Shown here: positions 1 through 64,000 of the stretch, in pieces
How positions within the stretch are numbered: position 1 is the stretch's first letter
How the letters are laid out: each line of letters starts with the position of its first letter
Assembly: GCA_946533675.1 (NCBI GenBank)
Contig: CAMNBZ010000003.1
Location: 33,014 to 97,013 of the forward strand
Direction: 5' to 3'
From: an uncultured Verrucomicrobiota bacterium
GTDB lineage: Bacteria; Verrucomicrobiota; Kiritimatiellia; RFP12; UBA1067
Length of the DNA stretch: 64,000 nt
Made by a program: the position numbers and the translations under genes
Notes under the pieces: generated by a model
Told to the model about the DNA's origin: nothing
The model's input: only the letters and a program-made list of their open reading frames with translations
Database searches by the model: none

Positions 1-1
1 C

Positions 2-2395
2 AAGAGCTACTTCTACAGCTACATCCGCGACGGCCGCAGCAACTTCTACAACGGCGAGGTCGACAAGGCGGTGAAGATGACGTTCGTCACCGACAGCTAC
101 TTCCCGCCCGAATCGCCCGAGGCGGAGGAGGAGCAGAGCGACTATTCCGAGCTCTACGACCTCGCCGACGGCCAGTACCAGCCCTTCACGTACGACCAGC
201 TCCGCGAGGGCAACCGGACGACGCTGATGGACATCGTCGGGCGCAGCGGGCGATTGAACGACAGCCTCTCCACGCTCGGCATGGCCGCGCTCTTCGACTA
301 CCTCGACGAGGACCGCGTGCCGATCTCGCTCGCGATCCCGACCGTCGAACGCGCGCCGATGTGCGTCGCGCTCAAGCCGGGCTTCGACTCGTCCGCGCTC
401 CGGATCGAGGCGGATGCGAGCGACGTCTGCGGCAACGAGGACTGCACGAGCCCGGCGCCGACGACGGGACCGGCGGGCGGCACGGACCAGGTGTACGTGA
501 AGGTGTCCTACACGATCGACGGCCAGAAGTTCGCGGAGGGCCTCGGCGCGGGCATCAAGTCCGTCTTCGCCTATCCCTTCGCCCACGAGGACGCGATCTC
601 GGGCGAGAACTTCAAGGTCGACGGCAAGATGGCGCTCTTCTTCACGCTCGACGGCGACCCGATGGGCCTGAGGTCGAGCGCCGACGACGCGCTGCACATC
701 GCGAACACGGGCGAGCTGACGTCGGCGAACCCGACGCTGAAGGACGGCATCCTCAACATCCCCTTCGGCGCGGCGCAGCAGCTCGACCTCAAGTCGCAGA
801 ACCGCGATTCCGAGGAGGACGCCGTCAAGGAGCTGTCGATCGACACGCGCGGCGCGCGCGGCGTCGCCTCGACGCTCGGCCAGACGCCGGTCATGGAGGT
901 GACGTACACGTGGACGCGCACGTGGCAGGCCAACCCCAACACGGGCATTCTCACGCCGACGCCGAACACGCTCGAGGCCGCGCAGGCGGCGGGCGCGGGC
1001 TGCGGCTTCGGCGTCGCCAAGGCGCACTGCGGCCTGCCGCCGCTGTCGTCGCGCGGCGTCGTCCGGCCGGAGTACGCCAACGACAACCAGTTCCGCGACC
1101 TGATCAACGCCGGCAACGGCGGCGCGGCGTCGCTCAATCTCGCGCTGTGGGTGCGCGTGACCGACAAGAACAGCAAGACGGTCGATCTCGTGCCGGCCTC
1201 CGTCCTCGACGACAAGACGTTCAACAACATCGACAACGACCGCATCGTCACGCGCGTCGACCATCCGAACAGCAGCTGGCCGGTGATGCGCTTCGGCACG
1301 GGCATCCGGATCCGGTACGATTCGGAGTGGATGGAGGATACGGGCGCGACCGAGCAGCCGCTCCAGCTCAGCCCCGCGGCCGTGAAGGTGGACGATCCGC
1401 GCTTCAACCACGCGCCGGAAAGCTGGTACCAGGCGGCGAACGCGACCGCGAACGACTGGCTGAACAACACCACCGCGCCCGACCGCGACGGCGACATCTT
1501 CCTGGCGACGAGCGACCAGGGCTATCTCCAGTCGATCTACGAGCTCGCGCTGATTCCGAGCCTCGGCACGCGGCTCGACGCGAAGGGCGACGCCACCACG
1601 GGCCACTACGCGCGGCCCGACGGCCGCAGCGAGTTCGCCGCCAACGCCGGCGGCGCGCTCAACTCCGGCATCATGTGGAAGACGTACTGCGCCTACGACT
1701 GCGGCTCGGGGAGCGCCGACGACTTCGAGGGCTGCGGCTTCACGAGCGCGGGCACGGGCTTCAAGGTGAACCCCTACAGCGACCAGACGAACGTCGTCAT
1801 GGCGGCCTTCGCCAACACGCCCGTCGACTGGCGCATGGCCTCGACGAACAATCAGGAGGAGGCGCTGGAGGATCTGTCGGCGCAGGAGTTCAACTCGCAG
1901 TACGCCTGGAACGCGATGCAGAGCGACACGCGCATCGAGTACGCGAAGCTCGAGGCGATCGCCGGCGCGTTCATGGACAAGATGCGCGGCCGCGACACGA
2001 CGGGCGACGAGGGCGTGCCGGAGCCGTCCGGCGGCCGGGCGGACTGGAAGGCCGCGTTCGACGATCTCGACTGGGAGGGCCAGAACGAAAGCGATTTCTG
2101 CGGCGTGAACCTCGGCTCCACCAAGCTGTGGAGCGCCGACCGTTCGTTCCTCTACGGCTTCTGGCGCGACTGCTTCGCCGCGCGGCAGCAGCTCTTCCTC
2201 ATCTTCGTGCGCGCCGAACCGCTGATGATGGGCGGCGGCATGATGAGCCGGATTCCGCCGCAGCTCGGCGGCCGCGCGGTGGCGCTCGTCTGGCGCGACC
2301 CGACCGCGACCTCGGGCAACGTGTCGAACGCCGGCGAGTCCGGCAGCGGCTACCCGCACCGCACGCGCATCCTCTTCTACAAGCAGCTGGAGTAA
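2..2395 (+). CDS. large hypothetical protein, 5'-truncated by the window edge; possibly pseudopilus-associated
   Basis: Frame 2 is open from the first base (KSYFYSYIRDGRSNFYNGEVDKAVKMTF...), so the listed GTG at 71 is probably internal. Codon usage is GC3-rich like the neighbours. The TAA stop at 2393-2395 lies 7 nt before the pseudopilin ATG. No domain recognised by eye. The C-terminus (QQLFLIFVRAEP...GGRAVALVWRDP...RTRILFYKQLE) loosely resembles the last strands of GspK/PilX-type minor pseudopilins (weak). Confidence 0.7.
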   Translation, partial: KSYFYSYIRDGRSNFYNGEVDKAVKMTFVTDSYFPPESPEAEEEQSDYSELYDLADGQYQPFTYDQLREGNRTTLMDIVGRSGRLNDSLSTLGMAALFDYLDEDRVPISLAIPTVERAPMCVALKPGFDSSALRIEADASDVCGNEDCTSPAPTTGPAGGTDQVYVKVSYTIDGQKFAEGLGAGIKSVFAYPFAHEDAISGENFKVDGKMALFFTLDGDPMGLRSSADDALHIANTGELTSANPTLKDGILNIPFGAAQQLDLKSQNRDSEEDAVKELSIDTRGARGVASTLGQTPVMEVTYTWTRTWQANPNTGILTPTPNTLEAAQAAGAGCGFGVAKAHCGLPPLSSRGVVRPEYANDNQFRDLINAGNGGAASLNLALWVRVTDKNSKTVDLVPASVLDDKTFNNIDNDRIVTRVDHPNSSWPVMRFGTGIRIRYDSEWMEDTGATEQPLQLSPAAVKVDDPRFNHAPESWYQAANATANDWLNNTTAPDRDGDIFLATSDQGYLQSIYELALIPSLGTRLDAKGDATTGHYARPDGRSEFAANAGGALNSGIMWKTYCAYDCGSGSADDFEGCGFTSAGTGFKVNPYSDQTNVVMAAFANTPVDWRMASTNNQEEALEDLSAQEFNSQYAWNAMQSDTRIEYAKLEAIAGAFMDKMRGRDTTGDEGVPEPSGGRADWKAAFDDLDWEGQNESDFCGVNLGSTKLWSADRSFLYGFWRDCFAARQQLFLIFVRAEPLMMGGGMMSRIPPQLGGRAVALVWRDPTATSGNVSNAGESGSGYPHRTRILFYKQLE

Positions 2396-2402
2396 ACACA
2401 CC

Positions 2403-3314
2403 ATGAAAAAAGGCTTCACCCTCGTTGAACTGCTCGTCGTCATCGGCATTCTGGGCATTCTCTCCGCCGTGCTGATCGGCTCGTTCGCTGGCGGCACCGA
2501 ATCGGCGCGCGCCGTCAAGTGCCTGACGAACATGCGCAACCTCGCGACCGCGTGCCAGACGTACGGCATGTCGTTCGGCTTCTACCCGCTCGCCGGATCG
2601 ATCGAGCGCGTGGGCATCGACGAGTCGCAGGGCATCCGCAACGTCAAGATGCGCTACCGCGAGATGCCCGGCTGGATCAGCTGGGATTCGCAGGGCGCGT
2701 ACGCGGGCACCGTGCAGTCGCACATCGCGAGCGCGAGCTGGATGACGAGCAGCTACGACCAGGACGACATCAAGCGTACGTACGCGCTGACGAACGGCGT
2801 CCTCTGGAAGCACATCTCGGGCAACCGCGAGCTGTTCGTCTGCCCCGAGCACACGCGCCTCAAGCGCTTCCAGCGCAACCGCCCGCTCTGGACGTACGTG
2901 ATGAACAGCTTCTTCGGCTGGGACAACACGAAGGGCGGCAGCGCGAAGCCGGATTCGTACTACGGCATCCGCTACGACACGCTCGACCGCGCCGACCGCC
3001 GGCTGCTGCTCGCCGAGCTCCAGTTCCAGGAGGGCTACACGTCCGAGCCGGTCGACGACAGCGCGTCGGCGGGCACGGTCAACGACTGCGTGCTCCAGTA
3101 CAAGACGAACGAGGGCGGCGAGCTGATCGGCTTCAACCACACCGCCGGCAAGCGCACGAAGGTCGCGCACGTCGTCTTCGCCGACGCGCACACCGAGAAG
3201 CTGACGATGCCCAAGAGCGGCCTTTCCTCCGGCGACCACCGCAAGCTGACCGAGTGGCTCTGCACCGGAACGGACTTCACCTTCAAGGGCGACCGCTACG
3301 AGGAGCTGAGGTAA
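2403..3314 (+). CDS. prepilin-type N-terminal cleavage/methylation domain protein (pseudopilin-like, DUF1559-style)
   Basis: The N-terminus MKKGFTLVELLVVIGILGILSAVLIGSF is a classic class III signal (G-F-T-L-V-E-L-L-V-V). The C-terminal KVAHVVFADAHTEKL resembles the H-X9-DG tail of PVC-group pseudopilins. Confidence 0.9.
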   Translation: MKKGFTLVELLVVIGILGILSAVLIGSFAGGTESARAVKCLTNMRNLATACQTYGMSFGFYPLAGSIERVGIDESQGIRNVKMRYREMPGWISWDSQGAYAGTVQSHIASASWMTSSYDQDDIKRTYALTNGVLWKHISGNRELFVCPEHTRLKRFQRNRPLWTYVMNSFFGWDNTKGGSAKPDSYYGIRYDTLDRADRRLLLAELQFQEGYTSEPVDDSASAGTVNDCVLQYKTNEGGELIGFNHTAGKRTKVAHVVFADAHTEKLTMPKSGLSSGDHRKLTEWLCTGTDFTFKGDRYEELR

Positions 3315-3908
3315 GTGGACAAGATCCGCATACTGATCGTCGACGACCACCCGATGGTCCGCGAGGGCCTGGCGGCGATGCTGGAGAGCGAGGAGGGCTT
3401 CGCCGTCGCGGGGCTCGCCGCCAACGGCGAAGAGGCGCTGAAACTCGTCGCCGAGGCGCGGCCCGACGTGATCCTGAGCGACGTGCGCATGCCGAAGCTC
3501 GACGGGTTCGCCATGCTGGAGCGGCTGAAGGGCGCGAAGGTCCTGCTGCTGGCCGGGATGCCGCTCAAGGACGAGGAGCAGCGCGCGCGCGAGCTGGGCG
3601 CGAAGGGGTATCTGCCCAAGGACGTGGACCAGGACCGTCTCTCGGAGGCGATCCGCGAAATCGCCGCGGGCGGCGGCGACTTCGTCTGCGAGGTGTTCCA
3701 GTCGGCGCCCTCGCCGCTCACCGCGCGCGAGCTCGACGTCCTGCGCCACCTCGCGAAGGGGCTCCAGCGCGACCAGATCGCGGCCGCGCTCGGCATCGGC
3801 TCGGAGTCGGTCAAGACGCACCTGAAGGGGATCATGGTCAAGCTGCACGTGCCGAACGCGACGAGCGCCGTCGGCCGCGCGTTCGAGCTCGGGATCCTGC
3901 GCGCCTAG
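3315..3908 (+). CDS. two-component response regulator, NarL/LuxR family (REC + LuxR HTH)
   Basis: REC motifs are present: ILIVDDHPMVREGL and DVILSDVRMPKLDG. The LuxR HTH reads LTARELDVLRHLAKGLQRDQIAAALGIGSESVKTHLKGIMVKLHV. The GTG start directly follows the upstream stop. No histidine kinase in the window. Confidence 0.93.
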   Translation: MDKIRILIVDDHPMVREGLAAMLESEEGFAVAGLAANGEEALKLVAEARPDVILSDVRMPKLDGFAMLERLKGAKVLLLAGMPLKDEEQRARELGAKGYLPKDVDQDRLSEAIREIAAGGGDFVCEVFQSAPSPLTARELDVLRHLAKGLQRDQIAAALGIGSESVKTHLKGIMVKLHVPNATSAVGRAFELGILRA

Positions 3909-3916
3909 CGCGAATA

Positions 3917-3925
3917 TGATATACT
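3917..3925 (+). promoter_or_regulatory. extended -10 box TGATATACT, 10 nt upstream of the gmd ATG (leaderless or near-leaderless mRNA)
   Basis: An AT-rich 9-mer sits in a GC-rich context. The same 9-mer class recurs at 8155, 48939, 57392, 58739 and 60951. No Shine-Dalgarno lies between the box and the ATG at 3936. Confidence 0.5.
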
Positions 3926-3935
3926 GACACTCTCT

Positions 3936-4943
3936 ATGAAAAAAGCACTCATCACCGGCATCACGGGCCAGGACGGCTCCTATCTCGCGGAACTGCTGCT
4001 CGCCAAGGGCTACGAGGTCCACGGCCTCATCCGCCGCGCGTCGACGTTCAACACCGGCCGCATCGAGCACCTCTACCAGGATCCGCACATCAACGGGCGC
4101 ACGCTCTTCCTCCACTACGGCGACATGGGCGACAGCTCGAACCTGATCCGCCTCGTCTACGAGATCGCGCCGGACGAGATCTACAACCTCGCGGCGCAGA
4201 GCCACGTGCGCGTGTCGTTCGATTCGCCCGAGTTCACGGGCGACGTGGACGCGCTCGGCGCGATGCGGCTCCTGGAGGCGATCCACCTGACGGGCCGCGC
4301 CGGCAAGACGCGCTTCTACCAGGCGTCGACCTCGGAGCTCTTCGGTCTCGTGCAGGAAGTGCCGCAGAAGGAGACGACGCCGTTCTATCCGCGCAGCCCC
4401 TACGCCGTCGCCAAGCTCTACGCGTACTGGGCCGTGCGCAACTACCGCGAGGCGTACAGCGTCTTCGCGTCGAACGGCATCCTCTTCAACCACGAGTCGC
4501 CCCGCCGCGGCGAGACGTTCGTGACGCGCAAGATCACGCGCGCCGTCGGCCGCATCAAGATGGGGCTGCAGGACAAGCTCTACATGGGCAACATCAATTC
4601 GCTGCGCGACTGGGGCTTCGCGGGCGACTACGTGGAGGGCATGTGGCGCATCCTCCAGCACGAGCGTCCCGAGGACTTCGTGCTCGCGACGGGCGAGATG
4701 CATTCCGTCAAGGAGTTCCTCAAGCTCGCGTTCGGGATGGTCGATCTCGACTGGGAGAAGTACGTCGCGTACGACGCGCGCTACATCCGCCCGACGGAAG
4801 TGGACCAGCTCCTCGGCGACGCGACGAAGGCGCGCACCGAGCTCGGCTGGGAGCCGAAGGTCAAGTTCCCCGAGCTCGTCAAGATGATGGTCGAGGCCGA
4901 CCTCGCGCTCGCGGAGAAGGAACTGAAGCTCAAGAATGCGTAA
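3936..4943 (+). CDS. gmd: GDP-mannose 4,6-dehydratase
   Basis: [47 protein letters not shown]...[12 protein letters not shown]...[18 protein letters not shown] is the textbook Gmd SDR signature. Confidence 0.97.
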
Positions 4944-6021
4944 GACGATGGCGCGCGGCGACTCCTACGCGGTGATTCTGGCGGGCGGCGGCGGCGAGCG
5001 GCTGTGGCCGCTGTCGACGCCGGAACGGCCCAAGCAGTTCGTCGAGCTTTTCGGCGGCAAGCCGCTGATCCGCCACGCGGCGGACCGGCTCGCGGGCCTG
5101 ATCCCGCCGGAACGCATCCTCGTCATCACCGCCGCGCGGTTCGTCGCCCAGACGCGCGCGGCGCTGCCGATGGTGCCGCCGGCCAACATCGTCGGCGAGC
5201 CGTGCCGGCGCGATACGGCGGCGGCCGTGGCGGTCGCGGTCGGGATGGTGCGCGCGCGCGGCGGCGCGGACGCCGTGGGCGCGATCCTGACGGCCGATCA
5301 GCTGATGACGCCGGAGGAGGCGTTCCGCCGCGTCCTGGGCGATGCGCTCGCGGTCGCGGCCCGAAGCGACGCGATCGTCACGCTCGGCGTCGAGCCGGAC
5401 CATCCCGCGACGGGTTTCGGCTACATCGCGCGCGCGGAGAAGGTTGATTTCGGCACGGCGAGCGAATTTGCGAAGGTGGAGCGGTTTGTGGAGAAGCCCG
5501 ATCTGGAGACGGCCCGGGCGTATCTCGCGACGGGCCGCTACAGCTGGAACGCGGGGATGTTCATCTGGAAGGCGTCGACGATGGCGGCGGCGTTTGCCGC
5601 GCACGCGCCGGAGTTCAGCGGGCTGATCGAGGCCGTCGCCGCCGCGCCGGACGTGGAGGCGGTGATGGCGGCGCGCTATCCCGCGATCCGCGCGACGAGC
5701 GTGGACTACGCGGTGATGGAGAAGGCGACGAACATCCTGGTCGCGCGCTGTGCGTTCACGTGGGACGACGTGGGCGGCTGGAACGCGATTGCCGCGCACT
5801 TTCCGGCGGACGCGCGCGGGAACGTGCGGCTGGGGAAGACGGCGGTGTACGACGCGGGGAACAACATCATCGTGTCGGACGACGCGCACGTGACGGCGGT
5901 GGTCGGGCTGGAGAATGTCGTCGTGGTGCACACGCCGCACGCGACGCTCGTCTGTGCGCGCGACCGCGCGCAGGACGTGAAGCAGCTCGTCCGCTCCTTC
6001 GCTTTTCCCCCATGCGGGTGA
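4936..6021 (+). CDS. mannose-1-phosphate guanylyltransferase (nucleotidyltransferase type, no PMI domain)
   Basis: [25 protein letters not shown] is the G-x-G-x-R-L-x-P-L NTP-transferase motif, and GFGYI and WNAGMFIW are also present. It overlaps the gmd stop by 8 nt. An alternative ATG lies at 4948. Confidence 0.9.
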
Positions 6022-6040
6022 AAATTTTTTAAATTCCCCC

Positions 6041-6069
6041 TTGCGGGGGAGAAGAATATTTGGTAGAAT
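6041..6069 (+). promoter_or_regulatory. sigma70-like promoter: TTGCGG - 17 nt - (TGg)TAGAAT
   Basis: The -35-like TTGCGG is at 6041-6046 and the extended -10 TGGTAGAAT at 6061-6069. An AAAGGAG Shine-Dalgarno at 6113-6119 precedes the ATG at 6128. Confidence 0.5.
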
Positions 6070-6127
6070 GATGGCGAACATTGGAAAAGGCAGATTTCAA
6101 AACACAACAAACAAAGGAGAAAAAACC

Positions 6128-7738
6128 ATGAAAAAGCTGATGATGACGACAGTCGCAGCACTCGGTTTCGCCGCTCTGGCGCAGGCCGAAGTTCTGAACT
6201 CGACTGGGTTCGAAGACTACGTCAAAAATAATAATGATTTCGCGGTCAACACGAGTGATTCGGGCAGCCCCGATTCTGGTACGCAGTACTGGACAGGAAC
6301 GGGTGACTTCTCCCAGACCGTGCTGAAGACATACGGTGAGGATGTTGTTAAGCCGACGAATCTGCCGGACGATTTTGAAACCGCAGGCGACTACTTCCTG
6401 TCGGTCGATACGGGCAACGATGTGATGTACCGCAAGGCGGGCGCGGAGGCGGGCAGCGTCGACCTCAATCAAGGGGCGGTGTTCTTCGATGCCAATGTCA
6501 AGTTCACGGCGAGCGAGACGGATGTCGAGGCCTCGGACGGCGATAAGCTCCTCGTGTGGCTGAAGGGCGACGACACGAAGACCAACCTCGTTGTGACGGC
6601 GGGTCTTTACAATGCGCTCACGGGAGAGTATGATCCGACCAATTTCACCGTTGACGCCGTTGACGGTGATTATGCGGCTGATACCTGGTATCGCCTGACG
6701 GTCAAGGCTGCGGTTGACGACAACAAGCTCACCTATTTCAATGTCTACATTGATGGGGAACCGGTCAAGGCGACGGATAAGACGACCGATTTCTATAGCC
6801 TCGTTCAGACGGGTGTTAACAAGTATGTGATTGCCGAAGCGGGCTTCCAGGGCACGGGCGCGCTTGACAATGTGGTCTGGACGACGACCGATCCGTTCCC
6901 GCCGGTGGAGGTTGACGAGTTTACTGCAAGTGTGACGCTGGAACAGGTGCGTTTGGCGGGCAACGAGAATGATATTGTTGATGCATGGGCGCTTGAAGGC
7001 GAGGATAAAACGGGAACCTATGCTGCCACTGCGACTGTTGCGGTTGGTGACGATGCAAAGTTCGTCGTTCGCATGGTGAGTGCTTGGGATGTCACGGTGA
7101 CGGCGACGATTAACGGCGTCCAGGTTGATCAGGCGAACATTGTCAAGACGGATGGCGAGGGTGACGAAGAAGGTTCTTCCGTCTATACGATCACCATTGA
7201 CGGTTCAAAGTATGGTGACGGCGATACGGCTGCGTTGGTCATCACCATCACTGAAAACGAAGGCGGCGATGAGCCGGAAGATACAACCGAAATCAATGCA
7301 AATGGCACGGGCTATGTTGCGGACGAGGATGGCACCACTTACACCAAGGCCGCTGTTGAGGCGATGGTGACCGTGGTCGCGCCGAATGCCGACAGTCTGA
7401 GCAATGAGGCGAAGGCCGCGTACAATGCGTACTTCACCAAGACTGCGACCTACAATGCGGACACACATAAGTGGGAAGTGACCGCCGCGCTGAACGAGAC
7501 CGCGCTGAAAGCGGATGTCAAAGTTGCGGTTGAGGAGGCGCTGGCGGCCGTTGACGCGGGCGCGACAAGTGTGGCGCTTCCGGCCGGCTTCTACTACAAG
7601 GTCGAGAGCGGCAGCGCGCTGCCGATCGCGACGACCGCGACGGACGTCAGCACGGGCGCGAAGATCGAGGTCAAGGGCCTGACGAAAGCGGCGGGCTTCT
7701 TCAAGGTGAGCGTGGGCACGACGGAATTCGCTGAGTAA
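6128..7738 (+). CDS. secreted protein with N-terminal LamG/concanavalin-like jelly-roll and acidic T/D/E-rich C-terminal half
   Basis: The signal peptide is MKKLMMTTVAALGFAALAQA, preceded by a strong SD. The strand pattern is beta-sandwich-like (VFFDANVKFTA, KLLVWL, WYRLTV, FNVYIDGEPV, GALDNVVW). The C-terminal tail reads AAGFFKVSVGTTEFAE. The ORF-track start at 6041 (TTG) is upstream of the SD and is rejected. Confidence 0.85.
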   Translation: MKKLMMTTVAALGFAALAQAEVLNSTGFEDYVKNNNDFAVNTSDSGSPDSGTQYWTGTGDFSQTVLKTYGEDVVKPTNLPDDFETAGDYFLSVDTGNDVMYRKAGAEAGSVDLNQGAVFFDANVKFTASETDVEASDGDKLLVWLKGDDTKTNLVVTAGLYNALTGEYDPTNFTVDAVDGDYAADTWYRLTVKAAVDDNKLTYFNVYIDGEPVKATDKTTDFYSLVQTGVNKYVIAEAGFQGTGALDNVVWTTTDPFPPVEVDEFTASVTLEQVRLAGNENDIVDAWALEGEDKTGTYAATATVAVGDDAKFVVRMVSAWDVTVTATINGVQVDQANIVKTDGEGDEEGSSVYTITIDGSKYGDGDTAALVITITENEGGDEPEDTTEINANGTGYVADEDGTTYTKAAVEAMVTVVAPNADSLSNEAKAAYNAYFTKTATYNADTHKWEVTAALNETALKADVKVAVEEALAAVDAGATSVALPAGFYYKVESGSALPIATTATDVSTGAKIEVKGLTKAAGFFKVSVGTTEFAE

Positions 7739-7766
7739 GTCAGTGCGCGAAAAGCGCAGAAACGAG

Positions 7767-7800
7767 GAGCGCGGCAGAAATGCCGCGCTCTGCGTTTTTT
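7767..7800 (+). terminator. rho-independent terminator
   Basis: A 10-bp GC stem, GAGCGCGGCA (GAAA) TGCCGCGCTC, is followed by TGCG and TTTTTT at 7795-7800. It lies 29 nt after the stop codon. Confidence 0.8.
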
Positions 7801-7808
7801 GTGGAAAG

Positions 7809-8100
7809 GCTAGATAGTCTAGAACGAAACGGGGCGGTGGCCCCGTTCCTAATCTAGAACGCCCGCTGCGCGGGCTAACCTAGAGCGCGCGGCACGGCCG
7901 CGCTTGTCTAGAAAGTCTAGATTAGCTCGCGCAACGCGCGAGCGTTCTAGATTAGCCCGCACTCCGTGCGGGCGTTCTAGATTAGGGGCGGCACACTTGC
8001 CGCCCCGTTCTAGCCAGTCTAGCCAGCCGCCCCGTTCTAGCTTCTCTAGCTAGTCTAGCCAGTCGCCCCGTTCTAGCTTCTCTAGCCAGCCGCCCCTCTC
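7809..8100. repeat. CTAG-rich hairpin mosaic array A (BIME-like)
   Basis: About 16 CTAG tetramers are present. Six different 7-9 bp GC hairpins occur (for example AACGGGGC-GGTG-GCCCCGTT and GCCCGCAC-TCC-GTGCGGGC). They are separated by the 13-mer CTAATCTAGAACG in the left half and its reverse complement CGTTCTAGATTAG in the right half. The switch point is TCTAGAAAGTCTAGA at about 7908-7922. Confidence 0.85.
7818..8014. repeat. 197-bp direct repeat, copy 1 (partner 8920-9116)
   Basis: Hand alignment shows the same length and only two mismatches: A at 7827 versus G at 8929, and ACTCCGTG versus ACTTCGTG. Confidence 0.85.
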
Positions 8101-8133
8101 TCGCCGCGCGCGTAAGATTTCGAAAATTCCGGC

Positions 8134-8163
8134 TAGACAACCGCTCTTTCCCTGTGATATAAT
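8134..8163 (+). promoter_or_regulatory. promoter: TAGACA - 18 nt - (TGa)TATAAT, 6 nt upstream of the ATG at 8170 (leaderless)
   Basis: The extended -10 TGATATAAT is at 8155-8163. No SD precedes the ATG. Confidence 0.5.
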
Positions 8164-8169
8164 CAAACC

Positions 8170-8863
8170 ATGAAAGCAAGAAAAATATCGTGGAATCAGA
8201 CGGATTGGCGCAAATTATACTTCTATCAAAAAGCCGATGCCCTCTATCAGCTGACCGTCGCTTTCTGCCGCCGCTTTCTGCCCGCGCATGGCGACCGGAC
8301 GGTCGATCAAATGGTCCAGGCCGCGCGCTCCGGAAAGCAGAATATCGTCGAAGGTTATGCCGATGGCGTCACGTCCAGTGAAATCGCCATTAATCTCCTG
8401 AATGTCGCGCGCGGCAGCATCAAGGAGCTGAAGGAAGATTATCTCGATTATCTCAAGGCGCACGCACAAGCTGATGTGCTGGACGGCGCGCCATCCGCGC
8501 TATGCCAAAATGCTCGCGTTCTGCCGTGCGCACAATGCGCTGAAGGACTATGAACCGCTCTTCGGCAGATGCGATGATGAAACGCTGGCGAATTGCGCCA
8601 ATACGCTCTGCCACATGATCGACCGAATGATGGTGTCGCATATCCGCAAAATGCAGTCGGAATTTGTCGAGCTGGGCAGCGCGCGCGAGCAGATGCGTGA
8701 CGCGCGCCAGGAGCGGCGGCTGGAGCAGCGGGATGACGCGCGCGAAGCGCCGAAGCTGCGTATGCTGCTGGCGCAAAGGGACAGGGAGATCATGCTGCTG
8801 AATTTGGCAATCAACCGGCTGCGCGGCGAGATCAACGCGCTGAAAGCGCAGCAGGGTAGGTAG
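8170..8863 (+). pseudogene. four-helix-bundle protein (23S rRNA IVS protein family with suffix domain), split by a +1 frameshift near 8462-8473
   Basis: Frame 1 (8170-8553) gives YQKADALYQLTVAFCRRF...DRTVDQMVQAARSGKQNIVEGY...ARGSIKELKEDYLDYLKAHAQ. Frame 2 (from about 8465, ORF 8474-8863) continues the family pattern: KLMCWTARHPRYAKM...ETLANCANTLCHMIDRMM...KMQSEFVELGSAREQMRDARQERR. This could instead be a sequencing indel. Confidence 0.6.
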
Positions 8864-9170
8864 GCTAGAACGCCCGCTTCGCGGGCTAATCTAGAACGCT
8901 CGCACGGGGTGCGAGCTAATCTAGAACGGAACGGGGCGGTGGCCCCGTTCCTAATCTAGAACGCCCGCTGCGCGGGCTAACCTAGAGCGCGCGGCACGGC
9001 CGCGCTTGTCTAGAAAGTCTAGATTAGCTCGCGCAACGCGCGAGCGTTCTAGATTAGCCCGCACTTCGTGCGGGCGTTCTAGATTAGGGGCGGCACACTT
9101 GCCGCCCCGTTCTAGCTTCTTTAGCTTGCCGCCACGTTCTAGCTAGTCTAGCCAGCTGCCCCGTTCTAGC
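8864..9170. repeat. CTAG-rich hairpin mosaic array B (BIME-like)
   Basis: About 14 CTAG tetramers. The architecture matches array A, with two extra hairpin units at the 5' end. Confidence 0.85.
8920..9116. repeat. 197-bp direct repeat, copy 2 (partner 7818-8014)
   Basis: See copy 1. Confidence 0.85.
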
Positions 9171-9282
9171 ATCTCTTCTGCGCAAATCTAAATTTCCCGT
9201 TGCCTTTTCAGACCAGTTGTGATAAAGTGTTCAAAGACTGTTAACAGGGTAGCTGATAGCTTGTCAATAAGCCATCGGCAAC

Positions 9283-9311
9283 TTGCTATCCGTCATGCAA
9301 AAAAGTATAGT
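9283..9311 (+). promoter_or_regulatory. sigma70-like promoter of the giant-protein operon: TTGCTA - 17 nt - TATAGT
   Basis: It lies in the only long AT-rich intergenic stretch (about 9175-9360). An AAGGTGG SD at 9351-9357 precedes the ATG at 9361. Confidence 0.55.
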
Positions 9312-9360
9312 AAATATTGGTGTTTCAATGACATCAAACGAATGAAAGACAAGGTGGCGC

Positions 9361-20944
<11,584 letters not shown>

Positions 20945-20961
<17 letters not shown>

Positions 20962-21310
20962 CAGATTTGCGGTGCTTGCCGCCGCCACCGTCCTCCTGAC
21001 GGGATGTCCGAAAGCGGAGAAGGAGCCCGAGCCGGAAACGACCCGGATGCAGGATCCCGTGTATGTCCAGAAGCTGGAGGTCGAGCGGGGCGAGCAGAAG
21101 CGCATCCAGGGCGATCTGGAGGCGGTGCGCCAGGCGCTGGAGGCGCTGAAGGCCGAGGACCCCGAGCTGACGGGGGACAAGGCGAAGGAGCTGGCGGCGC
21201 GCCGCGACGCGCTCCTGGAGGAATTCGGCGCAAGCCGCAAACGCGCGGCCGCGACGGTGCGCGAGCGCGTGCTGAAGGATTTAAACAATGAGAAGCAGAA
21301 GGGAGAATAA
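20945..21310 (+). CDS. small coiled-coil lipoprotein (121 aa)
   Basis: MKMPIDRFAVLAAATVLLTGC carries the lipobox L-T-G-C. The remainder is charged and heptad-like (LEAVRQALEALKAEDPEL...). The ATG overlaps the last 17 nt of giant gene 1, and the stop lies 4 nt before the giant gene 2 ATG. Confidence 0.6.
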
Positions 21311-21314
21311 GCCC

Positions 21315-24300
21315 ATGAAGATGAAACTGATGAAAGCACTCGTCCTGACCTTCGCCCTGGCGGCGGGGACGGCGGCACGCGCCGCCGGCGACCTGATCGA
21401 GATTCTGCCGTGCGACGCGACGGGCCAGACGCTCGCCGTGCCGGTCAGCTCGGTCGCGGATCCGATCGACTGCACCCCGCACTACTTCAAGCTGCGTCTC
21501 GTCAACCGCATCGGGTATTCGGCGTCGCAGCCGTGGGTGATGGTGCCGAAGGTGACGGGCGCGACCGACCCGCTGAAGATGTACGTCTACATCTCGGGCG
21601 AGCTGCGCGAGGCGGCGTACACCGGCACGACCGTTCCCAACGGCCTGACGACCGATTTCGTCTTCAGCTTCACGCCGCGTGCGGGCGATCTGGCGCTGCC
21701 GGTCGTGCTCGCGACCACGGCGGGCCGCGCGGACGTCTCGGGCCTCACCGAGGGGAGCATCGTCTACCGCCTGGCCAACGACCATCTCTGGGGCATCTAT
21801 CCGAACGGCGACACGACCCAGGACGAGGCCGTGCTGATCCTGAACGATTCGAACGAGGTGCATGCCTCGCGTCCCGAGGGCGGCGACTGGTCGAACGACT
21901 ACTCGCTCGCGGGCGCGGGCTTCTACGTGAAGGAGGTCGACTTCGACGCCAACGCGTACAGCGACACGGTCTGGCGTTCGATCAACTCGAACGACACGAC
22001 GTGCGTCAACACGGCGCTGCCGATGCTGAAGGTGAACAGCCCGGAGAACACGTCCTCGGCGTTCGTCTACGTGTGGACGAAGGATCCGGACGTGGTGGTC
22101 GTCGACGGCAACAGCGCGAGCATCGGCACCGAGTACGCGATCGACGGCACGGACGAGGACGGCCAGCCGCTCAAGACGAAGGGCCTCAAGATCCAGGTCG
22201 CGGCGAACAGCGACAGCAAGAGCTTCTACCTCAAGGCGCTGGGCGCGGTGGGCGCGACGACGACGCTCTTCATGGCGGACACGCCGACCAACATCTACTA
22301 CAACTCGGGCTCGGTGATCCCGAACTTCGTCACGCGCACGGTCCGCGTGGACGTGCCGAACCCGCCGGCCGCGAAGCTCTACTTCAACGGCGAGACGAGC
22401 ACGACGACGCTCGCGCTCGGCGCGGACGCGGACTACCAGACGACGAAGGCGACGGTGATGGTCGAGCTGAGCGAGGCGTACACCGCCGACGTCACGGTGA
22501 CGCTCGGCGCGAAGTACACCGACGCGACGGACGTGGACCTGGCCGCCAACGACTACATTTCGCTCTCGACGACGGACGGCACGGCGAGCTGGAGCCAGCC
22601 GGCCGCCCAGGTGACGATTCCGGCGGGCAGCACGATGGCGACGCTGTATCTCCACGTGCTGGGCGGCAGCTCGCAGACGAAGGACGGCATCATCCTGTCG
22701 GTCGCGTCGATCGACGGCGCGGGCGACCACTACGCGGCGGGCGCGCAGGCGACGCTGTCGATCAGCCCGACGACGCCGAAGATCGCGAACCCGGCGAACG
22801 GGGCTGTGTTCGAGGGCGCGCTCACGGGCGAATCGTTCCTCCTCGAGGATTTCCGCATCGACGATACGTACGCGAACCGCCTCAAGGGCACGACCGAGGG
22901 CTACACGGTCTTCTACAAGCGCACGTACGCGGCGGGCGGCGGCGACGCGAAGTTCCAGCAGGCGACGTTCACGAACGCGCTGGACGGCACGGCGAAGGAC
23001 ACGGCGAGCGTGCTCGGCCTCCGGCTCGCGAAGGCGGGCACGGCCACGGTGACGATGTACCTCCAGGCGCCGGACGGAACGAAGACGGCGACGGCGGACT
23101 ACGTGACGTTCACGGTCGAGGTCACCCAGTCGCCGCAGGTGACGGCGCAGGTGACGAGCGGCCTCAACGATGACGAGACGGCGAGCGAGGGCGCGACGCT
23201 CCAGGTCAAGTTCTTCCTGAGCGACGCCAACTCGGCGGACGGCAACCTCTACGCGTTCCTCGTGCCGGCGGACGAGGCGACGTCGAACAACGTGGACGTC
23301 TGCACCGCGCTCGCGGACAGCGGCCGGACGGGCGTCGAGATCCTGAACGGCGAGTCGGCCTCCCGGCTCTACGCGACGCTGAAGTTCAAGGACGGCTCGA
23401 CGATCGGCGATCTGATGACGTTCAACATCTTCCTGAGCGAGGACAAGACGCTCGGCGCGCCGGACTATGCGACTTATCCCGACTACGGCTACAAGACGTA
23501 CGACGGCTACGCGGACGGCTCGCTGATGATCTACGTCGTCAACGAGATTCCGAAGGTCGCGCTCGTGCAGATCAACGGCGTCGACGGCACGTCGATCGAC
23601 GGCGACATCGTCGAGGACGTCCAGACGTCGCAGGGCATCGAGTGCAAATTCGCGACGGTGGTGACCGAGCCGTCGGCGACGGACCTCACCGCGGCGGACG
23701 GCAAGGAATTCCTCGTGCAGTACACCTTCTACGACGGCACGTCGCTGCCGCAGGTGCGCACGGTCCCCGGCAACCCGAACGCGCTGACCGACGGCGTCTA
23801 CTCGACGGTGACGAACTTCACCTTCCAGTCGGCGGGCACCAACAAGGTGACGGTCGCGCTGAAGGACAAGGACATGGACGCCTACGGCGACAAGTTCACG
23901 TTCTACGTCATCGTCAACGCGACGCCCGGCGTGGAGATCACCTCGGGCCGCATGGACGCCTCGGCGGTCTATCCCGAGGACGAGACCGGCGCAATCAACG
24001 CGCCCCTCTCCGTGAGGCTCACCGCGACGCCCAACGACGCGCTGGAGATCGGTCTCAAGGTCGATCACGCGGTCGCGAGCGACACCTTCGCGCTGCCGAC
24101 GCTGAACCTGCCGGTCGAGAACCGCGAGATCACGCCCGGCGTCTTCGCGGACGTGTACGTGGTCACCTTCAACGCGGGCTACCGCAACCCGGCGCAGAAC
24201 ATCTACTTCACCGCGATCGACGGCACGGGCAACTCGGAGATCAACGGCGTGACGATCACCCCGTACGTGCTGACCGACACCGAATCGCCGTACGCGGGCA

Positions 24301-27300
24301 AGACGTACCGGGAGCTCTACACCAACCTCGTGCCCTTCACGATGTATCCGCAGGGCGTCGACCCCGTCATCGTGACGCCGTCGGAGGCGAGCGAGGTCAT
24401 GACGAACAAGACGTCGATCGGCGTCGACAACATCGTCAACTGGGCGGTGCGCGACATCGCGGGCGACTTCGCGCCGCCCGCGACGGTCGCGATCACGGTC
24501 GAGGGCGTGACGACGGTCATCTCCAACAACATCGACATCGCCGGCGGCAGCATCCGCGCGGTGAGCGGCTCCCACAAGTTCCAGTTTGACTCGACGGGCC
24601 CGAAGACGGTCATCCTGACGGTGACGGACAAGGACGGCAGGCCGGCCACGCGCACGATCCTCTACATGATCGATCCGTCGAAGAACGTCATCGTCTACCC
24701 GCACGGCGCGAACCGCTCGAACGTCTCGTCGATCTCCTCGCCCTACGTCAACGCGCAGGGCCTCGGCACCGGCTACGTGTGGCAGGACGGCACGCTCGTC
24801 GGCGACAACACGAAGAAGTTCACGAACCGCCGCGCGCTGTCGTTCGGCGTGACGGCGACCTCGGCGACGTTCGCCGGCATGGGCGACATGACCGGCTGGC
24901 TCGGCAACGGCGCCGCGAGCACGCTCGCGTACGACAGCTACCTCTACGGCTGGATCGTGACGGCGGGCGGCGAGGCGACGTTCACCGGCTACAGCCCGCA
25001 CTACGGCACGTACGCGGACTACGCGGCGGCGTTCGCCGACGCGGACAACTACGCGGCGACGGTGACGCTGCCGAGCGCCGACGAGTTCGACGAGACGGCC
25101 AACGCCTACGCCGACCGCTTCCTGGAGGCGATCTTCTCGCGCGAATGGCGCGCGGCGGACAACATGGGCGACATCAACGCCGACGGCGTGCCGGACTTCT
25201 TCGCCGTGGCGAAGAGCTACGCGAACGGCACGGTCCAGGAGGCGGACGGCACCGGCGCCGAGGCGCGCACGCAGATCGACACGCTGAACGACGACCTCGA
25301 CTTCCTGCCCGGGCGCATCGCCGTGCCGCTCGCACCCTCCACGTGGAGCGGCGACGACGGCAGTCCGTTCACCGCGCGGCTGGAGGTCCGCGGTTCCCAC
25401 AACGGCCTGAACTACGGCATGTTCCGCGCCGACAAGAAGGAGGCCGCCGACGGCTGGATCTCCGATCTCGACCTGAGCCTGGCCGAAAAGCTCTACCTCG
25501 TCAGCCACGCGCAGGCGAACGCGGGCGCGGCGCTGGCCGACGCGCTCCTGGCGACGCTGCCGGCGAACTACGTCGCCGGCGATCTGGCGGACGGCTGGCT
25601 GACGCCGACCAACGCGACGGAGCAGGCGGCGGCGAAAGCCTACATCGACTGGACCTGGAGCGGCTACGAAGAGGGCGATGCGCCCGCGAAGTGGGGCTTC
25701 ACGGTCGAGAACCGCACCGATCCGACGAGCGACGACACCGACGGCGACGGCCTGCCCGACGGCTATGAATACGCGCTGTGGTACGCGGCGACCGTCGGCA
25801 GCGTCGACGCGACCGGCAATCGCACGACGATCACCGGCACGCGGTTCGACCTTTCCGACATCGAAAGCACCGACGACGTCATCACGTCCGCCGACATCGC
25901 CGCGATCTACAACCCGAACGCATACCGGAAGTCGGCCGAGCAGGACACGGACAACGACGGCCTCTTCGATCTCGAGGAAATGCTGATCGGCACGAGCCCG
26001 ATCCACTGGGACACCGACAGCGACGGCCTGAGCGACCTCTACGAGGTGCTGTACAACCTCAATCCGCTGAAGGCGGCGACGGACAACAATACGCCCGACG
26101 GCGAGACCAACCACGACGGCGACTTCATGGCGCGCGCCTCCACGACGGCCGCCTACATGATCGTCGAGTCGGCGACGGGCGAGCTCTGGGCCTTCTCGAC
26201 CTACACGTACAGCGATGACGGAACGGCGGCGATCCTCACCGGCACCGGCTTCCCGGTCGCGCGGTTCAACGGCGGCTACATCCCGCGGACGCTCTACGTC
26301 ACCGAAGAGCTGATGACGCAGGCGGCGACGCTCACGTTCGAGACCGGCACGACGCTCGATTCGCACAGCGTCATATTCTCGACGCTCGACCTCTACCACG
26401 CCCAGGTCTACTGGTACAAGGGCTTCGATCCGCGCACCGGCTGGTACGTGAACGGCAGCAACGGGTCGCTGTCCACGACGAAGCGCTGGCTGAAGAACAA
26501 CGCGCCGATTCCGGGCGGTACGCCCGTCGACACGGCGGCCTACACCGCGCACGACGAGTACCTGCTCCTCAAGTTCCGCCAGATCACCGGCATGACGGTC
26601 CGCGCGGACCAGAAGCACACGATCCAGGGGTACATCACGCTCAACTGCACCAACCCGAGCGCCGAGACGGAGGCGGGCGCGACGATCGGCGACGGCACCA
26701 AGGAGTACGGTGCGTGCGGCAACGGCGCGGACACCGATTCCGACGGCGTGCCGGACGGCTGGGAACTGTACATCGGCGTCGATCCGCAGATCGACTTCCG
26801 CATCCCGAAGTCGAGCAGCGGCCACGACCCGCTCTACTGGGACGGGTACACGGACGGCTACGGGAACCTCATCGCGGCGATCGGCGACAATTCGGCCTAC
26901 GATGACGGCCTGACGCTCGTGGGCGAATACGCCGGCACCGATTCGACGCTCGCGTTCGCCGGCTGCGAAAGCATCTACGCGAACCATCCGTCGCAGGCGG
27001 GCAGCGTCCACGTCAACTGGTTCAACAAGTTCTTCCCGACCGATCCGCGCCAGATCGACACGGACGGCGACGGCATCAACGACGGCGCCGAGGGCACCTC
27101 CTGGAGCGAACTCTTCACGATGAACCGCTGGGGCCAGCGCGCGGCGACCAGCACGCTGGAGTACAAGGAGATCACCCACAACTTCATCTACGGTTCGCCG
27201 TCCGACAACGGCTCGCTCTGCATCCGCGGCGGCGGCCTGAACCCGACCTGCCTCGATACGGACGGCGACGGCCTGCCCGACCCGTGGGAACGCCAGTACG

Positions 27301-30300
27301 CCGGCGCGCTCTTCACGGGCACCAGCATCGTCGACAGCCAGTTCAAGCAGGGCGCGCCGGACACGTCGGTCTTCAACGACATCGCCGCCGCGCTCCTGGC
27401 CTTCGGCAGCTCGACCAACGTCGCGGAAGGCGGCTACCACATCCTCATGGGCATGGACGGCACCGCCAATGACGCCGCGACCGAGGTCCGGCTGGGCTCG
27501 CCCGATCTCGACTGGGACGGCGACGGCCTCCAGAACTGGCAGGAGTACATGGTGCAGGCGATGCGCCACTTCCGCTACGACGACTTCCACACGCCGCTGA
27601 TGGGCTTCGATGCGCCGAAGTTCGATCTGGGCAGCGGCACCTATCTGCCGGGCGGCTGGTTCGGCCGTGACGAGAACGGCGAGGGCCAGTTCCTCGAAAT
27701 GAGCTACTCGACGCGCTTCACGCCGGCGGAGCTGGCGACGCTGCAGGAGATCGGCTACACGAACTTCGTCGATTTCGTGACCCGCTACGAGGCGGCGGAC
27801 GAGACGCGCGACTACCTGCGCGACCTCGGCTACCTGGCCCTGCCGCCCCGCGAATGGGACCATGCGCGCGTGGACCTCGGCAAGCGGTACATGCTGCCGC
27901 CGAAGCTGATCCAGGAGAAGCCGCAGGTCACGACGGCCCGCCTGCCCACCGTCTGGCAGTTCACCGACGGCACGGCGGTCGACCTGACGGATCCCACGAC
28001 CTACGCCTCGGGCACGGTCGCGACCGGCGAGATCGGCGCGTTCTCGTTCCTCGGCATGTCCTGGTTCTGGGACGAGGCGACCGGCAAGTCGGTCGAGCCG
28101 TACATCCTGACGACCACCAATCTCGTCTTCACGACGACGGGCGCCGCCGGCTATGTCGGCACCGATCCGCGCCTGTGGGATACCGACGAGGACGGCATGG
28201 ACGACTACTGGGAGCTCTTCCACGGCCTCAACCCGATCCTGGGCGATCCGGGCCAGCCGAGCGAATCGGACGTCACCATCGTGTCGAACAACGTGACGAC
28301 CGTCGAGACGCTCACCACGTACGTCGGCGCGAAGGACGTCATCTACGACCGCTACTACTCCATCAGCGCGTGGAAGAACGGCTGGGTCGGCTTTGACCGC
28401 GAATGGGATGCGGCGGACAAGACGCCGCCGCTCGACGCGATCCGCTATCCGTGGATGATGGGCGTGAGCATGTGCGACGCCGACGGCGACGGCCTCAGAA
28501 ACGAGGAGGAGGCGCTGATGGCCAACCTCGCCTCGCCCGACGCCTACCATACCGACCCGTCGCCGCTGTGGATGACGGATTCGACCGTCGGTTCCTTCCA
28601 GGTGCCGGTGATGGAGGTCGAGACGGTGACGACGAACCTCACGACCGCCGCCGGGCTGCCGGTTCTGGACGGCACCGGCAATCCGATCGCGATCGACATG
28701 GTCGTGACGAACGTCAGCTCCTACCTGACGTTCCGCCGCAGCCCGTCGTATACGGCGCTCTACTACAACGATGACGCGATGACCGCGTCGCCGTTCGGCA
28801 CGGCGCAGTTCGCGTCGTACGAGATGCACGAAGGCTACGATACCGACGGCGACTTCCGCAGCGACAAGACCGAGATGGAGAAGGTGGTCGAGACGACGAG
28901 CGATCCGCTGGACTTCGACGACATCAGCCGCCGCCAGTCCATCCACTTCGGCGGCAAGGACGATCCGGGCGTCGCGCTGACGTTCGAGCCGATCCGTCGC
29001 AACGCCAACGGGCAGTCGCTCTTCCGCCAGTTCACGGTGGAGGCGTGGGTGCGGCCGGAAGCTCCGGCGGCCGGCGAACGCCAGTATGTCGTCACGCGCG
29101 GCATCAACTATCCCGCGTGGGATCTCCTCAACTCCAACACCGTCGTGCGCCTCAACTTCGCGCTCGGCATCGACGAGAGCGGCCGTTCGCTCGCGCGCTT
29201 CGACAGCTCGACGGACGAGGGCTTCGTGGAGATCACCGGCTCGGCGCTCCCGGCGGACACGTGGGTGCACCTCGCGCTGACGTTCGACGGCGAGACGCTC
29301 CGGCTCTATGAAAACGCCGTGGAGATGAGCTCGCTGCCGACGACGATGATCCCGGCCAACGGCGTCCATGGCCAGATGCAGGATCCGCAGTACGCGCGCG
29401 GCTTCCCGTACAACACCTACAGCGCCTACCCGGCGGCGACCGCCCTCGGCGGCAGCCCGCGCGCGGCGGCGTTCGAGGCGGGCGCGGCGGCCGGCGCGGC
29501 GTGGGAGACGCTCGCGGGCGATCTCTTCAAGGGCAGCGTCGACGAAGTGCGCATCTGGGACGGCGCGCGCACGCTCGACCAGATCGCGGCCGACTACAGG
29601 AAGCGCTACTCGGTCAGCGACGTGAAGGCGCTGCGCGACAGGATCGTCGCCCAGCGTCGGGAGGGCGCGACGCGCAACGACAACGACGCCGAGGGCACGC
29701 TCGATCCCGAGCTGATCCAGCACTACAACTTCACGGCGCTGCCCGGCGCGACCGAGGCGCAGTACGTCCAGAAGGTCCCGGCGGGCTTCGCGGCGAACGT
29801 GCTCGCGCTCGTGCGCGATCCGGACGACGCGGAGATGAGCGACCTCGTCAAGGTCGGCTGGTGGAACGACATCCTGACGAACGCGACGATCGCGGTCAAC
29901 CAGGTCTACACCTCGCCGCACGTCGTGCCGTGGATCCAGAACACGGTCGCCCACCTGCCGCGCGTGAGCGGCACGGTGCTGGACAGCGTGTACTGGAGCG
30001 AGAACTACGCGGGCTACACGCCGGCCTCGTTCCACAGCCTCGGCTCGTTCACGTTCCCGAACGCGATGAATCCCTACAGCTTCACGTCGCTCAAGCTGGA
30101 GGAGGACTATGCGCTCAACAAGTTCCTCAAGCTCGGCGACGGCCTGTACAGCATCTACTACTCCGACATCCGCTACGAGTTCACCGGCACGAGCGACCTC
30201 GTTCCGCTCGGCTCGGCGTTCGCGCAGCGCCTCGCGGAAAGCTGGGACGGCGAGGGCGCGGAGGACGTCTGGGCGATCACGACGGACGGCACGGCCCTTG

Positions 30301-33300
30301 ACGGCGATCCGGACGGCGCGGGCATCCCGCAGTGGGCGCGCGACGCCGGCTACACGACGGCGGAGGCGTACGTCTACGCGCTGGCCCACGGCCTGATCCC
30401 GGGCGGCATCGATCCGGCCTACGCGCAGACCGCGGACATGGACGGCGACGGCCTGCCCGACTGGTGGGAGGTGCTGAAGGGCGTCAGCGAGATGGGCGCG
30501 AACGACGACCCGGATCACGACGGCCTGTCGAACTACCAGGAATACCTCATCTCCGAGGGCGCGGCATTCGGCCGGGGCACCGGCGCCGACGGCTGGCCCG
30601 TCGGTCTCAACCCGCTCGCGGCGATCACCGACAAGTCGGAGGGCTTCGTGCGCGACTACTTCCGCAAGGGCGGCGCGGACAAGACGAACTGGTATCTCGG
30701 CGAAATCATCGGAGACCATGACTTCATGGAAGACTGGTGGGAGGCGGGCTATCCCCGGAGCTACGCGAATCCGGGCGTCTACGATCCGCACGACGACACG
30801 GACGGCGACGGCTGGACCAACTGGGAGGAGCTGCGCTACAGCCGCTTCACCTCGACGATCGCGGCCGACCGCATCTCGCATATCGTCGGCGACTCCGAAA
30901 TCAAGGACATGCCGGTTCCGACGCTGCGCCTGTCGCTCGCCTACAACGGCAGCCAGCAGGTGGGCGAGGCGCCGATCGTCATCCAGACCTACTCGAAGCG
31001 CGGAGCCGAAAGCGCCGACGCGACGTTCACGGTCCAGCGCGGCGAATCGGAGGAGCTCACGCGCTACATCGGCAAGTGGAGCGACCGCGTCGTCCACGGC
31101 ACGCTGACGCCGGGCCACATCAACGCCAAGTCGCTCGACATCGAGTTCGCGGCCGTCGACAGCGATTCGGAATACGTGGTGCAGTTCGTCGGCCTGGAAG
31201 ACGTCATCCCCGGCAGCACCGGACGCTTCTACCCGCTGACCTACGACGAGTACATGCAGCTGTACAACACCTACGGCTCGAACCGCGTGGTGCTGCAGAC
31301 GACGTCCGCCTTCGTCTGGAGCCAGTTCAACCAGGCCAACGGCGTCACGGTCGGCGACGAGGGCTACATCCGCCTGCTGGGCGAGCGCGTCGGCACGATC
31401 GATCTGGAGACCGGCGCGTACGATCTCGACCTCGGGCCGTTCGCCGAACACGGGCTGACCGGCACCAACGGCACCTACGCGCTGTCGAGCACCGTGCTGC
31501 GCTTCAAGTACACCTCGACCGGACCGAAACTCGCCGACAACCGTCTGGATCTCTACCTCGGCGAGGCCGGCTCGGGATACGTGCGCGGCGGAACGAACAC
31601 GATCACCGCGTTCTACGATCTGGACGGCAATGGCGTCTACACCCCCGGCGAGCCCTTCGGCGTGGCCGAGGGCGTGGACGTGGGCTGGTTCCACTCGGCC
31701 GAGACCGTCATCGAGCTGACCGACACCACGGCGATCCTGCCGCGCGTGGACGTGACGACGCTCGCGAGCGACCGCAGCGCCGTGCTGGGCGACGCCGGCG
31801 GCGTTTCGGCCGAGGCCGTGCTCGCGGTCGGCGACGCCGCCGAGGGCGCCGCGGCGCAGACATCCGGCATCGCCGGCACCTACCACATCGTGCGCACGGC
31901 CGTCAACGGCACGGAGCTCCCGTCGCGCACCACGGTTCTCTCCAAGACGCTGACGTACGCCGGCCGCAGCTACCTGTGCGAGGGCGACGTGACCCGCACC
32001 GGCAGCCTCGGCCTCGACTGGGGCGCGCTGGACGCGGCGGCCGCGCGTGTCGGCATCGCGCCCGCCGACATCTCGCGCGTGACCTACGCCCTCGAGCGCG
32101 TCACCGTGTCCGAGGAGACGGGCCTGCCGGAGACCGAGGAGCTGATGACGTTCGTCAACACGTTCAACACCATCCGCGGCACCGCCCGGGCGGTCGCGCC
32201 GATCCAGGGCGCCGCCGTCGTCCAGGCCGCGCCGACGTTCGTCTGGACGAGCGAGGACGAGACGATGACCGCCTTCCGTCTGCAGGTGTGCGACGACGAG
32301 GGATCGATCGTCTATGATTCCGGCGCGAAGCTCCTGCCGGCGCGGCTGAACGGCACCTACACGTTCACGCCCGACCTGTATGTCGACTTCGCGGCCACCA
32401 ATGGCGCGCCGGTCTTCGCGGACGGCGGCAGCTACCGCTGGCGCGTGGGGCTCCTGAACGCCAAGTTCGCGACGATTGACGAAGCGGCCGACGCGGACTG
32501 GAGCGACTGGAGCGACTTCGCGACGGGTGTCGCGAGCACGGACGGCCAGCTGACCGGCTACGGCTCGGCGGCGGCGGCGGTGCGCTACTACGGTCCCGCC
32601 GCGGGCGACGAGGCCGCGAACATCCTCGTCGAGGCGTACGACACGCCGGACTTCTCCGGCGCCCCGCGCGCCCGGGCGCGTCTGGCAGACCTCGCGCTCC
32701 TCGGCGACCGCGCCGATCTGACGACGACCAACGCGGTGCTGCGCGGCCTCGAGCCCGGCAAGATCTATCTCGTCGCGTTCATCGACCGCAACAACAACGG
32801 CGTGCGCGACCGCTACGAATCCTGGGGCTATGCCAACCAGGTCGACGTGCACACCCCGGACATCTACACGCCGGCGAGCGTGGAGGTGAAGGCCGAGGCG
32901 GTCAAGACGTCCGCGGCGGTGATCTACATCGAGGATACCGATCTCAACAAGAACGGCGTGCCCGATCCGCTGGAAAGCCTGGACGACCTCCAGACGGCCG
33001 ATGCCGCGATCACTGACGTCAGCCGGGATGTCGACAGCGACGGCGACGGTCTCACGGACGATGACGAGACGGGCGTCCACGGAACCGATCCGAACCAGGC
33101 GGATACGGACGGCGACGGCATGCCCGACGGCTGGGAGGTTGAAAACGGCACCAATCCGCTGGCGGATGACGGCGCGACGGCGCTCGACGGCGACGTGATG
33201 GCGTACGCGGAGCTGAAGGGCCAGACGGTGTTCACGGCGACCGACGGAACCGAGACGAAGTCCGTCTGGGTGAAGGCGAGCGACACCGCGCGGGCGGTCC

Positions 33301-36300
33301 AGGTCGGCGACACGCTGACGCCCGAGACGGCGGGGAACTACACGTTCGTCTCGCTCTTCCCGTACGGAAGCAATCAGTCGTGGGTCTACTGCGCAGGCGC
33401 CGAGACCGCGCCGGCCGACGGCACGACATGGCAGGTGACCGCGGTCACGAACGTGCCGGTCGCGCTCGTCCACGCGCAGGTCTACGATCACTACGGGTAC
33501 AACCCGCGCACGGCCAACCCGACCGTCTCCAGCAACGAGTGGACCTCGGTCCATTCCAAGGCGTTCACGGCGCTCGACAAGTACCTCGTGACGAAGTGGC
33601 TGGCGGCGCTCGGCCTGACGGACGCGGCGGACTTCACGCTCGACGCGGCGACGGCGGATACGAACGGCAACGGCATCCCGGACGGCTGGGAGCTCTACGT
33701 GATGTTCGGCCCGGCGGGCGCGACCGCGACGGTCGACGAGGCGAAGATCTCGCCGTGGAAGAGCGCGGACTACGTGCGCGACTACGCCAACACGCCCGAC
33801 GGCGGACGCCTGACGATCCTCGACGAGTACGACCAGGGCAGCTGGCCGACCGATCCGTGGAGCATCGACACCGACGGCGACGGCGTGTTCGACGTCTACG
33901 CCTACCTCTATCACCTCAAGGGCGACCAGGCCGGTGCGGACGCCGACGGCGACGGCCTGAGCAACTACGCGGAATATCTCGTCAGCGAGGTCTTCCAGAT
34001 CGTCAAGGTCGATCCGAACCAGGCGATGACCGACGGCTCGACGCTCGACTACTACCGGAAGTTCGGCGAGCTGTACCTCGGCGAGGTCTTCACCGACCAC
34101 GACCGCGTCCGCGACCTCTGGGAGGCGCTGTACGAGCGCGGCACCATCGACGGCATCGACTACGCGGCGCGCGGCATCTACGATCCGGACGCGGACCGCG
34201 ACGGCGACGGCTGGAGCAACTACGCCGAGTTCCGGGCCGGCACGAGCCCGGCGCGGCAGACGAGCGCGGGCATCGACGACTTCATGCTGATCGAGCATCC
34301 CGTCCCGGTGGTGGAGATGGAGGTCGTCTACAACGGCACGGCCGACATCGAGGGCCGCACGCTCACCGTGAAGGCGTGGAACGAGGCGGACGATCCCGAC
34401 GCGCTCAAGGCGCCGACGGCGACCTGGACGGTCTCGACGTTGAACGAAAGCGGCTCCGCCACGCAGCAGAACACGACGACCAGCGAGGAGGTGCGCGAGA
34501 AGTACATCGGCCAGATGCCGACCGGCACGCGGACGTACTACCTCGGTTCCGGCGCGATCAAGGAGGGCTCGTTCAAGCTCTGCATCAAGGACAAGAACTA
34601 CGTGGAGGGCCAGATCGTCGAACTGCTGGGCCAGCGGTACTTCCAGCCGACCGGCTACGGCGACGCCGACGCCGCGCTGTGGTACTACGACGTGATCGAC
34701 CAGGGCGGCAAGCTCGTGCAGTCCGGCGGCATCTTCGCCGAGTCGCACCAGGTCGGCACGATCGACTACGATACGGGCCGCGTCACGATCGACTTCGACG
34801 ACGAGGAGTTCACGGACGAGCTGTACGTGGGCGATCCGTCCCAGGCGGCCGGCGCCTCGGGCAACAACGGCAACAACGGGAACACGACGACCTACCACGG
34901 CCTCAATCCGCCGACCTGCTACGTCAAGCTCGTCTGGTCGCCGGCGACGACCATCCCGGTGAAGGGCCGCCACTACCTGAGCGACGCGACGACGGGCTTC
35001 CTGCGCGAGGGCGCGACGACGTTCACGGTCGAGGCCGCGGCCTCCGACAGCGACGTCGACCAGAATTCGACCTCGACGGCGAAGGCCGGTCTCTACGGCG
35101 TCGTCCGCGGCGTGGACGTCGGCTGGGCGGGCGCCAAGTTCAAGGTGGAGCTGACGGACTTCAGCCCGGTGACGCCGCGCGTCGACCTGTGGGCGGACAC
35201 GCCCGACCGGACGGATCTCGTCCCGATCGAGGATCCGCGCGTCAACTCGTCGTCGAACGTGCTGGAGCTCGTGACCGCCGAGGGCGCGAACGCCCGCGTG
35301 CGCGTCGTCCGCTTCGCGATCAACGGCTATCCGATCGCCGCGACCTGGCCGGGTCAGGACCTCGACGAGGTCGTCTACGAGAACTTCTACAGCGTGGACG
35401 GCCGCACGCAGCTCACGGAACTCGACTTCCTGAACGACGGGGCGTTTGACATCGACTGGACGGACGACTTCAACCGTACGGTCGCGGGTTCGAGCGGCGC
35501 AACGGTCAATTCGACGCTCGTCGGGACGCTCGGCAGCGGTTCGTCCATCACCAACATCCAGTACCTCGTGGTGGTCGGCGACGGCGACGCGAACTGGGGC
35601 CGCGGCGACGGCACGAACACCGTTTACGCGCTCTCGACGCTGATCACGCGCCGCTTCGACCGGACGCGGGCGACGCCGGTGGCCGTGGCGGTGGACGGCC
35701 TCCAGTACGCGGCGCGTCCCACGTTCACGTGGCGCATGGAGGGCGAGGATGAGCGCGTGGCCCGGTTCGGATCGAGCTACACGGCCTTCAAGCTGCAGGT
35801 GCGCAAGGGCGACACGGTGATCTACGACTCCGGCATCCGCCGCGCGCCGGTCACCGATGCGAACGGCAACTTCGTCTGGACGGCGCCGATCTGCGCGGGC
35901 AGCCTGCTGCAGGACAACGCCTTCTACGGCACGACCGACAGCTACAACTGGCGCGTGACGATGTACAACGCGAAGTTCCGCACCGACTCCTGGTCGGCCC
36001 AGAACGGCGCGTCGGTCTTCACGACGGCGGTCAACGCGCAGCAGGAGGTCAACGACCACGGCTACTCCTCCATCCGCGTGGCGGTCAAGTACGCCGGTCC
36101 GTCGATCGTCCTGGAGAAGCAGGCGGACCTCGCGACGGCGCAGGGCAAGGTCGTCGTCCAGGCGTTCACGACGCCCGACTTCAGCGGCGAGCCGCTGGCG
36201 CAGGGTCTGGCGACGAACGAGGTCGACAGCCTCGTGCGCGCGACGGCCAACGCGACGCTGAAGGGCCTGGCCGCGACGGGCACCTACTACGTGCGCGCGT

Positions 36301-37073
36301 TCATCGACCTGGACGGCGACGGCCGGCTCTCCGCCTGGGAGCCGTGGGGGTACGCCGCGGACGCCGTGACGCTCGTCAACGACGGCACGATCGCCTCGGC
36401 GCCGCTCACCGCCGTCTGGATCGAGGACAGCGACACCGACGGCGACTGGGTGCCGGACGCCTATGAATACGCGGCCAGCGGCTGGAACGTCGACTGGGAC
36501 GAGAGCCTCAAGGGCAACCGCCGCACGCGGGCGACCGGGGCGACGACGGTTCTGGCGGACGGCGGCATCGTGATGCCGATCGCGACGAACGCGCTGACGA
36601 GCGCGGGCCTCTCGAAGGGTCTCCCGGGCGCGTCCTTCACGGCGATGCAGAGCGAGACCTTCGTGGCGGCGCTCCTCGGCCTGGACCTCAAGAACAAGAC
36701 GACGCTCGAGGCGATCGCCGAGGTGACGCGCGGCAAGCTCGTGCCGAACTCCGTCCGGGTGGTCGGTATCGCGCTGGAGCCCGACGGCTCGGCGGTGAAC
36801 CTCACCGTCAACGCCGATGTCGCCAGCGGCATCTCCGGCACGGTCGTCTCGCAGTACTACGAGTTCACCGGCAGCGACACCGTCCACGTGCTCGTGAAGG
36901 TCCTGAAGAAGGACTCGCTCGAGGACACGGACTGGACGCTCGTCTACACGACGCCGGAGCCGGTGGCCATCACGCCGCAGACGAACGAGACGGTCGTCGT
37001 GCCGTTCGACAAGCAGCTCGACCTCAAGAGCGGCTTCTTCAAGGTGAAGCTGGAGGAGGTCGTCGTCCCGTAA
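21315..37073 (+). CDS. giant secreted protein (~5,252 aa) with ~25 thrombospondin-type-3-like Ca-binding motifs, a LamG domain and a duplicated C-terminal super-module
   Basis: The signal peptide is MKMKLMKALVLTFALAAGTAARA, after an AGGGAGA SD. The ORF is uninterrupted for 15.8 kb. Many D-x-D-x-D-G-[LIMV]-x-[DN]-x-[WYE]-E motifs occur. The C-terminal tail is SGFFKVKLEEVVVP. Confidence 0.9.
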   Translation: MKMKLMKALVLTFALAAGTAARAAGDLIEILPCDATGQTLAVPVSSVADPIDCTPHYFKLRLVNRIGYSASQPWVMVPKVTGATDPLKMYVYISGELREAAYTGTTVPNGLTTDFVFSFTPRAGDLALPVVLATTAGRADVSGLTEGSIVYRLANDHLWGIYPNGDTTQDEAVLILNDSNEVHASRPEGGDWSNDYSLAGAGFYVKEVDFDANAYSDTVWRSINSNDTTCVNTALPMLKVNSPENTSSAFVYVWTKDPDVVVVDGNSASIGTEYAIDGTDEDGQPLKTKGLKIQVAANSDSKSFYLKALGAVGATTTLFMADTPTNIYYNSGSVIPNFVTRTVRVDVPNPPAAKLYFNGETSTTTLALGADADYQTTKATVMVELSEAYTADVTVTLGAKYTDATDVDLAANDYISLSTTDGTASWSQPAAQVTIPAGSTMATLYLHVLGGSSQTKDGIILSVASIDGAGDHYAAGAQATLSISPTTPKIANPANGAVFEGALTGESFLLEDFRIDDTYANRLKGTTEGYTVFYKRTYAAGGGDAKFQQATFTNALDGTAKDTASVLGLRLAKAGTATVTMYLQAPDGTKTATADYVTFTVEVTQSPQVTAQVTSGLNDDETASEGATLQVKFFLSDANSADGNLYAFLVPADEATSNNVDVCTALADSGRTGVEILNGESASRLYATLKFKDGSTIGDLMTFNIFLSEDKTLGAPDYATYPDYGYKTYDGYADGSLMIYVVNEIPKVALVQINGVDGTSIDGDIVEDVQTSQGIECKFATVVTEPSATDLTAADGKEFLVQYTFYDGTSLPQVRTVPGNPNALTDGVYSTVTNFTFQSAGTNKVTVALKDKDMDAYGDKFTFYVIVNATPGVEITSGRMDASAVYPEDETGAINAPLSVRLTATPNDALEIGLKVDHAVASDTFALPTLNLPVENREITPGVFADVYVVTFNAGYRNPAQNIYFTAIDGTGNSEINGVTITPYVLTDTESPYAGKTYRELYTNLVPFTMYPQGVDPVIVTPSEASEVMTNKTSIGVDNIVNWAVRDIAGDFAPPATVAITVEGVTTVISNNIDIAGGSIRAVSGSHKFQFDSTGPKTVILTVTDKDGRPATRTILYMIDPSKNVIVYPHGANRSNVSSISSPYVNAQGLGTGYVWQDGTLVGDNTKKFTNRRALSFGVTATSATFAGMGDMTGWLGNGAASTLAYDSYLYGWIVTAGGEATFTGYSPHYGTYADYAAAFADADNYAATVTLPSADEFDETANAYADRFLEAIFSREWRAADNMGDINADGVPDFFAVAKSYANGTVQEADGTGAEARTQIDTLNDDLDFLPGRIAVPLAPSTWSGDDGSPFTARLEVRGSHNGLNYGMFRADKKEAADGWISDLDLSLAEKLYLVSHAQANAGAALADALLATLPANYVAGDLADGWLTPTNATEQAAAKAYIDWTWSGYEEGDAPAKWGFTVENRTDPTSDDTDGDGLPDGYEYALWYAATVGSVDATGNRTTITGTRFDLSDIESTDDVITSADIAAIYNPNAYRKSAEQDTDNDGLFDLEEMLIGTSPIHWDTDSDGLSDLYEVLYNLNPLKAATDNNTPDGETNHDGDFMARASTTAAYMIVESATGELWAFSTYTYSDDGTAAILTGTGFPVARFNGGYIPRTLYVTEELMTQAATLTFETGTTLDSHSVIFSTLDLYHAQVYWYKGFDPRTGWYVNGSNGSLSTTKRWLKNNAPIPGGTPVDTAAYTAHDEYLLLKFRQITGMTVRADQKHTIQGYITLNCTNPSAETEAGATIGDGTKEYGACGNGADTDSDGVPDGWELYIGVDPQIDFRIPKSSSGHDPLYWDGYTDGYGNLIAAIGDNSAYDDGLTLVGEYAGTDSTLAFAGCESIYANHPSQAGSVHVNWFNKFFPTDPRQIDTDGDGINDGAEGTSWSELFTMNRWGQRAATSTLEYKEITHNFIYGSPSDNGSLCIRGGGLNPTCLDTDGDGLPDPWERQYAGALFTGTSIVDSQFKQGAPDTSVFNDIAAALLAFGSSTNVAEGGYHILMGMDGTANDAATEVRLGSPDLDWDGDGLQNWQEYMVQAMRHFRYDDFHTPLMGFDAPKFDLGSGTYLPGGWFGRDENGEGQFLEMSYSTRFTPAELATLQEIGYTNFVDFVTRYEAADETRDYLRDLGYLALPPREWDHARVDLGKRYMLPPKLIQEKPQVTTARLPTVWQFTDGTAVDLTDPTTYASGTVATGEIGAFSFLGMSWFWDEATGKSVEPYILTTTNLVFTTTGAAGYVGTDPRLWDTDEDGMDDYWELFHGLNPILGDPGQPSESDVTIVSNNVTTVETLTTYVGAKDVIYDRYYSISAWKNGWVGFDREWDAADKTPPLDAIRYPWMMGVSMCDADGDGLRNEEEALMANLASPDAYHTDPSPLWMTDSTVGSFQVPVMEVETVTTNLTTAAGLPVLDGTGNPIAIDMVVTNVSSYLTFRRSPSYTALYYNDDAMTASPFGTAQFASYEMHEGYDTDGDFRSDKTEMEKVVETTSDPLDFDDISRRQSIHFGGKDDPGVALTFEPIRRNANGQSLFRQFTVEAWVRPEAPAAGERQYVVTRGINYPAWDLLNSNTVVRLNFALGIDESGRSLARFDSSTDEGFVEITGSALPADTWVHLALTFDGETLRLYENAVEMSSLPTTMIPANGVHGQMQDPQYARGFPYNTYSAYPAATALGGSPRAAAFEAGAAAGAAWETLAGDLFKGSVDEVRIWDGARTLDQIAADYRKRYSVSDVKALRDRIVAQRREGATRNDNDAEGTLDPELIQHYNFTALPGATEAQYVQKVPAGFAANVLALVRDPDDAEMSDLVKVGWWNDILTNATIAVNQVYTSPHVVPWIQNTVAHLPRVSGTVLDSVYWSENYAGYTPASFHSLGSFTFPNAMNPYSFTSLKLEEDYALNKFLKLGDGLYSIYYSDIRYEFTGTSDLVPLGSAFAQRLAESWDGEGAEDVWAITTDGTALDGDPDGAGIPQWARDAGYTTAEAYVYALAHGLIPGGIDPAYAQTADMDGDGLPDWWEVLKGVSEMGANDDPDHDGLSNYQEYLISEGAAFGRGTGADGWPVGLNPLAAITDKSEGFVRDYFRKGGADKTNWYLGEIIGDHDFMEDWWEAGYPRSYANPGVYDPHDDTDGDGWTNWEELRYSRFTSTIAADRISHIVGDSEIKDMPVPTLRLSLAYNGSQQVGEAPIVIQTYSKRGAESADATFTVQRGESEELTRYIGKWSDRVVHGTLTPGHINAKSLDIEFAAVDSDSEYVVQFVGLEDVIPGSTGRFYPLTYDEYMQLYNTYGSNRVVLQTTSAFVWSQFNQANGVTVGDEGYIRLLGERVGTIDLETGAYDLDLGPFAEHGLTGTNGTYALSSTVLRFKYTSTGPKLADNRLDLYLGEAGSGYVRGGTNTITAFYDLDGNGVYTPGEPFGVAEGVDVGWFHSAETVIELTDTTAILPRVDVTTLASDRSAVLGDAGGVSAEAVLAVGDAAEGAAAQTSGIAGTYHIVRTAVNGTELPSRTTVLSKTLTYAGRSYLCEGDVTRTGSLGLDWGALDAAAARVGIAPADISRVTYALERVTVSEETGLPETEELMTFVNTFNTIRGTARAVAPIQGAAVVQAAPTFVWTSEDETMTAFRLQVCDDEGSIVYDSGAKLLPARLNGTYTFTPDLYVDFAATNGAPVFADGGSYRWRVGLLNAKFATIDEAADADWSDWSDFATGVASTDGQLTGYGSAAAAVRYYGPAAGDEAANILVEAYDTPDFSGAPRARARLADLALLGDRADLTTTNAVLRGLEPGKIYLVAFIDRNNNGVRDRYESWGYANQVDVHTPDIYTPASVEVKAEAVKTSAAVIYIEDTDLNKNGVPDPLESLDDLQTADAAITDVSRDVDSDGDGLTDDDETGVHGTDPNQADTDGDGMPDGWEVENGTNPLADDGATALDGDVMAYAELKGQTVFTATDGTETKSVWVKASDTARAVQVGDTLTPETAGNYTFVSLFPYGSNQSWVYCAGAETAPADGTTWQVTAVTNVPVALVHAQVYDHYGYNPRTANPTVSSNEWTSVHSKAFTALDKYLVTKWLAALGLTDAADFTLDAATADTNGNGIPDGWELYVMFGPAGATATVDEAKISPWKSADYVRDYANTPDGGRLTILDEYDQGSWPTDPWSIDTDGDGVFDVYAYLYHLKGDQAGADADGDGLSNYAEYLVSEVFQIVKVDPNQAMTDGSTLDYYRKFGELYLGEVFTDHDRVRDLWEALYERGTIDGIDYAARGIYDPDADRDGDGWSNYAEFRAGTSPARQTSAGIDDFMLIEHPVPVVEMEVVYNGTADIEGRTLTVKAWNEADDPDALKAPTATWTVSTLNESGSATQQNTTTSEEVREKYIGQMPTGTRTYYLGSGAIKEGSFKLCIKDKNYVEGQIVELLGQRYFQPTGYGDADAALWYYDVIDQGGKLVQSGGIFAESHQVGTIDYDTGRVTIDFDDEEFTDELYVGDPSQAAGASGNNGNNGNTTTYHGLNPPTCYVKLVWSPATTIPVKGRHYLSDATTGFLREGATTFTVEAAASDSDVDQNSTSTAKAGLYGVVRGVDVGWAGAKFKVELTDFSPVTPRVDLWADTPDRTDLVPIEDPRVNSSSNVLELVTAEGANARVRVVRFAINGYPIAATWPGQDLDEVVYENFYSVDGRTQLTELDFLNDGAFDIDWTDDFNRTVAGSSGATVNSTLVGTLGSGSSITNIQYLVVVGDGDANWGRGDGTNTVYALSTLITRRFDRTRATPVAVAVDGLQYAARPTFTWRMEGEDERVARFGSSYTAFKLQVRKGDTVIYDSGIRRAPVTDANGNFVWTAPICAGSLLQDNAFYGTTDSYNWRVTMYNAKFRTDSWSAQNGASVFTTAVNAQQEVNDHGYSSIRVAVKYAGPSIVLEKQADLATAQGKVVVQAFTTPDFSGEPLAQGLATNEVDSLVRATANATLKGLAATGTYYVRAFIDLDGDGRLSAWEPWGYAADAVTLVNDGTIASAPLTAVWIEDSDTDGDWVPDAYEYAASGWNVDWDESLKGNRRTRATGATTVLADGGIVMPIATNALTSAGLSKGLPGASFTAMQSETFVAALLGLDLKNKTTLEAIAEVTRGKLVPNSVRVVGIALEPDGSAVNLTVNADVASGISGTVVSQYYEFTGSDTVHVLVKVLKKDSLEDTDWTLVYTTPEPVAITPQTNETVVVPFDKQLDLKSGFFKVKLEEVVVP
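28930..29610 (+). other. LamG (Laminin_G_3-like) domain in giant protein 2
   Basis: FRQFTVEAWVRP...WVHLALTFDGETLRLYENAV...FKGSVDEVRIWDGARTLDQIAADYRKRY. Confidence 0.65.
30430..36480 (+). repeat. tandem duplication of a ~3.4-3.5 kb coding super-module inside giant gene 2 (copy A ~30430-33860, copy B ~33860-36480)
   Basis: Landmarks are colinear and about 3.39-3.53 kb apart. Pairs are DPDHDGLSNYQEY (30507) / DADGDGLSNYAEY (33939), DTDGDGWTNWEEL / DRDGDGWSNYAEF and MPVPTLRLSLAYNGS / HPVPVVEMEVVYNGT. Further pairs are PTFVWT...FRLQV / PTFTWR...FKLQV, YRWRVGLLNAKF / YNWRVTMYNAKF, TPDFSGAP / TPDFSGEP and FIDRNNNGVRDRYESWGYA / FIDLDGDGRLSAWEPWGYA. Confidence 0.7.
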
Positions 37074-37139
37074 GGGGCGGCGGCCCCCGCCGGGCGGCGA
37101 AGCGAAAGATGCAACAAAGGAAAGAACAGACAAACACGT

Positions 37140-38273
37140 ATGAAAAAGGCAATCCGTAAAGTTCTCGTCATCAACTCGGGCTCGAGCTCGCTCAAGTACC
37201 AGCTCTTCGACATGGTCAAGGGCGAGCGCATCGCCAAGGGCCTCGTCGAACGCATCGGCTGCGGCGGCCCGAAGGACCACACGGCCGCGCTCGACCAGGT
37301 CGTGAAGGATCTCGGCGACGCCGCGAAGGACGTCGACGCCATCGGCCACCGCGTCCTCCACGGCGCGGAGGTCTTCAAGGACTCCGTGAAGGTGACGAAG
37401 GACGTGATGGCGAAGTGCAGGAAGCTCGTCAAGTTCGGCCCCCTGCACATGCCCGCGAACCTCGGCGGCATCGAGGCGTGCGAGAAGATCTTCAAGGGCG
37501 TGCCGAACGTGGCGGTCTTCGACACGGCGTTCCACCAGACGATGCCCGACTGCGCGGCGATGTACGCCATCGACCCGAAGTACTACAGGAAGATGGGCAT
37601 CCGCAAGTACGGCTTCCACGGCACGAGCCACAAGTTCATCACCCAGGAGGCGGCGAAGTTCCTCAAGAAGCCCGTCTCCAAGGTGAATCTCGTCACGTGC
37701 CACATGGGCAACGGCTCGTCGCTCGCGGCGGTCAAGAACGGCCAGTGCGTCGACACGTCGATGGGTCTCACCCCGCTCGCCGGCATGGTGATGGGCACGC
37801 GCTGCGGCGACATCGACGCGGCGGCGGTCCTCTCCATCATGGAGGCGGAGAAGCTGACGCCGGCCGAGATGGATACGCTCCTGAACAAGAAGTCGGGCCT
37901 TGCGGCGCTCGCGGGTTCCAGCGACTGCCGCGACATCTGCGCGATGGCGGAGAAGGGCGACAAGAAGGCCGAGCTCGCGCTGGAGATGCTCGCCTACCGC
38001 ACGGCGTTCTACATCGGCGGCTACAACACCGTGATCGGCGGCGCGGACGCGATCGTGATGACGGGCGGCATCGGCGAGAACTCGAGCGAGGTGCGCGAGC
38101 GCATCGTCCGCCGTCTCGGCGCGCTCGGGATCAAGCTCGACAGGAAGGCGAACAAGGTGCGCGGCCAGGTGGCGGTGATCTCGACCAGGGATTCCAAGAT
38201 TCCGGTCGTCATCATCCCGACGAACGAGGAGCTCGCCATCGCGCAGGACACCGTGAAGATACTCGGGAAGTAA
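37140..38273 (+). CDS. ackA: acetate kinase
   Basis: VLVINSGSSSLKYQLFDM, HRVLHGAE, FDTAFHQTMP, YGFHGTSH, GGIGENS and IPTNEELAIA are all present. Confidence 0.97.
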   Translation: MKKAIRKVLVINSGSSSLKYQLFDMVKGERIAKGLVERIGCGGPKDHTAALDQVVKDLGDAAKDVDAIGHRVLHGAEVFKDSVKVTKDVMAKCRKLVKFGPLHMPANLGGIEACEKIFKGVPNVAVFDTAFHQTMPDCAAMYAIDPKYYRKMGIRKYGFHGTSHKFITQEAAKFLKKPVSKVNLVTCHMGNGSSLAAVKNGQCVDTSMGLTPLAGMVMGTRCGDIDAAAVLSIMEAEKLTPAEMDTLLNKKSGLAALAGSSDCRDICAMAEKGDKKAELALEMLAYRTAFYIGGYNTVIGGADAIVMTGGIGENSSEVRERIVRRLGALGIKLDRKANKVRGQVAVISTRDSKIPVVIIPTNEELAIAQDTVKILGK

Positions 38274-38308
38274 AGGGACTTAAAGGACAGAAGGGACTGG
38301 AGCAAGCC

Positions 38309-39346
38309 ATGAACGCAATCAAGACGATTATTGAAAAGGCTTCGGCGCTGCACGGCACGGTCGTGCTGCCGGAGGGCATGGATGCGCGCGTCATCACGGC
38401 CGCGTGCGCCTGCGTCGACCGCAAGATCTGCACGCCGGTCGTGCTCGGCACGGCCGAGGAGATCGCGGCGGCCGAGGCGAAGGCGGGTCTGAAGCTCGCC
38501 GAACGCAACATCCGAACGATCGACTACACTTTAGGAGACGCGGAGCTGGAGGCGGCGTACCTCGAGGCGTGGAACGCGAAGGAAGCGCGCAAGCCCGCCG
38601 AGAAGCAGAAGATCATCGACCTCGCGGCGGCCCAGAAGACGCTGCGCACGAAGCGCATCTACTTCGGCGGCATGATGGTCAAGCTCGGCCGCGTCGACGG
38701 CCTCGTCGCGGGCTCCATCGCCTCGACGGGCGACATGCTGCGCGCGGCGTTCCACACGCTCGGCACGCAGAAGGGCGTCAAGACGGCGAGTTCGTGCTTC
38801 ATCATGGACCTCAAGCGGCCGACGCCCGCGGGCGATTCGGTGCTCGCGTTCGGCGACTGCGCCGTCATCCCCAACCCGACGGCGGAGCAGCTCGTCGACA
38901 TCGGCCTCGCGACCGCGCAGACGTACCGCGACCTCACCGGCAACGAGCCGCGCGTCGCGTACCTCAGCTTCTCCACCAAGGGCTCGGCGGCGGGCGACCT
39001 CGTCGAAAAGGTGCAGAAGGCGGTCGAGCTCGCGAAGCCGGTCTTTGCCGAGAAGGGCATCAAGATGGACGGCGAGCTCCAGTTCGACGCGGCCATCGTC
39101 CCGTCGGTCGGCCAGCTCAAGAATCCGAACGGCACGGTGCAGGGCAACGCGAACGTCTTCATCTTCCCTGACCTCCAGGCGGGCAACATCGGCTACAAGA
39201 TCGCGCAGCGCCTCGGCGAGGCGGACGCGATCGGACCGAACCTCCAGGGCCTCGCGAAGGCGATGAACGACCTCTCGCGCGGCTGCTCGGCGGAAGACAT
39301 CGTGGGCACGATCTGCGTGACGCTCTTGCAGAGCACGACAAAGTAA
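38309..39346 (+). CDS. pta: phosphate acetyltransferase (short form)
   Basis: The protein starts MNAIKTIIEKASALHGTVVLPEGMDARVITAA and contains GLVAGSIASTGDMLRAA, DCAVIPNPTAEQL, FIFPDLQAGNIGYKIAQRL and GPNLQGL. The ORF-track start at 37415 is an off-frame-like 5' extension through ackA and is rejected. Confidence 0.95.
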   Translation: MNAIKTIIEKASALHGTVVLPEGMDARVITAACACVDRKICTPVVLGTAEEIAAAEAKAGLKLAERNIRTIDYTLGDAELEAAYLEAWNAKEARKPAEKQKIIDLAAAQKTLRTKRIYFGGMMVKLGRVDGLVAGSIASTGDMLRAAFHTLGTQKGVKTASSCFIMDLKRPTPAGDSVLAFGDCAVIPNPTAEQLVDIGLATAQTYRDLTGNEPRVAYLSFSTKGSAAGDLVEKVQKAVELAKPVFAEKGIKMDGELQFDAAIVPSVGQLKNPNGTVQGNANVFIFPDLQAGNIGYKIAQRLGEADAIGPNLQGLAKAMNDLSRGCSAEDIVGTICVTLLQSTTK

Positions 39347-39357
39347 AGGACGACGAG

Positions 39358-39402
39358 GATTCTAGAAGTCTAGAAACCGAGAAGCCGAGAAACCGAGAAA
39401 GG
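39358..39402. repeat. mini CTAG element plus (CCGAGA)x3 between pta and the isomerase gene
   Basis: TCTAGAAGTCTAGAAA mimics the centre of the large arrays (TCTAGAAAGTCTAGA). It is followed by GAAACCGAGAAGCCGAGAAACCGAGAAAGG. Confidence 0.6.
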
Positions 39403-39408
39403 CGATTG

Positions 39409-40395
39409 ATGACAGAGCAGGAGATGATCAAACGGGCGGCGGAAGTCTTCGATATCGAGATCGAAGGGCTTCGCCGCACCCGCGATTCGCTGGGTGCTTC
39501 GTTCGCCCGGGCGGTCGATCTCATGCTCGCGTGCATCCGCAACGAAGGCATCATCGTGGTGACGGGGGTCGGCAAGAACCTCGCCATCGCGGAGAAGATG
39601 AGCGCGATCTTCGCCTCGACGGGGACGCGCTCGATCTGCCTCAACCCCGTGCAGGCGATGCACGGAGACCTCGGGATGGTCGCGCCGCGCGACGTGCTCA
39701 TCGCGCTGAGCTTCTCGGGCGAGAGCGACGAGATCCTGCGGCTCATCCCCGCCATCCGGCGGCACGGCCTGAAGGTCATCGGCATGACGGGCCGGCCGCA
39801 GTCGACGCTCGCCGAGATGAGCGACATCCACATCGAAATCCCGTGCGGGAAGGAGGCGTGCCCCTTCGGCATGGCGCCGACGAACTCGACGACGGCGACG
39901 ATGGCGATGGGCGACGCGCTCGCGATGGTGATGATCGACGCGCTGAAGTTCGACGTCGAAAGCTACGCGCTGAACCACCCGGCGGGCGCGATCGGGCGCG
40001 CGCTCATCCTGAAGGTAACCGACATCATGCGCACGGGCGAGAAGCTGGCGAAGGTGGCGCCGGCGGCGACGGTGATGGACGCGCTCATGGCGATGACGAA
40101 GGCCAAGTCGGGCGCCGCGGTGATCGCCGCCGCGGACGGGCGGCTCGCGGGCATCTTCACCGACGGCGACTTCCGGCGCGTCGTCGCGGGCCGGGGCAGC
40201 GGCGACGTGCTGGGCGAGCCGGTGGCGAACCACATGACGCGCAGCCCCCTCTTCGTGCGCGACGACGCGCTCGCGGCGGAGATCGTCAAGGTGTTCGAGA
40301 AGCGGCGCATCGACGACCTGCCGGTGTGCGACGCGGACGGCCGGGTGGTCGGCCTCGTGGACATCCAGGACCTGCCGAAGATCAAAGTTTTGTAA
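39409..40395 (+). CDS. KpsF/GutQ-family arabinose-5-phosphate isomerase (SIS + tandem CBS)
   Basis: The SIS domain shows VVTGVGKNLAIAEKMSAIFASTGT...HGDLGMV...ISFSGESDE. The C-terminal CBS pair shows VMDALMAMTKAKSGAAVI...GIFTDGDFRR and DDLPVCD...VGLVDIQDL. Confidence 0.93.
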   Translation: MTEQEMIKRAAEVFDIEIEGLRRTRDSLGASFARAVDLMLACIRNEGIIVVTGVGKNLAIAEKMSAIFASTGTRSICLNPVQAMHGDLGMVAPRDVLIALSFSGESDEILRLIPAIRRHGLKVIGMTGRPQSTLAEMSDIHIEIPCGKEACPFGMAPTNSTTATMAMGDALAMVMIDALKFDVESYALNHPAGAIGRALILKVTDIMRTGEKLAKVAPAATVMDALMAMTKAKSGAAVIAAADGRLAGIFTDGDFRRVVAGRGSGDVLGEPVANHMTRSPLFVRDDALAAEIVKVFEKRRIDDLPVCDADGRVVGLVDIQDLPKIKVL

Positions 40396-40434
40396 CCCCC
40401 ACATTTCACAACACAACAAGAAAGGAATGAACTC

Positions 40435-41199
40435 ATGAAGAAGCTGATGATTTTGACGGTTGCCGCGCTGACGGTCGCGGCGGTGACGGCGGCGCCCGTG
40501 ACGACGGGCAGGCGCAGCGCGGGCACGCGCATGTCCGCGGGCCGCGCCGCGAAGGCGGCGGCGGCGGCGGACGAGGAGGCGCCGACCTCGGGCAAGGACG
40601 CCAAGGTGACGATCGACATGTTCCCGCGCCTCAACAAGCAGGCGACGTTCGGCGCGCCGAGCATCAACGGCGCGACGTACGTCTCGGGCGCGTACACGCG
40701 TCCGCGCAAGTGGATCGTCCTGGAGACGAAGTACTCGACGTACGCGGACTTCCAGAACCAGCTGACGTTCACGTGGCACGTCCTCCTGGACACGAAGACC
40801 TCGACGCTCAACCGCAGCAACAAGGAGGGCATCCCGCCCTACTCGTACTTCACGACCACGGTCACCTACCAGAACATCCCCGACGGGTCGCACGCGGCCT
40901 CGGTCGTGCTGCCGCCGTCGTACCTCGAGCGCTACGGCGAGCCGTGCGCGGTCGGCATCGTGATCACCAACGACAAGGGCGAGGTGCTCGCGGGCGACTG
41001 CGAGAGCTCGGGCGGCGAGGTCAAGGACTTCGCGCATCCGAAGAGCCTGGAGGACGCGTTCTGGAACAACCAGAAGATCATGAACGCGACGACGAAGGGC
41101 GGCGAGCCGATGATCGAGCGCCGCCAGGGCCTCATGGACCGCTCGAAGACGATCTGGGCGCTCGTGAACCCGAACGACTACGAAGCCGTCATGCAGTAA
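40435..41199 (+). CDS. secreted hypothetical protein, first gene of the pilus-like cluster (positional equivalent of Akkermansia Amuc_1102)
   Basis: The signal peptide is MKKLMILTVAALTVAAVTAAP, with a GAAAGGA SD. The body is beta-rich. The assignment is by position only. Confidence 0.75.
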   Translation: MKKLMILTVAALTVAAVTAAPVTTGRRSAGTRMSAGRAAKAAAAADEEAPTSGKDAKVTIDMFPRLNKQATFGAPSINGATYVSGAYTRPRKWIVLETKYSTYADFQNQLTFTWHVLLDTKTSTLNRSNKEGIPPYSYFTTTVTYQNIPDGSHAASVVLPPSYLERYGEPCAVGIVITNDKGEVLAGDCESSGGEVKDFAHPKSLEDAFWNNQKIMNATTKGGEPMIERRQGLMDRSKTIWALVNPNDYEAVMQ

Positions 41200-41220
41200 C
41201 AGCAAGGAAGGTCGCCGCAC

Positions 41221-42831
41221 ATGGCCAGCAAGACATTGACATTGAACATCGGCGCGTCGTCGGTCACGCTCGCCGAATACGAGCTGGGCGCGAAGCCGAA
41301 GCTCGTGAACTACGGCACGGCCGCGCTCGCCGCGCCGCTCGACTCGGGCAACGCGGGGACGATCCTCGCGCCCGCGCTCCTGGAGATCGTCCGCGAGAAG
41401 GGCATCAAGCCCGGCAAGGTGGCGATCGCCGTCTCGGGCCAGATGGTCTTCCCGCGCTTCGCGGCGATCCCGTTCGCGGGCAGCGACCAGGCGAAGTTCG
41501 AGCAGCTGGTCCGCTACGAGGTCGAGCAGAACGTGCCGTTCCCGATCGACGAGATGATCTGCGACCGGCAGGTGCTGGGCGAGACCGAGAACGGCGACAA
41601 GTCGGTGATGATCGTCGCGGCGAAGATCGAGCAGATCGAGGCGATCACGGACGCGGTGGCGGCGGCGGGCTTCACGCCGGAGCTCGTGGACGTGGCGCCG
41701 CTCGCGCTCGCGAACGCGCTCAAGGCGAACCGCCCGGGCGCGGACGACTGCGCGATCATCCTCGACATCGGCGCGAAGACGACCTCGCTCGTGGTGGTCG
41801 AGGGCGACAAGCTCTACAACCGCTCGATCCCGGTGGCGGGCAACACGCTCACCAAGGAGATCGCGCAGAAGCTCGGCTGCACGCTCGACGAGGCCGAGGC
41901 GTTCAAGCGCGAGAAGGCGTACGTCTCGCTCGGCGGCGTGATGGAGGACGACGACGCGACGCTCGACACGATCTCGAAGGTGTGCCGCGCGGTGATGACG
42001 CGCCTCAACGCGGAGATTTCGCGCTCGATGAACTTCTACCGCTCGCAGCAGGGCGGCGGGGCGCCGACGAAGCTGTACCTGACGGGCGGCACGGCGCTGC
42101 TGCCGCAGCTCGCCGAGTTCTTCCAGGATTCGCTCCAGATCGACGTCGAGTTCTTCAACCCGTTCGAGACGATCGGCACGGGCGGCGCGGTCGACGCGGC
42201 CGCGCTCGAGACGGACGTCGCGTTTCTCGGCGCGACGGCGGGCCTCGCGCTGCACGCGGCGGGCAAGGCGGAGCTGGCGATCAACTTGATGCCGCCGTCG
42301 ATCCTCGCGGCGCGCGCGGAAGTGCGCAAGATCCCCGTCGTGGCGGCGGGCGCGGTCGCGTTCGTGGCGGCGGCGGTCTGCCTCCTCCTGGCCGTCGGCC
42401 ACGGCAAGGCGGTCGTCGAGGCGCAGTACGACGCCATCGAAAGCAAGGCGAGCGTGCTCAAGGGCTTCGAGGCGAAGATCAAGACGGCGCAGAACCGCGA
42501 GGAGCAGGCGCGCGCCGACGCGGAGGCGCTGCGGCAGCTCGTCGTCCGGCGCGGCGCGGCGGTGACGCAGATCAACGCGATCCGCCAGGCGATCGGCGAG
42601 GATCTGTGGATCGAGAAGTGGGAGGCGGGCCGCGTGACGCTGCGCGGCTGGAAGGACCGCGTGGCGTTCTTCTCCCGGCGCAACGCCGGCAAGACCGCGC
42701 CGGAGATCGTCGTCGCGCGGCTGAAGGAGAATCCGGCCGTCGACCCGGATTCCGTGAAGGTGATCGACATGTCGAGCTTCGGCAAGGGCGACTGCGTCGA
42801 GCAGTATGTAGTGGAGGTGAAGTTTAAATGA
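41221..42831 (+). CDS. pilM: type IV pilus assembly protein PilM (actin-like ATPase fold) fused to a PilN-like TM/coiled-coil segment
   Basis: The PilM-like N-terminal ~350 aa include LNIGASSVTLAEY, VPFPIDEMICD, ILDIGAKTTSLVVV, RSIPVAGNTLT and LYLTGGTALLP. The PilN hallmark I-N-L-M-P (ELAINLMPPSILAARAE) follows, then the TM helix VVAAGAVAFVAAAVCLLLAV and a coiled coil. Confidence 0.85.
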   Translation: MASKTLTLNIGASSVTLAEYELGAKPKLVNYGTAALAAPLDSGNAGTILAPALLEIVREKGIKPGKVAIAVSGQMVFPRFAAIPFAGSDQAKFEQLVRYEVEQNVPFPIDEMICDRQVLGETENGDKSVMIVAAKIEQIEAITDAVAAAGFTPELVDVAPLALANALKANRPGADDCAIILDIGAKTTSLVVVEGDKLYNRSIPVAGNTLTKEIAQKLGCTLDEAEAFKREKAYVSLGGVMEDDDATLDTISKVCRAVMTRLNAEISRSMNFYRSQQGGGAPTKLYLTGGTALLPQLAEFFQDSLQIDVEFFNPFETIGTGGAVDAAALETDVAFLGATAGLALHAAGKAELAINLMPPSILAARAEVRKIPVVAAGAVAFVAAAVCLLLAVGHGKAVVEAQYDAIESKASVLKGFEAKIKTAQNREEQARADAEALRQLVVRRGAAVTQINAIRQAIGEDLWIEKWEAGRVTLRGWKDRVAFFSRRNAGKTAPEIVVARLKENPAVDPDSVKVIDMSSFGKGDCVEQYVVEVKFK

Positions 42832-43838
42832 ACAGGAACCAAATCACGATGGCCGCGATCGGCGGCGTGGCGCTCGTCGCGGTGCTGGCGGTCGGCTATC
42901 TGACCTACTCCGCGTGGGCGGAGCAGGGCGAGAAGGCCGAGGACCTGGAGACGGCGCTCGGCAACGTCCGGCGCATCAATTCGGCGAAGATCGCGCCGAA
43001 GTCGGAATCGGTGGCGGCGATCGACGCGAACGCGCAGAAGCTGGACGCCTGGCGCACGGAGGTGCTGGCCCTCGCGACGGCCGGCGACTTCGCGGCCGAC
43101 GGCGCGGCGACGCCGGAGTCGTTCAAGCAGAAGATGGTCGTCGAGGCGCGCGAGCTCGCGAAGCTGCCCGGCGGCGTTAACGGGAACATCGTCAAGGAGG
43201 ACTTCGACTTCGGCTTCAAGGACTACATCATCGGCGGCAGCATGCCCCCGCGCGAGCGGCTGGATGCGCTCCAGCGCCAGTGGTCGGAGGTGTCGCTGCT
43301 CGTCAAGATCCTCGCGCGCTGCGGCGCGCGCGAGCTGAAGGCCGTCACGGTGGGCGCGGCGGCCGAGGCGCCGAAGGAAGAGGAGGAGCAGCCGAAGCGC
43401 CGCGGCCCGCGCAAGAACGCGGCGAAGGAGATCGTCGCCAAGGACCCGGCGACGCCCCAGAGCTACGAGCTGAAGTTCACGGCGAAGCCGGCGGCGTTCG
43501 TGCGGATCATCGATGCGTGCGCGATCATCGAGCGCTTCATCGTGGTCGACGGCTTCTCGTTCGCGAAGGAGAAGGATACGCTCGCCGAGATCTTCGGCGG
43601 CAAGGAGAAGACGGAAACGTCCGGCGGCGGCCGGCGCGGGCGCGGGCGGCGGCATCAGCCGGCGGCCGAGGAGCAGGAGGTGGCGGCCGAGGAGGTCAAC
43701 CGCAAGGGGCTCGTGACCGACCCCGAGCTGGACGAGCCGCTGACGGTGACGTTGAAACTGACGACCTATGACTTCGGCACCGCCGCGGCGGCGAAGGAAG
43801 CCGGGGAGTCCGAGGAAGCGAAGGAGGTGGCGGAATGA
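42828..43838 (+). CDS. PilO-like / Amuc_1100-family membrane-anchored protein
   Basis: An ATGA overlap couples it to pilM. The N-terminal TM helix is ITMAAIGGVALVAVLAVGYL. Blocks are colinear with my recollection of Amuc_1100: INSAKIAP, LVKILARCGARELKAV, SYELKFTAKPAAFVRIIDA...ERFIVVDGFSF and LTVTLKLTTYDF. No alignment was run. Confidence 0.7.
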   Translation: MNRNQITMAAIGGVALVAVLAVGYLTYSAWAEQGEKAEDLETALGNVRRINSAKIAPKSESVAAIDANAQKLDAWRTEVLALATAGDFAADGAATPESFKQKMVVEARELAKLPGGVNGNIVKEDFDFGFKDYIIGGSMPPRERLDALQRQWSEVSLLVKILARCGARELKAVTVGAAAEAPKEEEEQPKRRGPRKNAAKEIVAKDPATPQSYELKFTAKPAAFVRIIDACAIIERFIVVDGFSFAKEKDTLAEIFGGKEKTETSGGGRRGRGRRHQPAAEEQEVAAEEVNRKGLVTDPELDEPLTVTLKLTTYDFGTAAAAKEAGESEEAKEVAE

Positions 43839-44980
43839 TCGCGGGCAAGGAAGGCAGGGGATTTTTCGCGGCGCACTGGGACTGGCTCGTGGCGGCCGGC
43901 GGCGTGCTGGCGCTGGGCGCGGCGGTGTTCGCGCTCGTGACGGCGCTCGGCACGGATCCGGACGAGAAGGCCAACGCGACGCTGGCGGGCCTGGGCGGCG
44001 CGCGCAGCGGCGACACGGGCGTCGAGGCGGTCGACATGGCGCCGTACGAAGCCGCGGAGAAGGACGTGCGCACGCCGCCGAAGGTGGTCGAGATCGCCGA
44101 GACGCAGGAGAGCTTCATGGCGTCGGAGCGGCGCGTCTTCTGCGAGCAGGGCGATCCGGCCGACGAGAAGAAGTCGTGCGGGCTGCCGATTCCGTTCGGG
44201 ATGAAGACGTGCCCGCTGTGCGGCGCGAAGCAGCCGGAGGAGCAGAAGGTCGTGCTCGATTCCGACGGCGACGGCATGGACGACGAGTACGAGGCCGCGC
44301 ACGGGCTCGATCCGAACCGCGACGACCGCGACGGGGATCTGGACGGCGACGGGTTCACCAACTGGGAGGAGTTCGAGGCGAAGACGGATCCGAACGATCC
44401 GGCGTCGCATCCCGACTACCTCGATTCGCTCGAACTCAAGCTGCCGCTCCAGGAGACGCATCTGCCGTTCTACTTCGACAAGGTGGCCCCGCTGCCGAAC
44501 GGCGCGAAGCGCTACTACTTCCGCGATCCGAAGCGGAAGAACGCGTACGGGCAGCGCGGCGTGACGTACTCGGTGCTCGAGGGCGAGGAGATCGGCGCGG
44601 CGGAGCAGATGCCGACGGGATTCGTCGTCAAGGGCTACACGGCGCGCAGCGAGGAGCGCAAGATCGCGGCGAGCAAGGGCGAGCGTCAGCTGACGCGCAC
44701 GGTCGACACGTCCATCGCCACGATCGAGCGCAAGAAGGACCGCAAGCGCCTCGAACTGGTCGTGGGCGAGTCGAAGCGGCCGGTCGCGGTGGACGCGAAG
44801 GCCACGCTCGTCTACACGCGCGGCGAGCCGAAGGAGTTCTCGGTTGCGGTCGGCGACGAGATCAAACTCAACGGCAATGCGTATAAAGTCGTTGAAATCA
44901 AGCGCGGCGACAAGGTCGTGACGGTTTCGGTGGCGGGTGAGGCCGGAAAGAAAACTCTCACCGCACCACTTGAACAGTGA
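43835..44980 (+). CDS. PilP-like protein with N-terminal TM helix, zinc-ribbon and thrombospondin-type-3-like Ca-binding repeats
   Basis: An ATGA overlap couples it to the upstream gene. The TM helix is WDWLVAAGGVLALGAAVFALV. A Cys pair region reads C-x12-C...C-P-L-C-G. TSP3-like repeats read DSDGDGMDDEYE and DRDGDLDGDGFTNWEEF. The C-terminal beta region (VAVGDEIKLNGNAYKVVEIKRGDKVVTV) is PilP-like. Confidence 0.7.
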   Translation: MIAGKEGRGFFAAHWDWLVAAGGVLALGAAVFALVTALGTDPDEKANATLAGLGGARSGDTGVEAVDMAPYEAAEKDVRTPPKVVEIAETQESFMASERRVFCEQGDPADEKKSCGLPIPFGMKTCPLCGAKQPEEQKVVLDSDGDGMDDEYEAAHGLDPNRDDRDGDLDGDGFTNWEEFEAKTDPNDPASHPDYLDSLELKLPLQETHLPFYFDKVAPLPNGAKRYYFRDPKRKNAYGQRGVTYSVLEGEEIGAAEQMPTGFVVKGYTARSEERKIAASKGERQLTRTVDTSIATIERKKDRKRLELVVGESKRPVAVDAKATLVYTRGEPKEFSVAVGDEIKLNGNAYKVVEIKRGDKVVTVSVAGEAGKKTLTAPLEQ

Positions 44981-44998
44981 GAAAAAATAGTTTATAAT
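44970..44998 (+). promoter_or_regulatory. sigma70-like promoter: TTGAAC - 17 nt - TATAAT upstream of the secretin gene
   Basis: The -35 is at 44970-44975 and the -10 at 44993-44998. An AAGGAG SD at 45014-45019 precedes the ATG at 45031. Confidence 0.55.
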
Positions 44999-45030
44999 AT
45001 CAACACAGTCAACAAGGAGCAACGTTCGAT

Positions 45031-48000
45031 ATGACGAACCTGAGAAACCTGGTCGCCCTCGGCGCGACAATGGCCATTGCGGTCGTTGGTGTTCATAGTT
45101 TTGCACAAGACGATCTCGACGATCTGCTCGCGGATCTTGAAAGCGAGAGCGCGGCGGCACCAGCCGAAGCGTCTGCGGACGAGGACGCGGCCGAAGCCGA
45201 GGAGCCTGCGGCGGCGGAGCCTGCGGCCGAGGAACCGGCGGAGGCCGAGGAACCTGCGGCGGCGGAGCCTGCGGCCGAGGAACCGGCAGAGGCCGAGGAA
45301 CCTGCGGCGGAAGAGGCGGCAGCCGAGGAAGAGCCGGCTGAGGAGGAATCCGCGGCCGAGGAACCCGAAGCTGAAGAGCCCGCGGCCGAGGAACCCGCTG
45401 AAGCCGAGGAACCTGCGGCCGAGGAACCCGCTGAAGCCGAGGAACCGGCGGTCGAGGAACCCGAAGCTGAAGAGCCTGCGGCCGAGGAACCCGCTGAAGC
45501 CGAGGAACCTGCGGCGGCGGAGGCTGCGACCGAGGAAGGGCCGGCTGAAGCCGCGGACGCGAATCTGCTGTCGCTGCTGGCCGAAACCGATGCGGGCGTT
45601 GCGGCGAGTCCCGCGGCACCGGCGGCGGAGAAGCCGGCCGAACCGGCCGCCGAACCGGCTGAAACGCCGGCCGCCGTCGCCGCTGTCGAACCGGCTCCCG
45701 CGCCTGCGGCCGAACCGGCTCCCGCGCCTGCGGCCGAACCCGCTCCCGCCGCCGCTCCGGCGCCCGCTCCTGCGCCGAAGTACGATGGGCCCGACGCGGA
45801 ACTGCTGGCCAACCTGTCGGCGACCGAAAAGCTGCGCCGCGAGGCGTTCGACATCCAGGCGCGTCGCGAGATCAGCGAGGCGCGCGCCTACATGGCGAAC
45901 GAGGAATATCTCGACAGCGTCAAGCACTACCGTATCGCGCTCAAGCTGCTGAACGACGCGCCGTCCTCCGAGGGGCTGCGCCGCGAATGCCAGCAGGGCG
46001 TCGCCGAGGGCTATTTCCGCGCGGCGTTCCAGGAAGAGTCGATCGGCCGTCGCGCGAAGGCGATCGACCTGATGGACAAGGCGCTCGCCGCCCGTCATCC
46101 GAAGGCGCGCCGCCAGCTGGAGGCGTGGAAGAATGCCGACGATCCCGAGGCGAACAAGGTCGATCTGTCCGAGATCAAGCACCGTCGCAACGACGCGGAG
46201 TACAAGGATCAGCGCGCGACGAACCTCCAGCACCTCAAGCGCGCGCGCCAGTTCCTCGGCAGCAAGGAGCTGAGCCGGGCGCTGGACGAGTGCGAACTTG
46301 TGCTGGTGAACGATCCCTACAACCAGGAGGCGATCCGTCTGCGCGAGAAGATCCAGAAGAAGCGCCACACGATCCTGATGCAGGAGCGCAAGGCGGCGCG
46401 CGAGGGCATGATCGCCGACGTCGACCAGGCGTGGCGCCCGGTGTATGCGGTCGATGCGCGCGAACTGGACGAGGTCGCGACGCAGACGGGCAAGACGCCC
46501 GGCGTCAACGGCGATCCGGAACGCAGCCTGGAGCAGAGCGTCATCAAGCGCATGAAGGAGATGCGCCTGCCGGCGATCTCGTTCAAGCCGCCGGCGACGA
46601 TCGTCGACGCGCTCGACTTCTTCCGCCAGGCCTCCAAGGACTTCGACCGTCCCGACATCCCGCTGGAGCAGCGCGGTTTCGACATCGTGTTCCTCCCGCC
46701 GGAGACGCTGCATGCGGCGGCGGACAGCGGCGAAGACGAGGCCGAGGGTTTCGGCGCGAGCGATGACGACGAGGCCGCGGGCGCGCAGGAAGGCCTGCCC
46801 GTCATCCCGATGATCGCCGCGAGCGACATCACGTTCTACGACGCGCTGAAGCTCGTCTGCGACACGGTGAAGTACAAGCCGCAGGTCAAGGGCAAGATCG
46901 TCATGGTCATGCCCCAGGGCGCGACGACGGAAGAAATGGTCACGCGCAGCTATCCGGTGCTTTCCACCTTCATGGAGCGCATGGACTCGGCCTCGAGCGA
47001 ACTGAAGGAGATGCGTTCGCAGGGCTTCGGCAGCTCCAACCGCCGCGCCAACGACGACGCCGGCGAGAACCAGGAGAAGGACTGGAAGGAGTTCTTCACG
47101 GAACTCGGCGTGAAATGGCCGGAAGGCTCGTCGATCATGTACATCAAGACGATCGGCAAGCTGCGCGTCAAGAACACGTACGAGAACCTCGCCGAACTCG
47201 AGAAGGCGCTGACCGAAATGAACGCCGACCCGAAGCTGATCGAGATCGAGACGCGCTTCGTGGAAGTCTGCCAGGACGACCTCAATTCGCTCGGCTTCGA
47301 GTGGATCCTCAACAGCGACTACTCGATCGGTCTGGGCAAGCACGTGTCGCGCGCGCTCGGCGTCCGTAACGGCACGTGGGGCTCGAACACCGGTTCGCGC
47401 ACGGTCACGCAGGAGCTCAACTACACCACCGATACGCTGAACGGCAGCACGATCCCGACGATGCGGTCCGTCACCACCGATTCCACCTCCGCGACGCGGG
47501 TGACCTACGCCAATTCGCGCGGCGCCAGCTGGATCCGCAACGGGGACGGCCACGGCAAGGTGGGCCTCAGCGCGTTCGGCGGCGACTCCGACCAGCAGAA
47601 CGGCATGCGCTATCTCTCGACGCTGTCGAACCACATCTCGGGCGAGAGTGGGTCGAACAACGACCAGTTCATGCGCGTGAACGCGTTCTTCGGCAACGCG
47701 GACCTGTCGATGATCCTGCACATGCTCGCGCAGCGCAGCGACACGGACCTCCTCTCCGCGCCGAAGGTGCTGACGCGTCCGGGCGTGGAGGCGGTCATGA
47801 AGGTCGTCACCGAGTACATCTACCCGACCGACTACCAGGTGCAGCTGCAGTCCAGCTCGTCCTCGTCCTCGGGCAACGGCGGCGGCAGCCAGTCGGCGAT
47901 TCTCGCGGTCGTCGAACCGCGCAGCTTCACGATGCGCGAGGTGGGCGTGATCCTCGACGTCACCCCGACGCTGACCGACGACGGCAACCTGATCGACCTC

Positions 48001-48573
48001 GATCTCAAGACGCAGGTCGTGGACGAGCCGACGTGGAAGAACTACGGCATGCGCATTCCGTTCACGGGCAACGCCTCGTCGCTTCAGAACTTCACCGGCC
48101 TCGGCGAGATCTTCACGGGCCTGAGCGAAATCCTGGGGGCGACGGGCACGGCGCTCAGCGATTCCGCGAAGGCGCTCTTCGCCCAGTCGGCGATGGATGC
48201 CGCGAGCAACGCGCTCGACAGCCTGACGGATTCGTCGAACGAAAACCTCACCTACTACGAAGCGCCGATGGAGCAGCCGTTCTTCCACGTCCGCTCGATC
48301 GAGTCGCAGGTGTCGGTCTATCCGGGCGCGACGATCGTGATGGGCGGCCTCATCACCGAGCAGCGCAAGGCGATGGACGACAAGATTCCGTTCCTCGGCG
48401 ACCTGCCGTTCATCGGCCGTCTCTTCCGCAGCCATGCGGAGCAGACGAACAAGCGCAACCTGCTGATCTTCGTGACGACGCGTCTCGTCGACGTGCGTGG
48501 CCGCGAGGTGCACATCTCGGCGAACGACACGCCCGCCCCCGAAGTGGTCGCGGCGCCGACCGAGGAGGACTGA
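45031..48573 (+). CDS. pilQ: type IV pilus / type II secretion family secretin (PilQ-like) with long N-terminal A/E/P-rich repeat region
   Basis: The signal peptide is [25 protein letters not shown]. The C-terminal secretin domain reads [20 protein letters not shown]...[55 protein letters not shown]. Confidence 0.92.
45160..45780 (+). repeat. coding tandem repeats (A/E/P-rich low complexity) in the secretin N-terminus
   Basis: A 48-nt unit ([16 protein letters not shown]) is repeated at 45196-45243 and 45244-45291. A 33-nt unit, GCCGAGGAACCCGCTGAAGCCGAGGAACCTGCG, occurs at about 45385, 45418 and 45481. A 24-nt unit, GAACCGGCTCCCGCGCCTGCGGCC, occurs twice at about 45690-45740. Confidence 0.8.
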
Positions 48574-48594
48574 GTCTTCGACTCGCGCCTCAAG

Positions 48595-49173
48595 GTGTGC
48601 GTGACGGGAGGGATTGCCTGCGGCAAATCCCTCCTTTCACATTATCTGAACGAGCTGGGCGTGGAAACGCTCGACGCGGATGACGTCGTGCACACGCTCA
48701 TCCCCGATCCCGCCGAGCGCCGCCGACTCGCCGCCGAGGTCTTCGCCGACCCGGCCGCGCGCCGCGCGCTGGAGGCGCGGCTCCATCCGCTCGTCAAGGC
48801 CCGCATCGACGCCTGGCTCGCCGGAGCATCGGCGGACGCGACGGGGCGCGTCCCCCCCTCTCAACTCTCACCTCTCCACTCGCGACTCCGAATTGCGGTT
48901 ATTCCGCTCCTGTTCGAGGTGCACTGGGAGCGATTTTTTGATATAATATGCACCGTCGTCTCCTCCCGCGAGAACCAGCTCGCCCGGATGATGACGACGC
49001 GCGGCTACAGCCGCGCCGAGGCCGAAGCCCGTCTGGCCGCCCAGCTGCCGGTCGGGGAGAAGGCGAAAAAATCCCATTACGTCATCGCCAACGACGGAAC
49101 CGCCGCCGACCTGCGAAGGGAGGTCGAGGCGTTTGTCGCGTGGCTGAAGGAGAAAGAGAAAGAACATGGCTGA
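48595..49173 (+). CDS. coaE: dephospho-CoA kinase
   Basis: The P-loop reads [10 protein letters not shown]. Also present are [33 protein letters not shown] and [18 protein letters not shown]. The start is GTG, and the stop overlaps the rho ATG. Confidence 0.88.
48939..48947 (+). promoter_or_regulatory. candidate internal promoter (TTTTTTGATATAAT) inside coaE, ~220 nt upstream of rho
   Basis: The extended -10 plus T-tract is the same 14-mer class as upstream of fba (58733-58747) and recA (57387-57400). Here it encodes F-F-D-I-I of CoaE. Confidence 0.4.
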
Positions 49174-50782
49174 AGAATTCGATGTGTTTGCCGGCAGCAT
49201 GAAGAACGCGGCGGGCGCGCCCCAGCAGAACGGCGGCGGCAAGGAGGGCGGCGCACCCGCGCCGGCGGGCGGCGCGCAGCCGGCCCAGCAGCAGCCGTCC
49301 GGTCAGGGGCAGTCGAACCACAACCGGCAGCAGAAGCGGCAGTTCCACCACGGCAAGCCGTTCAACCGCCCGCAGAAGCCGAACGCCTCGCCGATCCGCG
49401 GCGCGAACGGCAGCGAGTCGGTCAATCCGCTCCTGAACGCGCCGCTGCCGACGGAGCCGAAATCGGCCGAGCCCGCCGAGGCGGTCAACCCGCGCCGCGA
49501 CCCGAGCCTGCCGGAATTCCGCCTCGCCGACATCCAGACGTGGCCCGCTCCGGTCATCGTCGAGCGCATGATGCCGGGCGCGGACCCGGAGGAGCTGGGC
49601 ACCTACCGCAAGCACGAGCTGATCTTCGCGGCGATCCGCGCGTATCTCGCCAAGGGCGGCGCGGTGCTCGCGTCGGGCTGTCTGGAGATCGTGCGCGAGG
49701 GCCACGGCTTCCTCCGTTCGGCGAAGAACAACTTCCTCGCCTATCCCGAGGACGTGTTCGTGACGCAGCAGCAGATCCGCCGCCACGCGCTGCGGACGGG
49801 CGACATCGTCGAGGGCCCCATCCGCGACCCGCGCGACCGCGACCGCTTCTTCTGCCTCGGCAACGTGGCGACCGTGAACGGCAAGGAGCCGTCCGTCGCC
49901 GCGCGCGTCATCCACTTCGAGAACCTGACGGCGACGTTCCCGACGCGGCGCATCTTCCTGGAGACGGAGGCGAAGGAGTTCTCCACGCGCGTCGTCGATC
50001 TCTTCACGCCGATCGGCTTCGGCCAGCGCGGTCTCATCATCGCGCCGCCGCGCGTCGGCAAGACGGTGCTCCTTCAGAAGATGGCGAACGCCATCTCGAA
50101 GAACCATCCCGACGCGATGCTGATCATCCTCTTGATCGACGAGCGTCCCGAGGAAGTGACCGACATGCAGCGCAACACGAAGGCGATGGTGCTGTCGTCC
50201 ACCTTCGACGAGGAGCCGCAGCATCACGTGAGCGTCACGGAAATGGTCCTCGAGATGTCGAAGCGCCAGGTCGAGAACGGCCGCGACGTCATCATCCTCA
50301 TGGATTCGCTCACGCGCATGGCCCGCGCCTACAACACCGTCCAGCCGCATTCCGGCAAGATCCTGACAGGCGGCGTCGACGCGCTCGCCATGCACCGCCC
50401 GAAGCGCTTCTTCGGCGCGGCGCGCAACATCGAGGGCGGCGGGTCGCTCACGATCATCGCGACGGGCCTCATCGACACGGGCTCGCGCATGGACGAGGTG
50501 ATCTTCGAGGAGTTCAAGGGCACGGGCAACATGGAGATCGTGCTGGACCGCGGCCTCGCCGACAAGCGCATCTATCCGGCGATCGACATCGAAAAGTCGG
50601 GCACGCGCAAGGAGGACCTGCTCCTCGATCCCGTCGAGCTGGAGAAGACGTGGGGGCTGCGGCGCGTCCTCGCCGCGGCGGGCCCCGAATCGGCGATGAA
50701 GTCGGTCCTGAATTCGCTCAAGAAGACCCAGAGCAACCCCGAGTTCCTGCTCGCGCTCGATCTGAAGAATCTGGAGCGTTAA
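49166..50782 (+). CDS. rho: transcription termination factor Rho with ~115-aa Q/G/P/N-rich N-terminal extension
   Basis: [126 protein letters not shown] and YPAIDI are all present. Confidence 0.97.
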
Positions 50783-50799
50783 ACGAAAGGCGGTGCGTC

Positions 50800-53700
50800 A
50801 TGAAGAAAGTTCTCGCCCTCCTGGCCGTGCTGCTGGCGGCGATGCCGTCGCTGGCGAGCACCCAGCGGATCTGGCCGCAGTACCGGATCGGCGCGGCGGA
50901 ACTTCAGAACAATGACGGCCGTCTGACCGTTTCGCGGGTGCAGGACGGCGCGGCGTATGTGGCGGACACCGACCCGTTGCTCACGACCTGCACCGTGGCG
51001 GTCGCCTCGATTCCGGCGGGGCAGCAGTTCACCCGCTGGTGGTATTACTATCAGACGGGGACAGGTTCGGCGCGGGCGGTGACGACGAACGAGACGGCGC
51101 TGGGGACGGCGAGCGCCTGCACCTGGACGTACGATGCGAAAATTGCAGCGGCGGGGGCCGCGGGCGTGTACGTTGTCGCCGATTTCGACTATCTCACCTA
51201 TACGCTCCACTACAACGCGAACGGCGGCAGCGGTTCGATGCCGGACGAGTCGCACATCTACACCAACCGATTCAATCTGGCGGCGAATGCGTTCACGAAG
51301 CCCGGCTATACCTTTGGCGGCTGGACGAACAGGACGGGGACCGCATTTGCGAACGCGGCATCCATCGCCTCGGGCGCGGTGTTCGGCGTCACCTACACGA
51401 ACGCGACGACACGCACGGCGAACCTCTACGCCACCTGGAAGGCCCGGGCCTACACGGTGACGCTCAATCCGCAGAGCGGCACGGGCGGCACGACGTCCGT
51501 GACGGCGACGTACGCGGCGGCGCTGCCGTCGGTCACGGCGCCGACGCGCACGGGGTACACGTTCGGCGGGTACTACACGGGCACGGGCGGCGCGGGCACG
51601 CTGTATTACAACGCGGACGGCACGGGCGCGCGCGCGTGGGACAAGGCGGCCGCGGCCACCCTCTACGCGAAATGGACGGCCGCGCGCGTCACGGTTCTCT
51701 TCAACGCCAACGGCGGCGCGTTTGCGGACGGGACGGCGGTGGATGCGCAAGGGCGCGCGTCCAAGAGCGTCGGCTACGACCAGGCGTACGGCGACCTGCC
51801 GACGCCGGTCCGCGCCGGCTACACGTTTGCCGGCTGGTACAATTCCGGCGCGGTCATCACGTCGACGACGATCTGCAGACGGACGGACGCGCATACGCTT
51901 TTTGCCTCCTGGAAGGCGAACGCCTACACGGTGACGCTCAATCCGCAGAGCGGCACGGGCGGCACGACGTCCGTGACGGCGACGTACGCGGCGGCGCTGC
52001 CGTCGGTCACGGCGCCGACGCGCACGGGGTACACGTTCGGCGGGTACTACACGGGCACGGGCGGCGCGGGCACGCTGTATTACAACGCGGACGGCACGGG
52101 CGCGCGCGCGTGGGACAAGGCGGCCGCGGCCACCCTCTACGCCCAGTGGACGGCGAAAACCTATCCGGTCGAGCTGGACTGGCAGGACGGTTCGGGCGGT
52201 ACGATCTCTGTGACGGCGACCTTTGCGTCCGCGCTGCCGCCAATCACGGTGCCGACGCGTACAGGCTACGTCTTCGACGGGTATTACGCCATGCGCAACG
52301 GCGGCGGGACCCAGTACTACAACGCAGACGGGACAGGAGCCCGGGCATGGGATCTGGATCGCGGCAGTCCGGTGCTGTATGCCAAATGGACGCCCGTAAA
52401 CTATCCTGTCACGCTCGATCCGCAGGGAGGCGCGGGCGGCAGCGCCGCGGTGACGGCGACTTACGACGCCGCGCTGCCGACGGTGACGGTGCCGGAACGC
52501 GCCGGATACGATTTCGGCGGCTACTACACGGATGTGGACGGCGCGGGCCAGCAGTATTACGCGTCCAACGGGACAAGCGCCCGGAAATGGGACATGACCG
52601 CCTCGACGACGCTGTACGCGAAGTGGACGGCGAAGAAGTATCGGGTGACGTTTGACCGGCAGGGGGGCGCGGGCGGCACGACCTCTGTCACGGCGACCTA
52701 CGACGCCGCGCTGCCGTCGGTCACGGTGCCGACGCGCACGGGCTATGCGTTCGACGGGTATGACGATCAGACGGGCGGCGCGGGCACGCCGTACTACAAC
52801 GCGGACGGCACGGGCGTGCGCGTGTGGGACAAGGCGTCCGATGCAACGCTGTACGCGAAATGGGTGCCGATCAGCTATACAATCGCCTTTGACGGCGGCG
52901 GCGCGGAGACGGGTTCGGTCGATCCCCTCGCCGCGGAATACGGCACGGTCTATGCGCTGCCGGCAAATGGATTCGTCCGGTCGGGATTCAACTTCACCGG
53001 CTGGCGCTTCGGCAACGCGACTTATGCGGTCGGCGCGAGCGTTTCCAATCTGACGACGACGGCGGGCGCGACGGTGACATTCTCCGCCATCTGGTCGGAG
53101 CTGCGGTATGCGGCGTTCGACGGCCACGGCGCGGACAATGCGGCGGCGATGATCGACGAGGTTCTGACCTTTGACGGCGTCGAGACGCACGCGCTTGTCT
53201 CGAACCGGTTTGAGAAGACGGGCTATACGTTCGGCGGCTGGGCGACGAACGAGACGGAAGCCGCCGCGCAGACGGTTGCCTACACCGACGGCGCGGATGT
53301 GGCCAGCACGAATCTGTGGAGCGGCGTCGGCGAAACGAATGTGTTCTACGCCGTGTGGTCCAACAATGCCTTTACGGTGACGTTTGACGCGAACGGCGGC
53401 GCAGGCGAGATGGAGCCGCAGGCGTTCTTCTACGATCAGCCGCAGGCGCTGTCGCCGTGCGCCTTCACGTCGAGCCTTGAATTCCGGGGCTGGGCCACGA
53501 ATGAAACGGATGAGGTCGTCTTCACCGACTGCGCCGCTGTCTCGAATCTGACCGCAGAGGCCAACGGCACCGTGACACTCTCTGCGGTGTGGGACAATGG
53601 CGAACTGTCGCAGGCGATGCACTGCCGCAACCTCGTCTGGGTGCAGAAGGAGACGGGGGCGGATTGGACGATTGTGAACGGCGCGGACGAAGGCTACAAT

Positions 53701-54282
53701 CCAAGCGGCTCGTCGGTTTCCTGCGCGATCAATTATTGGGAGGATATTATGCAATCCACAAGGCTGGCACTCCGGGACGGGACGACCGGTTCCGGGAAGC
53801 TCTTCTTCTGGTATAAAGCAACGCAAGCCGGCACCGATCCTTACTGGTTTTATTTTAAGTCGGGCGCTGAAACGCAAAAACTCGTTCTTCAGACGACCTG
53901 GACGAAGTTCGGTCCGGTGGACGTGGCGGACCTGAGCAAGGTCGCGATCTATCTGGAGATGGATACACAAAAGGGCGAAGACTGCACCGTCTGGATCGAC
54001 CAGATGACATGGGTGCCGGCCGGTGCGGAGCCGACGGAGGCCGACCGGCCCGTCGTCAGCGGATTCACACCCGCGACGACCGGCGGTTTCACGCTGTCGG
54101 TCGATCCCGCGAATATCAGTGGCTCGTTCAGTTATCAGATTCTGGCGACGAACGAGCTGGTGGGCGGCGAATGGCCGGTCAAGGCGAATCTGTCGGCGGA
54201 CGAGCTGAAGGCGGGCTATGCCATCACGCCGGAAGCCGGCGAGCCGACGATGTTCTACAAAGTGAAAGTGATCGCGAAATAA
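50800..54282 (+). CDS. secreted surface protein with ~9-10 Listeria-Bacteroides (InlB B-type, Flg_new) repeats and a C-terminal beta-sandwich domain
   Basis: The signal peptide is MKKVLALLAVLLAAMPSLAS. A ~79-aa unit recurs: Y.V.L(D/N)PQ.G.GG...VTATY...LP.V..PTR.GY.F.GYY......YY..DGT..R.WD......LYA.WT. GYTFGGW motifs are present. The tail is PTMFYKVKVIAK. The ORF-track start at 49540 is an off-frame read through rho and is rejected. Confidence 0.9.
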   Translation: MKKVLALLAVLLAAMPSLASTQRIWPQYRIGAAELQNNDGRLTVSRVQDGAAYVADTDPLLTTCTVAVASIPAGQQFTRWWYYYQTGTGSARAVTTNETALGTASACTWTYDAKIAAAGAAGVYVVADFDYLTYTLHYNANGGSGSMPDESHIYTNRFNLAANAFTKPGYTFGGWTNRTGTAFANAASIASGAVFGVTYTNATTRTANLYATWKARAYTVTLNPQSGTGGTTSVTATYAAALPSVTAPTRTGYTFGGYYTGTGGAGTLYYNADGTGARAWDKAAAATLYAKWTAARVTVLFNANGGAFADGTAVDAQGRASKSVGYDQAYGDLPTPVRAGYTFAGWYNSGAVITSTTICRRTDAHTLFASWKANAYTVTLNPQSGTGGTTSVTATYAAALPSVTAPTRTGYTFGGYYTGTGGAGTLYYNADGTGARAWDKAAAATLYAQWTAKTYPVELDWQDGSGGTISVTATFASALPPITVPTRTGYVFDGYYAMRNGGGTQYYNADGTGARAWDLDRGSPVLYAKWTPVNYPVTLDPQGGAGGSAAVTATYDAALPTVTVPERAGYDFGGYYTDVDGAGQQYYASNGTSARKWDMTASTTLYAKWTAKKYRVTFDRQGGAGGTTSVTATYDAALPSVTVPTRTGYAFDGYDDQTGGAGTPYYNADGTGVRVWDKASDATLYAKWVPISYTIAFDGGGAETGSVDPLAAEYGTVYALPANGFVRSGFNFTGWRFGNATYAVGASVSNLTTTAGATVTFSAIWSELRYAAFDGHGADNAAAMIDEVLTFDGVETHALVSNRFEKTGYTFGGWATNETEAAAQTVAYTDGADVASTNLWSGVGETNVFYAVWSNNAFTVTFDANGGAGEMEPQAFFYDQPQALSPCAFTSSLEFRGWATNETDEVVFTDCAAVSNLTAEANGTVTLSAVWDNGELSQAMHCRNLVWVQKETGADWTIVNGADEGYNPSGSSVSCAINYWEDIMQSTRLALRDGTTGSGKLFFWYKATQAGTDPYWFYFKSGAETQKLVLQTTWTKFGPVDVADLSKVAIYLEMDTQKGEDCTVWIDQMTWVPAGAEPTEADRPVVSGFTPATTGGFTLSVDPANISGSFSYQILATNELVGGEWPVKANLSADELKAGYAITPEAGEPTMFYKVKVIAK
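51448..51668 (+). repeat. 221-bp perfect direct repeat, copy 1 (partner 51922-52142)
   Basis: Identical base for base on hand comparison. The offset is 474 nt, equal to two protein repeat units. Confidence 0.85.
51922..52142 (+). repeat. 221-bp perfect direct repeat, copy 2
   Basis: See copy 1. Confidence 0.85.
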
Positions 54283-54324
54283 CGCGCTGCACCTCTGCGT
54301 CTCTGCGCGCAAACAACTATCAAC

Positions 54325-57261
54325 ATGGATATCATCATCAAGAATGCCCGTGTGCACAACCTCCAGGGCATCGACGTCACCATCCCGCGCAATTCACTGA
54401 CCGTCGTGACGGGGCTTTCCGGCTCGGGCAAGTCCTCGCTCGCGTTCGACACGCTCTATGCGGAAGGGCAGCGCCGCTATGTCGAATCGCTTTCCGCCTA
54501 CGCGCGCCAGTTCCTCGACCGCATCGAAAAGCCGGATGTCGAAAAGATCGAGGGCCTGTCGCCCGCCATTTCCATCGAGCAGCACACGACGAGCGGCAAT
54601 CCGCGCTCCATCGTCGCGACGGTGACGGAGATTCACGACTACCTGCGCATTCTCTACGGCTCGGTCGCGACGGCGCACTGCCCGCACTGCGGCCGGCCCG
54701 TGACGAAGCAGTCCGCCGAGCAGATCGTCGATGCGCTCCTCAAGCGCCCCGGCAAGGTGATTCTTCTCGCGCCCGTCGTAAAGGGCAAGAAGGGCCGCCA
54801 CGAGGAGACGTTCGCCGCGCTCACGCGCAACGGCTTTGCGCGCGTGCGCATCGACGGGACGATGTATCCGCTCGACGAGCTGCCGGAACTGGACAAGAAG
54901 AAGGCGCACAACATCGAGGTCGTCGTCGACCGCCTCGTCATCCCGGCCCCAGCGGAAGATCCGTCGTCGAACGCGGAGCGGAGCAAGTCGCAGGCGAGCG
55001 ACGCGGAGCGTTCGACCTCCGCATCCGCCGCTTTCCGCACGCGCCTGACCGATTCGGTGGAATTGGCGCTCAAGACCGGCCACGGCATTCTGGTCGTCGA
55101 GCGGCTGGAGGAAGAAAGCGGATCGTCTGACGCGCAGCCGGAATCAGGAATTTTGTCTGACGCGGAGCGGAGCGAGTCGCAGGCGAGCGACGCGGAGCGT
55201 CAGACCACCTATTCCGAACTCAACGCCTGCGTCGACTGCGGCATCTCCTTCGACGAGCTCAAGCCGCGCGCCTTCTCGTTCAACTCGCCGTTCGGCGCGT
55301 GCCCGACGTGCGCGGGCCTCGGCCAGCTCTACTATTTCGACGAAGACCTCGTCGTGCCGGACAAGACGCTGCCGCTCGAAGAGGCGATCCATCCGTGGCG
55401 GCGGCTCGGCGGCCAGATGGCGATCCTCTACCACAAGGAGCTCCTGTCCGAGATCGCGCGTCAGAGCGGCGTCGATCTGCGCACGCCCTACAACAAGCTG
55501 CCCGCGAAGTTCCGCCACGACCTGATGCACGGCTTCAAGACCAATCTCGTCCTCAGCTGGCGGCGCGTGGACCGTCCGTTCGAGGGCGTCCTCGCCGCGC
55601 TCAAGCGCAAGATGGAGGAGGCGACGGACGACGAGGTGCGCGCGAAGTACGAGGCGTACCAGAATTTCCGCACGTGCCCCGACTGCCACGGCGCGCGCCT
55701 GAGGCCCGAATCGCGCGCGGCGACGGTGGCGGGCCGGACGATCGTCGAGGTGATGGCGATGCCGGTCGGCGCGGCGCTCGCCTTTTTCAACGGCCTGCCC
55801 GACTTCCCGGGGATGCGCGAAATCCTCAAGGAGATCCGCCGCCGCCTCCAGTTCCTGCTCGACGTGGGGCTCGACTACCTGACGCTCGACCGCGCCTCGG
55901 CGACGCTGTCGGGCGGCGAGATGCAGCGCATCCGCCTCGCGACGCAGATCGGCTCGGGGCTGACGGGCGTGCTCTACGTCCTCGACGAGCCGACGATCGG
56001 GCTGCATCCGCGCGACAACGAGCGGCTGATCGCGACGCTGAAGGGGCTGCGCGACCGCGGCAACACGGTCGTCATCGTCGAGCACGACGAGGAGATGATG
56101 CGCGCGGCGGACTACATCGTGGACCTGGGGCCGGGCGCGGGGCGCGAAGGCGGCCGGGTGATGTACCAGGGCGACTTCAAGGGCCTCAAGAAGGCGAAGT
56201 CGCTCACGGCCGACTACCTGACGGGCCGCAAGAAGGTCGTGGCGGGGGATCGTGGAGACGGTCGAACGGCGTTCGACCGATTCCTCGTCCTCTCCGGCTG
56301 CACGGAGCACAACCTGAAGAATATCACCGTCCGCATTCCCGTCGGCGCGTTCACGGTCGTGACGGGCGTCTCGGGCTCGGGCAAGTCGACGCTCATCGAC
56401 GAGACGCTCAAGCGCGCGCTGATGCGCGAATTCTACCACGCCAAGGCGGTGCCGGGCAAGTTCAAGAAGCTCACCGGCATCGACAACTTCGACAAGGTGA
56501 TCGAGATCGACCAGTCGCCGATCGGCCGCACGCCGCGCTCGAACCCCGCGACGTACGTCGGCTTCTTCTCGGAGATCCGCGACCTCTTCGCCAAAACCGA
56601 GGCGGCGCGCGCGCGCGGCTACACGGCGGGGCGCTTCTCGTTCAACGTGAAGGGCGGGCGGTGCGAGGTCTGCGGCGGCGACGGCCTCAAGAAGCTGGAG
56701 ATGAGCTTCCTGCCGGACGTGTACGTGACGTGCGAGCAGTGCGGCGGCAAGCGGTTCAACGCCGAGACGCTGGAGGTGACGTACGGCGGAAAGAACATCG
56801 CCGAGGTGCTGGAGATGACGGTCGCGGAGGCGGCGGAGTTCTTCGCGAAGGTGCCGAATCTCCGGCGCAAGCTCCAGACGCTCGTGGACGTGGGGCTCGG
56901 CTACATCGCGCTCGGCCAGTCGGCGACGACGCTCTCGGGCGGCGAGGCGCAGCGCATCAAGCTCGCGACGGAGCTGTCGCGGCGCGCGACGGGGCGCACC
57001 CTGTACCTCCTCGACGAGCCGACGACGGGCCTTCACTTCGACGACATCGCGAAGCTGATGAAGCTCCTCGCGCAGCTGCGCGACGCGGGCAACACGGTCG
57101 TCGTGATCGAGCACAACACCGACGTGATGAAGTGCGCGGACTGGATCATCGACCTCGGGCCGGGCGGCGGCGACGCGGGCGGCGAGCTCGTGTGCGAAGG
57201 GCCGCCCGCGAAGATCGCCGCGTGCGCGCGTTCGGTGACCGGCCGGTTTCTGGGGGTCTAG
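54325..57261 (+). CDS. uvrA: excinuclease ABC subunit A, carrying two in-frame repeat insertions
   Basis: VTGLSGSGKSSLAFDTLYAEGQRRYVESLSAYARQFL and LSGGEMQRIRLATQIGSGLTGVLYVLDEPTIGLH are present. So are VTGVSGSGKSTLI, two zinc modules (C-x2-C), and LSGGEAQRIKLATEL...LYLLDEPTTGLHF. Confidence 0.98.
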   Translation: MDIIIKNARVHNLQGIDVTIPRNSLTVVTGLSGSGKSSLAFDTLYAEGQRRYVESLSAYARQFLDRIEKPDVEKIEGLSPAISIEQHTTSGNPRSIVATVTEIHDYLRILYGSVATAHCPHCGRPVTKQSAEQIVDALLKRPGKVILLAPVVKGKKGRHEETFAALTRNGFARVRIDGTMYPLDELPELDKKKAHNIEVVVDRLVIPAPAEDPSSNAERSKSQASDAERSTSASAAFRTRLTDSVELALKTGHGILVVERLEEESGSSDAQPESGILSDAERSESQASDAERQTTYSELNACVDCGISFDELKPRAFSFNSPFGACPTCAGLGQLYYFDEDLVVPDKTLPLEEAIHPWRRLGGQMAILYHKELLSEIARQSGVDLRTPYNKLPAKFRHDLMHGFKTNLVLSWRRVDRPFEGVLAALKRKMEEATDDEVRAKYEAYQNFRTCPDCHGARLRPESRAATVAGRTIVEVMAMPVGAALAFFNGLPDFPGMREILKEIRRRLQFLLDVGLDYLTLDRASATLSGGEMQRIRLATQIGSGLTGVLYVLDEPTIGLHPRDNERLIATLKGLRDRGNTVVIVEHDEEMMRAADYIVDLGPGAGREGGRVMYQGDFKGLKKAKSLTADYLTGRKKVVAGDRGDGRTAFDRFLVLSGCTEHNLKNITVRIPVGAFTVVTGVSGSGKSTLIDETLKRALMREFYHAKAVPGKFKKLTGIDNFDKVIEIDQSPIGRTPRSNPATYVGFFSEIRDLFAKTEAARARGYTAGRFSFNVKGGRCEVCGGDGLKKLEMSFLPDVYVTCEQCGGKRFNAETLEVTYGGKNIAEVLEMTVAEAAEFFAKVPNLRRKLQTLVDVGLGYIALGQSATTLSGGEAQRIKLATELSRRATGRTLYLLDEPTTGLHFDDIAKLMKLLAQLRDAGNTVVVIEHNTDVMKCADWIIDLGPGGGDAGGELVCEGPPAKIAACARSVTGRFLGV
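54967..55015 (+). repeat. palindrome-ended element 1 inserted in frame in uvrA
   Basis: TCGAACGC ...GGAGCGGAGCAAGTCGCAGGCGAGCGACGCGGA... GCGTTCGA. It encodes SNAERSKSQASDAERS. Confidence 0.75.
55155..55205 (+). repeat. palindrome-ended element 2 inserted in frame in uvrA
   Basis: GTCTGACGC ...GGAGCGGAGCGAGTCGCAGGCGAGCGACGCGGA... GCGTCAGAC. It encodes SDAERSESQASDAERQ. The core is near-identical to element 1. Confidence 0.75.
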
Positions 57262-57370
57262 GGGGCTAGAACTCTAGGCCTCTAGGACTCTAGAATTCTA
57301 GAATAGCGCGGCTTGCCGCGCGGTCTAGAACAGCGAGCGTAGCGAGCGGTCTAGGATTCTAGAATTCTAG
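57258..57370. repeat. CTAG-rich array C downstream of uvrA
   Basis: About 10 CTAG tetramers occur in ~113 bp (TCTAGG, CTAGAA, TCTAGAATTCTAGA). The hairpin GCGCGGC-TTG-CCGCGC and the direct repeat AGCGAGCG-T-AGCGAGCG are also present. The array starts at the uvrA stop codon. Confidence 0.8.
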
Positions 57371-57391
57371 GAGCCGGGAAGCGCCGATTTT

Positions 57392-57400
57392 TGATATACT
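57392..57400 (+). promoter_or_regulatory. extended -10 box TGATATACT (with upstream T-tract) for recA
   Basis: The context is GATTTTTGATATACT, 31 nt upstream of the recA ATG. An AAGGG SD-like sequence is at about 57419-57424. Confidence 0.5.
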
Positions 57401-57431
57401 ATGCAATCATTGACACGCAAAGGGTAGCATC

Positions 57432-58463
57432 ATGGCGAAGGAAGCAGCAGCGAAGAAGACGACCGGCAACACCGCGCTCGACGCGGTGATGAGCCAGATC
57501 CGCAAGGAGTTCGGCGAGATGTCGATCATGCGGCTCGGCGACCGCGAGATCGAGGACATCGCGGTGATCTCGACGGGCGCGCTGTCGCTCGACCTTGCGC
57601 TCGGCGTCGGCGGGCTGCCGCGCGGCCGCGTGGTGGAGTGCTACGGCCAGGAGTCGTCGGGCAAGACGACGCTCGCGCTGCATGTCGTCGCCAACGCCCA
57701 GAAGGCGGGGGGCGTCGCGGCCTTCATCGATGCGGAGCACGCGCTCGATCCCGGCTATGCGAAGAAGATCGGCGTGGACCTCGACAATCTCATCGTCGCG
57801 CAGCCGAATTCGGGCGAGGAGGCGCTGACGATCTGCGAGCAGCTGTGCAAGTCGGGCGCGCTCGACGTGATCGTGGTCGATTCCGTCGCGGCGCTCACGC
57901 CGCAGGCGGAGATCGACGGCAACATGGGCGACAGCCACATGGGGCTTCAGGCGCGGCTCATGTCGCAGGCGATGCGCAAGCTGACGTCGGTGCTGGCGTC
58001 GACGAAGACGCTCTGCATCTTCACGAACCAGGTGCGCGAGAAGATCGGCGTCATGTTTGGCAATCCCGAGACGACGCCCGGCGGCAAGGCGCTCAAGTTC
58101 TACGCCTCGGTGCGCTTGCAGGTGCAGCGCATCGGCGCGATCAAGAACACGGCGGGGCAGGTCGTCGGCAACCGCACGCGCGTGAAGGTCGTCAAGAACA
58201 AGGTCGCGCCGCCGTTCACGGAGGCGGAGTTCGACATTCTCTACACGTGCGGTATCTCCTACGAAGGGTCGGTGCTGGATGCGGCGCTCGCGCGCGGCGT
58301 GGTGGAGAAGCGCGGCAGCTGGCTCAGCTTCGGCGATACGCAGCTGGCGCAGGGGTCGCTCGCGACGATTGACTATCTCAAGGCGAATCCGGAGGTGACG
58401 GCGCAGATCGTGGAGCTTGTGAAGTCCACGCCCCTCAACCCCTCCCTCGCCAAAAAGAAGTAG
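57432..58463 (+). CDS. recA: recombinase RecA
   Basis: [77 protein letters not shown] and [33 protein letters not shown] are all present. Confidence 0.98.
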
Positions 58464-58468
58464 AATTT

Positions 58469-58581
58469 GTGAGTCTCCAAGCGAGTGGAGCGAAGCGAAA
58501 GGTTTCAGAAGAAAGAAGAGAGAAAAAACGAGGTGAGTCTCCAAGCGAGTGGAGCGAAGCGAAAGGAGCGCGGAGACTCAC
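58469..58581. repeat. two 34-nt direct repeats plus a 10-bp-stem hairpin between recA and tRNA-Ser
   Basis: GTGAGTCTCCAAGCGAGTGGAGCGAAGCGAAAGG occurs at 58469-58502 and 58533-58566. GGAGACTCAC at 58572-58581 is the reverse complement of the first 10 nt of copy 2. Confidence 0.8.
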
Positions 58582-58591
58582 ACCAAAACCT

Positions 58592-58679
58592 GGAGGGTTG
58601 GCGGAGTGGTTGAACGCGGCGGTCTTGAAAATCGTTGAGCCGAAAGGCTCCGGGGGTTCGAATCCCTCACCCTCCGCCA
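58592..58679 (+). tRNA. tRNA-Ser (anticodon UGA), encoded CCA end
   Basis: The cloverleaf was folded by hand. The acceptor is GGAGGGT/ACCCTCC and the anticodon loop is CT-TGA-AA. The long variable arm is GAGCC-GAAA-GGCTC, the T-arm is GGGGG-TTCGAAT-CCCTC, and the discriminator G is followed by CCA. Confidence 0.92.
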
Positions 58680-58718
58680 TCACATCAACCAAATTTTCAA
58701 AAAGTTGGCGCTTCCCCC

Positions 58719-58747
58719 TTGCTTTTTGGCCGTTTTTTTGATATAAT
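58719..58747 (+). promoter_or_regulatory. sigma70-like promoter: TTGCTT - 17 nt - (TGa)TATAAT upstream of fba
   Basis: The -35 is at 58719-58724 and the extended -10 TGATATAAT at 58739-58747. An AAGGAG SD at 58780-58785 precedes the ATG at 58794. Confidence 0.55.
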
Positions 58748-58793
58748 GCGTGCCAATTTCCCCCAAATGGGGCAAAAACAAGGAGTAATCGAA

Positions 58794-59792
58794 ATGGTCA
58801 GCTACAAGAAGCTTGGTCTTGTCAATACCAAGAAAATGTTCGCCAAGGCGGTCAAGGGCGGTTATGCCATCCCCGCTTTCAACTTCAACACGATGGAGCA
58901 GATGCAGGCCATCATCCAGGCCGCGGTCGAAACCAAGAGCCCCGTCATCATGCAGGTCTCGAAGGGCGCCCGCAAGTACGCCAACCCCACGATTCTCCGC
59001 TACATGGCCGAAGGCGCCGTCCAGTACGCCAAGGAACTCGGCTGCAAGAAGCCCCAGATCGTCCTTCACCTCGACCACGGCGACAGCTACGAAACCTGCA
59101 AGAGCTGCATCGATTCCGGCTTCTCGTCGGTGATGATCGACGGCTCCTCGCTCCCGTTCAAGGAGAACATCAAGCTCACGAAGAAGGTCGTCAACTACGC
59201 GCACAAGCACGACGTCACCGTCGAGGCGGAGCTGGGCGTCCTCGCCGGCGTCGAAGACGAGGTCCAGGCCGAGGAGAGCCACTACACGAAGCCCGAGGAA
59301 GTGGTCGAGTTCGCGACCAAGACGGGCTGCGACTCGCTCGCGATCTCCATCGGCACCTCGCACGGCGCGTACAAGTTCACCGCCGCGCAGTGCACGCGCG
59401 ATCCCAAGACGGGCAAGCTCGTCCCGCCGCCGCTGGCGTTCGACGTCCTCAAGGCGATCGAGAAGAAGCTTCCCGGCTTCCCGATCGTGCTGCACGGCTC
59501 GAGCTCGGTGCCGCAGGACTGCGTCGACACGATCAACAAGTACGGCGGCAAGCTTCCCGACGCGGTCGGCATTCCGGAAGAGCAGCTGCGCAAGGCCGCG
59601 AAGAGCGCGGTGTGCAAGATCAACATCGACTCCGACTCGCGTCTGGCGATGACGGCGGCGATCCGCAAGCACTTCGCGGAGCACCCCGACCACTTCGATC
59701 CGCGCCAGTACCTCACCCCGGCGCGCGAGGCGATGAAGGAGATGTACATCCACAAGATCGTCAAGGTGCTGGGCTCGAACAACAAGCTGTAA
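58794..59792 (+). CDS. fba: class II fructose-bisphosphate aldolase
   Basis: [61 protein letters not shown] and KINIDSD are all present. The start was chosen at the SD-preceded ATG. The ORF-track start at 58635 would overlap the tRNA. Confidence 0.96.
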
Positions 59793-59796
59793 GCCC

Positions 59797-60837
59797 ATGG
59801 CGAAGGAAAACAAATCCGCCTATGCGCAGGCGGGCGTCAACATCGACGTGAAAATGGGCGCGGTCAGCTCCATCAAGGCGATGGTGGCCGCGACCAAGAC
59901 CGCCAGCGTACTGGGCGGGATCGGCTCGTTCGGCGGGCTCCACAAGGTCCCGCCGGGCAAGGATATGATCCTCGTCTCGTCGACCGACGGCGTGGGCACC
60001 AAGCTCAAGGTCGCGGCGATGATGAACAAGCACGACACGGTCGGCCAGGACATCGTCAACCACTGCGTCAACGACATCCTCGTGCAGGGCGCGAAGCCGC
60101 TCTTCTTCATGGACTATGTCGGCACCTCCAAGGTCGATCCCGCCCAGTTCAAGAGCGTGGTCGCGGGGCTGTGCAAGGCCTGCAAGGAGAACCGCATGGC
60201 GCTTCTGGGCGGCGAGACCGCCGAGATGCCGGGCCTCTACCCGGCGGGCGAGTACGACCTCGTCGGCACGATCGTCGGCTGCGTGAAGCGCAAGGACCTC
60301 ATCACCGGCAAGTCCATCCGCGCGGGAGACGTCATGATCGGCTTCCCCTCGGGCGGTCTGCAGACGAACGGCTTCTCGCTCGCGCGGCGCGTCATCTTCG
60401 ACCTCGACCAGCACAGCTGGCAGGATAAGCTCCCCGGCACCAACCAGACGTTCGGCGACGCGCTGCTGGCGGTGCACAAGAGCTTCCTCAAGCCCGTCGC
60501 GAAGCTGATGGAGCGCAAGGTGAAGATCACCGGCATGGCGCACATCACCGGCGGCGGCTTCCCGGACAATCTTCCGCGCGTGCTGCCCAAGGTGGTGAAC
60601 GCCGAGATCGACCGGGCGAGCTGGGAGGTTCCGACGATCTTCAAGTACATCGAGAACCGCGGCAAGGTGGATCACGACGAGATGTACCGCGTCTTCAACA
60701 TGGGCATCGGCTTCGTGGTCATCATCCCGAAGAACGAGCTCACGAAGGCGACGAACATCCTCAAGGCGCAGCATCAGCCCTACAGCGTCATCGGTGTCAT
60801 CCGCAAGGGAACCGGCATCGTGACCTACAAGAACTGA
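59797..60837 (+). CDS. purM: phosphoribosylformylglycinamidine cyclo-ligase (AIR synthetase)
   Basis: YAQAGVNID, GGIGSFGG, STDGVGTKLKVA, GQDIVNHCVNDILVQGAKPLFFMDY, GGETAEMPG, SGGLQTNGFSL, HITGGGF and FNMGIGFV are all present. Confidence 0.97.
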   Translation: MAKENKSAYAQAGVNIDVKMGAVSSIKAMVAATKTASVLGGIGSFGGLHKVPPGKDMILVSSTDGVGTKLKVAAMMNKHDTVGQDIVNHCVNDILVQGAKPLFFMDYVGTSKVDPAQFKSVVAGLCKACKENRMALLGGETAEMPGLYPAGEYDLVGTIVGCVKRKDLITGKSIRAGDVMIGFPSGGLQTNGFSLARRVIFDLDQHSWQDKLPGTNQTFGDALLAVHKSFLKPVAKLMERKVKITGMAHITGGGFPDNLPRVLPKVVNAEIDRASWEVPTIFKYIENRGKVDHDEMYRVFNMGIGFVVIIPKNELTKATNILKAQHQPYSVIGVIRKGTGIVTYKN

Positions 60838-60865
60838 TCGGCCGGCGTCTGACGGACGATGAGTG

Positions 60866-60899
60866 AAGCCGCGCGGCCGTTCTGCCGCGCGGCTTTTCT
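60866..60899 (+). terminator. rho-independent terminator after purM
   Basis: A 12-bp stem, AAGCCGCGCGGC (CGTTCT) GCCGCGCGGCTT, is followed by TTCTC. Confidence 0.75.
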
Positions 60900-60950
60900 C
60901 GCGGGACGCGCGATCCGCGCGCTTTGCGCGCCCCGCGGAACGCCTAATTG

Positions 60951-60959
60951 TGATATACT
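60951..60959 (+). promoter_or_regulatory. extended -10 box TGATATACT, 8 nt upstream of the ATG at 60968 (leaderless)
   Basis: The 9-mer is identical to those of gmd and recA. No SD is present. Confidence 0.5.
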
Positions 60960-60967
60960 ATTGCTGA

Positions 60968-62575
60968 ATGAAGGTTTATGCAGCGTTGGCGATCTTCGCG
61001 TTCGCCGTCTTGGCCGCTTTCGCCGTCTGGTTCGGAGGTCTGAACCAGGACGAAGGCTGGTATCTCTATGCCGCGCAGCTCGTCGGCGAGGGGAAGATGC
61101 TGTACCGTGACTTCGCCTTTACGCAGGGCCCGCTTCTGCCGAAATTCTACAAGTCCTTCGCGTGGGCCTGGGCGGACGGGCGCGGGCTCCTGGGCGCGCG
61201 GATTTTCACGGCAACGATCGGGCTCGGCGGGATGATGCTGGCGGCGGGGCTGGCGCGGATTCTGGCGGGGCGCCGTTGGGCGTCGGTCGCCGGCGTGATC
61301 GCGTTTCTGCTCTTGGGGTGCAACCTGTACCACATCTATTATACGGCCATCCCGAAAACGTATGCGCTCGCGCAGCTGTGGGTGATGGTGGGGTTTTGCC
61401 TGCTGGCCATTGGGTTGGCCGAACGCAGTTCGGCCATCAATGCTAGTCCTGATGGCCGAACTGCCAGTCCTGATGGCCGAACTGTGTTCGGCCACTCCTT
61501 CTTAGTCGGCGCGGGAATGGCGCTCGGATATGCGGCGGGGACGCGCCTGAGCCTCGGGATTCTGCTCGCGGTGTGCGGTCTCGGGCTCCTTCTCAACTTC
61601 AAGCGCTTCGGCTGGAGCTTCCTCTGGTTCGGGCTCGGCGGCACGCTGGCGCTGGCGCTCGTCTACGGCCCGTTCCTGCTCGATGCGGGCGCGCGCGAGG
61701 GCCTGGTGGCCGCGCAGCGCTACCACGCGGCGCGCGGCGGTTTTGACGCGGTCTTCACGGTCGGCAGCCTGAGCCGGCTCGTGCGGTGGTACCTGCCGGT
61801 TTTCGTTTTGCTGGGGTTGGGGTTGGCCGAACGCAGTTCGGCCATCTTCACGAGAAGTTCAGTCCTCTTCACGAGCCGTTCGGGCCTCTTCATGCGTGAA
61901 GATGGTCAGGCTGTGCCCGACCAATCCGCAGCCCGCAACTTTCTCCTGTGGCTGATGGGCCTTGGCTTTCTGGCGGTGTTCGCGGTGCAGCTGGCGGCGC
62001 CGCATCCCTACGAAGATTACCAGGTGCCGGTGATGGGGCTTCTGGCGGTCATCGCCGCGGTGCTCGTCTCGGACCTGCGCGGCGCGCCGCTCCTCGCGCT
62101 CGGCCTTGCGTGGGGGTGCAGCTTCGGCTCGCCGCTTCTGGAACAGTGGATGACGAACGGGCAGGACCGCTTCTGGACGCTCAAGAAGGAAAAGAGCGAA
62201 CTTGCGCAGCTGCGGGACGCGGCGCGGCTCGTCGAGGCGCTCGATCCGGGCGGGAAGACGCTCTTCACGCAGGATACCTACCTCGCCGTCGAGACGGGCC
62301 GCCGCGTGCCGGACGGGCTGGAGATGGGGCCGTTCAGCATCCTGACGGACGACGCATTCCGCGCGCTCATCGACCGCGCGGAATGCCCCGTCGCGGCGCT
62401 GAGCGGCTACACGTTCGCCATCAACCCTCCCGTCTGCGACGAGCGGCCGTTCGACGTGCAGATGGACTTCTGGAGCCGCGTCAAGACGCGCTACGACCGC
62501 GTGACGGTGCTGAACGACTTCGGCCAGCACGCGACGCCGCTCCTGATTCTCAAGCGAAAGGCGGCGGCGGAATGA
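60968..62575 (+). CDS. polytopic membrane glycosyltransferase, ArnT/PMT (GT39/GT83)-like, with two in-frame repeat insertions
   Basis: The N-terminal TM helix is followed by the D-E motif loop (GGLNQDEGWYLYAAQLVGEGKMLYRDFAFTQGPLLPKFY). Multiple hydrophobic helices and a soluble C-terminal domain follow. The stop overlaps the dxs ATG. Confidence 0.82.
   Translation: MKVYAALAIFAFAVLAAFAVWFGGLNQDEGWYLYAAQLVGEGKMLYRDFAFTQGPLLPKFYKSFAWAWADGRGLLGARIFTATIGLGGMMLAAGLARILAGRRWASVAGVIAFLLLGCNLYHIYYTAIPKTYALAQLWVMVGFCLLAIGLAERSSAINASPDGRTASPDGRTVFGHSFLVGAGMALGYAAGTRLSLGILLAVCGLGLLLNFKRFGWSFLWFGLGGTLALALVYGPFLLDAGAREGLVAAQRYHAARGGFDAVFTVGSLSRLVRWYLPVFVLLGLGLAERSSAIFTRSSVLFTSRSGLFMREDGQAVPDQSAARNFLLWLMGLGFLAVFAVQLAAPHPYEDYQVPVMGLLAVIAAVLVSDLRGAPLLALGLAWGCSFGSPLLEQWMTNGQDRFWTLKKEKSELAQLRDAARLVEALDPGGKTLFTQDTYLAVETGRRVPDGLEMGPFSILTDDAFRALIDRAECPVAALSGYTFAINPPVCDERPFDVQMDFWSRVKTRYDRVTVLNDFGQHATPLLILKRKAAAE
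61412..61495 (+). repeat. hairpin/tandem repeat insertion 1 inside the glycosyltransferase gene
   Basis: The 27-mer GGGTTGGCCGAACGCAGTTCGGCCATC at 61412-61438 contains the hairpin GGCCGAAC-GCA-GTTCGGCC. A 21-nt tandem, AGTCCTGATGGCCGAACTG, follows at 61445 and 61466. A second hairpin, GGCCGAACTGTGTTCGGCC, is also present. Confidence 0.8.
61820..61905 (+). repeat. hairpin/repeat insertion 2 inside the glycosyltransferase gene
   Basis: The identical 27-mer occurs at 61820-61846. It is followed by reiterated CTTCACGAG units and the palindrome TCTTCA-TGCG-TGAAGA. Confidence 0.8.
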
Positions 62576-64000
62576 TGACGGCGCTCGAGATCCGCAACCG
62601 CATCCTTGCGGCCGTCTCCCGCAACGGCGGGCACCTCGCCTCGTCGCTCGGCGCGGTGGAGCTCGCGATGGCGCTCGCGCAGACGTTCGATCCCGAGAAG
62701 GATCGCATCGTCTGGGACGTCGGCCACCAGGCGTATGCGTGGAAGATCCTGACGGGCCGCGCCGACCGCTTCGACACGCTGCGGCGGCTGGACGGCCTCT
62801 CCGGCTTTCCCAACCCCGCGGAGTCGCGCGCGGACGCGGCGGTGGCGGGCCATGCGGGCGTGGCGATCTCGGTGGCCGAGGGCATGGCGGCGGCGCGGAC
62901 GGCGCGCGGCGGCGACGAACAGGTCGTCGCGGTGGTCGGCGACGCGTCGCTGTCGAACGGCACGAGCCTGGAGGCGCTCAACAACTGCGTGAACGCGGAC
63001 GGGAAGATCATCGTCATTCTGAACGACAACGAGATGTCGATCTCGAAGCCGACGGGCGCGCTTTCGCGCTACCTCGGCCGGCTCATCGCGGGCCGCCGCT
63101 ACAACCGCGTGAAGGCGGCGGTCAAGGCGGTCGAAAAGGCGGTCGGCATGTCGTTCCTCAACAAGCCCATCCGCCGCATCAAGGCGTTCATCAAGCGGAT
63201 GCTGATCGGCCACGCCTATTTTGAGCAGATGGGGCTGCGCTACATGGGGCCGGTGGACGGCCACGACGTGGCGGCGCTCACGGCCGCGCTCGACGTGGCG
63301 AAGAAGGACCGCCGCTCGGTGCTCCTGCATGTCGTCACCGTCAAGGGGCGCGGCTACGCACCGGCGGTGAAGGACCCGGAAAAGTGGCACGGCGTCGGCG
63401 CGTTCACGATCGCCGCGTCGCCGGCGGACGACGCGCGCGCGGCCGCGCCGGCCGAGCGGCAGACGACCTGGAGCGACGTGTTCGGCGCGGCGCTCACGGC
63501 GGCGGCGGAGAAGGACCGGCGCATCGTGGCGCTCACGGCGGCGATGAAGGACGGCACGGGCCTGACGGAGTTTGCCGCGCGCTTCCCGCGGCGCTTCAAG
63601 GACGTGGGCATTTCCGAAGGCCACATGGTCGCGTACGCGGCGGGGCTCGCGGCCGGCGGGATGCGCCCCGTGGTGGCCGTCTATTCGACCTTCCTGCAGC
63701 GCGCCGTCGACCAGGTCATGCACGACGTGTGCATCGCGAAGCTCCCGGTCGTCTTCTGCGTCGACCGCGCGGGCGTGGTGGGCGCGGACGGCGTGACGCA
63801 TCAGGGCGTCTTCGACATCGCGCTCCTGCGCGCGCTGCCGAACCTGACGATCTGCCAGCCGAAGGACGCCGACGATCTCGCCGCGCTCCTCGACGAGGCG
63901 CTGCGGCGCGACGGCCCGACGGTGATCCGCTATCCGAGGGGATTGGCTGGGCACAGCCCAGCCCTCTCCACGGGCAGCCCCGTCCTCTCCCCGCGTGGAG
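62572..64000 (+). CDS. dxs: 1-deoxy-D-xylulose-5-phosphate synthase, 3'-truncated by the window edge
   Basis: My own translation of frame 1 gives MMTALEIRNRILAAVSRNGGHLASSLGAVELAMAL...DRIVWDVGHQAYAWKILTGR...GHAGVAISVAEGMA...VVAVVGDASLSNGTSLEALNN. It continues with ILNDNEMSIS...HVVTVKGRGY...ISEGHMVAYAAGLA...VYSTFLQRAVDQVMHDV...VFCVDRAGVVGADG.THQG. No stop occurs before base 64000. Confidence 0.95.
   Translation, partial: MMTALEIRNRILAAVSRNGGHLASSLGAVELAMALAQTFDPEKDRIVWDVGHQAYAWKILTGRADRFDTLRRLDGLSGFPNPAESRADAAVAGHAGVAISVAEGMAAARTARGGDEQVVAVVGDASLSNGTSLEALNNCVNADGKIIVILNDNEMSISKPTGALSRYLGRLIAGRRYNRVKAAVKAVEKAVGMSFLNKPIRRIKAFIKRMLIGHAYFEQMGLRYMGPVDGHDVAALTAALDVAKKDRRSVLLHVVTVKGRGYAPAVKDPEKWHGVGAFTIAASPADDARAAAPAERQTTWSDVFGAALTAAAEKDRRIVALTAAMKDGTGLTEFAARFPRRFKDVGISEGHMVAYAAGLAAGGMRPVVAVYSTFLQRAVDQVMHDVCIAKLPVVFCVDRAGVVGADGVTHQGVFDIALLRALPNLTICQPKDADDLAALLDEALRRDGPTVIRYPRGLAGHSPALSTGSPVLSPRG

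Follow-up and report, generated by a model that had tools for sequence, protein, structure and literature searches.

A common C-terminal end on exported proteins

The window, that is the whole 64,000-nucleotide stretch of DNA analysed here, belongs to a genome of 2.6 Mb (93 contigs, 90% complete, 66.7% GC) from an uncultured Kiritimatiellia bacterium of gut or rumen, as the names of its close relatives indicate (MAGs from goat, sheep, deer, yak, horse and human). Genes were called with a crude, self-trained codon-usage caller, which returned 1772 genes at 84% coverage. Gene E encodes an exported protein whose C-terminal tail recurs in two other products of the window, giant protein 2 (G2) and a Listeria-Bacteroides-repeat protein (LB); the relevant features are as follows.

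2369..2395, + strand: ILFYKQLE at the end of ORF1, a chance match outside the family
6128..7738, + strand: gene E, encoding an exported protein of 536 aa (signal peptide MKKLMMTTVAALGFAALAQA/EV) that ends in an FN3-like end module
7493..7735, + strand: FN3-like C-terminal end module of E, with C-strand motif PAGFYYKVES and final strand GFFKVSV
7691..7738, + strand: tail of E: A-G-F-F-K-V-S-V, predicted to form the closing beta-strand (counterpart of strand F in fn3), followed by a variable 7-aa stretch, GTTEFAE, and TAA
20872..20889, + strand: PVFFKWAL in giant protein 1 (G1), a chance match outside the family
21315..37073, + strand: G2, 5252 aa, signal peptide MKMKLMKALVLTFALAAGTAARA
36768..37070, + strand: divergent FN3-like end module of G2, with a ~20-aa insertion and the end SGFFKVKLEEVVVP
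50800..54282, + strand: LB, 1160 aa, signal peptide MKKVLALLAVLLAAMPSLAS, seven Flg_new repeats
53986..54279, + strand: FN3-like end module of LB, with the end TMFYKVKVIAK

The C-terminal ends are ...AAGFFKVSVGTTEFAE in E (stop codon 7736-7738), ...KSGFFKVKLEEVVVP in G2 (stop codon 37071-37073) and ...PTMFYKVKVIAK in LB (stop codon 54280-54282), so that all three finish in G/M-F-[FY]-K-V-x-[VL], essentially where the initial annotation of the window had placed such a shared tail. The weaker versions which that annotation saw in G1 and ORF1 proved to be chance matches: against the family profile, in a database of five sequences, the G1 string reaches only E = 0.47, at a different position, and the ORF1 string has no match, while hhalign gives the two tails probabilities of 0.1-0.3% against the family. 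A 16-nt string, GGCTTCTTCAAGGTGA, had also been reported as common to E and G2. It does occur exactly twice in the window, at 7694 and 37032, with 0 occurrences expected by shuffling; identical codons for GFFKV are nevertheless obtained with p = 0.13 under the codon bias of the genome, and the nucleotide identity therefore adds nothing to that of the peptides. Gene conversion was considered as a source of the shared 16-mer and rejected, codon bias being enough. The window also holds a PilM-secretin cluster, which nothing ties to the carriers of the tail.

The tail as final strand of an FN3-like domain

The tail is very probably the last strand of an FN3-like end module. A second conserved motif, PGLYY, lies on the C strand ~40 aa upstream of the tail in motif-bearing proteins, and when an HMM built on the final 95 residues is run, each protein yields a single significant copy, invariably at its end. 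The module is a beta-sandwich of 75-95 aa whose final strand, the tail, corresponds to strand F of fn3, tyrosine corner included; conserved positions are mostly core-type aromatics. The initial annotation had suggested a terminal beta-strand, which AF2 models and alignments bear out, and had taken it for a short autonomous tail, a reading that gives way to one in which this strand closes a folded domain of ~80 aa common to the carriers.

The alternative, in which the last ~12-16 residues act on their own as a linear signal comparable to the OMP beta-signal or a T1SS signal, would suit the pattern of conservation, which is strongest at G-F-[FY]-[KR]-V, 6-24 aa short of the C-terminus. Conservation reaches ~80 aa upstream, however, and takes in the second motif, and AF2 makes the tail motif an integral strand of the sandwich. 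The residues that follow this strand are polar or variable, number from 0 to 15, differ in sequence and end on different amino acids (E, P, K, N, R and so on). Neither the terminal aromatic of OMP beta-signals nor the missing N-terminal signal peptide of T1SS substrates is a trait of the carriers, which are equipped with Sec signal peptides, and we regard a linear signal as very improbable.

Since the first profiles had included the three window tails, they were rebuilt from the 18 non-window copies only. The full profile (A1) matches the module of E at contig C3 40506-40733 with E = 7e-11; the leave-out HMM still recognizes E at E = 2e-4, and hhalign aligns E with the 18 other copies of this genome at 88% probability (E = 3e-6). 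Taken singly, the LB and G2 sequences fall short of significance with the profile of the 18 copies (E = 0.3 and 1.2, respectively), and their membership follows from profiles of orthologous tails gathered from the genus, 10 for LB and 29 for G2. The LB orthologue profile matches the 18 other copies of the genome (90.9%, E = 1.1e-6) as well as a tandem module of Verrucomicrobiota with the signature 'RFYRV' (A3; 96.9%, E = 1.6e-10), and the G2 orthologue profile matches A3 across its ~20-aa insertion (90.7%, E = 1.3e-6). Together with the leave-out matches of E, these comparisons indicate that all three window tails are members of one family.

The structural picture comes mainly from a 241-aa member (C53), modelled by AF2 from 81 sequences with pLDDT 89.7 and pTM 0.83 as two Ig-like sandwiches. 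Its second sandwich (residues 170-240) is predicted to have six strands, the third being FLSYGLT, at the GLYY motif, and the last AFFKVG. Foldseek returned only generic two-Ig matches for this model (PECAM-1 D1D2, DUF3823), and the A1 HMM found nothing below E = 0.2 among PDB sequences. When the end piece of E was modelled alone with 21 paralogues, the prediction was weak (pLDDT 64), with FFKVSVG as last strand; Foldseek matches of that model to HU/IHF (E > 0.1) were dismissed as meaningless.

Genuine fn3 domains share the strand order of the module: a B strand, the 'GLYY' C strand and then the 'G-F-[FY]-[KR]-V-x-V' F strand. When A1 is aligned with protein P0189, whose repeats Pfam confirms as fn3, strands B, C and F are matched, the tyrosine-corner F strand (x-Y-R/K-V-x-V) included, and the profile runs out at RFYRVVAT, ~14 residues short of the fn3 G strand. 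Against A3, hhalign gives A1 96.4% (E = 1.4e-9), or 96.1% after removal of the window copies. From these two comparisons it follows that the tail corresponds to strand F in a module that is FN3-like but cut short after that strand. Whereas fn3 (PF00041) has the seven strands A-B-C-C'-E-F-G, the module is thus predicted to have six, ending right after its F strand with the G strand absent, going by the alignments and by the secondary-structure string of one AF2 model, and not by coordinates. Unlike PF00041, which is an internal spacer, the module is terminal, and PF00041 matches none of 21 copies even at E <= 10.

By profile comparison, the module is best described as a divergent Kiritimatiellia form, rich in Lys, of the RFYRV end module, a large and uncatalogued family in Verrucomicrobiota. 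The RFYRV module has the same strand order, the same extreme C-terminal position and likewise Sec-exported, unrelated passengers. The copies described here differ in having lost the B-strand Trp ('ITW'), in having GLYY on the C strand in place of Y-x-LQYK, and in often replacing Arg by Lys (FYKV, FFKV). The canonical RFYRV HMM (A3), run on this genome and on four relatives, detects no copy, and the kinship is drawn solely from profile-profile comparison. No Pfam or NCBIfam model consistently matches the module copies, and a literature search by motif strings and topic yielded no relevant paper. The initial annotation had allowed that the motif might simply be the last strand of a Pfam domain shared by these proteins; a shared domain it is, but one absent from Pfam and NCBIfam and almost exclusively C-terminal. 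A family model is warranted for it, and its carriers would then no longer be annotated as featureless hypotheticals.

Carriers and their passengers

A six-frame scan of the genome finds 23 copies, each of which ends 0-15 aa before a stop codon, on ~23 carrier proteins with one copy apiece; one further HMM iteration within the genome added no members. A proteome-wide motif search of the kind proposed in the initial annotation showed [FY][FY][KR][VILW] to be concentrated 5.2-fold in the terminal 30 residues of proteins, where 53,160 residues contain 30 matches, compared with 73 in the 675,186 residues elsewhere. About 22 of these 30 terminal matches belong to the one domain family and the other 8 are near background (~6 expected), so the enrichment is due to that family.

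The tails are homologous and, as had been anticipated, confined to signal-peptide proteins: of 19 carriers with an intact N-terminus, at least 17 begin with a signal peptide of Sec type that lacks a lipobox, against 16% of the proteome (Fisher p = 4e-12), as called for both sets by the same crude hydrophobicity rule. Behind the signal peptides lie at least eight unrelated Pfam architectures. The passengers are of surface or extracellular type; they comprise CotH kinase with lamin-tail, a phytase-like esterase, GH18, BspA-type LRR, PATR repeats, Listeria-Bacteroides repeats, CHB_HEX_C/Fn3_assoc, fn3 and giant adhesins, and several have no family, among them a 240-aa two-domain subfamily and E itself, whose passenger part matches neither Pfam nor NCBIfam. 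The carrier genes are scattered over the genome, and no machinery gene common to their neighbourhoods was found, except for PEP-CTERM genes beside the small-protein subfamily. TSP3-like calcium loops upstream of the module are absent from most copies in this genome.

Distribution beyond the genome

Searched with A1 at E <= 1e-3, 1.84 billion representative proteins yielded 521 clusters. The best 147 include 132 with a single copy, and in 129 of the 132 the module ends within 15 aa of the C-terminus; the other 15 carry 2-7 copies in tandem, with the last copy terminal in 11. The repeat of the tandem proteins reads I-T-W-x-S-x-x-G-x-x-Y-x-L-Q-Y-K...W...R-F-Y-R-V, and their Pfam signals are limited to weak fn3 or tissue-factor matches. 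Since the wider family also forms internal tandem arrays, of 3-8 copies, the fold must be independent of a free C-terminus.

Within the genus, A1 detects copies in 21 of 24 sampled genomes, up to 19 in each. Detection falls with phylogenetic distance, in part through HMM sensitivity, and this also accounts for the gaps within the genus, because G019, a genome that scores zero, has a G2 orthologue ending in SGFYRVEIEQ. The same orthologue led us to discard G002, G019 and G020 as module-free genomes for a comparison of gene content. Among 120 orthologues of the phytase-like carrier, most keep [GR]F[FY][RK]V or a near variant, down to 38-40% identity, and a few end instead in a TSP3-like calcium-loop tail (DxDGDG...GTDPWD). 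A swap of the module for PEP-CTERM, the 'choice-of-anchor' test, was seen in 0 of the 120.

These data bear on an alternative interpretation, in which the module is a passive structural end domain of fn3 type (a spacer, stabiliser or cap) that came to lie at the end of proteins by accretion at the 3' ends of genes and addresses nothing. Secreted proteins often contain fn3 domains as passive spacers, and the homology to ordinary fn3 repeats, the internal tandem arrays of relatives and the failure to find sorting machinery are all in keeping with it, as is the conservation of core aromatics, which any stable fold would require. Spacer fn3 domains are normally internal, however, whereas 129 of the 132 single copies among the best 147 clusters and 23 of 23 in the genome lie within 15 aa of the stop; moreover, the same module is joined to enzymes, LRR proteins and giant adhesins alike, and is kept in orthologues down to ~40% identity. 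We therefore hold a passive cap to be rather unlikely. Were the module merely structural, the gain from recognizing it would be better domain annotation.

Comparison with known C-terminal systems

The closest parallel in design is the type A C-terminal domain of type IX secretion (T9SS; TIGR04183/PF18962) in Bacteroidota, likewise an Ig-like sandwich of 70-100 aa at the extreme C-terminus of Sec cargo, namely surface or secreted proteins without functional kinship, and present in tens of copies per genome. Given this resemblance in size class, fold, position, cargo and copy number, and a similar G-x-Y-x-V-x-V strand, one could suppose that the module is itself a divergent T9SS domain, exported and attached by that system. 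Neither TIGR04183 nor PF18962 matches any copy, however, and the organism is of another phylum; to our knowledge, T9SS occurs only in the FCB group. SprA, PorU and PorV were not found in this 90% complete genome, negatives that are individually weak, with control genomes barely registering in the same searches, and GldK is represented only by sub-threshold, partial matches to the sulfatase-modifying domain, at 52 bits against a cut-off of 350. Membership of T9SS is thus scarcely credible, and we infer by analogy that the module would function like the T9SS C-terminal domain of Bacteroidota while standing outside that system.

The PEP-CTERM/exosortase system is likewise built around a C-terminal feature of exported PVC proteins, and it coexists with the module in this genome. 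PEP-CTERM is a motif of ~25 aa with a TM helix and a basic cluster, whereas the module folds as a soluble domain that contains no hydrophobic helix; having no TM helix, it is not a sortase-type signal. The initial annotation was right to describe the tails as free of a TM helix and of PEP-CTERM, LPXTG and T9SS signatures, as judged here by HMM.

A possible role in sorting or anchoring at the cell surface

The anatomy of the family, with its C-terminal restriction, Sec cargo and unrelated passengers, fits a role in sorting, docking or anchoring, and for that reason we consider such a role at the surface plausible; to the proposal that the end module is a sorting or anchoring device for exported proteins we give an even chance. 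We hypothesize that carriers would be exported by Sec and relieved of their signal peptides, after which the folded end module would serve as a common address or anchor, by which some of the periplasmic intermediates would be marked out to be brought to the cell surface or kept there. Either could proceed by binding of one shared partner, which might be a glycan of the surface or a protein located there or in the outer membrane. Contact would possibly be made through the F-strand edge, which, strand G being absent, we conjecture to be open, so that a partner might complete it. No partner, cleavage site or machinery for the module was identified in the genome.

The binding might instead be directed outwards, the module being a CBM- or lectin-like domain that tethers exoproteins to external glycan of host or diet, or to mucus, and not to the cell's own surface. 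C-terminal beta-sandwich CBMs are common in secreted enzymes, hydrolases and adhesin-type repeats are found among the passengers, and the organism degrades glycans in gut or rumen. The module matches no CBM family, though, and shows no evident conserved platform of exposed aromatics beyond its core motifs; in addition, genes for the 240-aa module proteins are paired with genes for PEP-CTERM proteins, which are presumably cell-anchored, and this pairing points to the cell surface. We accordingly think an external tether improbable. The pairing of small module proteins with PEP-CTERM proteins is the only hint of a cell-anchored partner.

Returning to the anchoring of exoproteins at the producer's own surface, a more specific arrangement can be imagined in which the six-stranded module is the docking half of a candidate PVC-specific display system, its F-strand edge being completed by a strand of a cell-anchored receptor, and the candidate receptor being the ~120-aa domain of the PEP-CTERM proteins paired with small module proteins in gut Kiritimatiellia. 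In such detail the idea is a speculative one that we would not expect to hold, but if true it would place dozens of unrelated exoproteins on one anchor, as in cohesin-dockerin pairing or donor-strand complementation.

Verrucomicrobiota, including the Kiritimatiellia of gut and rumen, export many enzymes and giant adhesin-like proteins. They do so without T9SS, without autotransporter barrels on the proteins concerned and with few PEP-CTERM substrates. The module offers a handle on how this cargo reaches the surface or stays there, since it supplies both a testable set of cargo and a bait for the partner.

PEP-CTERM gene pairs

An exosortase is encoded on contig C54, and a search for the PEP-CTERM pattern in all six frames of the genome found four signals only, none of them on a module carrier. 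Each of the four is on a protein of ~170 aa whose gene adjoins that of a small module-bearing protein, and in several cases also that of a large protein ending in G-x-W-[YF]-[VI]. The gene pair is conserved in gut Kiritimatiellia: of 80 loci around homologues of the small protein in other members, 63 show a single PEP-CTERM signal, which is on the same strand, with none on the opposite one. Some database proteins are in-frame fusions of the small module-protein gene and the PEP-CTERM gene.

Pairing of PEP-CTERM and small tail-bearing protein genes

Genome-wide, the source genome of the window encodes only four PEP-CTERM proteins, each of ~170 aa and ending in ...VVPEPTSGLLMLFGLAGLALRRKRRA, and every one of their genes adjoins a gene for a ~240-aa two-Ig-domain protein with the fibronectin-III-like (FN3-like) C-terminal tail. 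All four pairs lie outside the window, and a single exosortase stands against only four detectable substrates.

C53:4442-9445, PEP-CTERM and small tail-bearing protein pair
C2:77248-80507, PEP-CTERM and small tail-bearing protein pair
C1:94803-96976, PEP-CTERM and small tail-bearing protein pair
C10:22160-25853, PEP-CTERM and small tail-bearing protein pair
C54:3935-4705 (-), exosortase (PF09721, 165 bits; locus L076)

The pairing is kept in 63 of the 80 loci from other gut Kiritimatiellia (L077-L156), and these 63 show one PEP-CTERM signal on the same strand and zero on the opposite strand. Five database proteins of 397-418 aa (P0004, P0006, P0007, P0114 and P0118) join the two in frame, with no stop codon between the PEP-CTERM protein and the signal peptide of the small tail-bearing protein that follows it (…PEPTSGL…LRRRR…AAFAAQND…); these are either genuine Rosetta-stone fusions or the result of lost stop codons. 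Kiritimatiellia-type small-protein genes also occur on contigs binned as a Methanomethylophilaceae archaeon, Azospirillum sp. and Gemmiger sp. (L093, L094, L097), labels that probably reflect binning contamination in those metagenome-assembled genomes.

Variation among tail-bearing proteins

A minority of the phytase-like orthologues (P0338, P0382, P0383, P0385, P0386) carry a TSP3-like calcium-loop tail (…DVDGDGFSSLKEYQKGTDPWDKS…) in place of the FN3-like module. Other species of the genus have giant protein 2 orthologues in the open frames listed below, so that the length of this protein varies by a factor of about two, with the C-terminal module retained.

L028 (G003), 7,854 aa
L029 (G367), 10,726 aa
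L036 (G019), 10,452 aa

PilM, secretin and prepilin-type genes in the window

A cluster at 41242-48573 holds a PilM-like gene, an unusually long secretin with an acidic, Ala/Glu-rich N-terminus, and two genes without clear family, one of which encodes a bacterial TSP3 repeat; Rho and a small kinase-like gene separate it from the Listeria-Bacteroides-repeat protein gene.

2403-3314, prepilin-type N-methylation protein, MKKGFTLVELLVVIGILGILSAVL…
41242-42831, PilM-like gene
43835-44980, gene without clear family, bacterial TSP3 repeat
45031-48573, secretin, 1180 aa

Prepilin-type N-methylation proteins of the 2403-3314 kind are typical of PVC bacteria. The open reading frame ending at 2395, which starts upstream of the window, has a hydrophobic, pseudopilin-like N-terminus.

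Follow-up and report, generated by a model that had tools for sequence, protein, structure and literature searches.

Paired CTAG-linked hairpin arrays around a four-helix-bundle suffix gene in a Kiritimatiellae genome: candidate boundaries and recombination substrates for a gene cassette

The window, meaning the whole 64-kb stretch of DNA analysed here, comes from the metagenome-assembled genome (MAG) of an uncultured member of the Kiritimatiellae. It contains a locus in which a surface-protein gene, its intrinsic terminator, a tandem array (array L), a gene of the four-helix-bundle suffix family, a second array (array R) and a giant gene for a Gly-rich protein follow one another (Table 1). 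The same order is found in L011–L015, L049, L050 and L052. Array L begins 9 nt past the terminator, the sequence of which is conserved in L002, L006–L010, L027, L049 and L052. A promoter-like site stands between this array and the four-helix-bundle gene; it ends 6 nt ahead of the ATG and shares part of its −35 hexamer with a CTAG. Array R is followed by a homologous TGTGATAAAGT box. An Rfam scan of the window at gathering threshold returned one tRNA and nothing else.

Table 1. Coordinates of the arrays, neighbouring features and further CTAG clusters in the window
Feature	Position	Strand	Remarks
Intrinsic terminator	7766..7800	+	11-bp GC stem and T-run; belongs to the upstream surface-protein gene
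Array L, hairpin part	7809..8006	.	3 forward units, centre, 3 reverse units
Array L stem-loops	7828-47, 7861-75, 7887-7903, 7925-43, 7955-73, 7985-8006		6, perfect GC
Array L centre	7907-7921		orientation switch TCTAGAAAGTCTAGA
Array L tail	8006..8100	.	~3 direct repeats of 27 nt (GCCGCCCCGTTCTAGC[C/T]...), CTAGs 9 bp apart, no hairpins
Promoter-like site	8134..8163	+	TAGACA-18-TG-n-TATAAT, 11/12 match, TG extension
Four-helix-bundle suffix gene	8170..8863	+	N-terminal PF05635/TIGR02436 domain and TIGR04258 suffix
Array R, hairpin part	8864..9108	.	5 forward units, centre, 3 reverse units
Array R stem-loops	8872-86, 8898-8916, 8928-51, 8963-77, 8989-9005, 9027-45, 9057-75, 9087-9108		8, perfect GC
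Array R centre	9009-9023		orientation switch TCTAGAAAGTCTAGA
Array R tail	9108..9176	.	27-nt repeats, then conserved region upstream of the 3866-aa Gly-rich protein gene
TGTGATAAAGT box	9218-9228		homologous to the box at the promoter-like site
Giant gene	ATG 9361		3866-aa Gly-rich protein; region downstream of array R conserved in L002, L013, L049, L052
13-mer CTAATCTAGAACG	7849, 8886, 8916, 8951	+	sequence scan
13-mer CTAATCTAGAACG	7943, 7973, 9045, 9075	-	sequence scan
Inverted repeat enclosing the gene	left arm 7916..7960, right arm 8881-8925		45 nt, 91% complementary
Small cluster, pta to SIS/CBS gene	39358..39402	+	TTCTAGAAGTCTAGAA, then 8-bp GAGAARCC repeats; no 13-mer, no hairpin
Cluster, uvrA to recA	57258..57370	+	ten CTAGs, mostly 8-bp period (AGAATTCT-type boxes); no 13-mer
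CTAGs outside the clusters	3905, 61443, 8133		3905 in the stop codon of a gene; 8133 adjoins array L

The bracketed gene is frameshifted in the window by a 4-nt GCAC duplication at about 8461–8464, and is intact in relatives, where it encodes 228–238 aa (P0049 is 98% identical). The window gene scores above the cutoffs for TIGR02436 (33.4 against 24) and TIGR04258 (41.9 against 40), while its PF05635 match (E 1.9e-7, 31.7 bits) lies below the gathering score of 33.8 in this truncated frame. An AlphaFold model predicts a four-helix bundle, with structural matches to 2GSC and 2RLD, and a C-terminal helix of 65 residues. Profile matches to designed coiled coils cover residues 191–218, and a conserved basic segment, GGIRERMTAARLGRRQTQNE, stands before the coiled coil. 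A sequence search of the PDB with the suffix protein returned coiled-coil peptides only, the PADLOC defence models gave no match to it, and searches with Pfam, NCBIfam and PADLOC detected no DNA-binding domain, whether ribbon-helix-helix (RHH) or HTH. The gene has a GC3 of 0.79, compared with about 0.95 in host genes. Genes of the PF05635 type are very common: a word-based search gave at least 7,933 homologues at E ≤ 1e-10 among the 8,000 candidates listed. To our knowledge, no role has been assigned to these ‘four-helix-bundle’ genes other than that of the DGR accessory protein Avd.

The 13-mer CTAATCTAGAACG occurs eight times in exact form in the window, four times on each strand, and is confined to arrays L and R; by chance, none would be expected. 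As the first-pass annotation had described, it lies in one half of each array and its reverse complement in the other, with the switch at TCTAGAAAGTCTAGA, and a recount gave the same 16 CTAGs in array L (7809–8100) and 14 in array R (8864–9170). In array L the forward unit reads CTAG-AAC-[hairpin]-TAAT-CTAG and the reverse unit CTAG-ATTA-[hairpin]-GTT-CTAG. About eight distinct stem sequences share one identical linker, TAATCTAGAAC, and CTAGs within the hairpin arrays are spaced 26–35 bp apart. The description of each array as a chain of distinct GC stem-loops holds for the hairpin parts, but not for the 3′ ~90 nt (8006–8100 and 9108–9170), which consist of 27-nt direct repeats. The two arrays are direct duplicates of one another: 7809–8083 aligns to 8911–9176 (with 8911–9137 duplicating 7809–8035), only two positions differ between 7826–8010 and 8928–9112, and identity in the core is 99%. 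An inverted repeat also encloses the gene, and the promoter-like site is located inward of its left arm.

CTAG had been regarded as essentially confined to intergenic clusters. This is correct as a description, since 42 of the 45 CTAGs in the window fall into four such clusters, but it does not reveal an anomaly of the genes: these contain 3 CTAGs, compared with 3.1 ± 1.6 expected from a synonymous-codon shuffle. The scarcity of CTAG in window genes is explained by codon usage, and CTAG-specific restriction or RNase avoidance can be rejected as the cause of the confinement. What is anomalous is the density outside genes, where 1869 nt of non-coding sequence contain 42 CTAGs. The locus is a cautionary example: at a GC3 near 0.95, codon usage by itself can produce the pattern of ‘CTAG confined to intergenic DNA’. 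In lower-GC relatives, avoidance beyond codon usage is seen (observed against expected, 0 against 4.8 in L056 and 1 against 11.6 in phage L124).

The clusters after pta and uvrA were originally listed as smaller members of the same family. Both lack the 13-mer, and with their 8-bp-period TCTAGRA boxes they belong to the same broad class as the arrays, not to the same family. The uvrA/recA cluster has a single GC hairpin, GCGCGGC-TT-GCCGCGC, and its first CTAG includes the TAG stop of uvrA. A LexA/SOS box was considered for this cluster and rejected, as the remaining clusters adjoin non-SOS genes; we know of no LexA motif that fits it. A role as all-frame stop-codon ‘bumpers’ was also rejected as not general, because an 8-bp period places stops in all frames and a 9-bp period in only one.

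A pattern of two linkers was scanned against 185,579 GTDB species genomes and against JGI metagenomes. It was found at one syntenic locus in the GTDB genomes and on one syntenic JGI contig, in a sample of MAGs with contigs that often break at the arrays, and in these scans the 13-mer array locus is limited to related Kiritimatiellae. The remaining matches to the 11-mer pattern (GTDB, JGI and viral) come from unrelated taxa; they are plain tandem repeats and have no four-helix-bundle gene in their vicinity. The first-pass annotation had anticipated a dispersed family and had named restriction of the 13-mer to this locus as grounds for abandoning that idea; a single locus is what mapping in the window, GTDB and JGI returned.

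At this locus the arrays vary strongly between strains. Before the centre or tail, L050 has 3 forward A/B/C-type units, L049 and L027 have 9 each, and the window has 2 in array L and 4 in array R. L050 contains one A-B-C block and L049 three, all forward, while the nine forward units of L027 follow an irregular order of A, B and C and are joined by one D unit before the centre. Units are found in either orientation across alleles. The arrays therefore behave as a minisatellite (VNTR), with units duplicated, lost and inverted between strains, and the two copies within one genome stay nearly identical even though alleles vary from strain to strain. In L002 there is only one array and the gene is absent, and in L011 and L012 the 3′ end of the gene is duplicated in inverted orientation across an array. 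In L007 and L009 an unrelated element of ~360 bp is inserted exactly inside a linker, after CTAATCTA.

Each array is predicted to fold into a long interrupted stem bearing side hairpins, as had been proposed. The predicted RNA folds have energies of −212 kcal/mol (z −11.1) for array L and −211 kcal/mol (z −14.7) for array R, and the predicted DNA fold of array R has a z-score of −12.9. Rfam searches of the arrays, at gathering threshold and in permissive mode, gave only generic long-hairpin (miRNA-precursor) noise. Between alleles, 40% of loop sites differ, compared with 4.5% of stem sites and 7.9% of linker sites, so that loops diverge about 9-fold faster than stems; loops vary even among copies of one stem type inside a single array. 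Two of the eight stem pairs carry two-sided compensatory changes, all pairs (100%) are standard, and none of 500 shuffles reached the observed covariation score. The fold probably matters, because hairpins of variable length are always joined by the same 11–13-nt linker and because stems stay paired via compensatory changes. The window hairpins contain no G-U pairs, and a constraint at the level of DNA therefore fits at least as well as one at the level of RNA. For an array from Bacteroidales, the predicted sense RNA (−152 kcal/mol) has 23 G-U pairs and the antisense RNA (−114 kcal/mol) none, and the z-scores of the two are similar after allowing for composition.

CTAG arrays also adjoin homologues of the gene elsewhere, where they have a simple 9-bp period, as seen in Bacteroidales MAGs, in a type I restriction-modification (R-M) operon and in Prevotella nigrescens; the loci bearing on this association were picked for carrying the gene. 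In L039 four CTAGs at 9-bp spacing stand immediately upstream of the gene, L041 has a 9-bp-period array with a homologue, and L059 has both inside the type I R-M operon. L055–L058 have 20–27 CTAGs upstream of the gene (27 in L056, 21 in L057 and 20 in L058) and 19–28 downstream. In cultured P. nigrescens, the sole four CTAGs of 8.6 kb are located 47 bp 3′ of the gene. An identical protein, P0113, occurs with the same arrays next to differing left-flank genes, and homology begins ~20 nt before the first CTAG. The left flank of the Bacteroidales locus L056 is unlike that of L057 and L058. SR/SS-periodic N-terminal extensions, in 18 of 119 homologue gene calls, look as translated CTAG arrays would be expected to look. 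On the best reading of these sequences, the arrays belong to a CTAG-centred, short-period tandem class that Kiritimatiellae and Bacteroidales of rumen and gut carry between their genes, and this class would regularly abut the four-helix-bundle-suffix family in at least two phyla. The wider class accompanying the family, the mutual duplication of the two arrays and their bracketing of the gene all go beyond what was first noted at this locus. Literature searches on CTAG arrays, Kiritimatiellae repeats, TIGR02436 and the IVS protein returned nothing relevant, and no description of the array–gene association was found in them; a paper on the haloarchaeal plasmid pL6 deals with nothing beyond ordinary CTAG avoidance.

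Not all CTAG arrays accompany the gene family. The window has them at pta/SIS and uvrA/recA, phage L124 has them between its genes, and L019 has them as well. Related lineages bear several further kinds of intergenic short tandem repeats (L019). Among viral contigs, at least 119 matches to 9-bp-period CTAG arrays were set aside, being almost all unrelated and apparently coding repeats in AT-rich genomes where CTAG is not rare. No homologue of the gene was found by tblastn in these viral matches, and a resemblance to the present arrays is limited to L124 and L135.

We tentatively favour, at somewhat less than an even chance, the reading that the arrays are hairpin-forming boundary and recombination arrays flanking a four-helix-bundle-suffix gene cassette. 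At the window locus, CTAG boxes (TAATCTAGAAC) would have become separated by GC palindromes. The folded form would be what matters, a long interrupted stem with side hairpins adopted by the transcript, by extruded DNA or by single-stranded DNA, and such structured boundaries may act as a termination, RNA-processing or insulation element. The direct-repeat arrays would also be substrates for homologous recombination by which the gene is gained or lost. Intervening sequences (IVSs) in 23S rRNA genes of Leptospira and Coxiella carry an open reading frame of PF05635, the ‘23S rRNA-intervening sequence protein’ family. They share with the window locus the protein family, complementary flanks able to form a long stem and a gene present as an optional insert, and the boundary role would be analogous to that of the complementary flanks which let an IVS be cut out by RNase III. 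The window locus differs in lying outside rRNA genes (the only Rfam match being the tRNA) between protein-coding genes, in having as flanks whole self-complementary arrays that double as a pair of direct repeats, and in a gene with an extra suffix domain and coiled coil. Several points count against this cassette-boundary reading. Array L, placed between a strong terminator and the promoter-like site of the gene, may be little transcribed; forward-only arrays (the left array of L049, the upstream array of L056 and phage L124) cannot form long hairpins alone; and some CTAG arrays stand away from the gene family.

An unlikely alternative is that a DNA-binding protein recognises the arrays, which would then resemble an operator or plasmid centromere, with TCTAGA/CTAGA boxes coated by a protein that is possibly the suffix protein itself. 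RHH proteins bind contiguous 7–8-bp repeats, direct and inverted, as in the omega heptads of pSM19035, the MetJ metboxes and ParG/parH of TP228; in the metboxes, tandem 8-mers create a CTAG at every junction. Contiguous 7–9-bp boxes, direct and inverted, beside promoters are shared with the present class, including the 8-bp CTAG period of the uvrA/recA cluster. The occurrence of CTAG boxes at 8- and 9-bp periods in both orientations beside promoter-like sites, the flanking of the gene by arrays in all contexts examined, the predicted bundle with its basic segment and heptad coiled coil, and the pairing of the divergent C-terminal region of the window-type protein with a divergent, hairpin-bearing array type are all consistent with such binding. 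Fixed-period contiguous boxes are present in 57258–57370 (8 bp) and in L039, L041 and L055–59 (9 bp). Against such binding, they are absent from the hairpin arrays, where the spacing of 26–35 bp, with hairpins between, is poor for cooperative duplex binding. One cooperative binder is unlikely to suit both periods, no RHH gene was identified and no DNA-binding domain was detected by the searches above, the co-variation of protein type and array type is a single case, and conservation of the GC stems is left unexplained.

Somewhat more doubtful is the proposal that the gene and one array excise as a circle between the direct-repeat arrays and re-integrate into any CTAG array, which would account for how the gene family has reached different loci and phyla. 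The presence/absence polymorphism at one locus, the ~275-bp direct repeats, the changing left flanks of P0113, the inverted duplications in L011 and L012, the ‘empty’ CTAG arrays at other intergenic sites, the low GC3 of the gene and its close homologues in two phyla all argue for mobility. However, there is no associated recombinase or transposase, and arrays of different loci have only a CTAG(A) core in common, leaving short homology. The gene is kept at the locus in most strains, the single-array allele may be a plain deletion, and neither a circular form nor a target duplication was observed. Integron cassettes likewise combine a promoter-proximal small gene, structured, variable and imperfectly palindromic boundaries and presence/absence polymorphism, whereas the flanks here are long tandem arrays and not one attC hairpin of 57–141 nt; no integron integrase was found among the window proteins scanned, and the linker CTAGAAC/GTTCTAG misfits the RYYYAAC/GTTRRRY core.

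Improbable, in our view, is a purely neutral origin, in which slippage-prone quasi-palindromic DNA expands without function in tolerated intergenic space, template-switch ‘correction’ keeping stems perfect and concerted evolution keeping linkers uniform. The strong variation in copy number and unit order, the 99% identity of the window copies while strain alleles differ, and the further repeat kinds of L019 suit this account, as do the perfect Watson–Crick stems predicted by a DNA-level mechanism. Yet the arrays persist at the same position across strains with 40% loop divergence and recur beside the same gene family in two phyla, and the variation of loops among same-type stems in one array means that homogenisation alone is insufficient for stem conservation. 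Pneumococcal BOX elements are modular, dispersed and present in more than 100 copies. BOX elements and VNTRs share with the arrays a modular structure, unit numbers that vary between strains and stable predicted structures; unlike BOX elements, the arrays are bound to their locus and to a single gene family. In marine Beggiatoaceae, abundant intergenic TAACTGA direct repeats occur at many loci, and a regulatory role has been proposed for them (PMC4679880). They too are lineage-specific short-motif arrays confined to intergenic regions, but differ in motif and period, and no link to a four-helix-bundle gene is evident in the abstract of that report (PMC4679880).

The likeness to REP/BIME elements suggested by the first-pass annotation did not survive, and it is now very improbable that a RAYT (TnpA-REP) transposase mobilises these sequences as dispersed palindromic elements. 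Shared features are intergenic GC-rich hairpins, mosaics with short linker motifs and very stable predicted RNA or DNA structures; the tetranucleotide beside each hairpin loosely recalls GTAG-tagged REPs (PMC3733652), and the element in L007 and L009 is inserted exactly in a linker. REPs, however, consist of a conserved palindrome in tens to hundreds of dispersed copies, with alternating orientation, variable linkers and a cognate RAYT. In the window arrays it is the linker that is conserved, among differing palindromes; units keep one orientation throughout each half-array, and the window, GTDB and JGI scans place the family at a single locus; no Pfam match to Y1_Tnp/RAYT was found among the 23 window proteins scanned. 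The arrays are further distinguished from a CRISPR array (repeats of at least 23 nt, non-palindromic spacers) by a constant element of 11–13 nt and by ‘spacers’ that are all palindromic and come from a small common repertoire. No cas genes were found among the window proteins scanned. An assembly artefact can practically be dismissed: the source of the window is a MAG, and in relatives the contigs often end within the array, but the same architecture, with allelic differences, recurs in independent NCBI, ENA, JGI and Logan assemblies.

A bolder form of the cassette idea, which we consider speculative and rather unlikely, is that the suffix protein, with its Avd/IVS-protein-like bundle, basic stretch and coiled coil, recognises its own flanking CTAG arrays, so that gene and arrays would form a self-contained cassette moving from one CTAG array to another, both inside a genome and from genome to genome, in at least two phyla. 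If true, this would be a previously unrecognised mobile gene–repeat module, and it would explain the spread and tolerance of the related ORF-bearing IVSs of 23S rRNA. For uncultured rumen Kiritimatiellae, the arrays provide a hypervariable marker beside two giant surface-protein genes. More broadly, a repeat signature linked to one subfamily offers a handle on the origin of PF05635 genes inside rRNA genes, R-M operons and intergenic gaps; it suggests cis-sites for binding, processing or recombination, and may serve as a simple sequence criterion for recognising cassette boundaries.

Arrays L and R, two CTAG-rich GC-hairpin arrays of about 300 bp, flank a gene cassette as direct repeats of one another: 7809-8083 aligns to 8911-9176, and the hairpin cores (7826-8010 and 8928-9112) differ at just two positions. 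Neither the duplication nor the bracketed gene formed part of the first-pass annotation. The gene matches PF05635/TIGR02436 ('23S rRNA-intervening sequence protein', a four-helix bundle) over its N-terminal half and TIGR04258, the 'four helix bundle suffix' domain, over its second half. A 4-nt GCAC tandem duplication (GCACGCAC, 8455-8470, near 8461) breaks the gene into two frames; minus these 4 nt it encodes 229 aa, with 98% identity to P0049, an intact homologue from other samples. The frameshift reflects either a pseudogene or a MAG consensus error. Over 8474-8863, the gene's second reading frame, GC3 is 0.79, whereas most genes of the window have 0.91-0.98, which suggests a foreign origin. 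A TGTGATAAAGT box related to the gene's promoter-like site is found after array R, and the duplicated segment therefore seems to comprise array, tail and box.

Upstream of array L lies a surface-protein gene (6128-7738) encoding a signal peptide. This protein is hypervariable (39-70% identity between strains); nevertheless the terminator and the array's beginning are nearly identical, and the neighbouring genes keep their length and order. Array R lies ~190 bp upstream of the first of two consecutive giant ORFs, which contains glycine-rich repeats (Pfam Gly_rich_2, precomputed annotation).

Features of the cassette and of arrays elsewhere (window coordinates unless a fetched locus, L001-L030, is named)
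Feature	Position	Composition or remark
Canonical terminator	7766-7800	5' of array L
Array L	7809-8100	3 forward + 3 reverse hairpins; 16 CTAGs
Strong promoter-like site	8134-8163	TAGACA-18-TGnTATAAT; ends 6 nt before the gene's ATG
Four-helix-bundle-suffix gene	8170-8863	between arrays L and R
Array R	8864-9170	5 forward + 3 reverse hairpins; 14 CTAGs
First giant ORF	9361-20961	3866 aa
Second giant ORF	21288-37073	5261 aa
Forward unit		CTAG-AAC-(perfect GC stem 6-10 bp, loop 3-4 nt)-TAAT-CTAG
Reverse unit		CTAG-ATTA-(hairpin)-GTT-CTAG; reverse complement of forward unit
Hairpin type A		GGAACGGGGC
Hairpin type B		GCCCGC
Hairpin type B'		GCCCGCAC
Hairpin type C		GCTCGCGC
Hairpin type C'		GCTCGCAC
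Hairpin type D		GCGCGGC
Hairpin type E		GGGGCGGCA
Hairpin type E'		GGGGCGGGGC
L019 composite arrays	1650-1690, 4339-4570, 7395-7553, 9826-9960	
ATCTAGAACG-core plain arrays	L025 14-102; L026 4080-4143; L020 4963-5011 / L001 2757-2808; L024; L029; L030	

The first-pass annotation had described CTAG-rich arrays with a 13-mer in both orientations, and the 13-mer CTAATCTAGAACG indeed has exactly eight copies in the window, four per strand, all within the two arrays; none would be expected by chance. When the arrays were cut at each CTAG to define their true unit, distinct GC stem-loops were recovered, with the linker inverted in the 3' half and the switch, or centre, at TCTAGAAAGTCTAGA, as had been proposed. 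The description as hairpin chains holds for the hairpin parts; each array then closes with a hairpin-free tail of ~90 nt made up of 27-nt direct repeats. Folding prediction supports the suggested long interrupted stem: each array is predicted to form a single such stem bearing side hairpins, with RNA energies of -212 kcal/mol (z -11.1) for array L and -211 kcal/mol (z -14.7) for array R, and a DNA z of -12.9 for array R.

The reading as a dispersed, REP/BIME-like family did not survive. The family was sought as two linkers in the same orientation, spaced 10-30 nt; this pattern gave one relevant match among 185,579 GTDB species genomes, one in JGI metagenomes and none in viral contigs, and both matches represent the same locus, 3' of the same surface-protein gene as in the window. 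The arrays differ from REP/BIME elements in copy number, in the part that is conserved and in orientation; nor do they qualify as a CRISPR array, an integron cassette or an rRNA IVS. A syntenic contig was found in 'Kiritimatiellae bacterium RGIG4421', and further loci were reached by homology to the bracketed gene or to the surface protein encoded upstream. As far as assemblies show, the 13-mer/hairpin family is limited to one locus of one lineage, the very outcome that the first-pass annotation had named as refuting its reading, with the qualification that relatives' contigs often stop within the array and additional copies are possible in unassembled regions.

Among these relatives, L011-L015, L049, L050 and L052 keep the window's order: the surface protein and its terminator come first, then the four-helix-bundle-suffix gene with an array on either side, then the giant Gly-rich protein gene. 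L002 has a single array and no four-helix-bundle-suffix gene. About eight hairpin types recur, in strain-dependent count and order. L050 has a single A-B-C block 5' of the gene, L049 three A-B-C blocks, all forward and without a centre, and L027 nine forward units (A, B and C in irregular order) and one D unit, followed by the centre. In L011 (925-1172) and L012 (1000-1170) the gene's 3' end reappears inverted beyond the downstream array. This second copy differs at a few positions, which points to genuine duplication and inversion across the array, not to an assembly wrongly folded back on itself. In L007 (11724-12213) and L009 (2950-3021) the array is interrupted exactly within a linker, after GGGCTAATCTA. 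The L007 insert (~363 bp) begins with a hairpin-rich 92 nt, directly repeated behind it, and includes a ~270-nt segment that is 98% identical in L006 (7794-8066), where the array is broken elsewhere, in hairpin D. Inserts of this type do not occur in the window and match nothing in Rfam; they may be non-autonomous mobile elements that target the linker. Some strains (L006 5163-5555, L049 9387-9668, L050 1039-1320) have a small gene of the PDDEXK_3 family, lacking in the window, between the genes for mannose-1-phosphate guanylyltransferase and the surface protein.

Between alleles, aligned sites differ at 40% in loops, 4.5% in stems and 7.9% in linkers. In twelve distinct 34-nt units, 96 of 96 stem cells are standard pairs, and two of the eight stem pairs show two-sided change (U-A/C-G; A-U/G-C), G-U or one-sided intermediates being absent; no shuffle matched the observed covariation score. 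The stems are constrained to pair. Since unit number and order vary by strain and pairing is conserved, the arrays behave as a minisatellite in which pairing and linker sequence are maintained, loops drift and the two copies within one genome are homogenised; they qualify as a structured minisatellite.

Distant homologues of the bracketed gene (55-67% identity), inspected in their own contexts, show that CTAG arrays accompany this gene family beyond the window. In L039 four CTAGs, 9 bp apart and the only ones in 6.7 kb, lie 30 nt 5' of the gene; in L041 a 9-bp CTAG array lies at its start, with others close by. Four loci (L055-L058) encode an identical protein, P0113, with 20-27 CTAGs upstream at a 9-bp period (GCTAGAYTR) and 19-28 downstream (GCTAGAnGG, then TCTAGCTTT in the opposite orientation). 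Copy number varies by sample, and the left-flank gene of L056 differs from that of L057 and L058; ribosomal protein S16 of L056 is identical to that of 'Bacteroidales bacterium' MAGs. In L059 (8040-15209) the gene is found within a type I R-M operon, flanked by hsdM and hsdS; 9-bp CTAG arrays precede hsdM, lie at the 3' end of the gene and follow hsdR. The cultured, complete Prevotella nigrescens FDAARGOS_1486 has four CTAGs 9 bp apart, the only ones in 8.6 kb (48% GC), 47 bp 3' of a 'four helix bundle suffix domain-containing protein' gene. Of 119 homologue gene calls, 18 start with SR/SS-periodic extensions such as SRGSRDSRE, the expected in-frame translation of a TCTAGR 9-mer array. A CTAG array lies within about 100 bp of the gene in every independent context inspected, across two phyla, the loci having been chosen via the gene.

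The link is not exclusive, as CTAG arrays also occur away from the gene family. In the phage-like contig L124 (648-9527; IMG/VR UViG 3300045988_139881), five successive gaps between same-strand ORFs carry arrays of 4-8 CTAGs, mostly 9 bp apart (GCTAGAYGG), holding 33 of the contig's 34 CTAGs; L135 is a viral contig of the same kind. Composite intergenic arrays in the metagenomic contig L019 (GC 0.53) run from AATGCRYA 8-mers through TCTAGAANR 9-mers to CTATTAA 7-mers; this one contig thus combines several kinds of short tandem repeat between its genes. Plain tandem arrays of 11-14-bp units with the linker core ATCTAGAACG were seen in unrelated metagenomic contigs (GC 0.57-0.62), one from a Luminiphilus MAG (Gammaproteobacteria), with no four-helix-bundle gene nearby; the L026 unit GAATCTAGAAC is one base different from TAATCTAGAAC. 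Recurrence of this core may partly be a selection effect of the search pattern.

Besides those of arrays L and R, the 45 CTAGs of the window comprise two at 39362/39370, ten at 57258-57367 and three others, at 8133 (beside array L), 3905 (stop codon of a response-regulator gene) and 61443. The reported confinement of CTAG to intergenic clusters stands as a count, with 42 within 1869 nt in four of twelve intergenic segments, but not as an anomaly of the genes: GC3 is near 0.95, and a synonymous-codon shuffle of the 53.9 kb of coding sequence predicts 3.1 +/- 1.6 CTAGs where 3 are seen, so their absence needs no special explanation. In lower-GC relatives, avoidance exceeds the codon-usage expectation; genes of the Bacteroidales locus L056 have 0 against 4.8 expected (P = 0.003), and those of L124 have 1 against 11.6. 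Within the window, CTAG arrays apart from the gene family occupy the pta/SIS-CBS and uvrA/recA gaps. The uvrA-recA spacer (57258-57431) holds its ten CTAGs, mainly at an 8-bp period, in palindromic AGAATTCT boxes, identical to MetJ metboxes (AGACGTCT) except for the two bases at the centre; upstream of recA, where TGATATACT resembles a -10 site, the final boxes adjoin the corresponding -35 region. Past pta, the two CTAG boxes give way at once to an 8-bp repeat, AGAAACCG/AGAAGCCG (39372-39400), whose 3.6 copies end within the likely ribosome-binding site of the following gene.

On the likeliest reading, the folded form of the array would be what matters, because hairpins of 13-24 nt share a constant linker of 11-13 nt and regularity appears only after folding. 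Each array would then fold into a long stem bounding the cassette, serving as a termination, processing or insulation element. A parallel may be drawn with the complementary flanks of ORF-bearing 23S rRNA IVSs, as arms at 7916-7960 and 8881-8925 enclose the gene in the same way. A Bacteroidales array hints at RNA-level pairing (sense -152 kcal/mol with 23 G-U pairs, antisense -114 with none, z-scores similar). An RNA role for the window arrays is harder to reconcile with the complete absence of G-U pairs from their stems, the position of array L between terminator and promoter-like site, and the existence of forward-only arrays. The main alternatives, which are not mutually exclusive, are that the arrays bind protein, possibly the cassette's own product, that they are recombination landing pads of a mobile cassette, or that they arise by neutral slippage and quasipalindrome correction.

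Conservation across the four-helix-bundle-suffix family is high, many residues being invariant. In the AlphaFold model (mean pLDDT 83) a four-helix bundle is accompanied by two short helices and, at the C-terminus, one helix of 65 residues; the C-terminus matches designed coiled coils and follows a conserved basic segment. The best Foldseek matches in the PDB are 2GSC and 2RLD, structural genomics entries of the 'S23 ribosomal protein'/IVS-protein family, and defence-system models gave no match. A putative role in nucleic acid binding is plausible.

No description of CTAG-periodic arrays around four-helix-bundle-suffix genes was found in the literature; the arrays would be an undescribed form of structured intergenic repeat array, itself a familiar type of element. 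A less likely reading is that CTAG arrays at these genes mark a new gene-repeat module.

Follow-up and report, generated by a model that had tools for sequence, protein, structure and literature searches.

A conserved three-gene locus for two predicted Sec-exported giant proteins and a small hairpin protein in uncultured gut Kiritimatiellae

Introduction

Giant ORFs have been described in Omnitrophota, a PVC-grouped lineage, where they carry domains putatively for attachment and for carbohydrate degradation (West-Roberts et al., bioRxiv 10.1101/2023.11.21.568195). With more than 30,000 aa and many TM regions, the proteins usually also have a SecA DEAD-like domain; a conserved T2SS-like locus lies upstream of their genes (bioRxiv 10.1101/2023.11.21.568195). 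The locus described here resembles them in its PVC-grouped lineage and in the secretin/T2SS-like genes nearby, but its two giants have 3,866 and 5,252 aa, no internal TM region and no SecA match, and their adjacency to a secretin is not conserved.

The locus lies in a 64,000-nt stretch of DNA (the window) from the MAG of an uncultured gut member of the Kiritimatiellae. Kiritimatiellae are abundant in herbivore guts and in some human populations; to our knowledge those of the gut have not been cultured, and we know of nothing reported on their cell surface. An earlier note, made from this sequence alone, had described two giant secreted proteins bridged by a small lipoprotein. On the sequence comparisons below, we hold it rather more probable than the reverse that the trio is an operon specific to one lineage, the uncultured gut Kiritimatiellae, and vertically conserved in it; its two Sec-exported giants and periplasmic hairpin protein would form a surface adhesin or coat, with any outer-membrane passage via a general secretin pathway.

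Results

Three coupled and intact genes

The gene coordinates and protein sizes of the earlier note were reproduced, as was the share of the window taken up by the three genes (43%).

9283..9311, + strand: sigma70-like promoter-like site TTGCTA-17-TATAGT upstream of G1, with 9/12 consensus matches
9361..20961, + strand: G1, a 3,866-aa predicted Sec-exported giant; an ORF with GC3 of 0.91, its exact sequence present on 2 contigs
20945..21310, + strand: LP, a 121-aa predicted membrane-anchored helical-hairpin protein with lipobox LLTGC, overlapping G1 by 17 nt
21315..37073, + strand: G2, a 5,252-aa predicted Sec-exported giant; GC3 of 0.95, collinear orthologues at 24-54% identity

G2 is a single ORF that begins 4 nt after the LP stop (21310); a Shine-Dalgarno-like GGGAG lies 8-12 nt before its ATG at 21315. 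High-GC DNA yields spurious long ORFs, and two ORFs of 5,586 and 2,963 aa do lie antisense to the giants. Their GC1 of 0.92-0.94 marks these as shadow ORFs, whereas the + frames of the giants have a coding pattern (GC3 0.91-0.95) found on that strand only. The exact sequences of G1, LP and G2 recur on independent NCBI and ENA contigs (LP on 19), in-frame Pfam domains are present, and hundreds of orthologues keep invariant residues. That the long ORFs are a chance product of 67% GC DNA, a mis-assembly or pseudogenes is therefore already refuted by the integrity and orthologue evidence, and we give that reading practically no weight; both giant genes are intact, as first described.

The boundaries of the operon are less clear. 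The promoter-like site is present where the earlier note had placed it, but by itself it is not significant, since two sites of that quality were found in the region against 0.8 expected; these were scored by the sigma70 consensus, from which the uncharacterised Kiritimatiellae consensus may differ. At the other end, no terminator-like site was seen in the 66 nt between G2 and ackA, so the 3' end of the putative operon is uncertain.

Each giant has a single hydrophobic segment, at a signal-like N-terminus, and none was found elsewhere in either protein. Signal peptides are also seen at the N-termini of G1 and G2 orthologues, in agreement with the Sec-type signals first proposed, and both giants would thus be exported by Sec.

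G1 combines a variable N-terminal part with a conserved core

9634..10362, + strand: best stretch of Gly_rich_2 (PF21722), G1 aa 92-334, Pfam E 9e-56
12775..12897, + strand: partial, weak match to DUF2341 (PF10102), G1 aa 1139-1179, Pfam E 4e-5
17374..20958, + strand: X module, G1 aa 2672-3866 (1,195 aa), a predicted jelly-roll/Ig-like beta-sandwich chain with 35-46% full-length identity among relatives

The N-terminal part of G1 is variable, while the remaining ~2,700 aa, which start at about aa 1130, make up a strongly conserved core; in an alignment of 14 orthologues the invariant columns span aa 1145-3856. Gly_rich_2 matches three stretches within aa 1-1000, and aa 59-174 resemble aa 368-487 as an internal repeat. 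Among orthologues the N-terminal part holds either Gly_rich_2 (9/14) or DUF2341/LamG (DUF2341 in 7/14, best E 3e-16; LamG_3 in 5/14). Pfam thus bears out the glycine-rich and DUF2341/LamG modules reported earlier, giving Gly_rich_2 three times and a weak DUF2341 in G1, and Laminin_G_3 in G2. The lamin-tail-like domain was not reproduced: the Lamin-tail model (LTD, PF00932) has no match at E<=5 on G1 aa 3240-3440, a segment that holds 'WINEVN...VEIA...GW', and the resemblance is motif-level only, as judged from these residues.

The X module has no Pfam match and no PDB sequence match. Its AF2 model, of moderate confidence (pLDDT 74.9, pTM 0.53), contains only short-stranded sandwiches and no outer-membrane barrel. 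Foldseek matched it to the reelin repeat, the Eph ligand-binding domain, MAM and neuropilin b1b2; against PDB and viral libraries it shows generic jelly-roll/tail-protein similarity only.

Distribution and gene order of the trio

A relative of the last ~1,200 aa of G1 was found in each of 113 genomes that represent species; they come from rumen, yak, goat, sheep, chicken and human gut. The hits of a homologue search with this region are named Kiritimatiellae or Verrucomicrobia MAG. A search with a trimmed X-module alignment gave 458 clusters at 50% identity, in which the module is always C-terminal. Two loci (L014 and L016) hinted at a stand-alone X module. We rejected this as the general state because one of them (L014) has a scaffold gap upstream and because an ORF of 2,200-3,860 aa ends in the module at nearly all 80 genome loci.

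Of the 72 loci that could be assessed, 51 have the complete trio (G1 C-terminal region, small membrane-anchored hairpin protein and collinear G2 orthologue), the G2 orthologues having been collected from orthologous loci and not by direct G2 homologue search. Among 44 motif-confirmed trios, G1 and the small gene overlap by 1-23 nt in 30 (two further overlaps, of 70 and 76 nt, were set aside as start-codon miscalls), and -4 to +5 nt lie between the small gene and G2, likewise in 30. One LP homologue, 59% identical, has the same -17/+4 junctions as in the window. The tightly coupled three-gene unit inferred from a single genome is thus kept in orthologous loci of many species, and translational coupling may lead to roughly equal amounts of both giants. 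The parts are not strictly interdependent, since the small gene is missing from three loci and a G1-like gene stands alone beside leuS in 12.

Some 85-90% of either giant is without a match in Pfam, NCBIfam or PDB sequences and could conceal an enzymatic or other function; Pfam finds only Gly_rich_2, DUF2341, LamG and TSP3. No significant match came from PDB sequence and profile searches, which covered G1, G2, the X module, the G2 N-terminus and LP, and the literature searched for Gly_rich_2 and for Kiritimatiellae secretion holds nothing on the G1/G2 family.

G2 carries calcium-binding repeats and a strain-variable cassette

25170..34230, + strand: zone of 21 TSP3-type Ca-binding motifs (DxDxDGxxD), G2 aa 1286-4305
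29022..29345, + strand: Laminin_G_3 (PF13385), aa 2570-2677, E 3e-16 to 3e-19, in 15/15 orthologues
30372..33614, + strand: strain-variable cassette relative to the conspecific strain L097, about aa 3020-4100
30432..32984, + strand: first copy of an internal duplication, aa 3040-3890, pairing with aa 4185-5051
33867..36467, + strand: second copy, aa 4185-5051; ~850 aa at 33-43% identity, E down to 2e-26
36711..37070, + strand: conserved C-terminal region of ~115 aa, ending '...SGFFKVKLEEVVVP', conserved in the L098-L102 orthologues

The mature N-terminus of G2 has a conserved motif, GD(I/L)(Y/I)E(I/F)xPCD. The TSP3 repeats are interspersed with other modules over about aa 1290-4300. Some 25 such motifs had been counted in the giants; the motifs are indeed present in G2, but they number 21 by a loose pattern and 10 by a strict one, and the pattern search found none in G1. 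TSP3_bac is found by Pfam in 15/15 G2 orthologues, and many of the Asp and Gly residues at aa 1286-2520 are invariant in the 15-sequence alignment (which covers aa 1-3133). Laminin_G_3 occupies two stretches, one of them hit at E 3e-19. The giants would then be built almost wholly of beta-sandwich and Ca-binding modules.

The strain-variable cassette of ~1,000 aa is newly described here. It is 18-67% identical to the conspecific strain, against 94-99% for the flanking genes, the comparison running from the start of the L097 contig; the last ~1,100 aa of G2 are again 84-99% identical between the two strains. Divergence is also fast relative to the neighbouring genes: compared with the genus-level relative L098, G2 has 37-47% identity, ackA 79% and pta 86%. 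Judged from sequence, the cassette and the fast divergence are signs of surface exposure. A 23S_rRNA_IVP/Avd-like gene upstream raised the possibility of a diversity-generating retroelement, which we rejected: the window has no reverse transcriptase, and the cassette differs throughout, not at adenines.

A strain-variable segment in a giant exoprotein, with a small gene tightly linked to it, could also suggest a polymorphic toxin or contact-dependent inhibition-like system in which the segment is the effector and the small gene an immunity or helper gene. We regard this as very improbable. The variable segment is internal and the C-terminal end of G2 conserved, there are no toxin, TPS, Rhs or PT-domain hits and no TpsB, and the conserved small protein is exported and anchored in the membrane, its gene lying upstream of G2 and not behind a toxin tip. 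Under the adhesin or coat reading, the giants would instead assemble into an adhesive structure or coat, on the cell surface or outside the cell, which binds glycans and owes its rigidity to Ca2+.

The small protein is a membrane-anchored helical hairpin

LP has the signal peptide and lipobox ([LVI][ASTVI][GAS]C) of a bacterial lipoprotein, and lipidation is predicted; LL(T/A)GC is invariant in 8 homologues. Its AF2 model is a two-helix hairpin (helices 38-71 and 78-120, pLDDT >90), for which Foldseek against fold libraries returned generic helical hairpins only (best E 0.33). Across the 44 trio orthologues the small proteins have a lipobox-like Cys in 33 and a TM anchor in 7. Some orthologues carry, instead of the lipobox, a KKGR-plus-TM N-terminal anchor without Cys and of N-in orientation, which places the hairpin in the periplasm; an N-in TM-anchored form is found in about 10 species. 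The lipoprotein bridge of the earlier note therefore holds for the window and has to be widened for the family, in which the anchor may be a TM segment and the gene is sometimes absent. A profile scan of the genome contigs with the LP alignment gave no matches, because the LP pattern is too specific (the X-module alignment gave 113 in the same collection).

A role as secretin pilotin (PulS/OutS-type) does not fit LP: its gene is embedded between the giants, away from the secretin, the TM-anchored variants imply an inner-membrane location, and Foldseek gave no significant match. The hairpin protein, lipid- or TM-anchored, may instead be a periplasmic tether or assembly factor for the G1 C-terminus and the G2 N-terminus.

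A short C-terminal motif shared by unrelated secreted proteins

6041..7738, + strand: u565, a 565-aa signal-peptide protein, ending 'AGFFKVSVGTTEFAE'

A C-terminal "GFFKVxV" motif, newly described here, is common to G2, u565 and a Flg_new-repeat protein of the window. In the form (G/A)F(F/Y)KVx(V/I/L) it ends several unrelated secreted proteins of the window and related loci, and it is enriched at C-termini. We rejected a shared C-terminal domain of G2 and u565: profiles from the C-termini of one family miss the other, so that only the short terminal motif is common to both. In the window u565 is a separate unit, with a terminator-like hairpin behind it (7766-7791); in 8-9 of 35 loci a relative of it precedes G1.

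A bolder reading would make the trio a new kind of system for surface assembly, complete in itself and peculiar to gut Kiritimatiellae, in which a complex of the G1 core, the hairpin and the G2 N-terminus would build a giant Ca-stiffened fibre or coat. The (G/A)F(F/Y)KVx(V/I/L) tail of G2, of u565-like proteins and of the Flg_new-repeat protein would then be an unrecognised sorting signal for passage through, or attachment to, the outer membrane, analogous to the T9SS CTD but unrelated to it. We consider this decidedly doubtful.

Flanking loci and the route of export

71-3314: pseudopilin genes upstream of the trio
41221-48573: PilM/secretin cluster downstream of G2, beyond ackA-pta-kpsF

In the genes of the window, searches turned up neither ABC/MFP nor TpsB, and neither an autotransporter barrel nor a T9SS CTD (the sole ABC_tran hit is UvrA). 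Beside the orthologues examined there was likewise no T1SS (ABC transporter or MFP gene), TpsB, autotransporter or T9SS feature, and PEP-CTERM features were absent from both. Pfam and NCBIfam recognise no secretion signal for any outer-membrane pathway on the giants, and no dedicated exporter was found among the downstream genes of three distant orthologues (L099, L100 and L102). The statement that the locus has no recognisable exporter thus extends beyond the window. The further claim, that export is unexplained, stands as far as the lack of an adjoining cognate exporter is concerned; that absence refers to 64 kb of a MAG, and a secretin route is available in principle, since the one cultured Kiritimatiella, a diderm, is reported to possess Sec, Tat and a T2SS (PMC5148204). 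On our preferred reading, any outer-membrane passage of the giants would use the general secretin (T2SS-like) pathway encoded elsewhere or nearby, with no cognate exporter. We know of no T2SS substrate of 400-550 kDa.

In the window the trio does lie between pseudopilin and secretin loci, as first described, and one could see in this 48-kb region a single functional system in which the pseudopilin and PilM/secretin genes on either side have the giants as their specific substrates or components, by analogy with the Omnitrophota giant genes and the T2SS-like loci that precede them (bioRxiv 10.1101/2023.11.21.568195). The order G2-ackA-pta-kpsF is kept in L097, where it continues through PilM to the secretin, and in L098, whose contig ends after kpsF, before the secretin position. 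In L042 and L047 the u774 and pseudopilin pair immediately precedes u565-G1, and L088 has a fragment of it. The PilP-position protein has two TSP3 motifs, confirming the likeness to G2 noted earlier, although TSP3 is a widespread Ca-binding motif. Against these links, the housekeeping genes ackA, pta and kpsF intervene before the secretin. Their order is lost in L099, L100 and L102, where the identifiable genes behind G2 are other housekeeping genes (LpxB, PurB, GatA/B or a PHP-domain protein) and no PilM or secretin homologue was detected. A pseudopilin pair precedes G1 in only 3 of the 35 loci with upstream sequence, and the window has no GspE/F ATPase or platform gene. The cluster had been called PilMNOPQ-like; PilM_2 and Secretin are Pfam-supported, but N, O and P are assigned by gene position alone. 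Kept in close relatives only, the secretin adjacency is probably incidental, and a dedicated export system appears unlikely to us.

The same absence of known outer-membrane export features and of an adjoining exporter in the lineages examined would be expected if the giants stayed inside the outer membrane as a structural or Ca-buffering layer, tethered to the inner membrane by the hairpin, whose N-in TM anchor in about 10 species puts the small protein at that membrane. We see limited prospects for such a periplasmic scaffold. Such sharp differences in a cassette between conspecific strains are usual for exposed antigens and adhesins, modules of the LamG, jelly-roll lectin-like and TSP3 types are those one expects in extracellular proteins, and both the combined size (9,100 residues) and the fast divergence of the giants speak against it.

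Discussion

With its ~28 kb in a small genome and its retention by dozens of species, the operon is likely to be central to attachment, be it to other cells or to the glycans of plants or mucin. As it stands, the trio is a well-defined family of unassigned function rather than a proven new mechanism. Should the giants get to the surface with no known dedicated exporter, they would be a comparatively tractable case for the export of very large proteins in PVC bacteria, a question to which the locus brings a conserved partner protein as well as a C-terminal motif as candidate.

Among the known systems, T1SS RTX adhesins (LapA, SiiE) are alike in being multi-thousand-residue exoproteins of compact operons with accessory genes. 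However, these substrates are without cleavable Sec-type signals, which both giants carry, and the giants have no C-terminal T1SS signal, no ABC/MFP genes and no RTX (GGxGxD) repeats, the Pfam and NCBIfam tiles giving no HemolysinCabind or RTX match. Two-partner secretion (TpsA/TpsB, FhaB/FhaC) likewise involves large exoproteins and compact operons, but here there is no TpsB, and Pfam finds no TPS (Haemagg_act) domain in G1, G2 or 29 orthologues; in a profile search of the G2 N-terminus against PDB only FHA fragments appeared, at a non-significant E of ~0.7. A T5SS a/c/e barrel was found neither by Pfam on the giants (including the last 453 aa of G2, at E<=5) nor in the AF2 model of the last 1,195 aa of G1.

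T9SS CTDs carry a 'GxYxVxV' strand consensus, which the (G/A)F(F/Y)KVx(V/I/L) tail of the window proteins loosely resembles. No CTD model matches, however: Por_Secre_tail, TIGR04183 and TIGR04131 are all absent from the C-terminal 150-453 aa (Pfam E<=5, NCBIfam E<=10), the window has no T9SS genes, and we know of no T9SS in Kiritimatiellae. Exosortase or rhombosortase cargo (PEP-CTERM, GlyGly-CTERM) is not indicated either, as the giants lack a C-terminal TM segment and end in NYYENAD and KLEEVVVP. The Myxococcus proteins CglD and MtsD, the only NCBIfam hits of the trio, share its TSP3 Ca-binding repeats. The match is confined to the TSP3 region and reaches 22-40 bits against cutoffs of 400 and 800, and the trio has neither a VWA domain nor gliding-motility genes around it.

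The trio also resembles the giant Sec-dependent, multi-domain surface adhesins (fibrillar adhesin-like proteins) of Gram-negative and PVC bacteria, which have the same N-terminal signal peptide, Ig-like/jelly-roll sandwiches over thousands of residues, lectin-type LamG modules, Ca-binding repeats, strain-level variability and low Cys content. The trio differs from these in having no recognised module for anchoring or export (TPS domain, barrel, LPXTG, PEP-CTERM or T9SS CTD), and in its own arrangement: paired giants with a small membrane-anchored hairpin gene, and a ~2,700-aa G1 core to which no Pfam model corresponds.

Gene structure and integrity

The trio consists of two giant genes, G1 and G2, and between them a small gene for a lipobox protein, LP. 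Its layout is exactly as the earlier note gave it in lengths, overlap and gap:

9361-20961, + strand: G1, 3,866 aa, GC3 0.91
ATG at 20945, + strand: LP, 121 aa, 17-nt overlap with G1
21315-37073, + strand: G2, 5,252 aa, GC3 0.95
12487-21378, - strand: antisense ORF opposite G1, 2,963 aa
20943-37703, - strand: antisense ORF opposite G2, 5,586 aa

The G2 ATG lies 4 nt past the LP stop and is preceded by a GGGAG motif. The window has 67% GC and several frames hold long ORFs, with the coding-type pattern of codon-position GC confined to + strand frames. Both antisense ORFs are Arg-rich, with GC1 within 0.92-0.94; since the GC3 signal sits at their first codon position, they are shadow ORFs, artefacts of high sense-strand GC3 (a naive gene caller could call them wrongly). 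The exact LP sequence occurs on 19 contigs (NCBI, ENA, JGI, Logan), and the exact G1 and G2 sequences were found again in independent assemblies, the source being taken as GCA_002449695.1 contig DJXI01000058.1. The three ORFs are therefore intact, which answers the frameshifts or stops that the earlier note named as refuting it, and the reading of the trio as an artefact, for which the abundance of long ORFs might be cited, is effectively excluded. A promoter-like site is present at 9283-9311, but it matches the consensus at only 9/12. The interval between G2 and ackA (66 nt downstream) contains no terminator-like site, so the transcription unit may extend beyond G2.

Conservation of the trio

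The best-conserved part of G1 is its last ~1,200 aa (aa 2672-3866, the X module). Forty-five word-index matches are full-length at 35-46% identity; their sole name is "hypothetical protein", and their sources are MAGs of Kiritimatiellae or Verrucomicrobia. When one genome per GTDB species was scanned by pattern, 113 relatives emerged, and the 80 retrieved are nearly all from gut Kiritimatiellae MAGs (ruminants, chicken, Hadza or Nepali humans). Exhaustive searching of 1.84 billion representatives with a profile gave 458 clusters, the module always lying at the extreme C-terminus of proteins of 2,200-7,000 aa.

The trio is conserved as a coupled unit. Among 72 loci with sufficient downstream DNA, the G1 orthologue is followed in 51 by a small membrane-anchored protein and then a giant with a signal peptide and "GDIYEIRPCD" (counting two loci where an insertion separates G1 from the small gene); in two by the small gene, the contig ending ahead of the G2 position; in three directly by G2; in 12 by leuS, without G2; and in four by another arrangement. 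Of 44 motif-confirmed trios, 30 have a G1/small-gene overlap of 1-23 nt (two extra apparent overlaps, of 70 and 76 nt, result from miscalled start codons) and 30 have a small gene-G2 spacing of -4 to +5 nt. At locus L007, where G1, LP and G2 are 66%, 59% and 54% identical to those of the window, the -17 and +4 junctions are identical.

In the leuS subclade (L065-L067, L070-L072, L074, L080-L083, L086), leucyl-tRNA synthetase directly follows a G1-like gene whose X module is 31-33% identical, and neither small gene nor G2 is found; this arrangement reflects either the ancestral state or an orphan paralogue. Five loci with clear Kiritimatiellae G1/G2 orthologues (L031, L033, L064, L081, L088) come from bins labelled Azospirillum sp., Lachnospira hominis, Anaerovoracaceae, Clostridiales and Christensenella, likely through bin contamination or mislabelling.

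G2 orthologues are collinear across their first ~3,100 aa, with LamG and TSP3 as sole domains in 15/15 scanned. G1 orthologues have invariant residues from ~aa 1145 through the C-terminus, and their N-termini vary (Gly_rich_2 in 9/14, DUF2341 in 7/14, LamG in 5/14). At L013 (12664-22233; ENA ERZ930613 contig k127_1338856, 77-kb) the G2 orthologue is called at 8,522 aa, and G2 length thus varies at least 1.6-fold among species. A frameshift may explain why G1 at L013 occupies two ORFs (1,685 and 1,692 aa) with 22 nt between them, or the split may be genuine.

Domains and predicted structures

Each giant has one signal-like N-terminal segment, in agreement with the Sec-type N-termini proposed for both, and no hydrophobic segment beyond it. 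In 1,000-aa tiles, Pfam finds three Gly_rich_2 matches (all in aa 1-1000) and a weak DUF2341 match in G1, and Laminin_G_3 (two stretches) and TSP3_bac in G2; the rest has no match. The earlier note's glycine-rich, DUF2341, LamG and TSP3 modules are thus recovered, but not its lamin-tail domain, for which Pfam lists no match at E<=5. By pattern, G2 carries 21 TSP3-type motifs on loose matching or 10 on strict matching, and G1 carries none. NCBIfam yields just sub-threshold CglD and MtsD matches in the TSP3 region, and PDB sequences none. Similarity between G1 and G2 is not detectable; G2 contains an internal duplication (aa 3040-3890 and aa 4185-5051).

The AF2 model of the X module (32-sequence alignment; mean pLDDT 74.9, pTM 0.53) consists of beta-sandwiches strung together, a few helices among them; it has no outer-membrane barrel. 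Foldseek matches it to reelin repeats, Eph-receptor ligand-binding domains, MAM/meprin and neuropilin b1b2, all jelly-roll binding modules, and the significant matches include no enzymes or transporters; against a viral library, the matches are generic (tail proteins and CUB).

LP carries the lipobox LLTGC and is modelled by AF2 as a confident antiparallel two-helix hairpin (helices 38-71 and 78-120), for which we found no specific structural relative; just eight clusters of homologues are detectable. Across species the layout is an anchor, "RMxDPxY", helix, turn, helix and basic tail. The anchor is a lipobox-like Cys in 33/44 trios; the lipoprotein assignment holds for the window but does not extend to the 7/44 with a positively flanked, Cys-free TM helix, nor to the 3/72 loci that lack the gene.

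Between conspecific loci (the window and L097), G2 is 84-99% identical from ~aa 4115 to the C-terminus, and aa ~3020-4100 (30372-33614) are just 18-67% identical to L097 1-3300 over ~1,000 aa. This stretch, which overlaps the first copy of the duplication, is an allelic cassette in an otherwise near-identical locus. Sharp allelic replacement of this kind is a feature of exposed adhesins and antigens.

Genomic context and export

The trio is flanked by the following features:

Upstream: u774 (774 aa), without assigned identity; N_methyl/DUF1559 pseudopilin, a type known from PVC bacteria; LuxR-type response regulator; gmd; manC
Upstream: u565, secreted 565-aa protein, lower GC
7809-8053 and 8911-9155: 245-nt direct repeat, 94% identical, abundant TCTAGA-bearing hairpins
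7982-8104 and 9084-9197: 27-nt-period arrays of "CCGCCCCGTTCTAGC..." units, one after each repeat copy
8170-8553: 23S_rRNA_IVP-like/four-helix-bundle gene, between the repeats
Downstream of G2: ackA; pta; KpsF-like isomerase; gene without assigned identity
41221-42831: 536-aa fusion of PilM, a TM segment and a PilN-like C-terminal part
After PilM: two membrane proteins without assigned identity, the second in the PilP position
43835-44980: this PilP-position protein; N-terminal TM, CxxC...CxxC zinc-ribbon-like motif, two TSP3 repeats
45031-48573: secretin, unusually long at 1,180 aa
Beyond: CoaE, Rho, Flg_new-repeat protein, UvrA, RecA and others
50800-54282: Flg_new-repeat protein, downstream of rho; 1,160 aa, 10 Listeria-Bacteroides (Flg_new) repeats

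The repeat pair and IVP-like gene lie just upstream of the promoter-like site; Rfam gives nothing but spurious miRNA-hairpin matches on the repeats, and L013 also has a weak IVP-like gene ahead of G1. The secretin runs from a signal peptide through ~250 aa of acidic Ala/Glu/Pro repeats (AEEPAE...) and a helical region to the Secretin domain, best matched at aa 1078-1153. The Flg_new-repeat protein, with its hydrophobic N-terminus, is a further large repeat protein in the window.

As the earlier note observed, no T1SS, T5SS or T9SS component lies within the 64-kb window. It called export unexplained; an adjacent exporter is indeed absent, but the argument is one from absence of evidence, and failing to find an exporter in 64 kb of a MAG is not remarkable by itself. 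The pseudopilin and secretin flanks suggest a rival reading, export by a dedicated secretin or pseudopilus system. We compared flanks at three distances, using loci from a metagenome scan with the G2 C-terminus. The same-species L097 keeps the order from G2 through the secretin (flanking proteins 94-99% identical), and the genus-level relative L098 (ackA 79%, pta 86%) keeps G2-ackA-pta-kpsF, after which its contig ends. In the more distant L099, L100 and L102, those downstream genes that could be assigned encode LpxB, PurB, GatA/B or a PHP-domain protein; several others are without assignment, and homologues of PilM or the secretin were not detected. Ahead of G1, the u774-pseudopilin pair occurs in 3/35 loci (L042, L047, a fragment in L088), which may be a weak association, and a u565-like secreted protein in 8-9/35. 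The trio thus travels without a fixed exporter, and secretin adjacency is most simply a coincidence of local gene order. Giant genes beside T2SS-like loci are reported in Omnitrophota (bioRxiv 10.1101/2023.11.21.568195), and a diderm envelope is reported for Kiritimatiella glycovorans, along with Sec, Tat and a T2SS (PMC5148204).

Three C-termini in the window are alike: those of G2 ("...SGFFKVKLEEVVVP", within 36711-37070), u565 ("...AGFFKVSVGTTEFAE", 7690-7738) and the Flg_new-repeat protein ("...TMFYKVKVIAK", 54240-54282). These otherwise unrelated secreted proteins end in similar motifs of the form (G/A)F(F/Y)(K/R)(V/A/I)x(V/I/L), 0-13 residues from the stop. The motif is absent from G1 and recurs in other species, in G2 orthologues and u565-like proteins (L018, L020, L023, L030, L032, L037, L052, L075, L088, L096 and L098-L102). 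It falls in the last 25 residues of 6/286 stringently called ORFs against 0.63 expected (~10-fold), counts that are not independent. HMMs of one motif-bearing family do not detect the C-terminal regions of another, and curated sorting-domain models do not match them. The motif may act as a sorting tail of a type not yet recognised, or it may simply be a final strand that is common.

Discussion

In the best-supported reading, the trio is an operon specific to this lineage, encoding two giant binding proteins exported by Sec together with a hairpin partner that is periplasmic and membrane-anchored; the three would form an adhesive or coat structure on the cell surface or outside the cell. The giants would reach the surface through a general secretin pathway, where they may bind glycans and be stiffened by Ca; the hairpin protein may serve as a tether or in assembly. 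A rival reading makes the giants a periplasmic scaffold, which would suit the absence of an adjacent exporter; the strain-variable cassette points rather to exposure. A polymorphic toxin is effectively excluded.

Giant ORFs of adhesin-like type are already known from PVC genomes. The novelty here lies in a three-gene cassette, well defined and widely conserved in gut Kiritimatiellae, with a conserved core of ~2,700 aa that matches nothing in Pfam, NCBIfam or PDB sequences, an obligatory-looking small partner of variable anchor type, a strain-variable cassette and a candidate C-terminal motif.

Follow-up and report, generated by a model that had tools for sequence, protein, structure and literature searches.

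A distant Kiritimatiellia counterpart of the Akkermansia Amuc_1102-to-Amuc_1098 (MUL2) cluster

In classical type IVa pilus (T4aP) systems, such as that of P. aeruginosa, the pilMNOPQ operon lies apart from pilB, pilC, pilD and pilT. Akkermansia carries a cluster running from Amuc_1102 to Amuc_1098, whose third gene encodes Amuc_1100, a TLR2-active protein. This cluster corresponds to the published MUL2 locus, which is reported to be needed for mucin acquisition, the remaining pilus genes being located elsewhere in the genome (bioRxiv 10.64898/2025.12.30.696933; PMC13174399; PMC12418764). The secretin gene that closes the cluster is followed by coaE (PMC13174399). In addition, Akkermansia has been reported to take up large fragments of mucin, whose accumulation required the MUL genes (PMC13524802; PMC12418764).

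The window considered here, a stretch of 64,000 nucleotides, derives from a MAG of a gut or rumen Kiritimatiellia, with a genomic GC content of ~67%. Between positions 40435 and 48573 it contains five ORFs, all on the plus strand (denoted here as p1 to p5), with an order and strand identical to those of the Akkermansia locus (1102-1101-1100-1099-1098). This likeness had been proposed in a first-pass annotation, together with the position of the five same-strand genes and of two ATGA start/stop overlaps, at 42828 (p2/p3) and 43835 (p3/p4). The ORFs coincide with those coordinates, both overlaps are seen by direct reading of the sequence, and the proposed likeness was confirmed by the agreement of family models, BLASTP, profile searches against the PDB and two fold searches; when compared by BLASTP with the Akkermansia locus, each of the five proteins finds its own positional counterpart as best match. 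The cluster is a genuine, though distant, Kiritimatiellia counterpart of MUL2 and therefore adds a further member to a system already known. Four of the five proteins (p1, p2, p3 and p5) fall below the NCBIfam equivalog cut-offs or miss the corresponding model.

The block is collinear in all 81 related Kiritimatiellia loci, and the two ATGA overlaps are mostly kept in these relatives (p2/p3 in 67 out of 75 loci, p3/p4 in 73 out of 79). The same cluster is found in Lentisphaerota too. Given the 81/81 collinearity and the identical order in Akkermansia, the arrangement is far beyond chance, and the conserved order, the 4-nt overlaps and the presence in Lentisphaerota are counted as a sign of selection. 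Downstream, also on the plus strand, lie coaE (dephospho-CoA kinase, 48595-49173), which matches the CoaE portion of the CoaE-Rho product of Akkermansia (BLASTP, E 3e-16), and rho (transcription termination factor, 49166-50782), which matches Akkermansia Rho (E 4e-112). The rho gene overlaps coaE by 8 nt, and the pair constitutes a syntenic tail common to the window and Akkermansia.

The first gene (p1, 40435-41199) encodes a Sec-exported beta-sandwich protein of 254 aa, assigned to the Amuc_1102 family (MUL2A-like). Its N-terminus resembles a Sec-type signal peptide and lacks the G/FTLxE leader, and for these reasons p1 was ruled out as a prepilin. A neighbour protein that carries the PF28178 (Amuc_1102) annotation shares 58% identity with p1, the same domain is present on more than 1000 p1 homologues, and the top PDB match of the p1 AF2 model in a Foldseek search was Amuc_1102 itself (7DSZ, E 3e-7, 188 out of 190 residues). 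In contrast, NCBIfam model NF042424, to which authentic Amuc_1102 scores 232 bits, did not match p1 at E <= 0.1, a sequence profile search of the PDB did not reach 7DSZ, and pairwise BLASTP with Amuc_1102 yielded only E 0.03. When the fold and PF28178 are balanced against these misses of the sequence models, p1 is probably a member of the Amuc_1102 family. It is also the best-conserved component of the cluster, with a median identity of 58% versus 38% for p3.

The second gene (p2, 41221-42831) encodes a protein of 536 aa that belongs to the Amuc_1101 family, although as a distant member, since its score to NF045709 (E 1e-120, 404 bits) falls under the equivalog cut-off of 650 bits; BLASTP with Amuc_1101 gave E 2e-69. 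Its affinity to PilM is clear from TIGR01175 (186 bits, cut-off 133), PF11104 (E 8e-42) and the PilM structures 3JC8_Ma (E 1e-34) and 2YCH, while no GspL match appeared among family models or PDB structures. The cytoplasmic PilM domain (residues ~1-345) is followed by a PilN-type peptide, INLMP (residues 354-358, nt 42280-42294), a TM helix (residues ~368-400, nt 42322-42420) and a periplasmic C-terminal domain. When p2 is aligned to 5EOU, a PilM-PilN chimera, the match reaches residue 358, thus running through the INLMP motif, and in an hhalign comparison with a PilO-like profile the aligned region is limited to the TM helix and the coiled coil, with 73% probability. The protein appears, then, to be a natural PilM-PilN fusion, its PilN part being assigned from the motif, the TM helix and the 5EOU alignment.

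The third gene (p3, 42828-43838) encodes a bitopic membrane protein of 336 aa that is anchored by an N-terminal TM segment and also contains a coiled coil, a core of ferredoxin-like type and a disordered stretch rich in Arg and Gly. It matched NF038287 with E 3.6e-17 (63 bits, below the 180-bit cut-off), and PF28028 was found on all p3 homologues as well as on authentic Amuc_1100, with which p3 shares 24% identity over 176 aa (BLASTP, E 0.007). Its sequence profile retrieved 6LAD and 6KNY (both Amuc_1100) as top PDB matches, with E 2e-4. When the structural model was searched with Foldseek, the ten best matches were Amuc_1100 chains (E 1e-7, maximum TM 0.75); the PilO structures 2RJZ (E 9e-3, probability 0.99), 3JC8_Oa and 5UVR came next, and GspM/EpsM (1UV7) appeared weakly. 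On these grounds, p3 is predicted to have the Amuc_1100 fold and to belong to the PilO-type fold class.

The product of the fourth gene (p4, 43835-44980, 381 aa) is a bitopic protein of the Amuc_1099 family, as indicated by NF042425 (E 1e-19; its 71 bits exceed the curated cut-off of 50) and by BLASTP with Amuc_1099 (E 6e-11). Besides a TM anchor at the N-terminus, it comprises a 4-Cys knuckle, Ca-binding repeats of the TSP3 type (TSP3_bac, E 1.5e-8), the motif SHPDYLD and a beta-rich domain at the C-terminus, and both the cysteines and the motifs are conserved in the alignment of its homologues. The AT-rich spacer that follows contains a sigma-70-like sequence (TTGAAC-17-TATAAT, 44970-44998, plus strand) detected by a consensus scan with 10 out of 12 matches, which is possibly an internal promoter of the secretin gene; the scan gave three sites in the region versus 0.9 expected and is a pattern match only.

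This secretin gene (p5, 45031-48573) encodes 1180 aa: a signal peptide (residues 1-25), an acidic Ala/Glu/Pro-rich linker (~30-250), a helical/TPR-like region and a C-terminal secretin domain (PF00263, E 3e-31). The Amuc_1098-family model NF042912 aligned with residues 250-1160, spanning model positions 14-803 of 805 (E 5e-123), with a score of 412 bits, below the 750-bit cut-off, and BLASTP with Amuc_1098 gave E 1.5e-72 over 1020 columns. Both the PilQ model TIGR02515 (113 bits, cut-off 284) and the GspD model TIGR02517 (E 3e-36, 125 bits, cut-off 351) were matched below their cut-offs, and the final ~70 residues matched GspD and PilQ structures equally well. Domain models detected no AMIN, Secretin_N or N0-N3 domains in p5, which is therefore best classified, from its sequence, as a secretin, yet not a canonical PilQ.

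The labels given to the individual genes in the first-pass annotation can be judged against these data. The secreted nature of the first protein fits the Sec-type signal peptide of p1, the PilM(-PilN) label of the second is upheld by PilM models and structures and by the INLMP motif and TM helix, and the fifth is indeed a secretin according to PF00263 and the Amuc_1098-family model. The third had been considered both PilO-like and TM-anchored, which agrees with its N-terminal TM and with the PilO structures ranking after the Amuc_1100 chains, and similar to Amuc_1100, a resemblance recovered by NF038287, the profile search of the PDB, Foldseek and BLASTP. The PilP-like label of the fourth, however, stands for gene position only, as the p4 profile matched neither PilP nor GspC in the PDB and the protein carries a TM anchor instead of a lipobox.

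The reading that we consider probable is that the locus is a Kiritimatiellia MUL2 orthologue encoding the envelope-spanning, non-motor part of a T4aP-like machine that serves a type IV filament. Orthology is argued for by the ordered family models, the positional BLASTP matches, the p1 and p3 folds, the presence of PF28028 and PF28178, and the coaE-rho tail, and the T4aP type by the match of p2 to PilM structures and to the chimera but not to GspL, as well as by the fitting membrane topologies. In such a machine, p2 would provide an actin-like cytoplasmic PilM domain, the INLMP peptide, a single TM helix and a periplasmic domain, and p3 would be its PilO-type partner, with an N-terminal helix that anchors it in the inner membrane. 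The bitopic, Ca-binding-repeat protein p4 might link this inner-membrane pair to the pore, p5 would act as a TPR-extended, gated outer-membrane channel, and p1 would be an accessory beta-sandwich protein, maybe a periplasmic or surface adaptor. Beyond the homologies, topologies and synteny shown above, we infer that the filament consists of prepilin-type subunits (as a pilus or pseudopilus), driven by PilB/PilC/PilT-type proteins encoded elsewhere, and this filament would be what passes through p5. By analogy with Akkermansia, the machine probably helps glycan-degrading gut bacteria to bind or take up polymeric substrates.

The notion that the window lacks major pilin, PilB, PilT and PilC genes, also put forward initially, was correct for PilB, PilT and PilC, none of which was found within the window, but not for the pilin, since a prepilin-type gene with a GspG-like N-terminus lies at 2403-3314. 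A filament substrate is, thus, present in the source genome. Across roughly 160 loci belonging to three phyla, the sequence within ~10 kb of the cluster never contained a motor ATPase motif, so the connection between cluster and motor is one that we infer. Such a situation is not unusual and carries little weight, because the motor genes of classical T4aP systems likewise stand apart from pilMNOPQ.

The same distribution could, however, reflect an autonomous, PVC-specific secretin conduit working with the Amuc_1102-family protein, for instance in the gated import of glycans or glycoproteins, with no dedicated PilB/PilT motor. Besides the fact that the cluster is never beside a motor ATPase or a pilin gene in these ~160 loci, this proposal draws on the Sec-dependent, non-prepilin p1 being both system-specific and the best-conserved member, and on the MUL-dependent accumulation of large mucin fragments in Akkermansia mentioned above. 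We find it unlikely, considering that the missing linkage weighs little, that a prepilin gene does exist within the window, that PilM-type proteins are, to our knowledge, restricted to ATPase-driven type IV filament machines, and that we know of no secretin acting as an importer without a filament. Equally doubtful is the idea of a distinct machine, common to three PVC phyla or more (Verrucomicrobiota, Kiritimatiellota and Lentisphaerota), which has a Sec-exported beta-sandwich subunit of its own (the Amuc_1102 family), is never linked to a motor or pilin gene and, unlike an ordinary PilMNOPQ module, would use its secretin mainly to bring large glycans or glycoproteins inwards or would build a non-pilin surface structure. 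Were it true, Amuc_1100 would be a conserved inner-membrane part of that machine and not an Akkermansia-specific host effector.

A further alternative is that the cluster encodes the outer part of a T2SS that exports glycoside hydrolases in folded form, or other exoproteins, with p2 as GspL, p3 as GspM, p4 as GspC and p5 as GspD. The overall composition would be compatible with GspC-L-M-D, as it includes a fused cytoplasmic-TM-periplasmic protein of GspL-like architecture, a small bitopic partner whose fold class is common to GspM/EpsM, a linker protein and a secretin, the C-terminus of which resembles GspD as much as PilQ; the GspG-like N-terminus of the window prepilin points in the same direction. 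Nevertheless, p2 is strongly related to PilM models and structures and has no sequence match to GspL, the best non-Amuc structures for p3 are PilO and not GspM, and p5 falls far short of the GspD cut-off and has no detectable N0-N3 domains. The affinities of p2 and p3 are, in sum, stronger to PilM and PilO, and neither gspE, gspF nor a pseudopilin operon (gspG-K) was found near the cluster, which makes a T2SS quite improbable.

Two giant proteins encoded upstream of the cluster (9361-20961 and 21288-37073) had been described in the first-pass annotation as adjacent to it and as candidate cargo of the secretin. Three housekeeping genes (ackA, pta and an SIS/CBS isomerase gene, 37140-40395) intervene between them and p1, and giants and cluster occur together only in gut Kiritimatiellia, a group in which synteny extends over the entire region (57/57 loci). 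Their export through p5, suggested by the signal peptides on both giants, the TSP3 repeats of both giantB and p4, and the giantB-like gene found upstream of ackA in 57 of the 57 Kiritimatiellia loci with enough sequence, is very improbable, because the three intervening genes are equally syntenic, the 7 kb upstream and the 6 kb downstream of the Akkermansia cluster contain no giant gene, none of 27 Lentisphaerota-type loci has an ORF of at least 1500 aa beside the cluster, and we know of no secretin that passes unfolded proteins of several thousand residues alone. As the housekeeping genes are as syntenic as the giants, the association represents lineage-wide frozen synteny, and the giants are lineage-specific neighbours not tied to the cluster.

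Returning to the T4aP-like machine, the cluster resembles the PilMNOPQ systems of P. aeruginosa, M. xanthus and T. thermophilus in having a PilM domain with a PilN-type INLxP peptide, a PilO-fold partner (p3) and a C-terminal secretin domain (p5), as well as in its M-N-O-(P)-Q order, set apart from motor and pilin genes. It departs from them in that PilM and PilN appear as one fused protein, the PilP position is held by the TM-anchored TSP3-repeat protein p4, with no detectable similarity to PilP, and p5 has a TPR/acidic extension and no detectable AMIN and N0 domains. In addition, the cluster is headed by an extra gene for a Sec-exported beta-sandwich protein, p1, of which we know no counterpart in canonical T4aP machines.

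The comparison with Akkermansia MUL2 also reveals differences. The window cluster comes from another phylum, Kiritimatiellota, and its proteins share just 24-35% identity with those of Akkermansia; Amuc_1099 has neither the 4-Cys knuckle of p4 nor its additional TSP3 repeat, and p5 has an acidic A/E/P linker of ~220 aa. The 4-nt overlaps of p2/p3 and p3/p4 are replaced in Akkermansia by gaps of 29-35 nt, coaE and rho are separate in the window but form a single fused ORF in Akkermansia, and the upstream neighbour genes are not the same. Both clusters, nonetheless, have in common the five families, their order and strand, the coaE and rho genes that follow, the predicted Amuc_1102 and Amuc_1100 folds of p1 and p3, and a secretin with an N-terminal helical/TPR extension.

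The five consecutive genes spanning 40435-48573, here designated p1 to p5, were all found on the + strand where the first-pass annotation had placed them: p1 (40435-41199, 254 aa), p2 (41221-42831, 536 aa), p3 (42828-43838, 336 aa), p4 (43835-44980, 381 aa) and p5 (45031-48573, 1180 aa). Direct reading of the sequence bore out the ATGA start/stop overlaps at the p2/p3 and p3/p4 junctions as well. Genes 5' of p1 on the same strand are ackA (37140-38273), pta (which ends at 39346) and one for a SIS/CBS sugar-phosphate isomerase (39406-40395). On the 3' side, p5 is followed by coaE (48595-49173, +) and rho (49166-50782, +), the latter overlapping coaE by 8 nt, and farther out by genes for a Flg_new-repeat protein, uvrA and recA. 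From ackA to rho the genes are closely packed on a single strand, with no + strand terminator-like site found, and the sole good sigma-70-like promoter match (TTGAAC-17-TATAAT, 44970-44998) falls in the 50-bp AT-rich spacer between p4 and p5. Against the window's uniform G+C content of about 67%, this strong promoter-like match just 5' of the secretin gene raises the possibility that p5 is expressed independently of p1-p4. The large Listeria-Bacteroides-repeat (Flg_new-type) protein after rho is encoded at 50830-54282; in some related loci a similar gene sits between the secretin gene and coaE (at ~17599 in L009 and ~17666 in L040).

The identity of the cluster was established from dedicated NCBIfam models, which exist for the Akkermansia Amuc_1098-1102 cluster and which four of the five window proteins match in the corresponding order: p2 to Amuc_1101_fam (E 1e-120), p3 to Amuc_1100_fam (E 3.6e-17), p4 to Amuc_1099_fam (E 1e-19, 71 bits against a cut-off of 50 bits) and p5 to Amuc_1098_fam (E 5e-123). 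The scores of p2, p3 and p5 fall below the strict equivalog cut-offs, and these proteins are thus distant relatives rather than near-orthologues by the NCBI standard. The remaining protein, p1, matched no family model, including that for Amuc_1102, nor any PDB entry in a single-sequence search, and searching the PDB with its sequence profile failed to retrieve the Amuc_1102 crystal structure (7DSZ). It is, however, 58% identical to a neighbour-genome protein carrying the Pfam domain PF28178 'Amuc_1102', and more than 1000 of its homologues carry this domain. An AlphaFold prediction of p1, with a core pLDDT of about 90, was used for a fold search, in which 7DSZ was the clear best match (E 3e-7, alignment over 188 of 190 residues at 19-20% identity). 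Processing as a type IV pilin was rejected for p1, because it has a Sec leader instead of a prepilin leader.

In the case of p3, no database record of the exact sequence was found and a single-sequence PDB search gave no match. When a profile was built from 26 homologues (alignment A1), the best PDB matches were two crystal structures of Amuc_1100, 6LAD and 6KNY (E 2e-4, colinear over ~210 residues). The AlphaFold model of p3 (mean pLDDT 74) led to the same family: the ten best Foldseek matches were Amuc_1100 chains (E about 1e-7, TM up to 0.75), followed by Pseudomonas aeruginosa PilO (2RJZ), the PilO chain of the Myxococcus xanthus T4aP machine model (3JC8) and a PilO core (5UVR). Judged by its predicted structure, p3 is a bitopic PilO-fold protein, and the comparison places Amuc_1100 among the PilO-class assembly proteins of the inner membrane.

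Beyond the PilM domain of p2 (TIGR01175 above cut-off; PDB 3JC8_Ma, E 1e-34) come an INLMP stretch (residues 354-358), a single TM helix (~368-400) and then ~135 residues forming a periplasmic domain. With the engineered PilM-PilN(1-12) chimera 5EOU, p2 can be aligned up to residue 358, against 345 with PilM alone, and from its sequence we read p2 as a probable natural PilM-PilN fusion. Its C-terminal half gave a weak, TM helix-driven match to a PilO-like profile in hhalign. Protein p4 is bitopic and carries TSP3 Ca-binding repeats and the motif SHPDYLD; its C-terminal domain is beta-rich. It also contains a conserved four-cysteine knuckle within residues 103-129 (C103, C115, C126 and C129), which is kept across the Kiritimatiellia Amuc_1099-like proteins, in contrast to Akkermansia Amuc_1099, which lacks it. 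The knuckle is predicted to face the periplasm, so its cysteines could form two disulfide bonds instead of a zinc site. The p4 profile matched neither PilP nor GspC in the PDB, and its putative PilP role is therefore assigned by position. In p5, the signal peptide is followed by a linker of ~220 residues (~30-250, window 45120-45780) whose acidic Ala/Glu/Pro-rich repeats contain 39% A, 29% E and 17% P; then come a helical region and, at the C-terminus, a secretin domain that resembles GspD and PilQ equally.

The RecA encoded in the window has an identical match on a contig of NCBI assembly GCA_002449695.1. The named homologues and the best 80 reference-genome loci come from gut or rumen Kiritimatiellia MAGs, and the order ackA-pta-isomerase-p1-p2-p3-p4-p5-(coaE-rho) is collinear in all 81 Kiritimatiellia loci. 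Complete p1-p5 sets were detected in 67 of them, the rest being truncated at contig ends, and the 4-nt overlaps are retained. The median best-segment identities (p1 58%, p2 61%, p3 38%, p4 44%, p5 58%) indicate that the Amuc_1100 relative, p3, is the fastest-evolving member. A typical Kiritimatiellia locus also appears in records labelled Faecalibacterium, Gemmiger, Lachnospira, Methanomethylophilaceae and Alistipes (loci L033, L041, L075, L084 and L085), which are probably cases of bin contamination or mislabelled assemblies. The fused PilM-type family comprises 615 clusters (50% identity) at E <= 1e-30, and a metagenome scan seeded with distant members yielded 80 more loci arranged as (1102)-1101-(1100)-1099-1098, those that could be named belonging to Lentisphaeria or Victivallales. 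Because these distant loci keep the arrangement, the range of the cluster covers at least Verrucomicrobiota, Kiritimatiellota and Lentisphaerota. A coaE-rho pair directly 3' of the secretin gene was seen only in Akkermansia and gut Kiritimatiellia, and in none of the 80 Lentisphaerota-type loci. Lentisphaeria-type loci carry two tandem secretin paralogues after the Amuc_1099-like gene (14212-17055 and 16982-19471 in L102; 14239-16809 and 16813-19473 in L144) or, in L089, three (7220-9862, 9876-12500 and 12460-15066), against one each in the window and in Akkermansia; these may form heteromeric or alternative secretins.

Regarding what passes through the secretin, the first-pass annotation had stated that the window holds no major pilin. 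This had to be revised, as a prepilin-type gene with a class III signal is present at 2403-3314 (+, 303 aa), 37 kb away from p1-p5; its product has the leader MKKGFTLVELLVVI, a TIGR02532 match and an N-terminus like that of GspG, and its C-terminal FADAHTE motif recalls the DUF1559-type pseudopilins of PVC bacteria. The ORF upstream of it (71-2395) matched no family. This textbook prepilin gene indicates that the genome encodes filament-class substrates. The accompanying statement that no PilB/PilT-type ATPase lies in the window held, since no GspE/PilB/PilT-type Walker motif was found there, nor in the 2.47 Mb of flanking sequence examined at 167 loci, so the cluster is never motor-linked. 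Classical pilMNOPQ operons are likewise unlinked to motor genes, and the missing linkage is thus not anomalous. As a whole, the locus most likely encodes those parts of a T4aP-like machine that are static and span the envelope, along with one exported protein particular to this system, p1. A type IV filament would pass through the secretin and be powered by a motor presumably encoded elsewhere.

Import of large mucin fragments has been reported in Akkermansia (PMC13524802). The lack of linked motor genes would also fit a secretin system that works without a motor, serves mainly for import and centres on the Amuc_1102 family; next to the prepilin gene and the equally unlinked classical operons, we consider this reading improbable. 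The two giant genes upstream had also been put forward as encoding secretin cargo: giant A (9361-20961, 3866 aa, Gly_rich_2 and DUF2341) and giant B (21288-37073, 5261 aa, TSP3_bac and Laminin_G_3), both secreted. A giantB-like gene does lie upstream of ackA in 57 of the 57 Kiritimatiellia loci with enough sequence, but the three housekeeping genes that separate the giants from the cluster are equally conserved, and the co-occurrence is confined to this clade, there being no giant genes beside the cluster in Akkermansia or in any of 27 Lentisphaerota-type loci. For these reasons the giants were rejected as specific cargo. A T2SS was dismissed on the NCBIfam models and the lack of any GspL match to p2 in the PDB. 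The T4aP-like machine remains the preferred reading.

Amuc_1100 is under development as a host-active "postbiotic" protein, and genetic work links the Akkermansia cluster to mucin foraging. According to Ottman et al., the Amuc_1098-1102 proteins are abundant in the envelope and may build pili-like structures, and Amuc_1100 is a TLR2 agonist (PMC5332112). A later preprint names the cluster the MUL2 locus, presents it as important in mucin acquisition and conserved in all Akkermansia, and describes Amuc_1100 as structurally similar to PilO/PilN, with other pilus genes elsewhere in the genome (bioRxiv 10.64898/2025.12.30.696933). An ISME J paper (PMC13174399) reported that MUL2 is also conserved among aquatic Akkermansiaceae and further Verrucomicrobiales, with weaker conservation in Chthoniobacterales, and that a secretin, dephospho-CoA kinase and rho come after it. 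No paper was found on the cluster in Kiritimatiellota or Lentisphaerota, and nothing tying Kiritimatiellota to pili or secretins or dealing with Akkermansia PilB/PilT. The cluster proteins of both phyla are already labelled by precomputed Pfam annotation; this is no new kind of system, its family relationships being contained in the Pfam and NCBIfam models. The present loci extend the published range to Kiritimatiellia, with Akkermansia's coaE-rho tail, and to Lentisphaerota. This distribution, together with the tail common to Kiritimatiellia and Akkermansia, argues for an envelope machine that is old and ancestral in these PVC phyla and not for a mucus-specific Akkermansia adaptation, and the more than 150 loci provide comparative material toward learning what the machine moves.

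The direct comparison was made with the authentic Amuc_1100 (P0314, which matches the crystallised sequence at 100% identity), which led to the Akkermansia locus (L086, L087), ordered Amuc_1102, 1101, 1100, 1099, 1098 (TPR and Secretin) and a CoaE-Rho ORF. In BLASTP against these six proteins, the best match of every window protein was its positional counterpart: p1 with Amuc_1102 (E 0.03), p2 with Amuc_1101 (E 2e-69), p3 with Amuc_1100 (E 0.007), p4 with Amuc_1099 (E 6e-11), p5 with Amuc_1098 (E 1.5e-72), and coaE and rho with the CoaE (E 3e-16) and Rho (E 4e-112) parts of the CoaE-Rho product. Seven genes in a row are thus shared. The two loci differ in that Akkermansia CoaE and Rho are called as one fused product of 673 aa (L086 14890-16911), whereas the window has two genes, and in their wholly different upstream neighbours, which in Akkermansia are a peptidase M42 and Lgt, without ackA/pta or giant genes. 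Family models, BLASTP, fold searches and gene order thus agree with the original proposal of a counterpart of the Amuc_1102-1098 cluster, and the window locus belongs, as a distant relative, to a system already known and named, MUL2.

Follow-up and report, generated by a model that had tools for sequence, protein, structure and literature searches.

The stretch of DNA analysed here (64,000 nucleotides, hereafter the window) is from a rumen bacterium (Kiritimatiellae) and contains an intact uvrA gene (Table 1). The gene product has Pfam matches to UvrA_inter and UvrA_DNA-bind and matched the PDB UvrA chains 2R6F, 3PIH and 3ZQJ with E = 0. In an initial annotation two repeats with a common core, each bracketed by inverted repeats of 8-9 nt and encoded in frame, had been described within this gene and likened to Rickettsia palindromic elements (RPEs). 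The two repeats are present as described. A search of the 64-kb window for the 36-nt core GGAGCGGAGC[AG]AGTCGCAGGCGAGCGACGCGGAGCG gave exactly two matches (54975-55010 and 55164-55199). Both are + strand and they differ by one mismatch over the 36 nt, and 0 matches were expected from 100 dinucleotide shuffles with 3 mismatches allowed. Both segments are translated within the UvrA protein and the ORF remains intact at 978 aa despite their presence. The arms of each copy form a perfect 9-nt inverted repeat, 33 nt apart, so the bracketing was correctly identified but the first arm is 9 nt rather than 8 nt long.

Table 1. Positions in the window of the uvrA gene, the two 51-nt element copies and their component sequences.
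Feature	Position	Strand	Description
uvrA CDS, host gene	54325-57261	+	978 aa; ORF and translation
Element copy 1 (site 1), 51 nt, encodes SNAERSKSQASDAERS	54966-55016	+	in frame; shared core, arms
Copy 1 left arm GTCGAACGC	54966-54974	+	inverted repeat I14
Copy 1 right arm GCGTTCGAC	55008-55016	+	inverted repeat with left arm
Site-1 30-nt module	54971-55000	+	direct repeat ACGCGGAGCG (54971-54980) and 20-nt unique part (54981-55000)
Second copy of direct repeat ACGCGGAGCG, site 1	55001-55010	+	
Site-1 block homologous to site 2	54955-55020	+	extends about 11 nt left and 4-5 nt right of the hairpin
Site-2 array	55117-55205	+	partial left-arm copy, 21-nt module, then element copy 2
Site-2 partial left-arm copy GTCTGACGCG	55125-55134	+	
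Site-2 21-nt module CAGCCGGAATCAGGAATTTTG	55135-55155	+	
Element copy 2 (site 2), 51 nt, encodes SDAERSESQASDAERQ	55155-55205	+	in frame; shared core, arms
Copy 2 arms GTCTGACGC / GCGTCAGAC	55155-55163 / 55197-55205	+	inverted repeat
Copy 2 direct repeats GACGCGGAGCG	55159-55169 and 55189-55199	+	

Each copy consists of a perfect mini-palindrome of 21 nt, with a 9-bp stem and a GGA loop, that is split by a 30-nt module, and the module is bounded by 10-11-nt direct repeats (ACGCGGAGCG). The extra 21-nt module at site 2 gives periodic units of 30 and 60 nt. Copy 1 lies 189 nt upstream of copy 2, in a different loop of the protein. A single 9-nt hairpin is not unusual in the GC-rich DNA of the window, where 52 perfect 9-nt hairpins were observed compared with about 38 in shuffles; mini-palindromes with 3-5-nt loops were only about twofold enriched (16 versus 8.8). 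The significance of the finding therefore rests on the shared core and on the two compensatory pair differences by which the stems of the two copies differ, and a chance origin was rejected on these grounds and not on those of a single hairpin. Also rejected was an integron attC site: the arms GTCGAAC/GTTCGAC match 6/7 positions of RYYYAAC/GTTRRRY when compared by eye, but the element is located inside a conserved ORF and there is no integrase, cassette or integron context. Other repeats were seen close by. A second family, made up of CCTCTYCACGRG units, is present in two neighbouring genes of the window, and the neighbouring membrane-protein and DXS genes contain TGGCCGAAC-NNN-GTTCGGCCA mini-palindromes, which are similar private in-frame hairpin repeats.

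Residues 207-291 of the UvrA protein align to chain residues 230-259 of Geobacillus UvrA (2R6F), which leaves about 55 extra residues split into two blocks, one after VVDRLVIP and the other before TTYSELNACVDCG. This agrees with the initial annotation, in which segments of extra length had been placed after VVDRL and before the zinc-module Cys pair. In the predicted model the core of the UvrB-binding domain has pLDDT values of 90-95 and both inserts have values of 40-59. The inserts fall between strands and helices of this domain, where the alignment to 2R6F also breaks, and both sites are thus low-confidence loops within an otherwise well-predicted domain, which is compatible with surface loops. 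Site 1 ends three residues ahead of the invariant R240...E246 helix. Most UvrA orthologues, among them the closest sister clusters (91-94% identity), lack the inserts, and the suggestion that they are lineage-specific thereby gained support.

The core was then sought outside uvrA. None was found elsewhere in the 64-kb window by pattern searches, blastn-short or a covariance model (R1), for which copy 2 scored 79.7 bits, copy 1 78.3 bits and the next best match 17.8 bits. In about 142 kb of related loci the same model gave strong matches exclusively at uvrA sites 1 and 2. Among the GTDB representative genomes the core was present only in uvrA of Kiritimatiellae RGIG4421, together with three single matches without arms; in the JGI metagenomes only uvrA alleles and one unrelated sequence were recovered, and no core match was obtained in viral contigs. 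The matches in other taxa, 21-26 nt long and located in an Actinomycetota MAG and a Streptomyces contig, in a sigma-factor gene on a 'Levyibacteriota' MAG contig and in soil-like contigs between xseA and xseB all were without arms and were set aside as chance or unrelated. When a donor for the 20-nt unique part of the module was sought with blastn-short, in direct or reverse-complement orientation, only 13-14-nt matches at chance level were found. No Rfam match was obtained in 54800-55400 at E <= 1, the sole gathering-level match in the whole window being a tRNA, and no transposase domain or RAYT-like ORF was detected among the ten window ORFs scanned.

These results bear on the possibility of a very small non-autonomous mobile element (RPE-, MITE- or SDR-like) that was moved by a trans-acting enzyme recognising the hairpin and landed twice in tolerant uvrA loops. 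Palindromic ends, an in-frame position within an essential gene, polymorphic presence or absence and the occupation of different sites in different species would all be compatible with such an element, as would the recurrence of other peptide-coding repeats at several hot spots in UvrA orthologues of the clade and the CCTCTYCACGRG family in the neighbouring genes. The 10-nt direct repeat flanking the 30-nt module resembles a target-site duplication, but what this 10-11-nt repeat encloses is the module's inner 20 nt rather than the whole hairpin, and it could equally be a slippage substrate. Against mobility, no copy was found beyond uvrA in any collection or locus searched, the homology between the two sites continues beyond the arms into native codons, the ten window ORFs scanned showed no transposase and the element is only 51 nt long compared with about 150 bp for RPEs. 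Moreover, the arms differ between copies and are therefore not conserved terminal repeats. Taken together we regard a mobile element as distinctly unlikely. In the initial annotation the absence of the core from the rest of the genome had been named as the observation that speaks against an RPE-like family, and on the data at hand the mobile-family reading fails by that measure. Because it is confined to uvrA in the data searched, the element is closer to a coding mini-satellite that copies itself than to a mobile element spread over the genome.

Comparison with known systems led to a similar picture. RPEs are about 150 bp long, belong to ten families and are dispersed, R. conorii having 44 of them inserted in unrelated genes (PMC10969869). 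Like the uvrA element they are palindromic, encode peptides, lie in frame within housekeeping genes where the protein fold can accommodate them and are lineage-specific (PMC10969869), and the uvrA element in turn forms a hairpin and is positioned in surface loops without disrupting the ORF. It differs in that it was found in two uvrA loops only (in the data searched) and not dispersed in unrelated genes, in that it is 51 nt long (17 aa) instead of 100-150 bp with a conserved peptide, and in that its arms vary between copies and the copied block overruns the hairpin. The likeness to RPEs that had been proposed hence holds for an in-frame, palindromic, loop-located and lineage-specific insert but not for a dispersed family. 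MITEs have conserved terminal inverted repeats that mark the ends of the mobile unit, whereas the uvrA arms differ between sites and between species and the copies remain homologous for 5-11 nt outside the arms. The very small dispersed repeats (SDRs) of heterocystous cyanobacteria (reportedly described by Elhai et al. 2008) are said to be hairpin-forming, nested sequences of a few tens of nt that are associated with heptamer repeats and reportedly number in the hundreds per genome, at dispersed sites. The uvrA element similarly has nested 21- and 30-nt pieces, and relatives have heptamer repeats such as (GAACCAC)n and (CCCCGCT)n at comparable sites, but the element is confined to one gene in all data searched. 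REP elements are short GC-rich hairpins in which structure matters more than sequence (PMC3116915), a property shared by the uvrA element; REPs of the REP/REPIN-RAYT system are, however, extragenic, highly repeated and linked to RAYT, whereas the uvrA element is intragenic, in frame and present in two copies.

Natural alleles of the gene were informative with regard to how the inserts change. Within one protein cluster at 90% identity the UvrA proteins are 951, 968, 977-979 or 997 aa long, all of these length differences map to the two insert sites and the reading frame is kept in 11/11 full-length alleles. The window, L012 and L014 diverge by only about 0.5% in the remaining uvrA sequence, yet have three different insert configurations. 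In allele L014 the 30-nt module is precisely absent from site 1, leaving GTCGAACGC-GGA-GCGTTCGAC, and this deletion is the sole indel in uvrA relative to the window. Allele L012 has only the mini-palindrome GTCTGACGC-GGA-GCGTCAGAC at site 2, and a mini-palindrome form (GTCTGGCGC-GGA-GCGCCAGAC) was also seen in L027. The entire site-2 array is absent from alleles L015/P0127 and P0132, in which the protein reads EEEQSTTYSEL; the empty allele GAAGAA-CAGTCGACC-ACC is not derivable from the filled alleles by one deletion. At site 2 the array is rearranged or duplicated in L012, L013 and L016, tandem expansion has given two units in L013 and three in L028, and in some alleles the 30-nt module is relocated from one repeat copy to the next. 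The steps between alleles are thus 30 and 60 nt, with one to three units at site 2. Sequence variation is concentrated here as well, with 15 variable columns per 90 in the insert region versus 2-6 elsewhere in the gene. As to the stems, three alleles have GCATTCGAC as the site-1 right arm, which produces an uncompensated C.A mismatch, and three have a G.U pair at site 1. The site-2 stem is perfect in every allele that has the module inside the hairpin. An assembly artefact was rejected, because assemblies made independently (NCBI, ENA, JGI and Logan) contain the same sites and in-frame variants.

A homologous 51-nt element is present in the same two loops in related rumen Kiritimatiellae. Overall, the element is found at one site alone (1 or 2) or at both, and up to three units stand in tandem. 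In this clade, UvrA orthologues also contain at least four other small peptide-coding repeats, such as NSTLQLHSPTP, GRVGDASLP and HEPRTTN, which recur at five hot spots. In an alignment of the element from five lineages, 96.6% of the stem cells are paired and both sides have changed in 7/16 pairs; this covariation score was reached by 0/500 shuffles, and slid controls were far lower. The L029 copy is only about 65% identical in sequence and has kept all 16 pairs, and both it and the likewise divergent L030 copy are still 51 nt long and paired. For pair 23-29 the forms U.G, C-G and U-A were seen, each of which is a valid RNA pair on the + strand. Standard pairs are commoner on the + (mRNA) strand than on the - strand (16 G.U cells versus 3 C.A cells, as counted in the covariation alignment), which is a hint of constraint at the RNA level.

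Such data would fit a hairpin that is selected as a nucleic-acid structure of the sense strand, for example one in the uvrA mRNA that tunes translation, mRNA decay or the way in which the UvrB-binding domain folds co-translationally, with the repeat dynamics being secondary. In addition to the covariation and the perfect site-2 stems, the predicted RNA fold of copy 2 (-30.2 kcal/mol, z = -3.46) is compatible with this idea. The fold of copy 1 speaks against it, being no better than that of shuffles (-28.8 kcal/mol, z = -1.16), and several alleles have uncompensated mismatches in the site-1 stem. The element also is dispensable, given that conspecific alleles without site 2 or without the site-1 module exist and the nearest sister clusters are without both, and its copy number and position are variable. 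No Rfam family was matched, and the covariation itself is drawn from few independent lineages, with the structure derived from the same sequences as those tested. We therefore consider selection for the hairpin unlikely as the primary explanation.

Selection could also act on the protein. Flexible linkers rich in Ser, Asp, Ala, Glu and Arg next to the UvrB-contact helix (RLTDSVE) might modulate the UvrA-UvrB interaction or evade an inhibitor, in which case the DNA palindromy would be incidental. The location of both sites within the UvrB-binding domain, with site 1 ending three residues before the helix, the higher polymorphism of the insert region and the maintenance of frame in all alleles fit this explanation. 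However, the compensatory changes track base pairing and not amino-acid similarity, there are alleles and sister species without the segments, disorder is predicted for the segments, and the presence of similar hairpin repeats in unrelated nearby proteins (the membrane protein and DXS) argues for a process at the DNA level. Protein-level selection thus appears very improbable.

The best explanation, in which we have about even confidence, is that the two segments represent copies of an in-frame mini-satellite unit that resides in the gene and is bounded by a hairpin, and not insertions of a genome-wide mobile element. The site-1 block aligns locally to a site-2 allele of the L016 type, from AAGAT.GTCGTC to GACC.CC, and the direct-repeat family D1 reaches 55027. 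The inter-site homology beyond the hairpin is 65 nt in the host species, and L026 has a 60-nt identical block that includes CACC from the native site-2 TTY codons. That this homology overruns the hairpin into flanking codons points to segmental copying within the gene and not to transposition of a unit delimited by the hairpin. The site-1 block would then be a segmental copy of the site-2 region plus a few flanking codons, the extent of the copy being visible in the alignments and its direction deduced from them. Like coding mini-satellites or VNTRs, the element has units whose lengths (30 and 60 nt) are divisible by three, strain polymorphism in copy number and arrangement, and precise loss between direct repeats as in slipped-strand mispairing. 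Unlike them, its unit is closed by a covarying 9-bp hairpin that is conserved across species while the sequence diverges, and the units are not all head-to-tail, given that site 2 is a tandem array and the site-1 copy is located 189 nt upstream.

Under the mini-satellite explanation, the hairpin and the direct repeats would promote replication slippage and short-range template switching, and this would both copy the unit locally and restore the complementarity of the arms, which would explain why the stems differ between sites and species and are still paired. Template switching is a documented source of perfect stems and of compensatory changes that span several bases (PMC8794818). Stems that are perfect and differ by multi-base compensatory changes, and copying over a short range, are features that the uvrA element shares with these quasi-palindrome mutations, although they have been described as a general process in RNA genes and genomes and not as a persistent, expandable element within a gene (PMC8794818). 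At the uvrA sites template switching is an inferred process. The host might tolerate the element because each of the two sites is a disordered loop within the UvrB-binding domain, and selection on uvrA would purge variants that are not a multiple of three. The site-1 alleles with C.A and G.U positions indicate that stems within the species are not strictly protected, which favours a mini-satellite. Conversely, the structure is more strongly conserved than would be expected of a purely neutral passenger, and this counts against it, as do the complete pairing of the divergent L029 copy and the excess of standard pairs on the + strand.

A broader and rather doubtful proposal is that rumen Kiritimatiellae may carry undescribed, ultra-small, structure-conserved in-frame hairpin elements that spread over short range only, so that each gene or neighbourhood has its own 'private' family. 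They might be driven by a dedicated hairpin-processing activity or by replication or repair that is unusually prone to template switching, and the uvrA copy may in addition be a co-opted mRNA structure. Candidates for such private families are the 51-nt uvrA element, the repeats of the adjacent membrane-protein and DXS genes and the peptide repeats of UvrA orthologues.

In-frame palindromic repeats in essential genes are known mainly from Rickettsia and from a few MITE families, where they are dispersed. In contrast, the uvrA element is a 51-nt hairpin unit within one gene that is polymorphic, expands in tandem and is copied between loops, and its pairing is kept despite sequence drift. The uvrA alleles constitute a natural series that includes empty sites, the mini-palindrome only and one to three units. 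If the hairpin is selected, uvrA would hold a conserved RNA structure inside its coding sequence. If instead local copying is the correct explanation, uvrA would show clearly how template switching and slippage can, in nature, build a structured insert in a conserved protein and maintain it, and the insert would also allow rapid changes in the length of a DNA-repair domain that contacts UvrB.

The uvrA gene encodes a UvrA protein of 978 aa, and an identical protein was found in rumen metagenome assemblies and in the Kiritimatiellae MAG GCA_002449695.1. The 36-nt core that the initial annotation had noted as present twice in the gene was confirmed with a single A/G difference between the copies (zero matches expected by chance), as were the arms proposed to bracket each copy, which are perfect 9-nt inverted repeats 33 nt apart. 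The stems of the two copies differ in two base pairs, both fully compensated. Because perfect 9-nt hairpins are common in the window DNA (52 observed versus about 38 in shuffles), what stands out is the combination of a shared core with matched arms. Single-strand folding of the + strand gave -28.8 kcal/mol for copy 1 and -30.2 kcal/mol for copy 2, and only copy 2 was clearly better than shuffles (z = -3.46, as compared to -1.16 for copy 1).

Positions and composition of the uvrA element, its alleles and other repeats (window positions unless a locus from another assembly, L, is named)
Feature	Position	Strand	Composition
uvrA	54325-57261	+	2937 nt
Element copy 1 (site 1)	54966-55016	+	arms GTCGAACGC/GCGTTCGAC
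Core, copy 1	54975-55010		36 nt
Site-1 module	54971-55000		30 nt, inside loop
Element copy 2 (site 2)	55155-55205	+	arms GTCTGACGC/GCGTCAGAC
Core, copy 2	55164-55199		36 nt
Site-2 module A			TCTGACGCG
Site-2 module B			30-nt module
Site-2 module C			CAGCCGGAATCAGGAATTTTG
Site 2, window, L002, L014, L017			A-C-A-B-tail
Site 2, L012			A-B-C-A-tail, leaving empty mini-palindrome GTCTGACGC-GGA-GCGTCAGAC
Site 2, L013			A-C-A-B-C-A-B-tail
Site 2, L016			A-B-tail
Site 2, L015 and P0132 protein			entire array missing, GAGGAAGAA-CAGTCGACC-ACC (EEEQSTTY)
L026			element at sites 1 and 2, inside identical 60-nt block
L027			site 1, mini-palindrome GTCTGGCGC-GGA-GCGCCAGAC only; site 2, full element
L028			site 2, three tandem units
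L029			site 2, 51-nt copy, ~65% identity to window's
L030			copy at site 1 only
Core-like matches	L009/L010:5128-5151; L011:810-833; L003:4879-4904		24-34 nt in common with core (CCCCACGGGAGCGAGTCGCAGGCGAGCGACGCTC)
uvrA mini-palindrome (~residue 646)	56259-56279		CGGTCGAAC-GGC-GTTCGACCG
CTAG-rich array, uvrA stop to recA	57262-57375		TCTAGAATTCTAGAAT ... ATTCTAGAATTCTAG around GC hairpins
Membrane-protein gene	60968-62575	+	TGGCCGAAC-NNN-GTTCGGCCA at 61416, 61474, 61824; repeat stretches 61412-61500, 61820-61912
DXS gene	62572 to past window end		hypervariable in-frame segment 63940-64000 (L005:12410-12500)
~245-nt direct repeats	7800-8110; 8860-9180		flank 8170-8863
15-18-nt tandem repeats	45114-45596	+	in ORF 45031-48573

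Sites 1 and 2 fall within the UvrB-binding domain, which in M. tuberculosis UvrA comprises residues 129-255 (PMC3167621), with the Cys pair C119/C122 before them and C302/C305 after them. An AlphaFold2 model based on 28 sequences gave pLDDT values of 90-95 for the core of this domain, while values fell to 58-59 at residues 211-230 (between strand 194-206 and helix 224-251) and to 40-55 at residues 261-290 (between strands 255-261 and 293-297). The invariant R240...E246 motif (RLTDSVE), which would correspond to UvrB-contact residues, follows three residues after the end of site 1.

The 90%-identity cluster of the window UvrA contained 15 proteins, of which the 11 full-length members were 951, 968, 977-979 or 997 aa long, and every length difference mapped to site 1 or site 2. 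The DNA of eight alleles showed that each 51-nt segment is a composite. At site 1, L014 carries just GTCGAACGC-GGA-GCGTTCGAC, a perfect 21-nt mini-palindrome (9-bp stem, 3-nt loop), and the window allele has 30 nt more inside the loop, consisting of a 20-nt unique part and a direct repeat ACGCGGAGCG that recurs at 55001-55010. These 30 nt are the sole uvrA indel between the two alleles, whose divergence over the remainder of the gene is only 0.5%. Given that all alleles but L014 have the module, the L014 configuration is most simply explained by exact deletion between the direct repeats. Site-2 alleles are composed of three modules, A, B and C, and every step from one allele to another measures 30 nt or a multiple of three. 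Three different configurations are found among the window, L012 and L014 alleles, which are near-identical elsewhere. Substitutions are also more frequent in the element region than in the remainder of uvrA. The site-2 stem is perfect in every allele with the module inside the hairpin; within this species the site-1 stems are less well kept, with an uncompensated C.A in three alleles and G.U in three.

Homology between the sites extends past the hairpin. Between the window site-1 block and the L016-type site-2 allele the alignment covers 65 nt, of which 11 nt lie left of the hairpin (AAGAT.GTCGTC) and CC.CC lies right of it, and the identical block of L026 takes in CACC from the Thr-Thr-Tyr codons native to site 2. 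Such a pattern is consistent with segmental copying of site 2 into site 1, and is inconsistent with a moving unit whose limits are its inverted repeats.

The inserts had been expected to be lineage-specific, and UvrA of other phyla and of most Kiritimatiellae indeed lack both; in the nearest clusters (P0137-P0144, with 91-94% identity and a length of about 925 aa) the two sites have the sequences VIPCD-RTRL and VEWVGDG-ETTFSELN. Several rumen lineages at a greater distance (80-85% identity) have a homologous element, which thus predates this species, and occupancy of the two sites differs among lineages. For 13 distinct copies from five lineages in a gapless 51-nt alignment, standard pairs made up 96.6% of cells and changes on both sides occurred in 7/16 pairs (5/9 in the outer stem), although the lineages are few, the sequences related and the structure derived from those same sequences. 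None of 500 shuffles reached the observed covariation or pairing, and slid controls were all far lower. By our count standard pairs were commoner on the + than on the - strand (16 G.U versus 3 C.A cells). Selection for a sense-strand hairpin is, given this strong cross-species covariation, a serious rival explanation; an essential function is countered by the dispensability of the element within the species.

The likeness to Rickettsia palindromic elements, as proposed earlier, was not borne out as regards a dispersed family, since copies were found in uvrA alone across the window, related loci, GTDB representatives and JGI metagenomes. Within the window, a core search allowing three mismatches found nothing beyond the two copies, exact matches to the 11-nt mini-palindrome centre ACGCGGAGCGT were confined to uvrA, and a covariance model with filters off scored the copies at 79.7 and 78.3 bits (next best 17.8). 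No further copy was found by blastn-short (word size 7) in the window and some other loci, no strong match outside the two uvrA sites by the covariance model in 142 kb of related loci, and no element match in viral contigs. The core 21-mer, searched in one genome per GTDB species, hit uvrA of Kiritimatiellae RGIG4421 and three armless single matches only, and the 24-mer in JGI metagenomes hit two uvrA alleles and an unrelated sequence located between xseA and xseB. The window copies are 97% identical, and recent transposition elsewhere should thus be detectable; among the DNA-level readings, that of an RPE- or MITE-like element mobilised in trans is currently the weakest. The core-like matches in GC-rich unrelated contigs all lack arms and may be due to chance or distant relation; that in L010 lies between xseA and xseB, adjoining a mini-palindrome GGGGGAAAC-ATG-GTTTCCCCC, and that in L003 covers 26 nt within a sigma-factor-like gene.

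The element is a hairpin-bounded in-frame repeat unit resident in uvrA. The comparisons show that 30-nt pieces of it are gained, lost and duplicated between direct repeats and that it has been copied between two tolerant loops of one gene. Replication slippage and short-range template switching, two processes that hairpins and direct repeats promote, would drive these events. Template switching is also documented both as a source and as a means of repair of perfect stems, with compensatory changes of several bases (PMC8794818). Our literature search found no paper on such elements in Kiritimatiellae.

Similar repeats were observed nearby. The membrane-protein gene (no Pfam match) has three perfect in-frame 21-nt mini-palindromes followed by in-frame 21-nt units (TCTTCACGAG...); in conspecific alleles repeat segments are replaced or shortened with in-frame indels, and L017 has 42 nt inserted in frame near 61280 as well as a compensatory arm change (GGCTGAAC/GTTCAGCC). 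The hypervariable segment of the adjoining DXS gene contains, in the window strain, mini-palindromes GGCTGGGC-ACA-GCCCAGCC and TGGCCAAGC-TGT-GCTTGGCCA and CCTCTCCACGGG units akin to those of the membrane-protein gene, and heptamers in L014 ((CCCCGNA)n) and L017 ((CCCCGCT)3). Arrays of hairpins with CTAG punctuation are present in intergenic DNA as well. In the ~245-nt repeats (94% identical), differing GC-rich hairpins with stems of 6-10 bp and loops of 3-4 nt are arrayed with TCTAGA or CTAATCTAGA between them, and the gene between them, apparently frameshifted, encodes a 23S-rRNA-intervening-sequence-type four-helix-bundle protein (PF05635). The CTAG array varies in length among strains, some of which have additional genes between uvrA and recA. 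The 15-18-nt tandem repeats encode an Ala/Glu/Pro-rich low-complexity segment in which strain L016 differs by many in-frame indels.

Within uvrA, the mini-palindrome near residue 646 is perfect in the window, L012 and L014 only (left side CGGCCGAGC or CGGCCGAAC in other alleles), and the L008 orthologue has an (ACCACGA)n heptamer run there. UvrA of related rumen Kiritimatiellae (alignment A4) varies in length between 892 and 1066 aa and has indels at five hot spots (window residues ~141, 210-235, 266-292, 489 and 641-647), and unrelated repeat peptides recur across hot spots and lineages (NSTLQLHSPTP, GRVGDASLP, GSGVRGQ, HEPRTTN, QSNNQT). Hairpins of other types occur at site 1 of L007 ((GTGGTTC)n...(GAACCAC)n) and near residue 489 of L008 (AAGAACGCA-type). 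The neighbouring repeats, the intergenic hairpin arrays and the UvrA hot spots suggest what may be a lineage-wide tendency.
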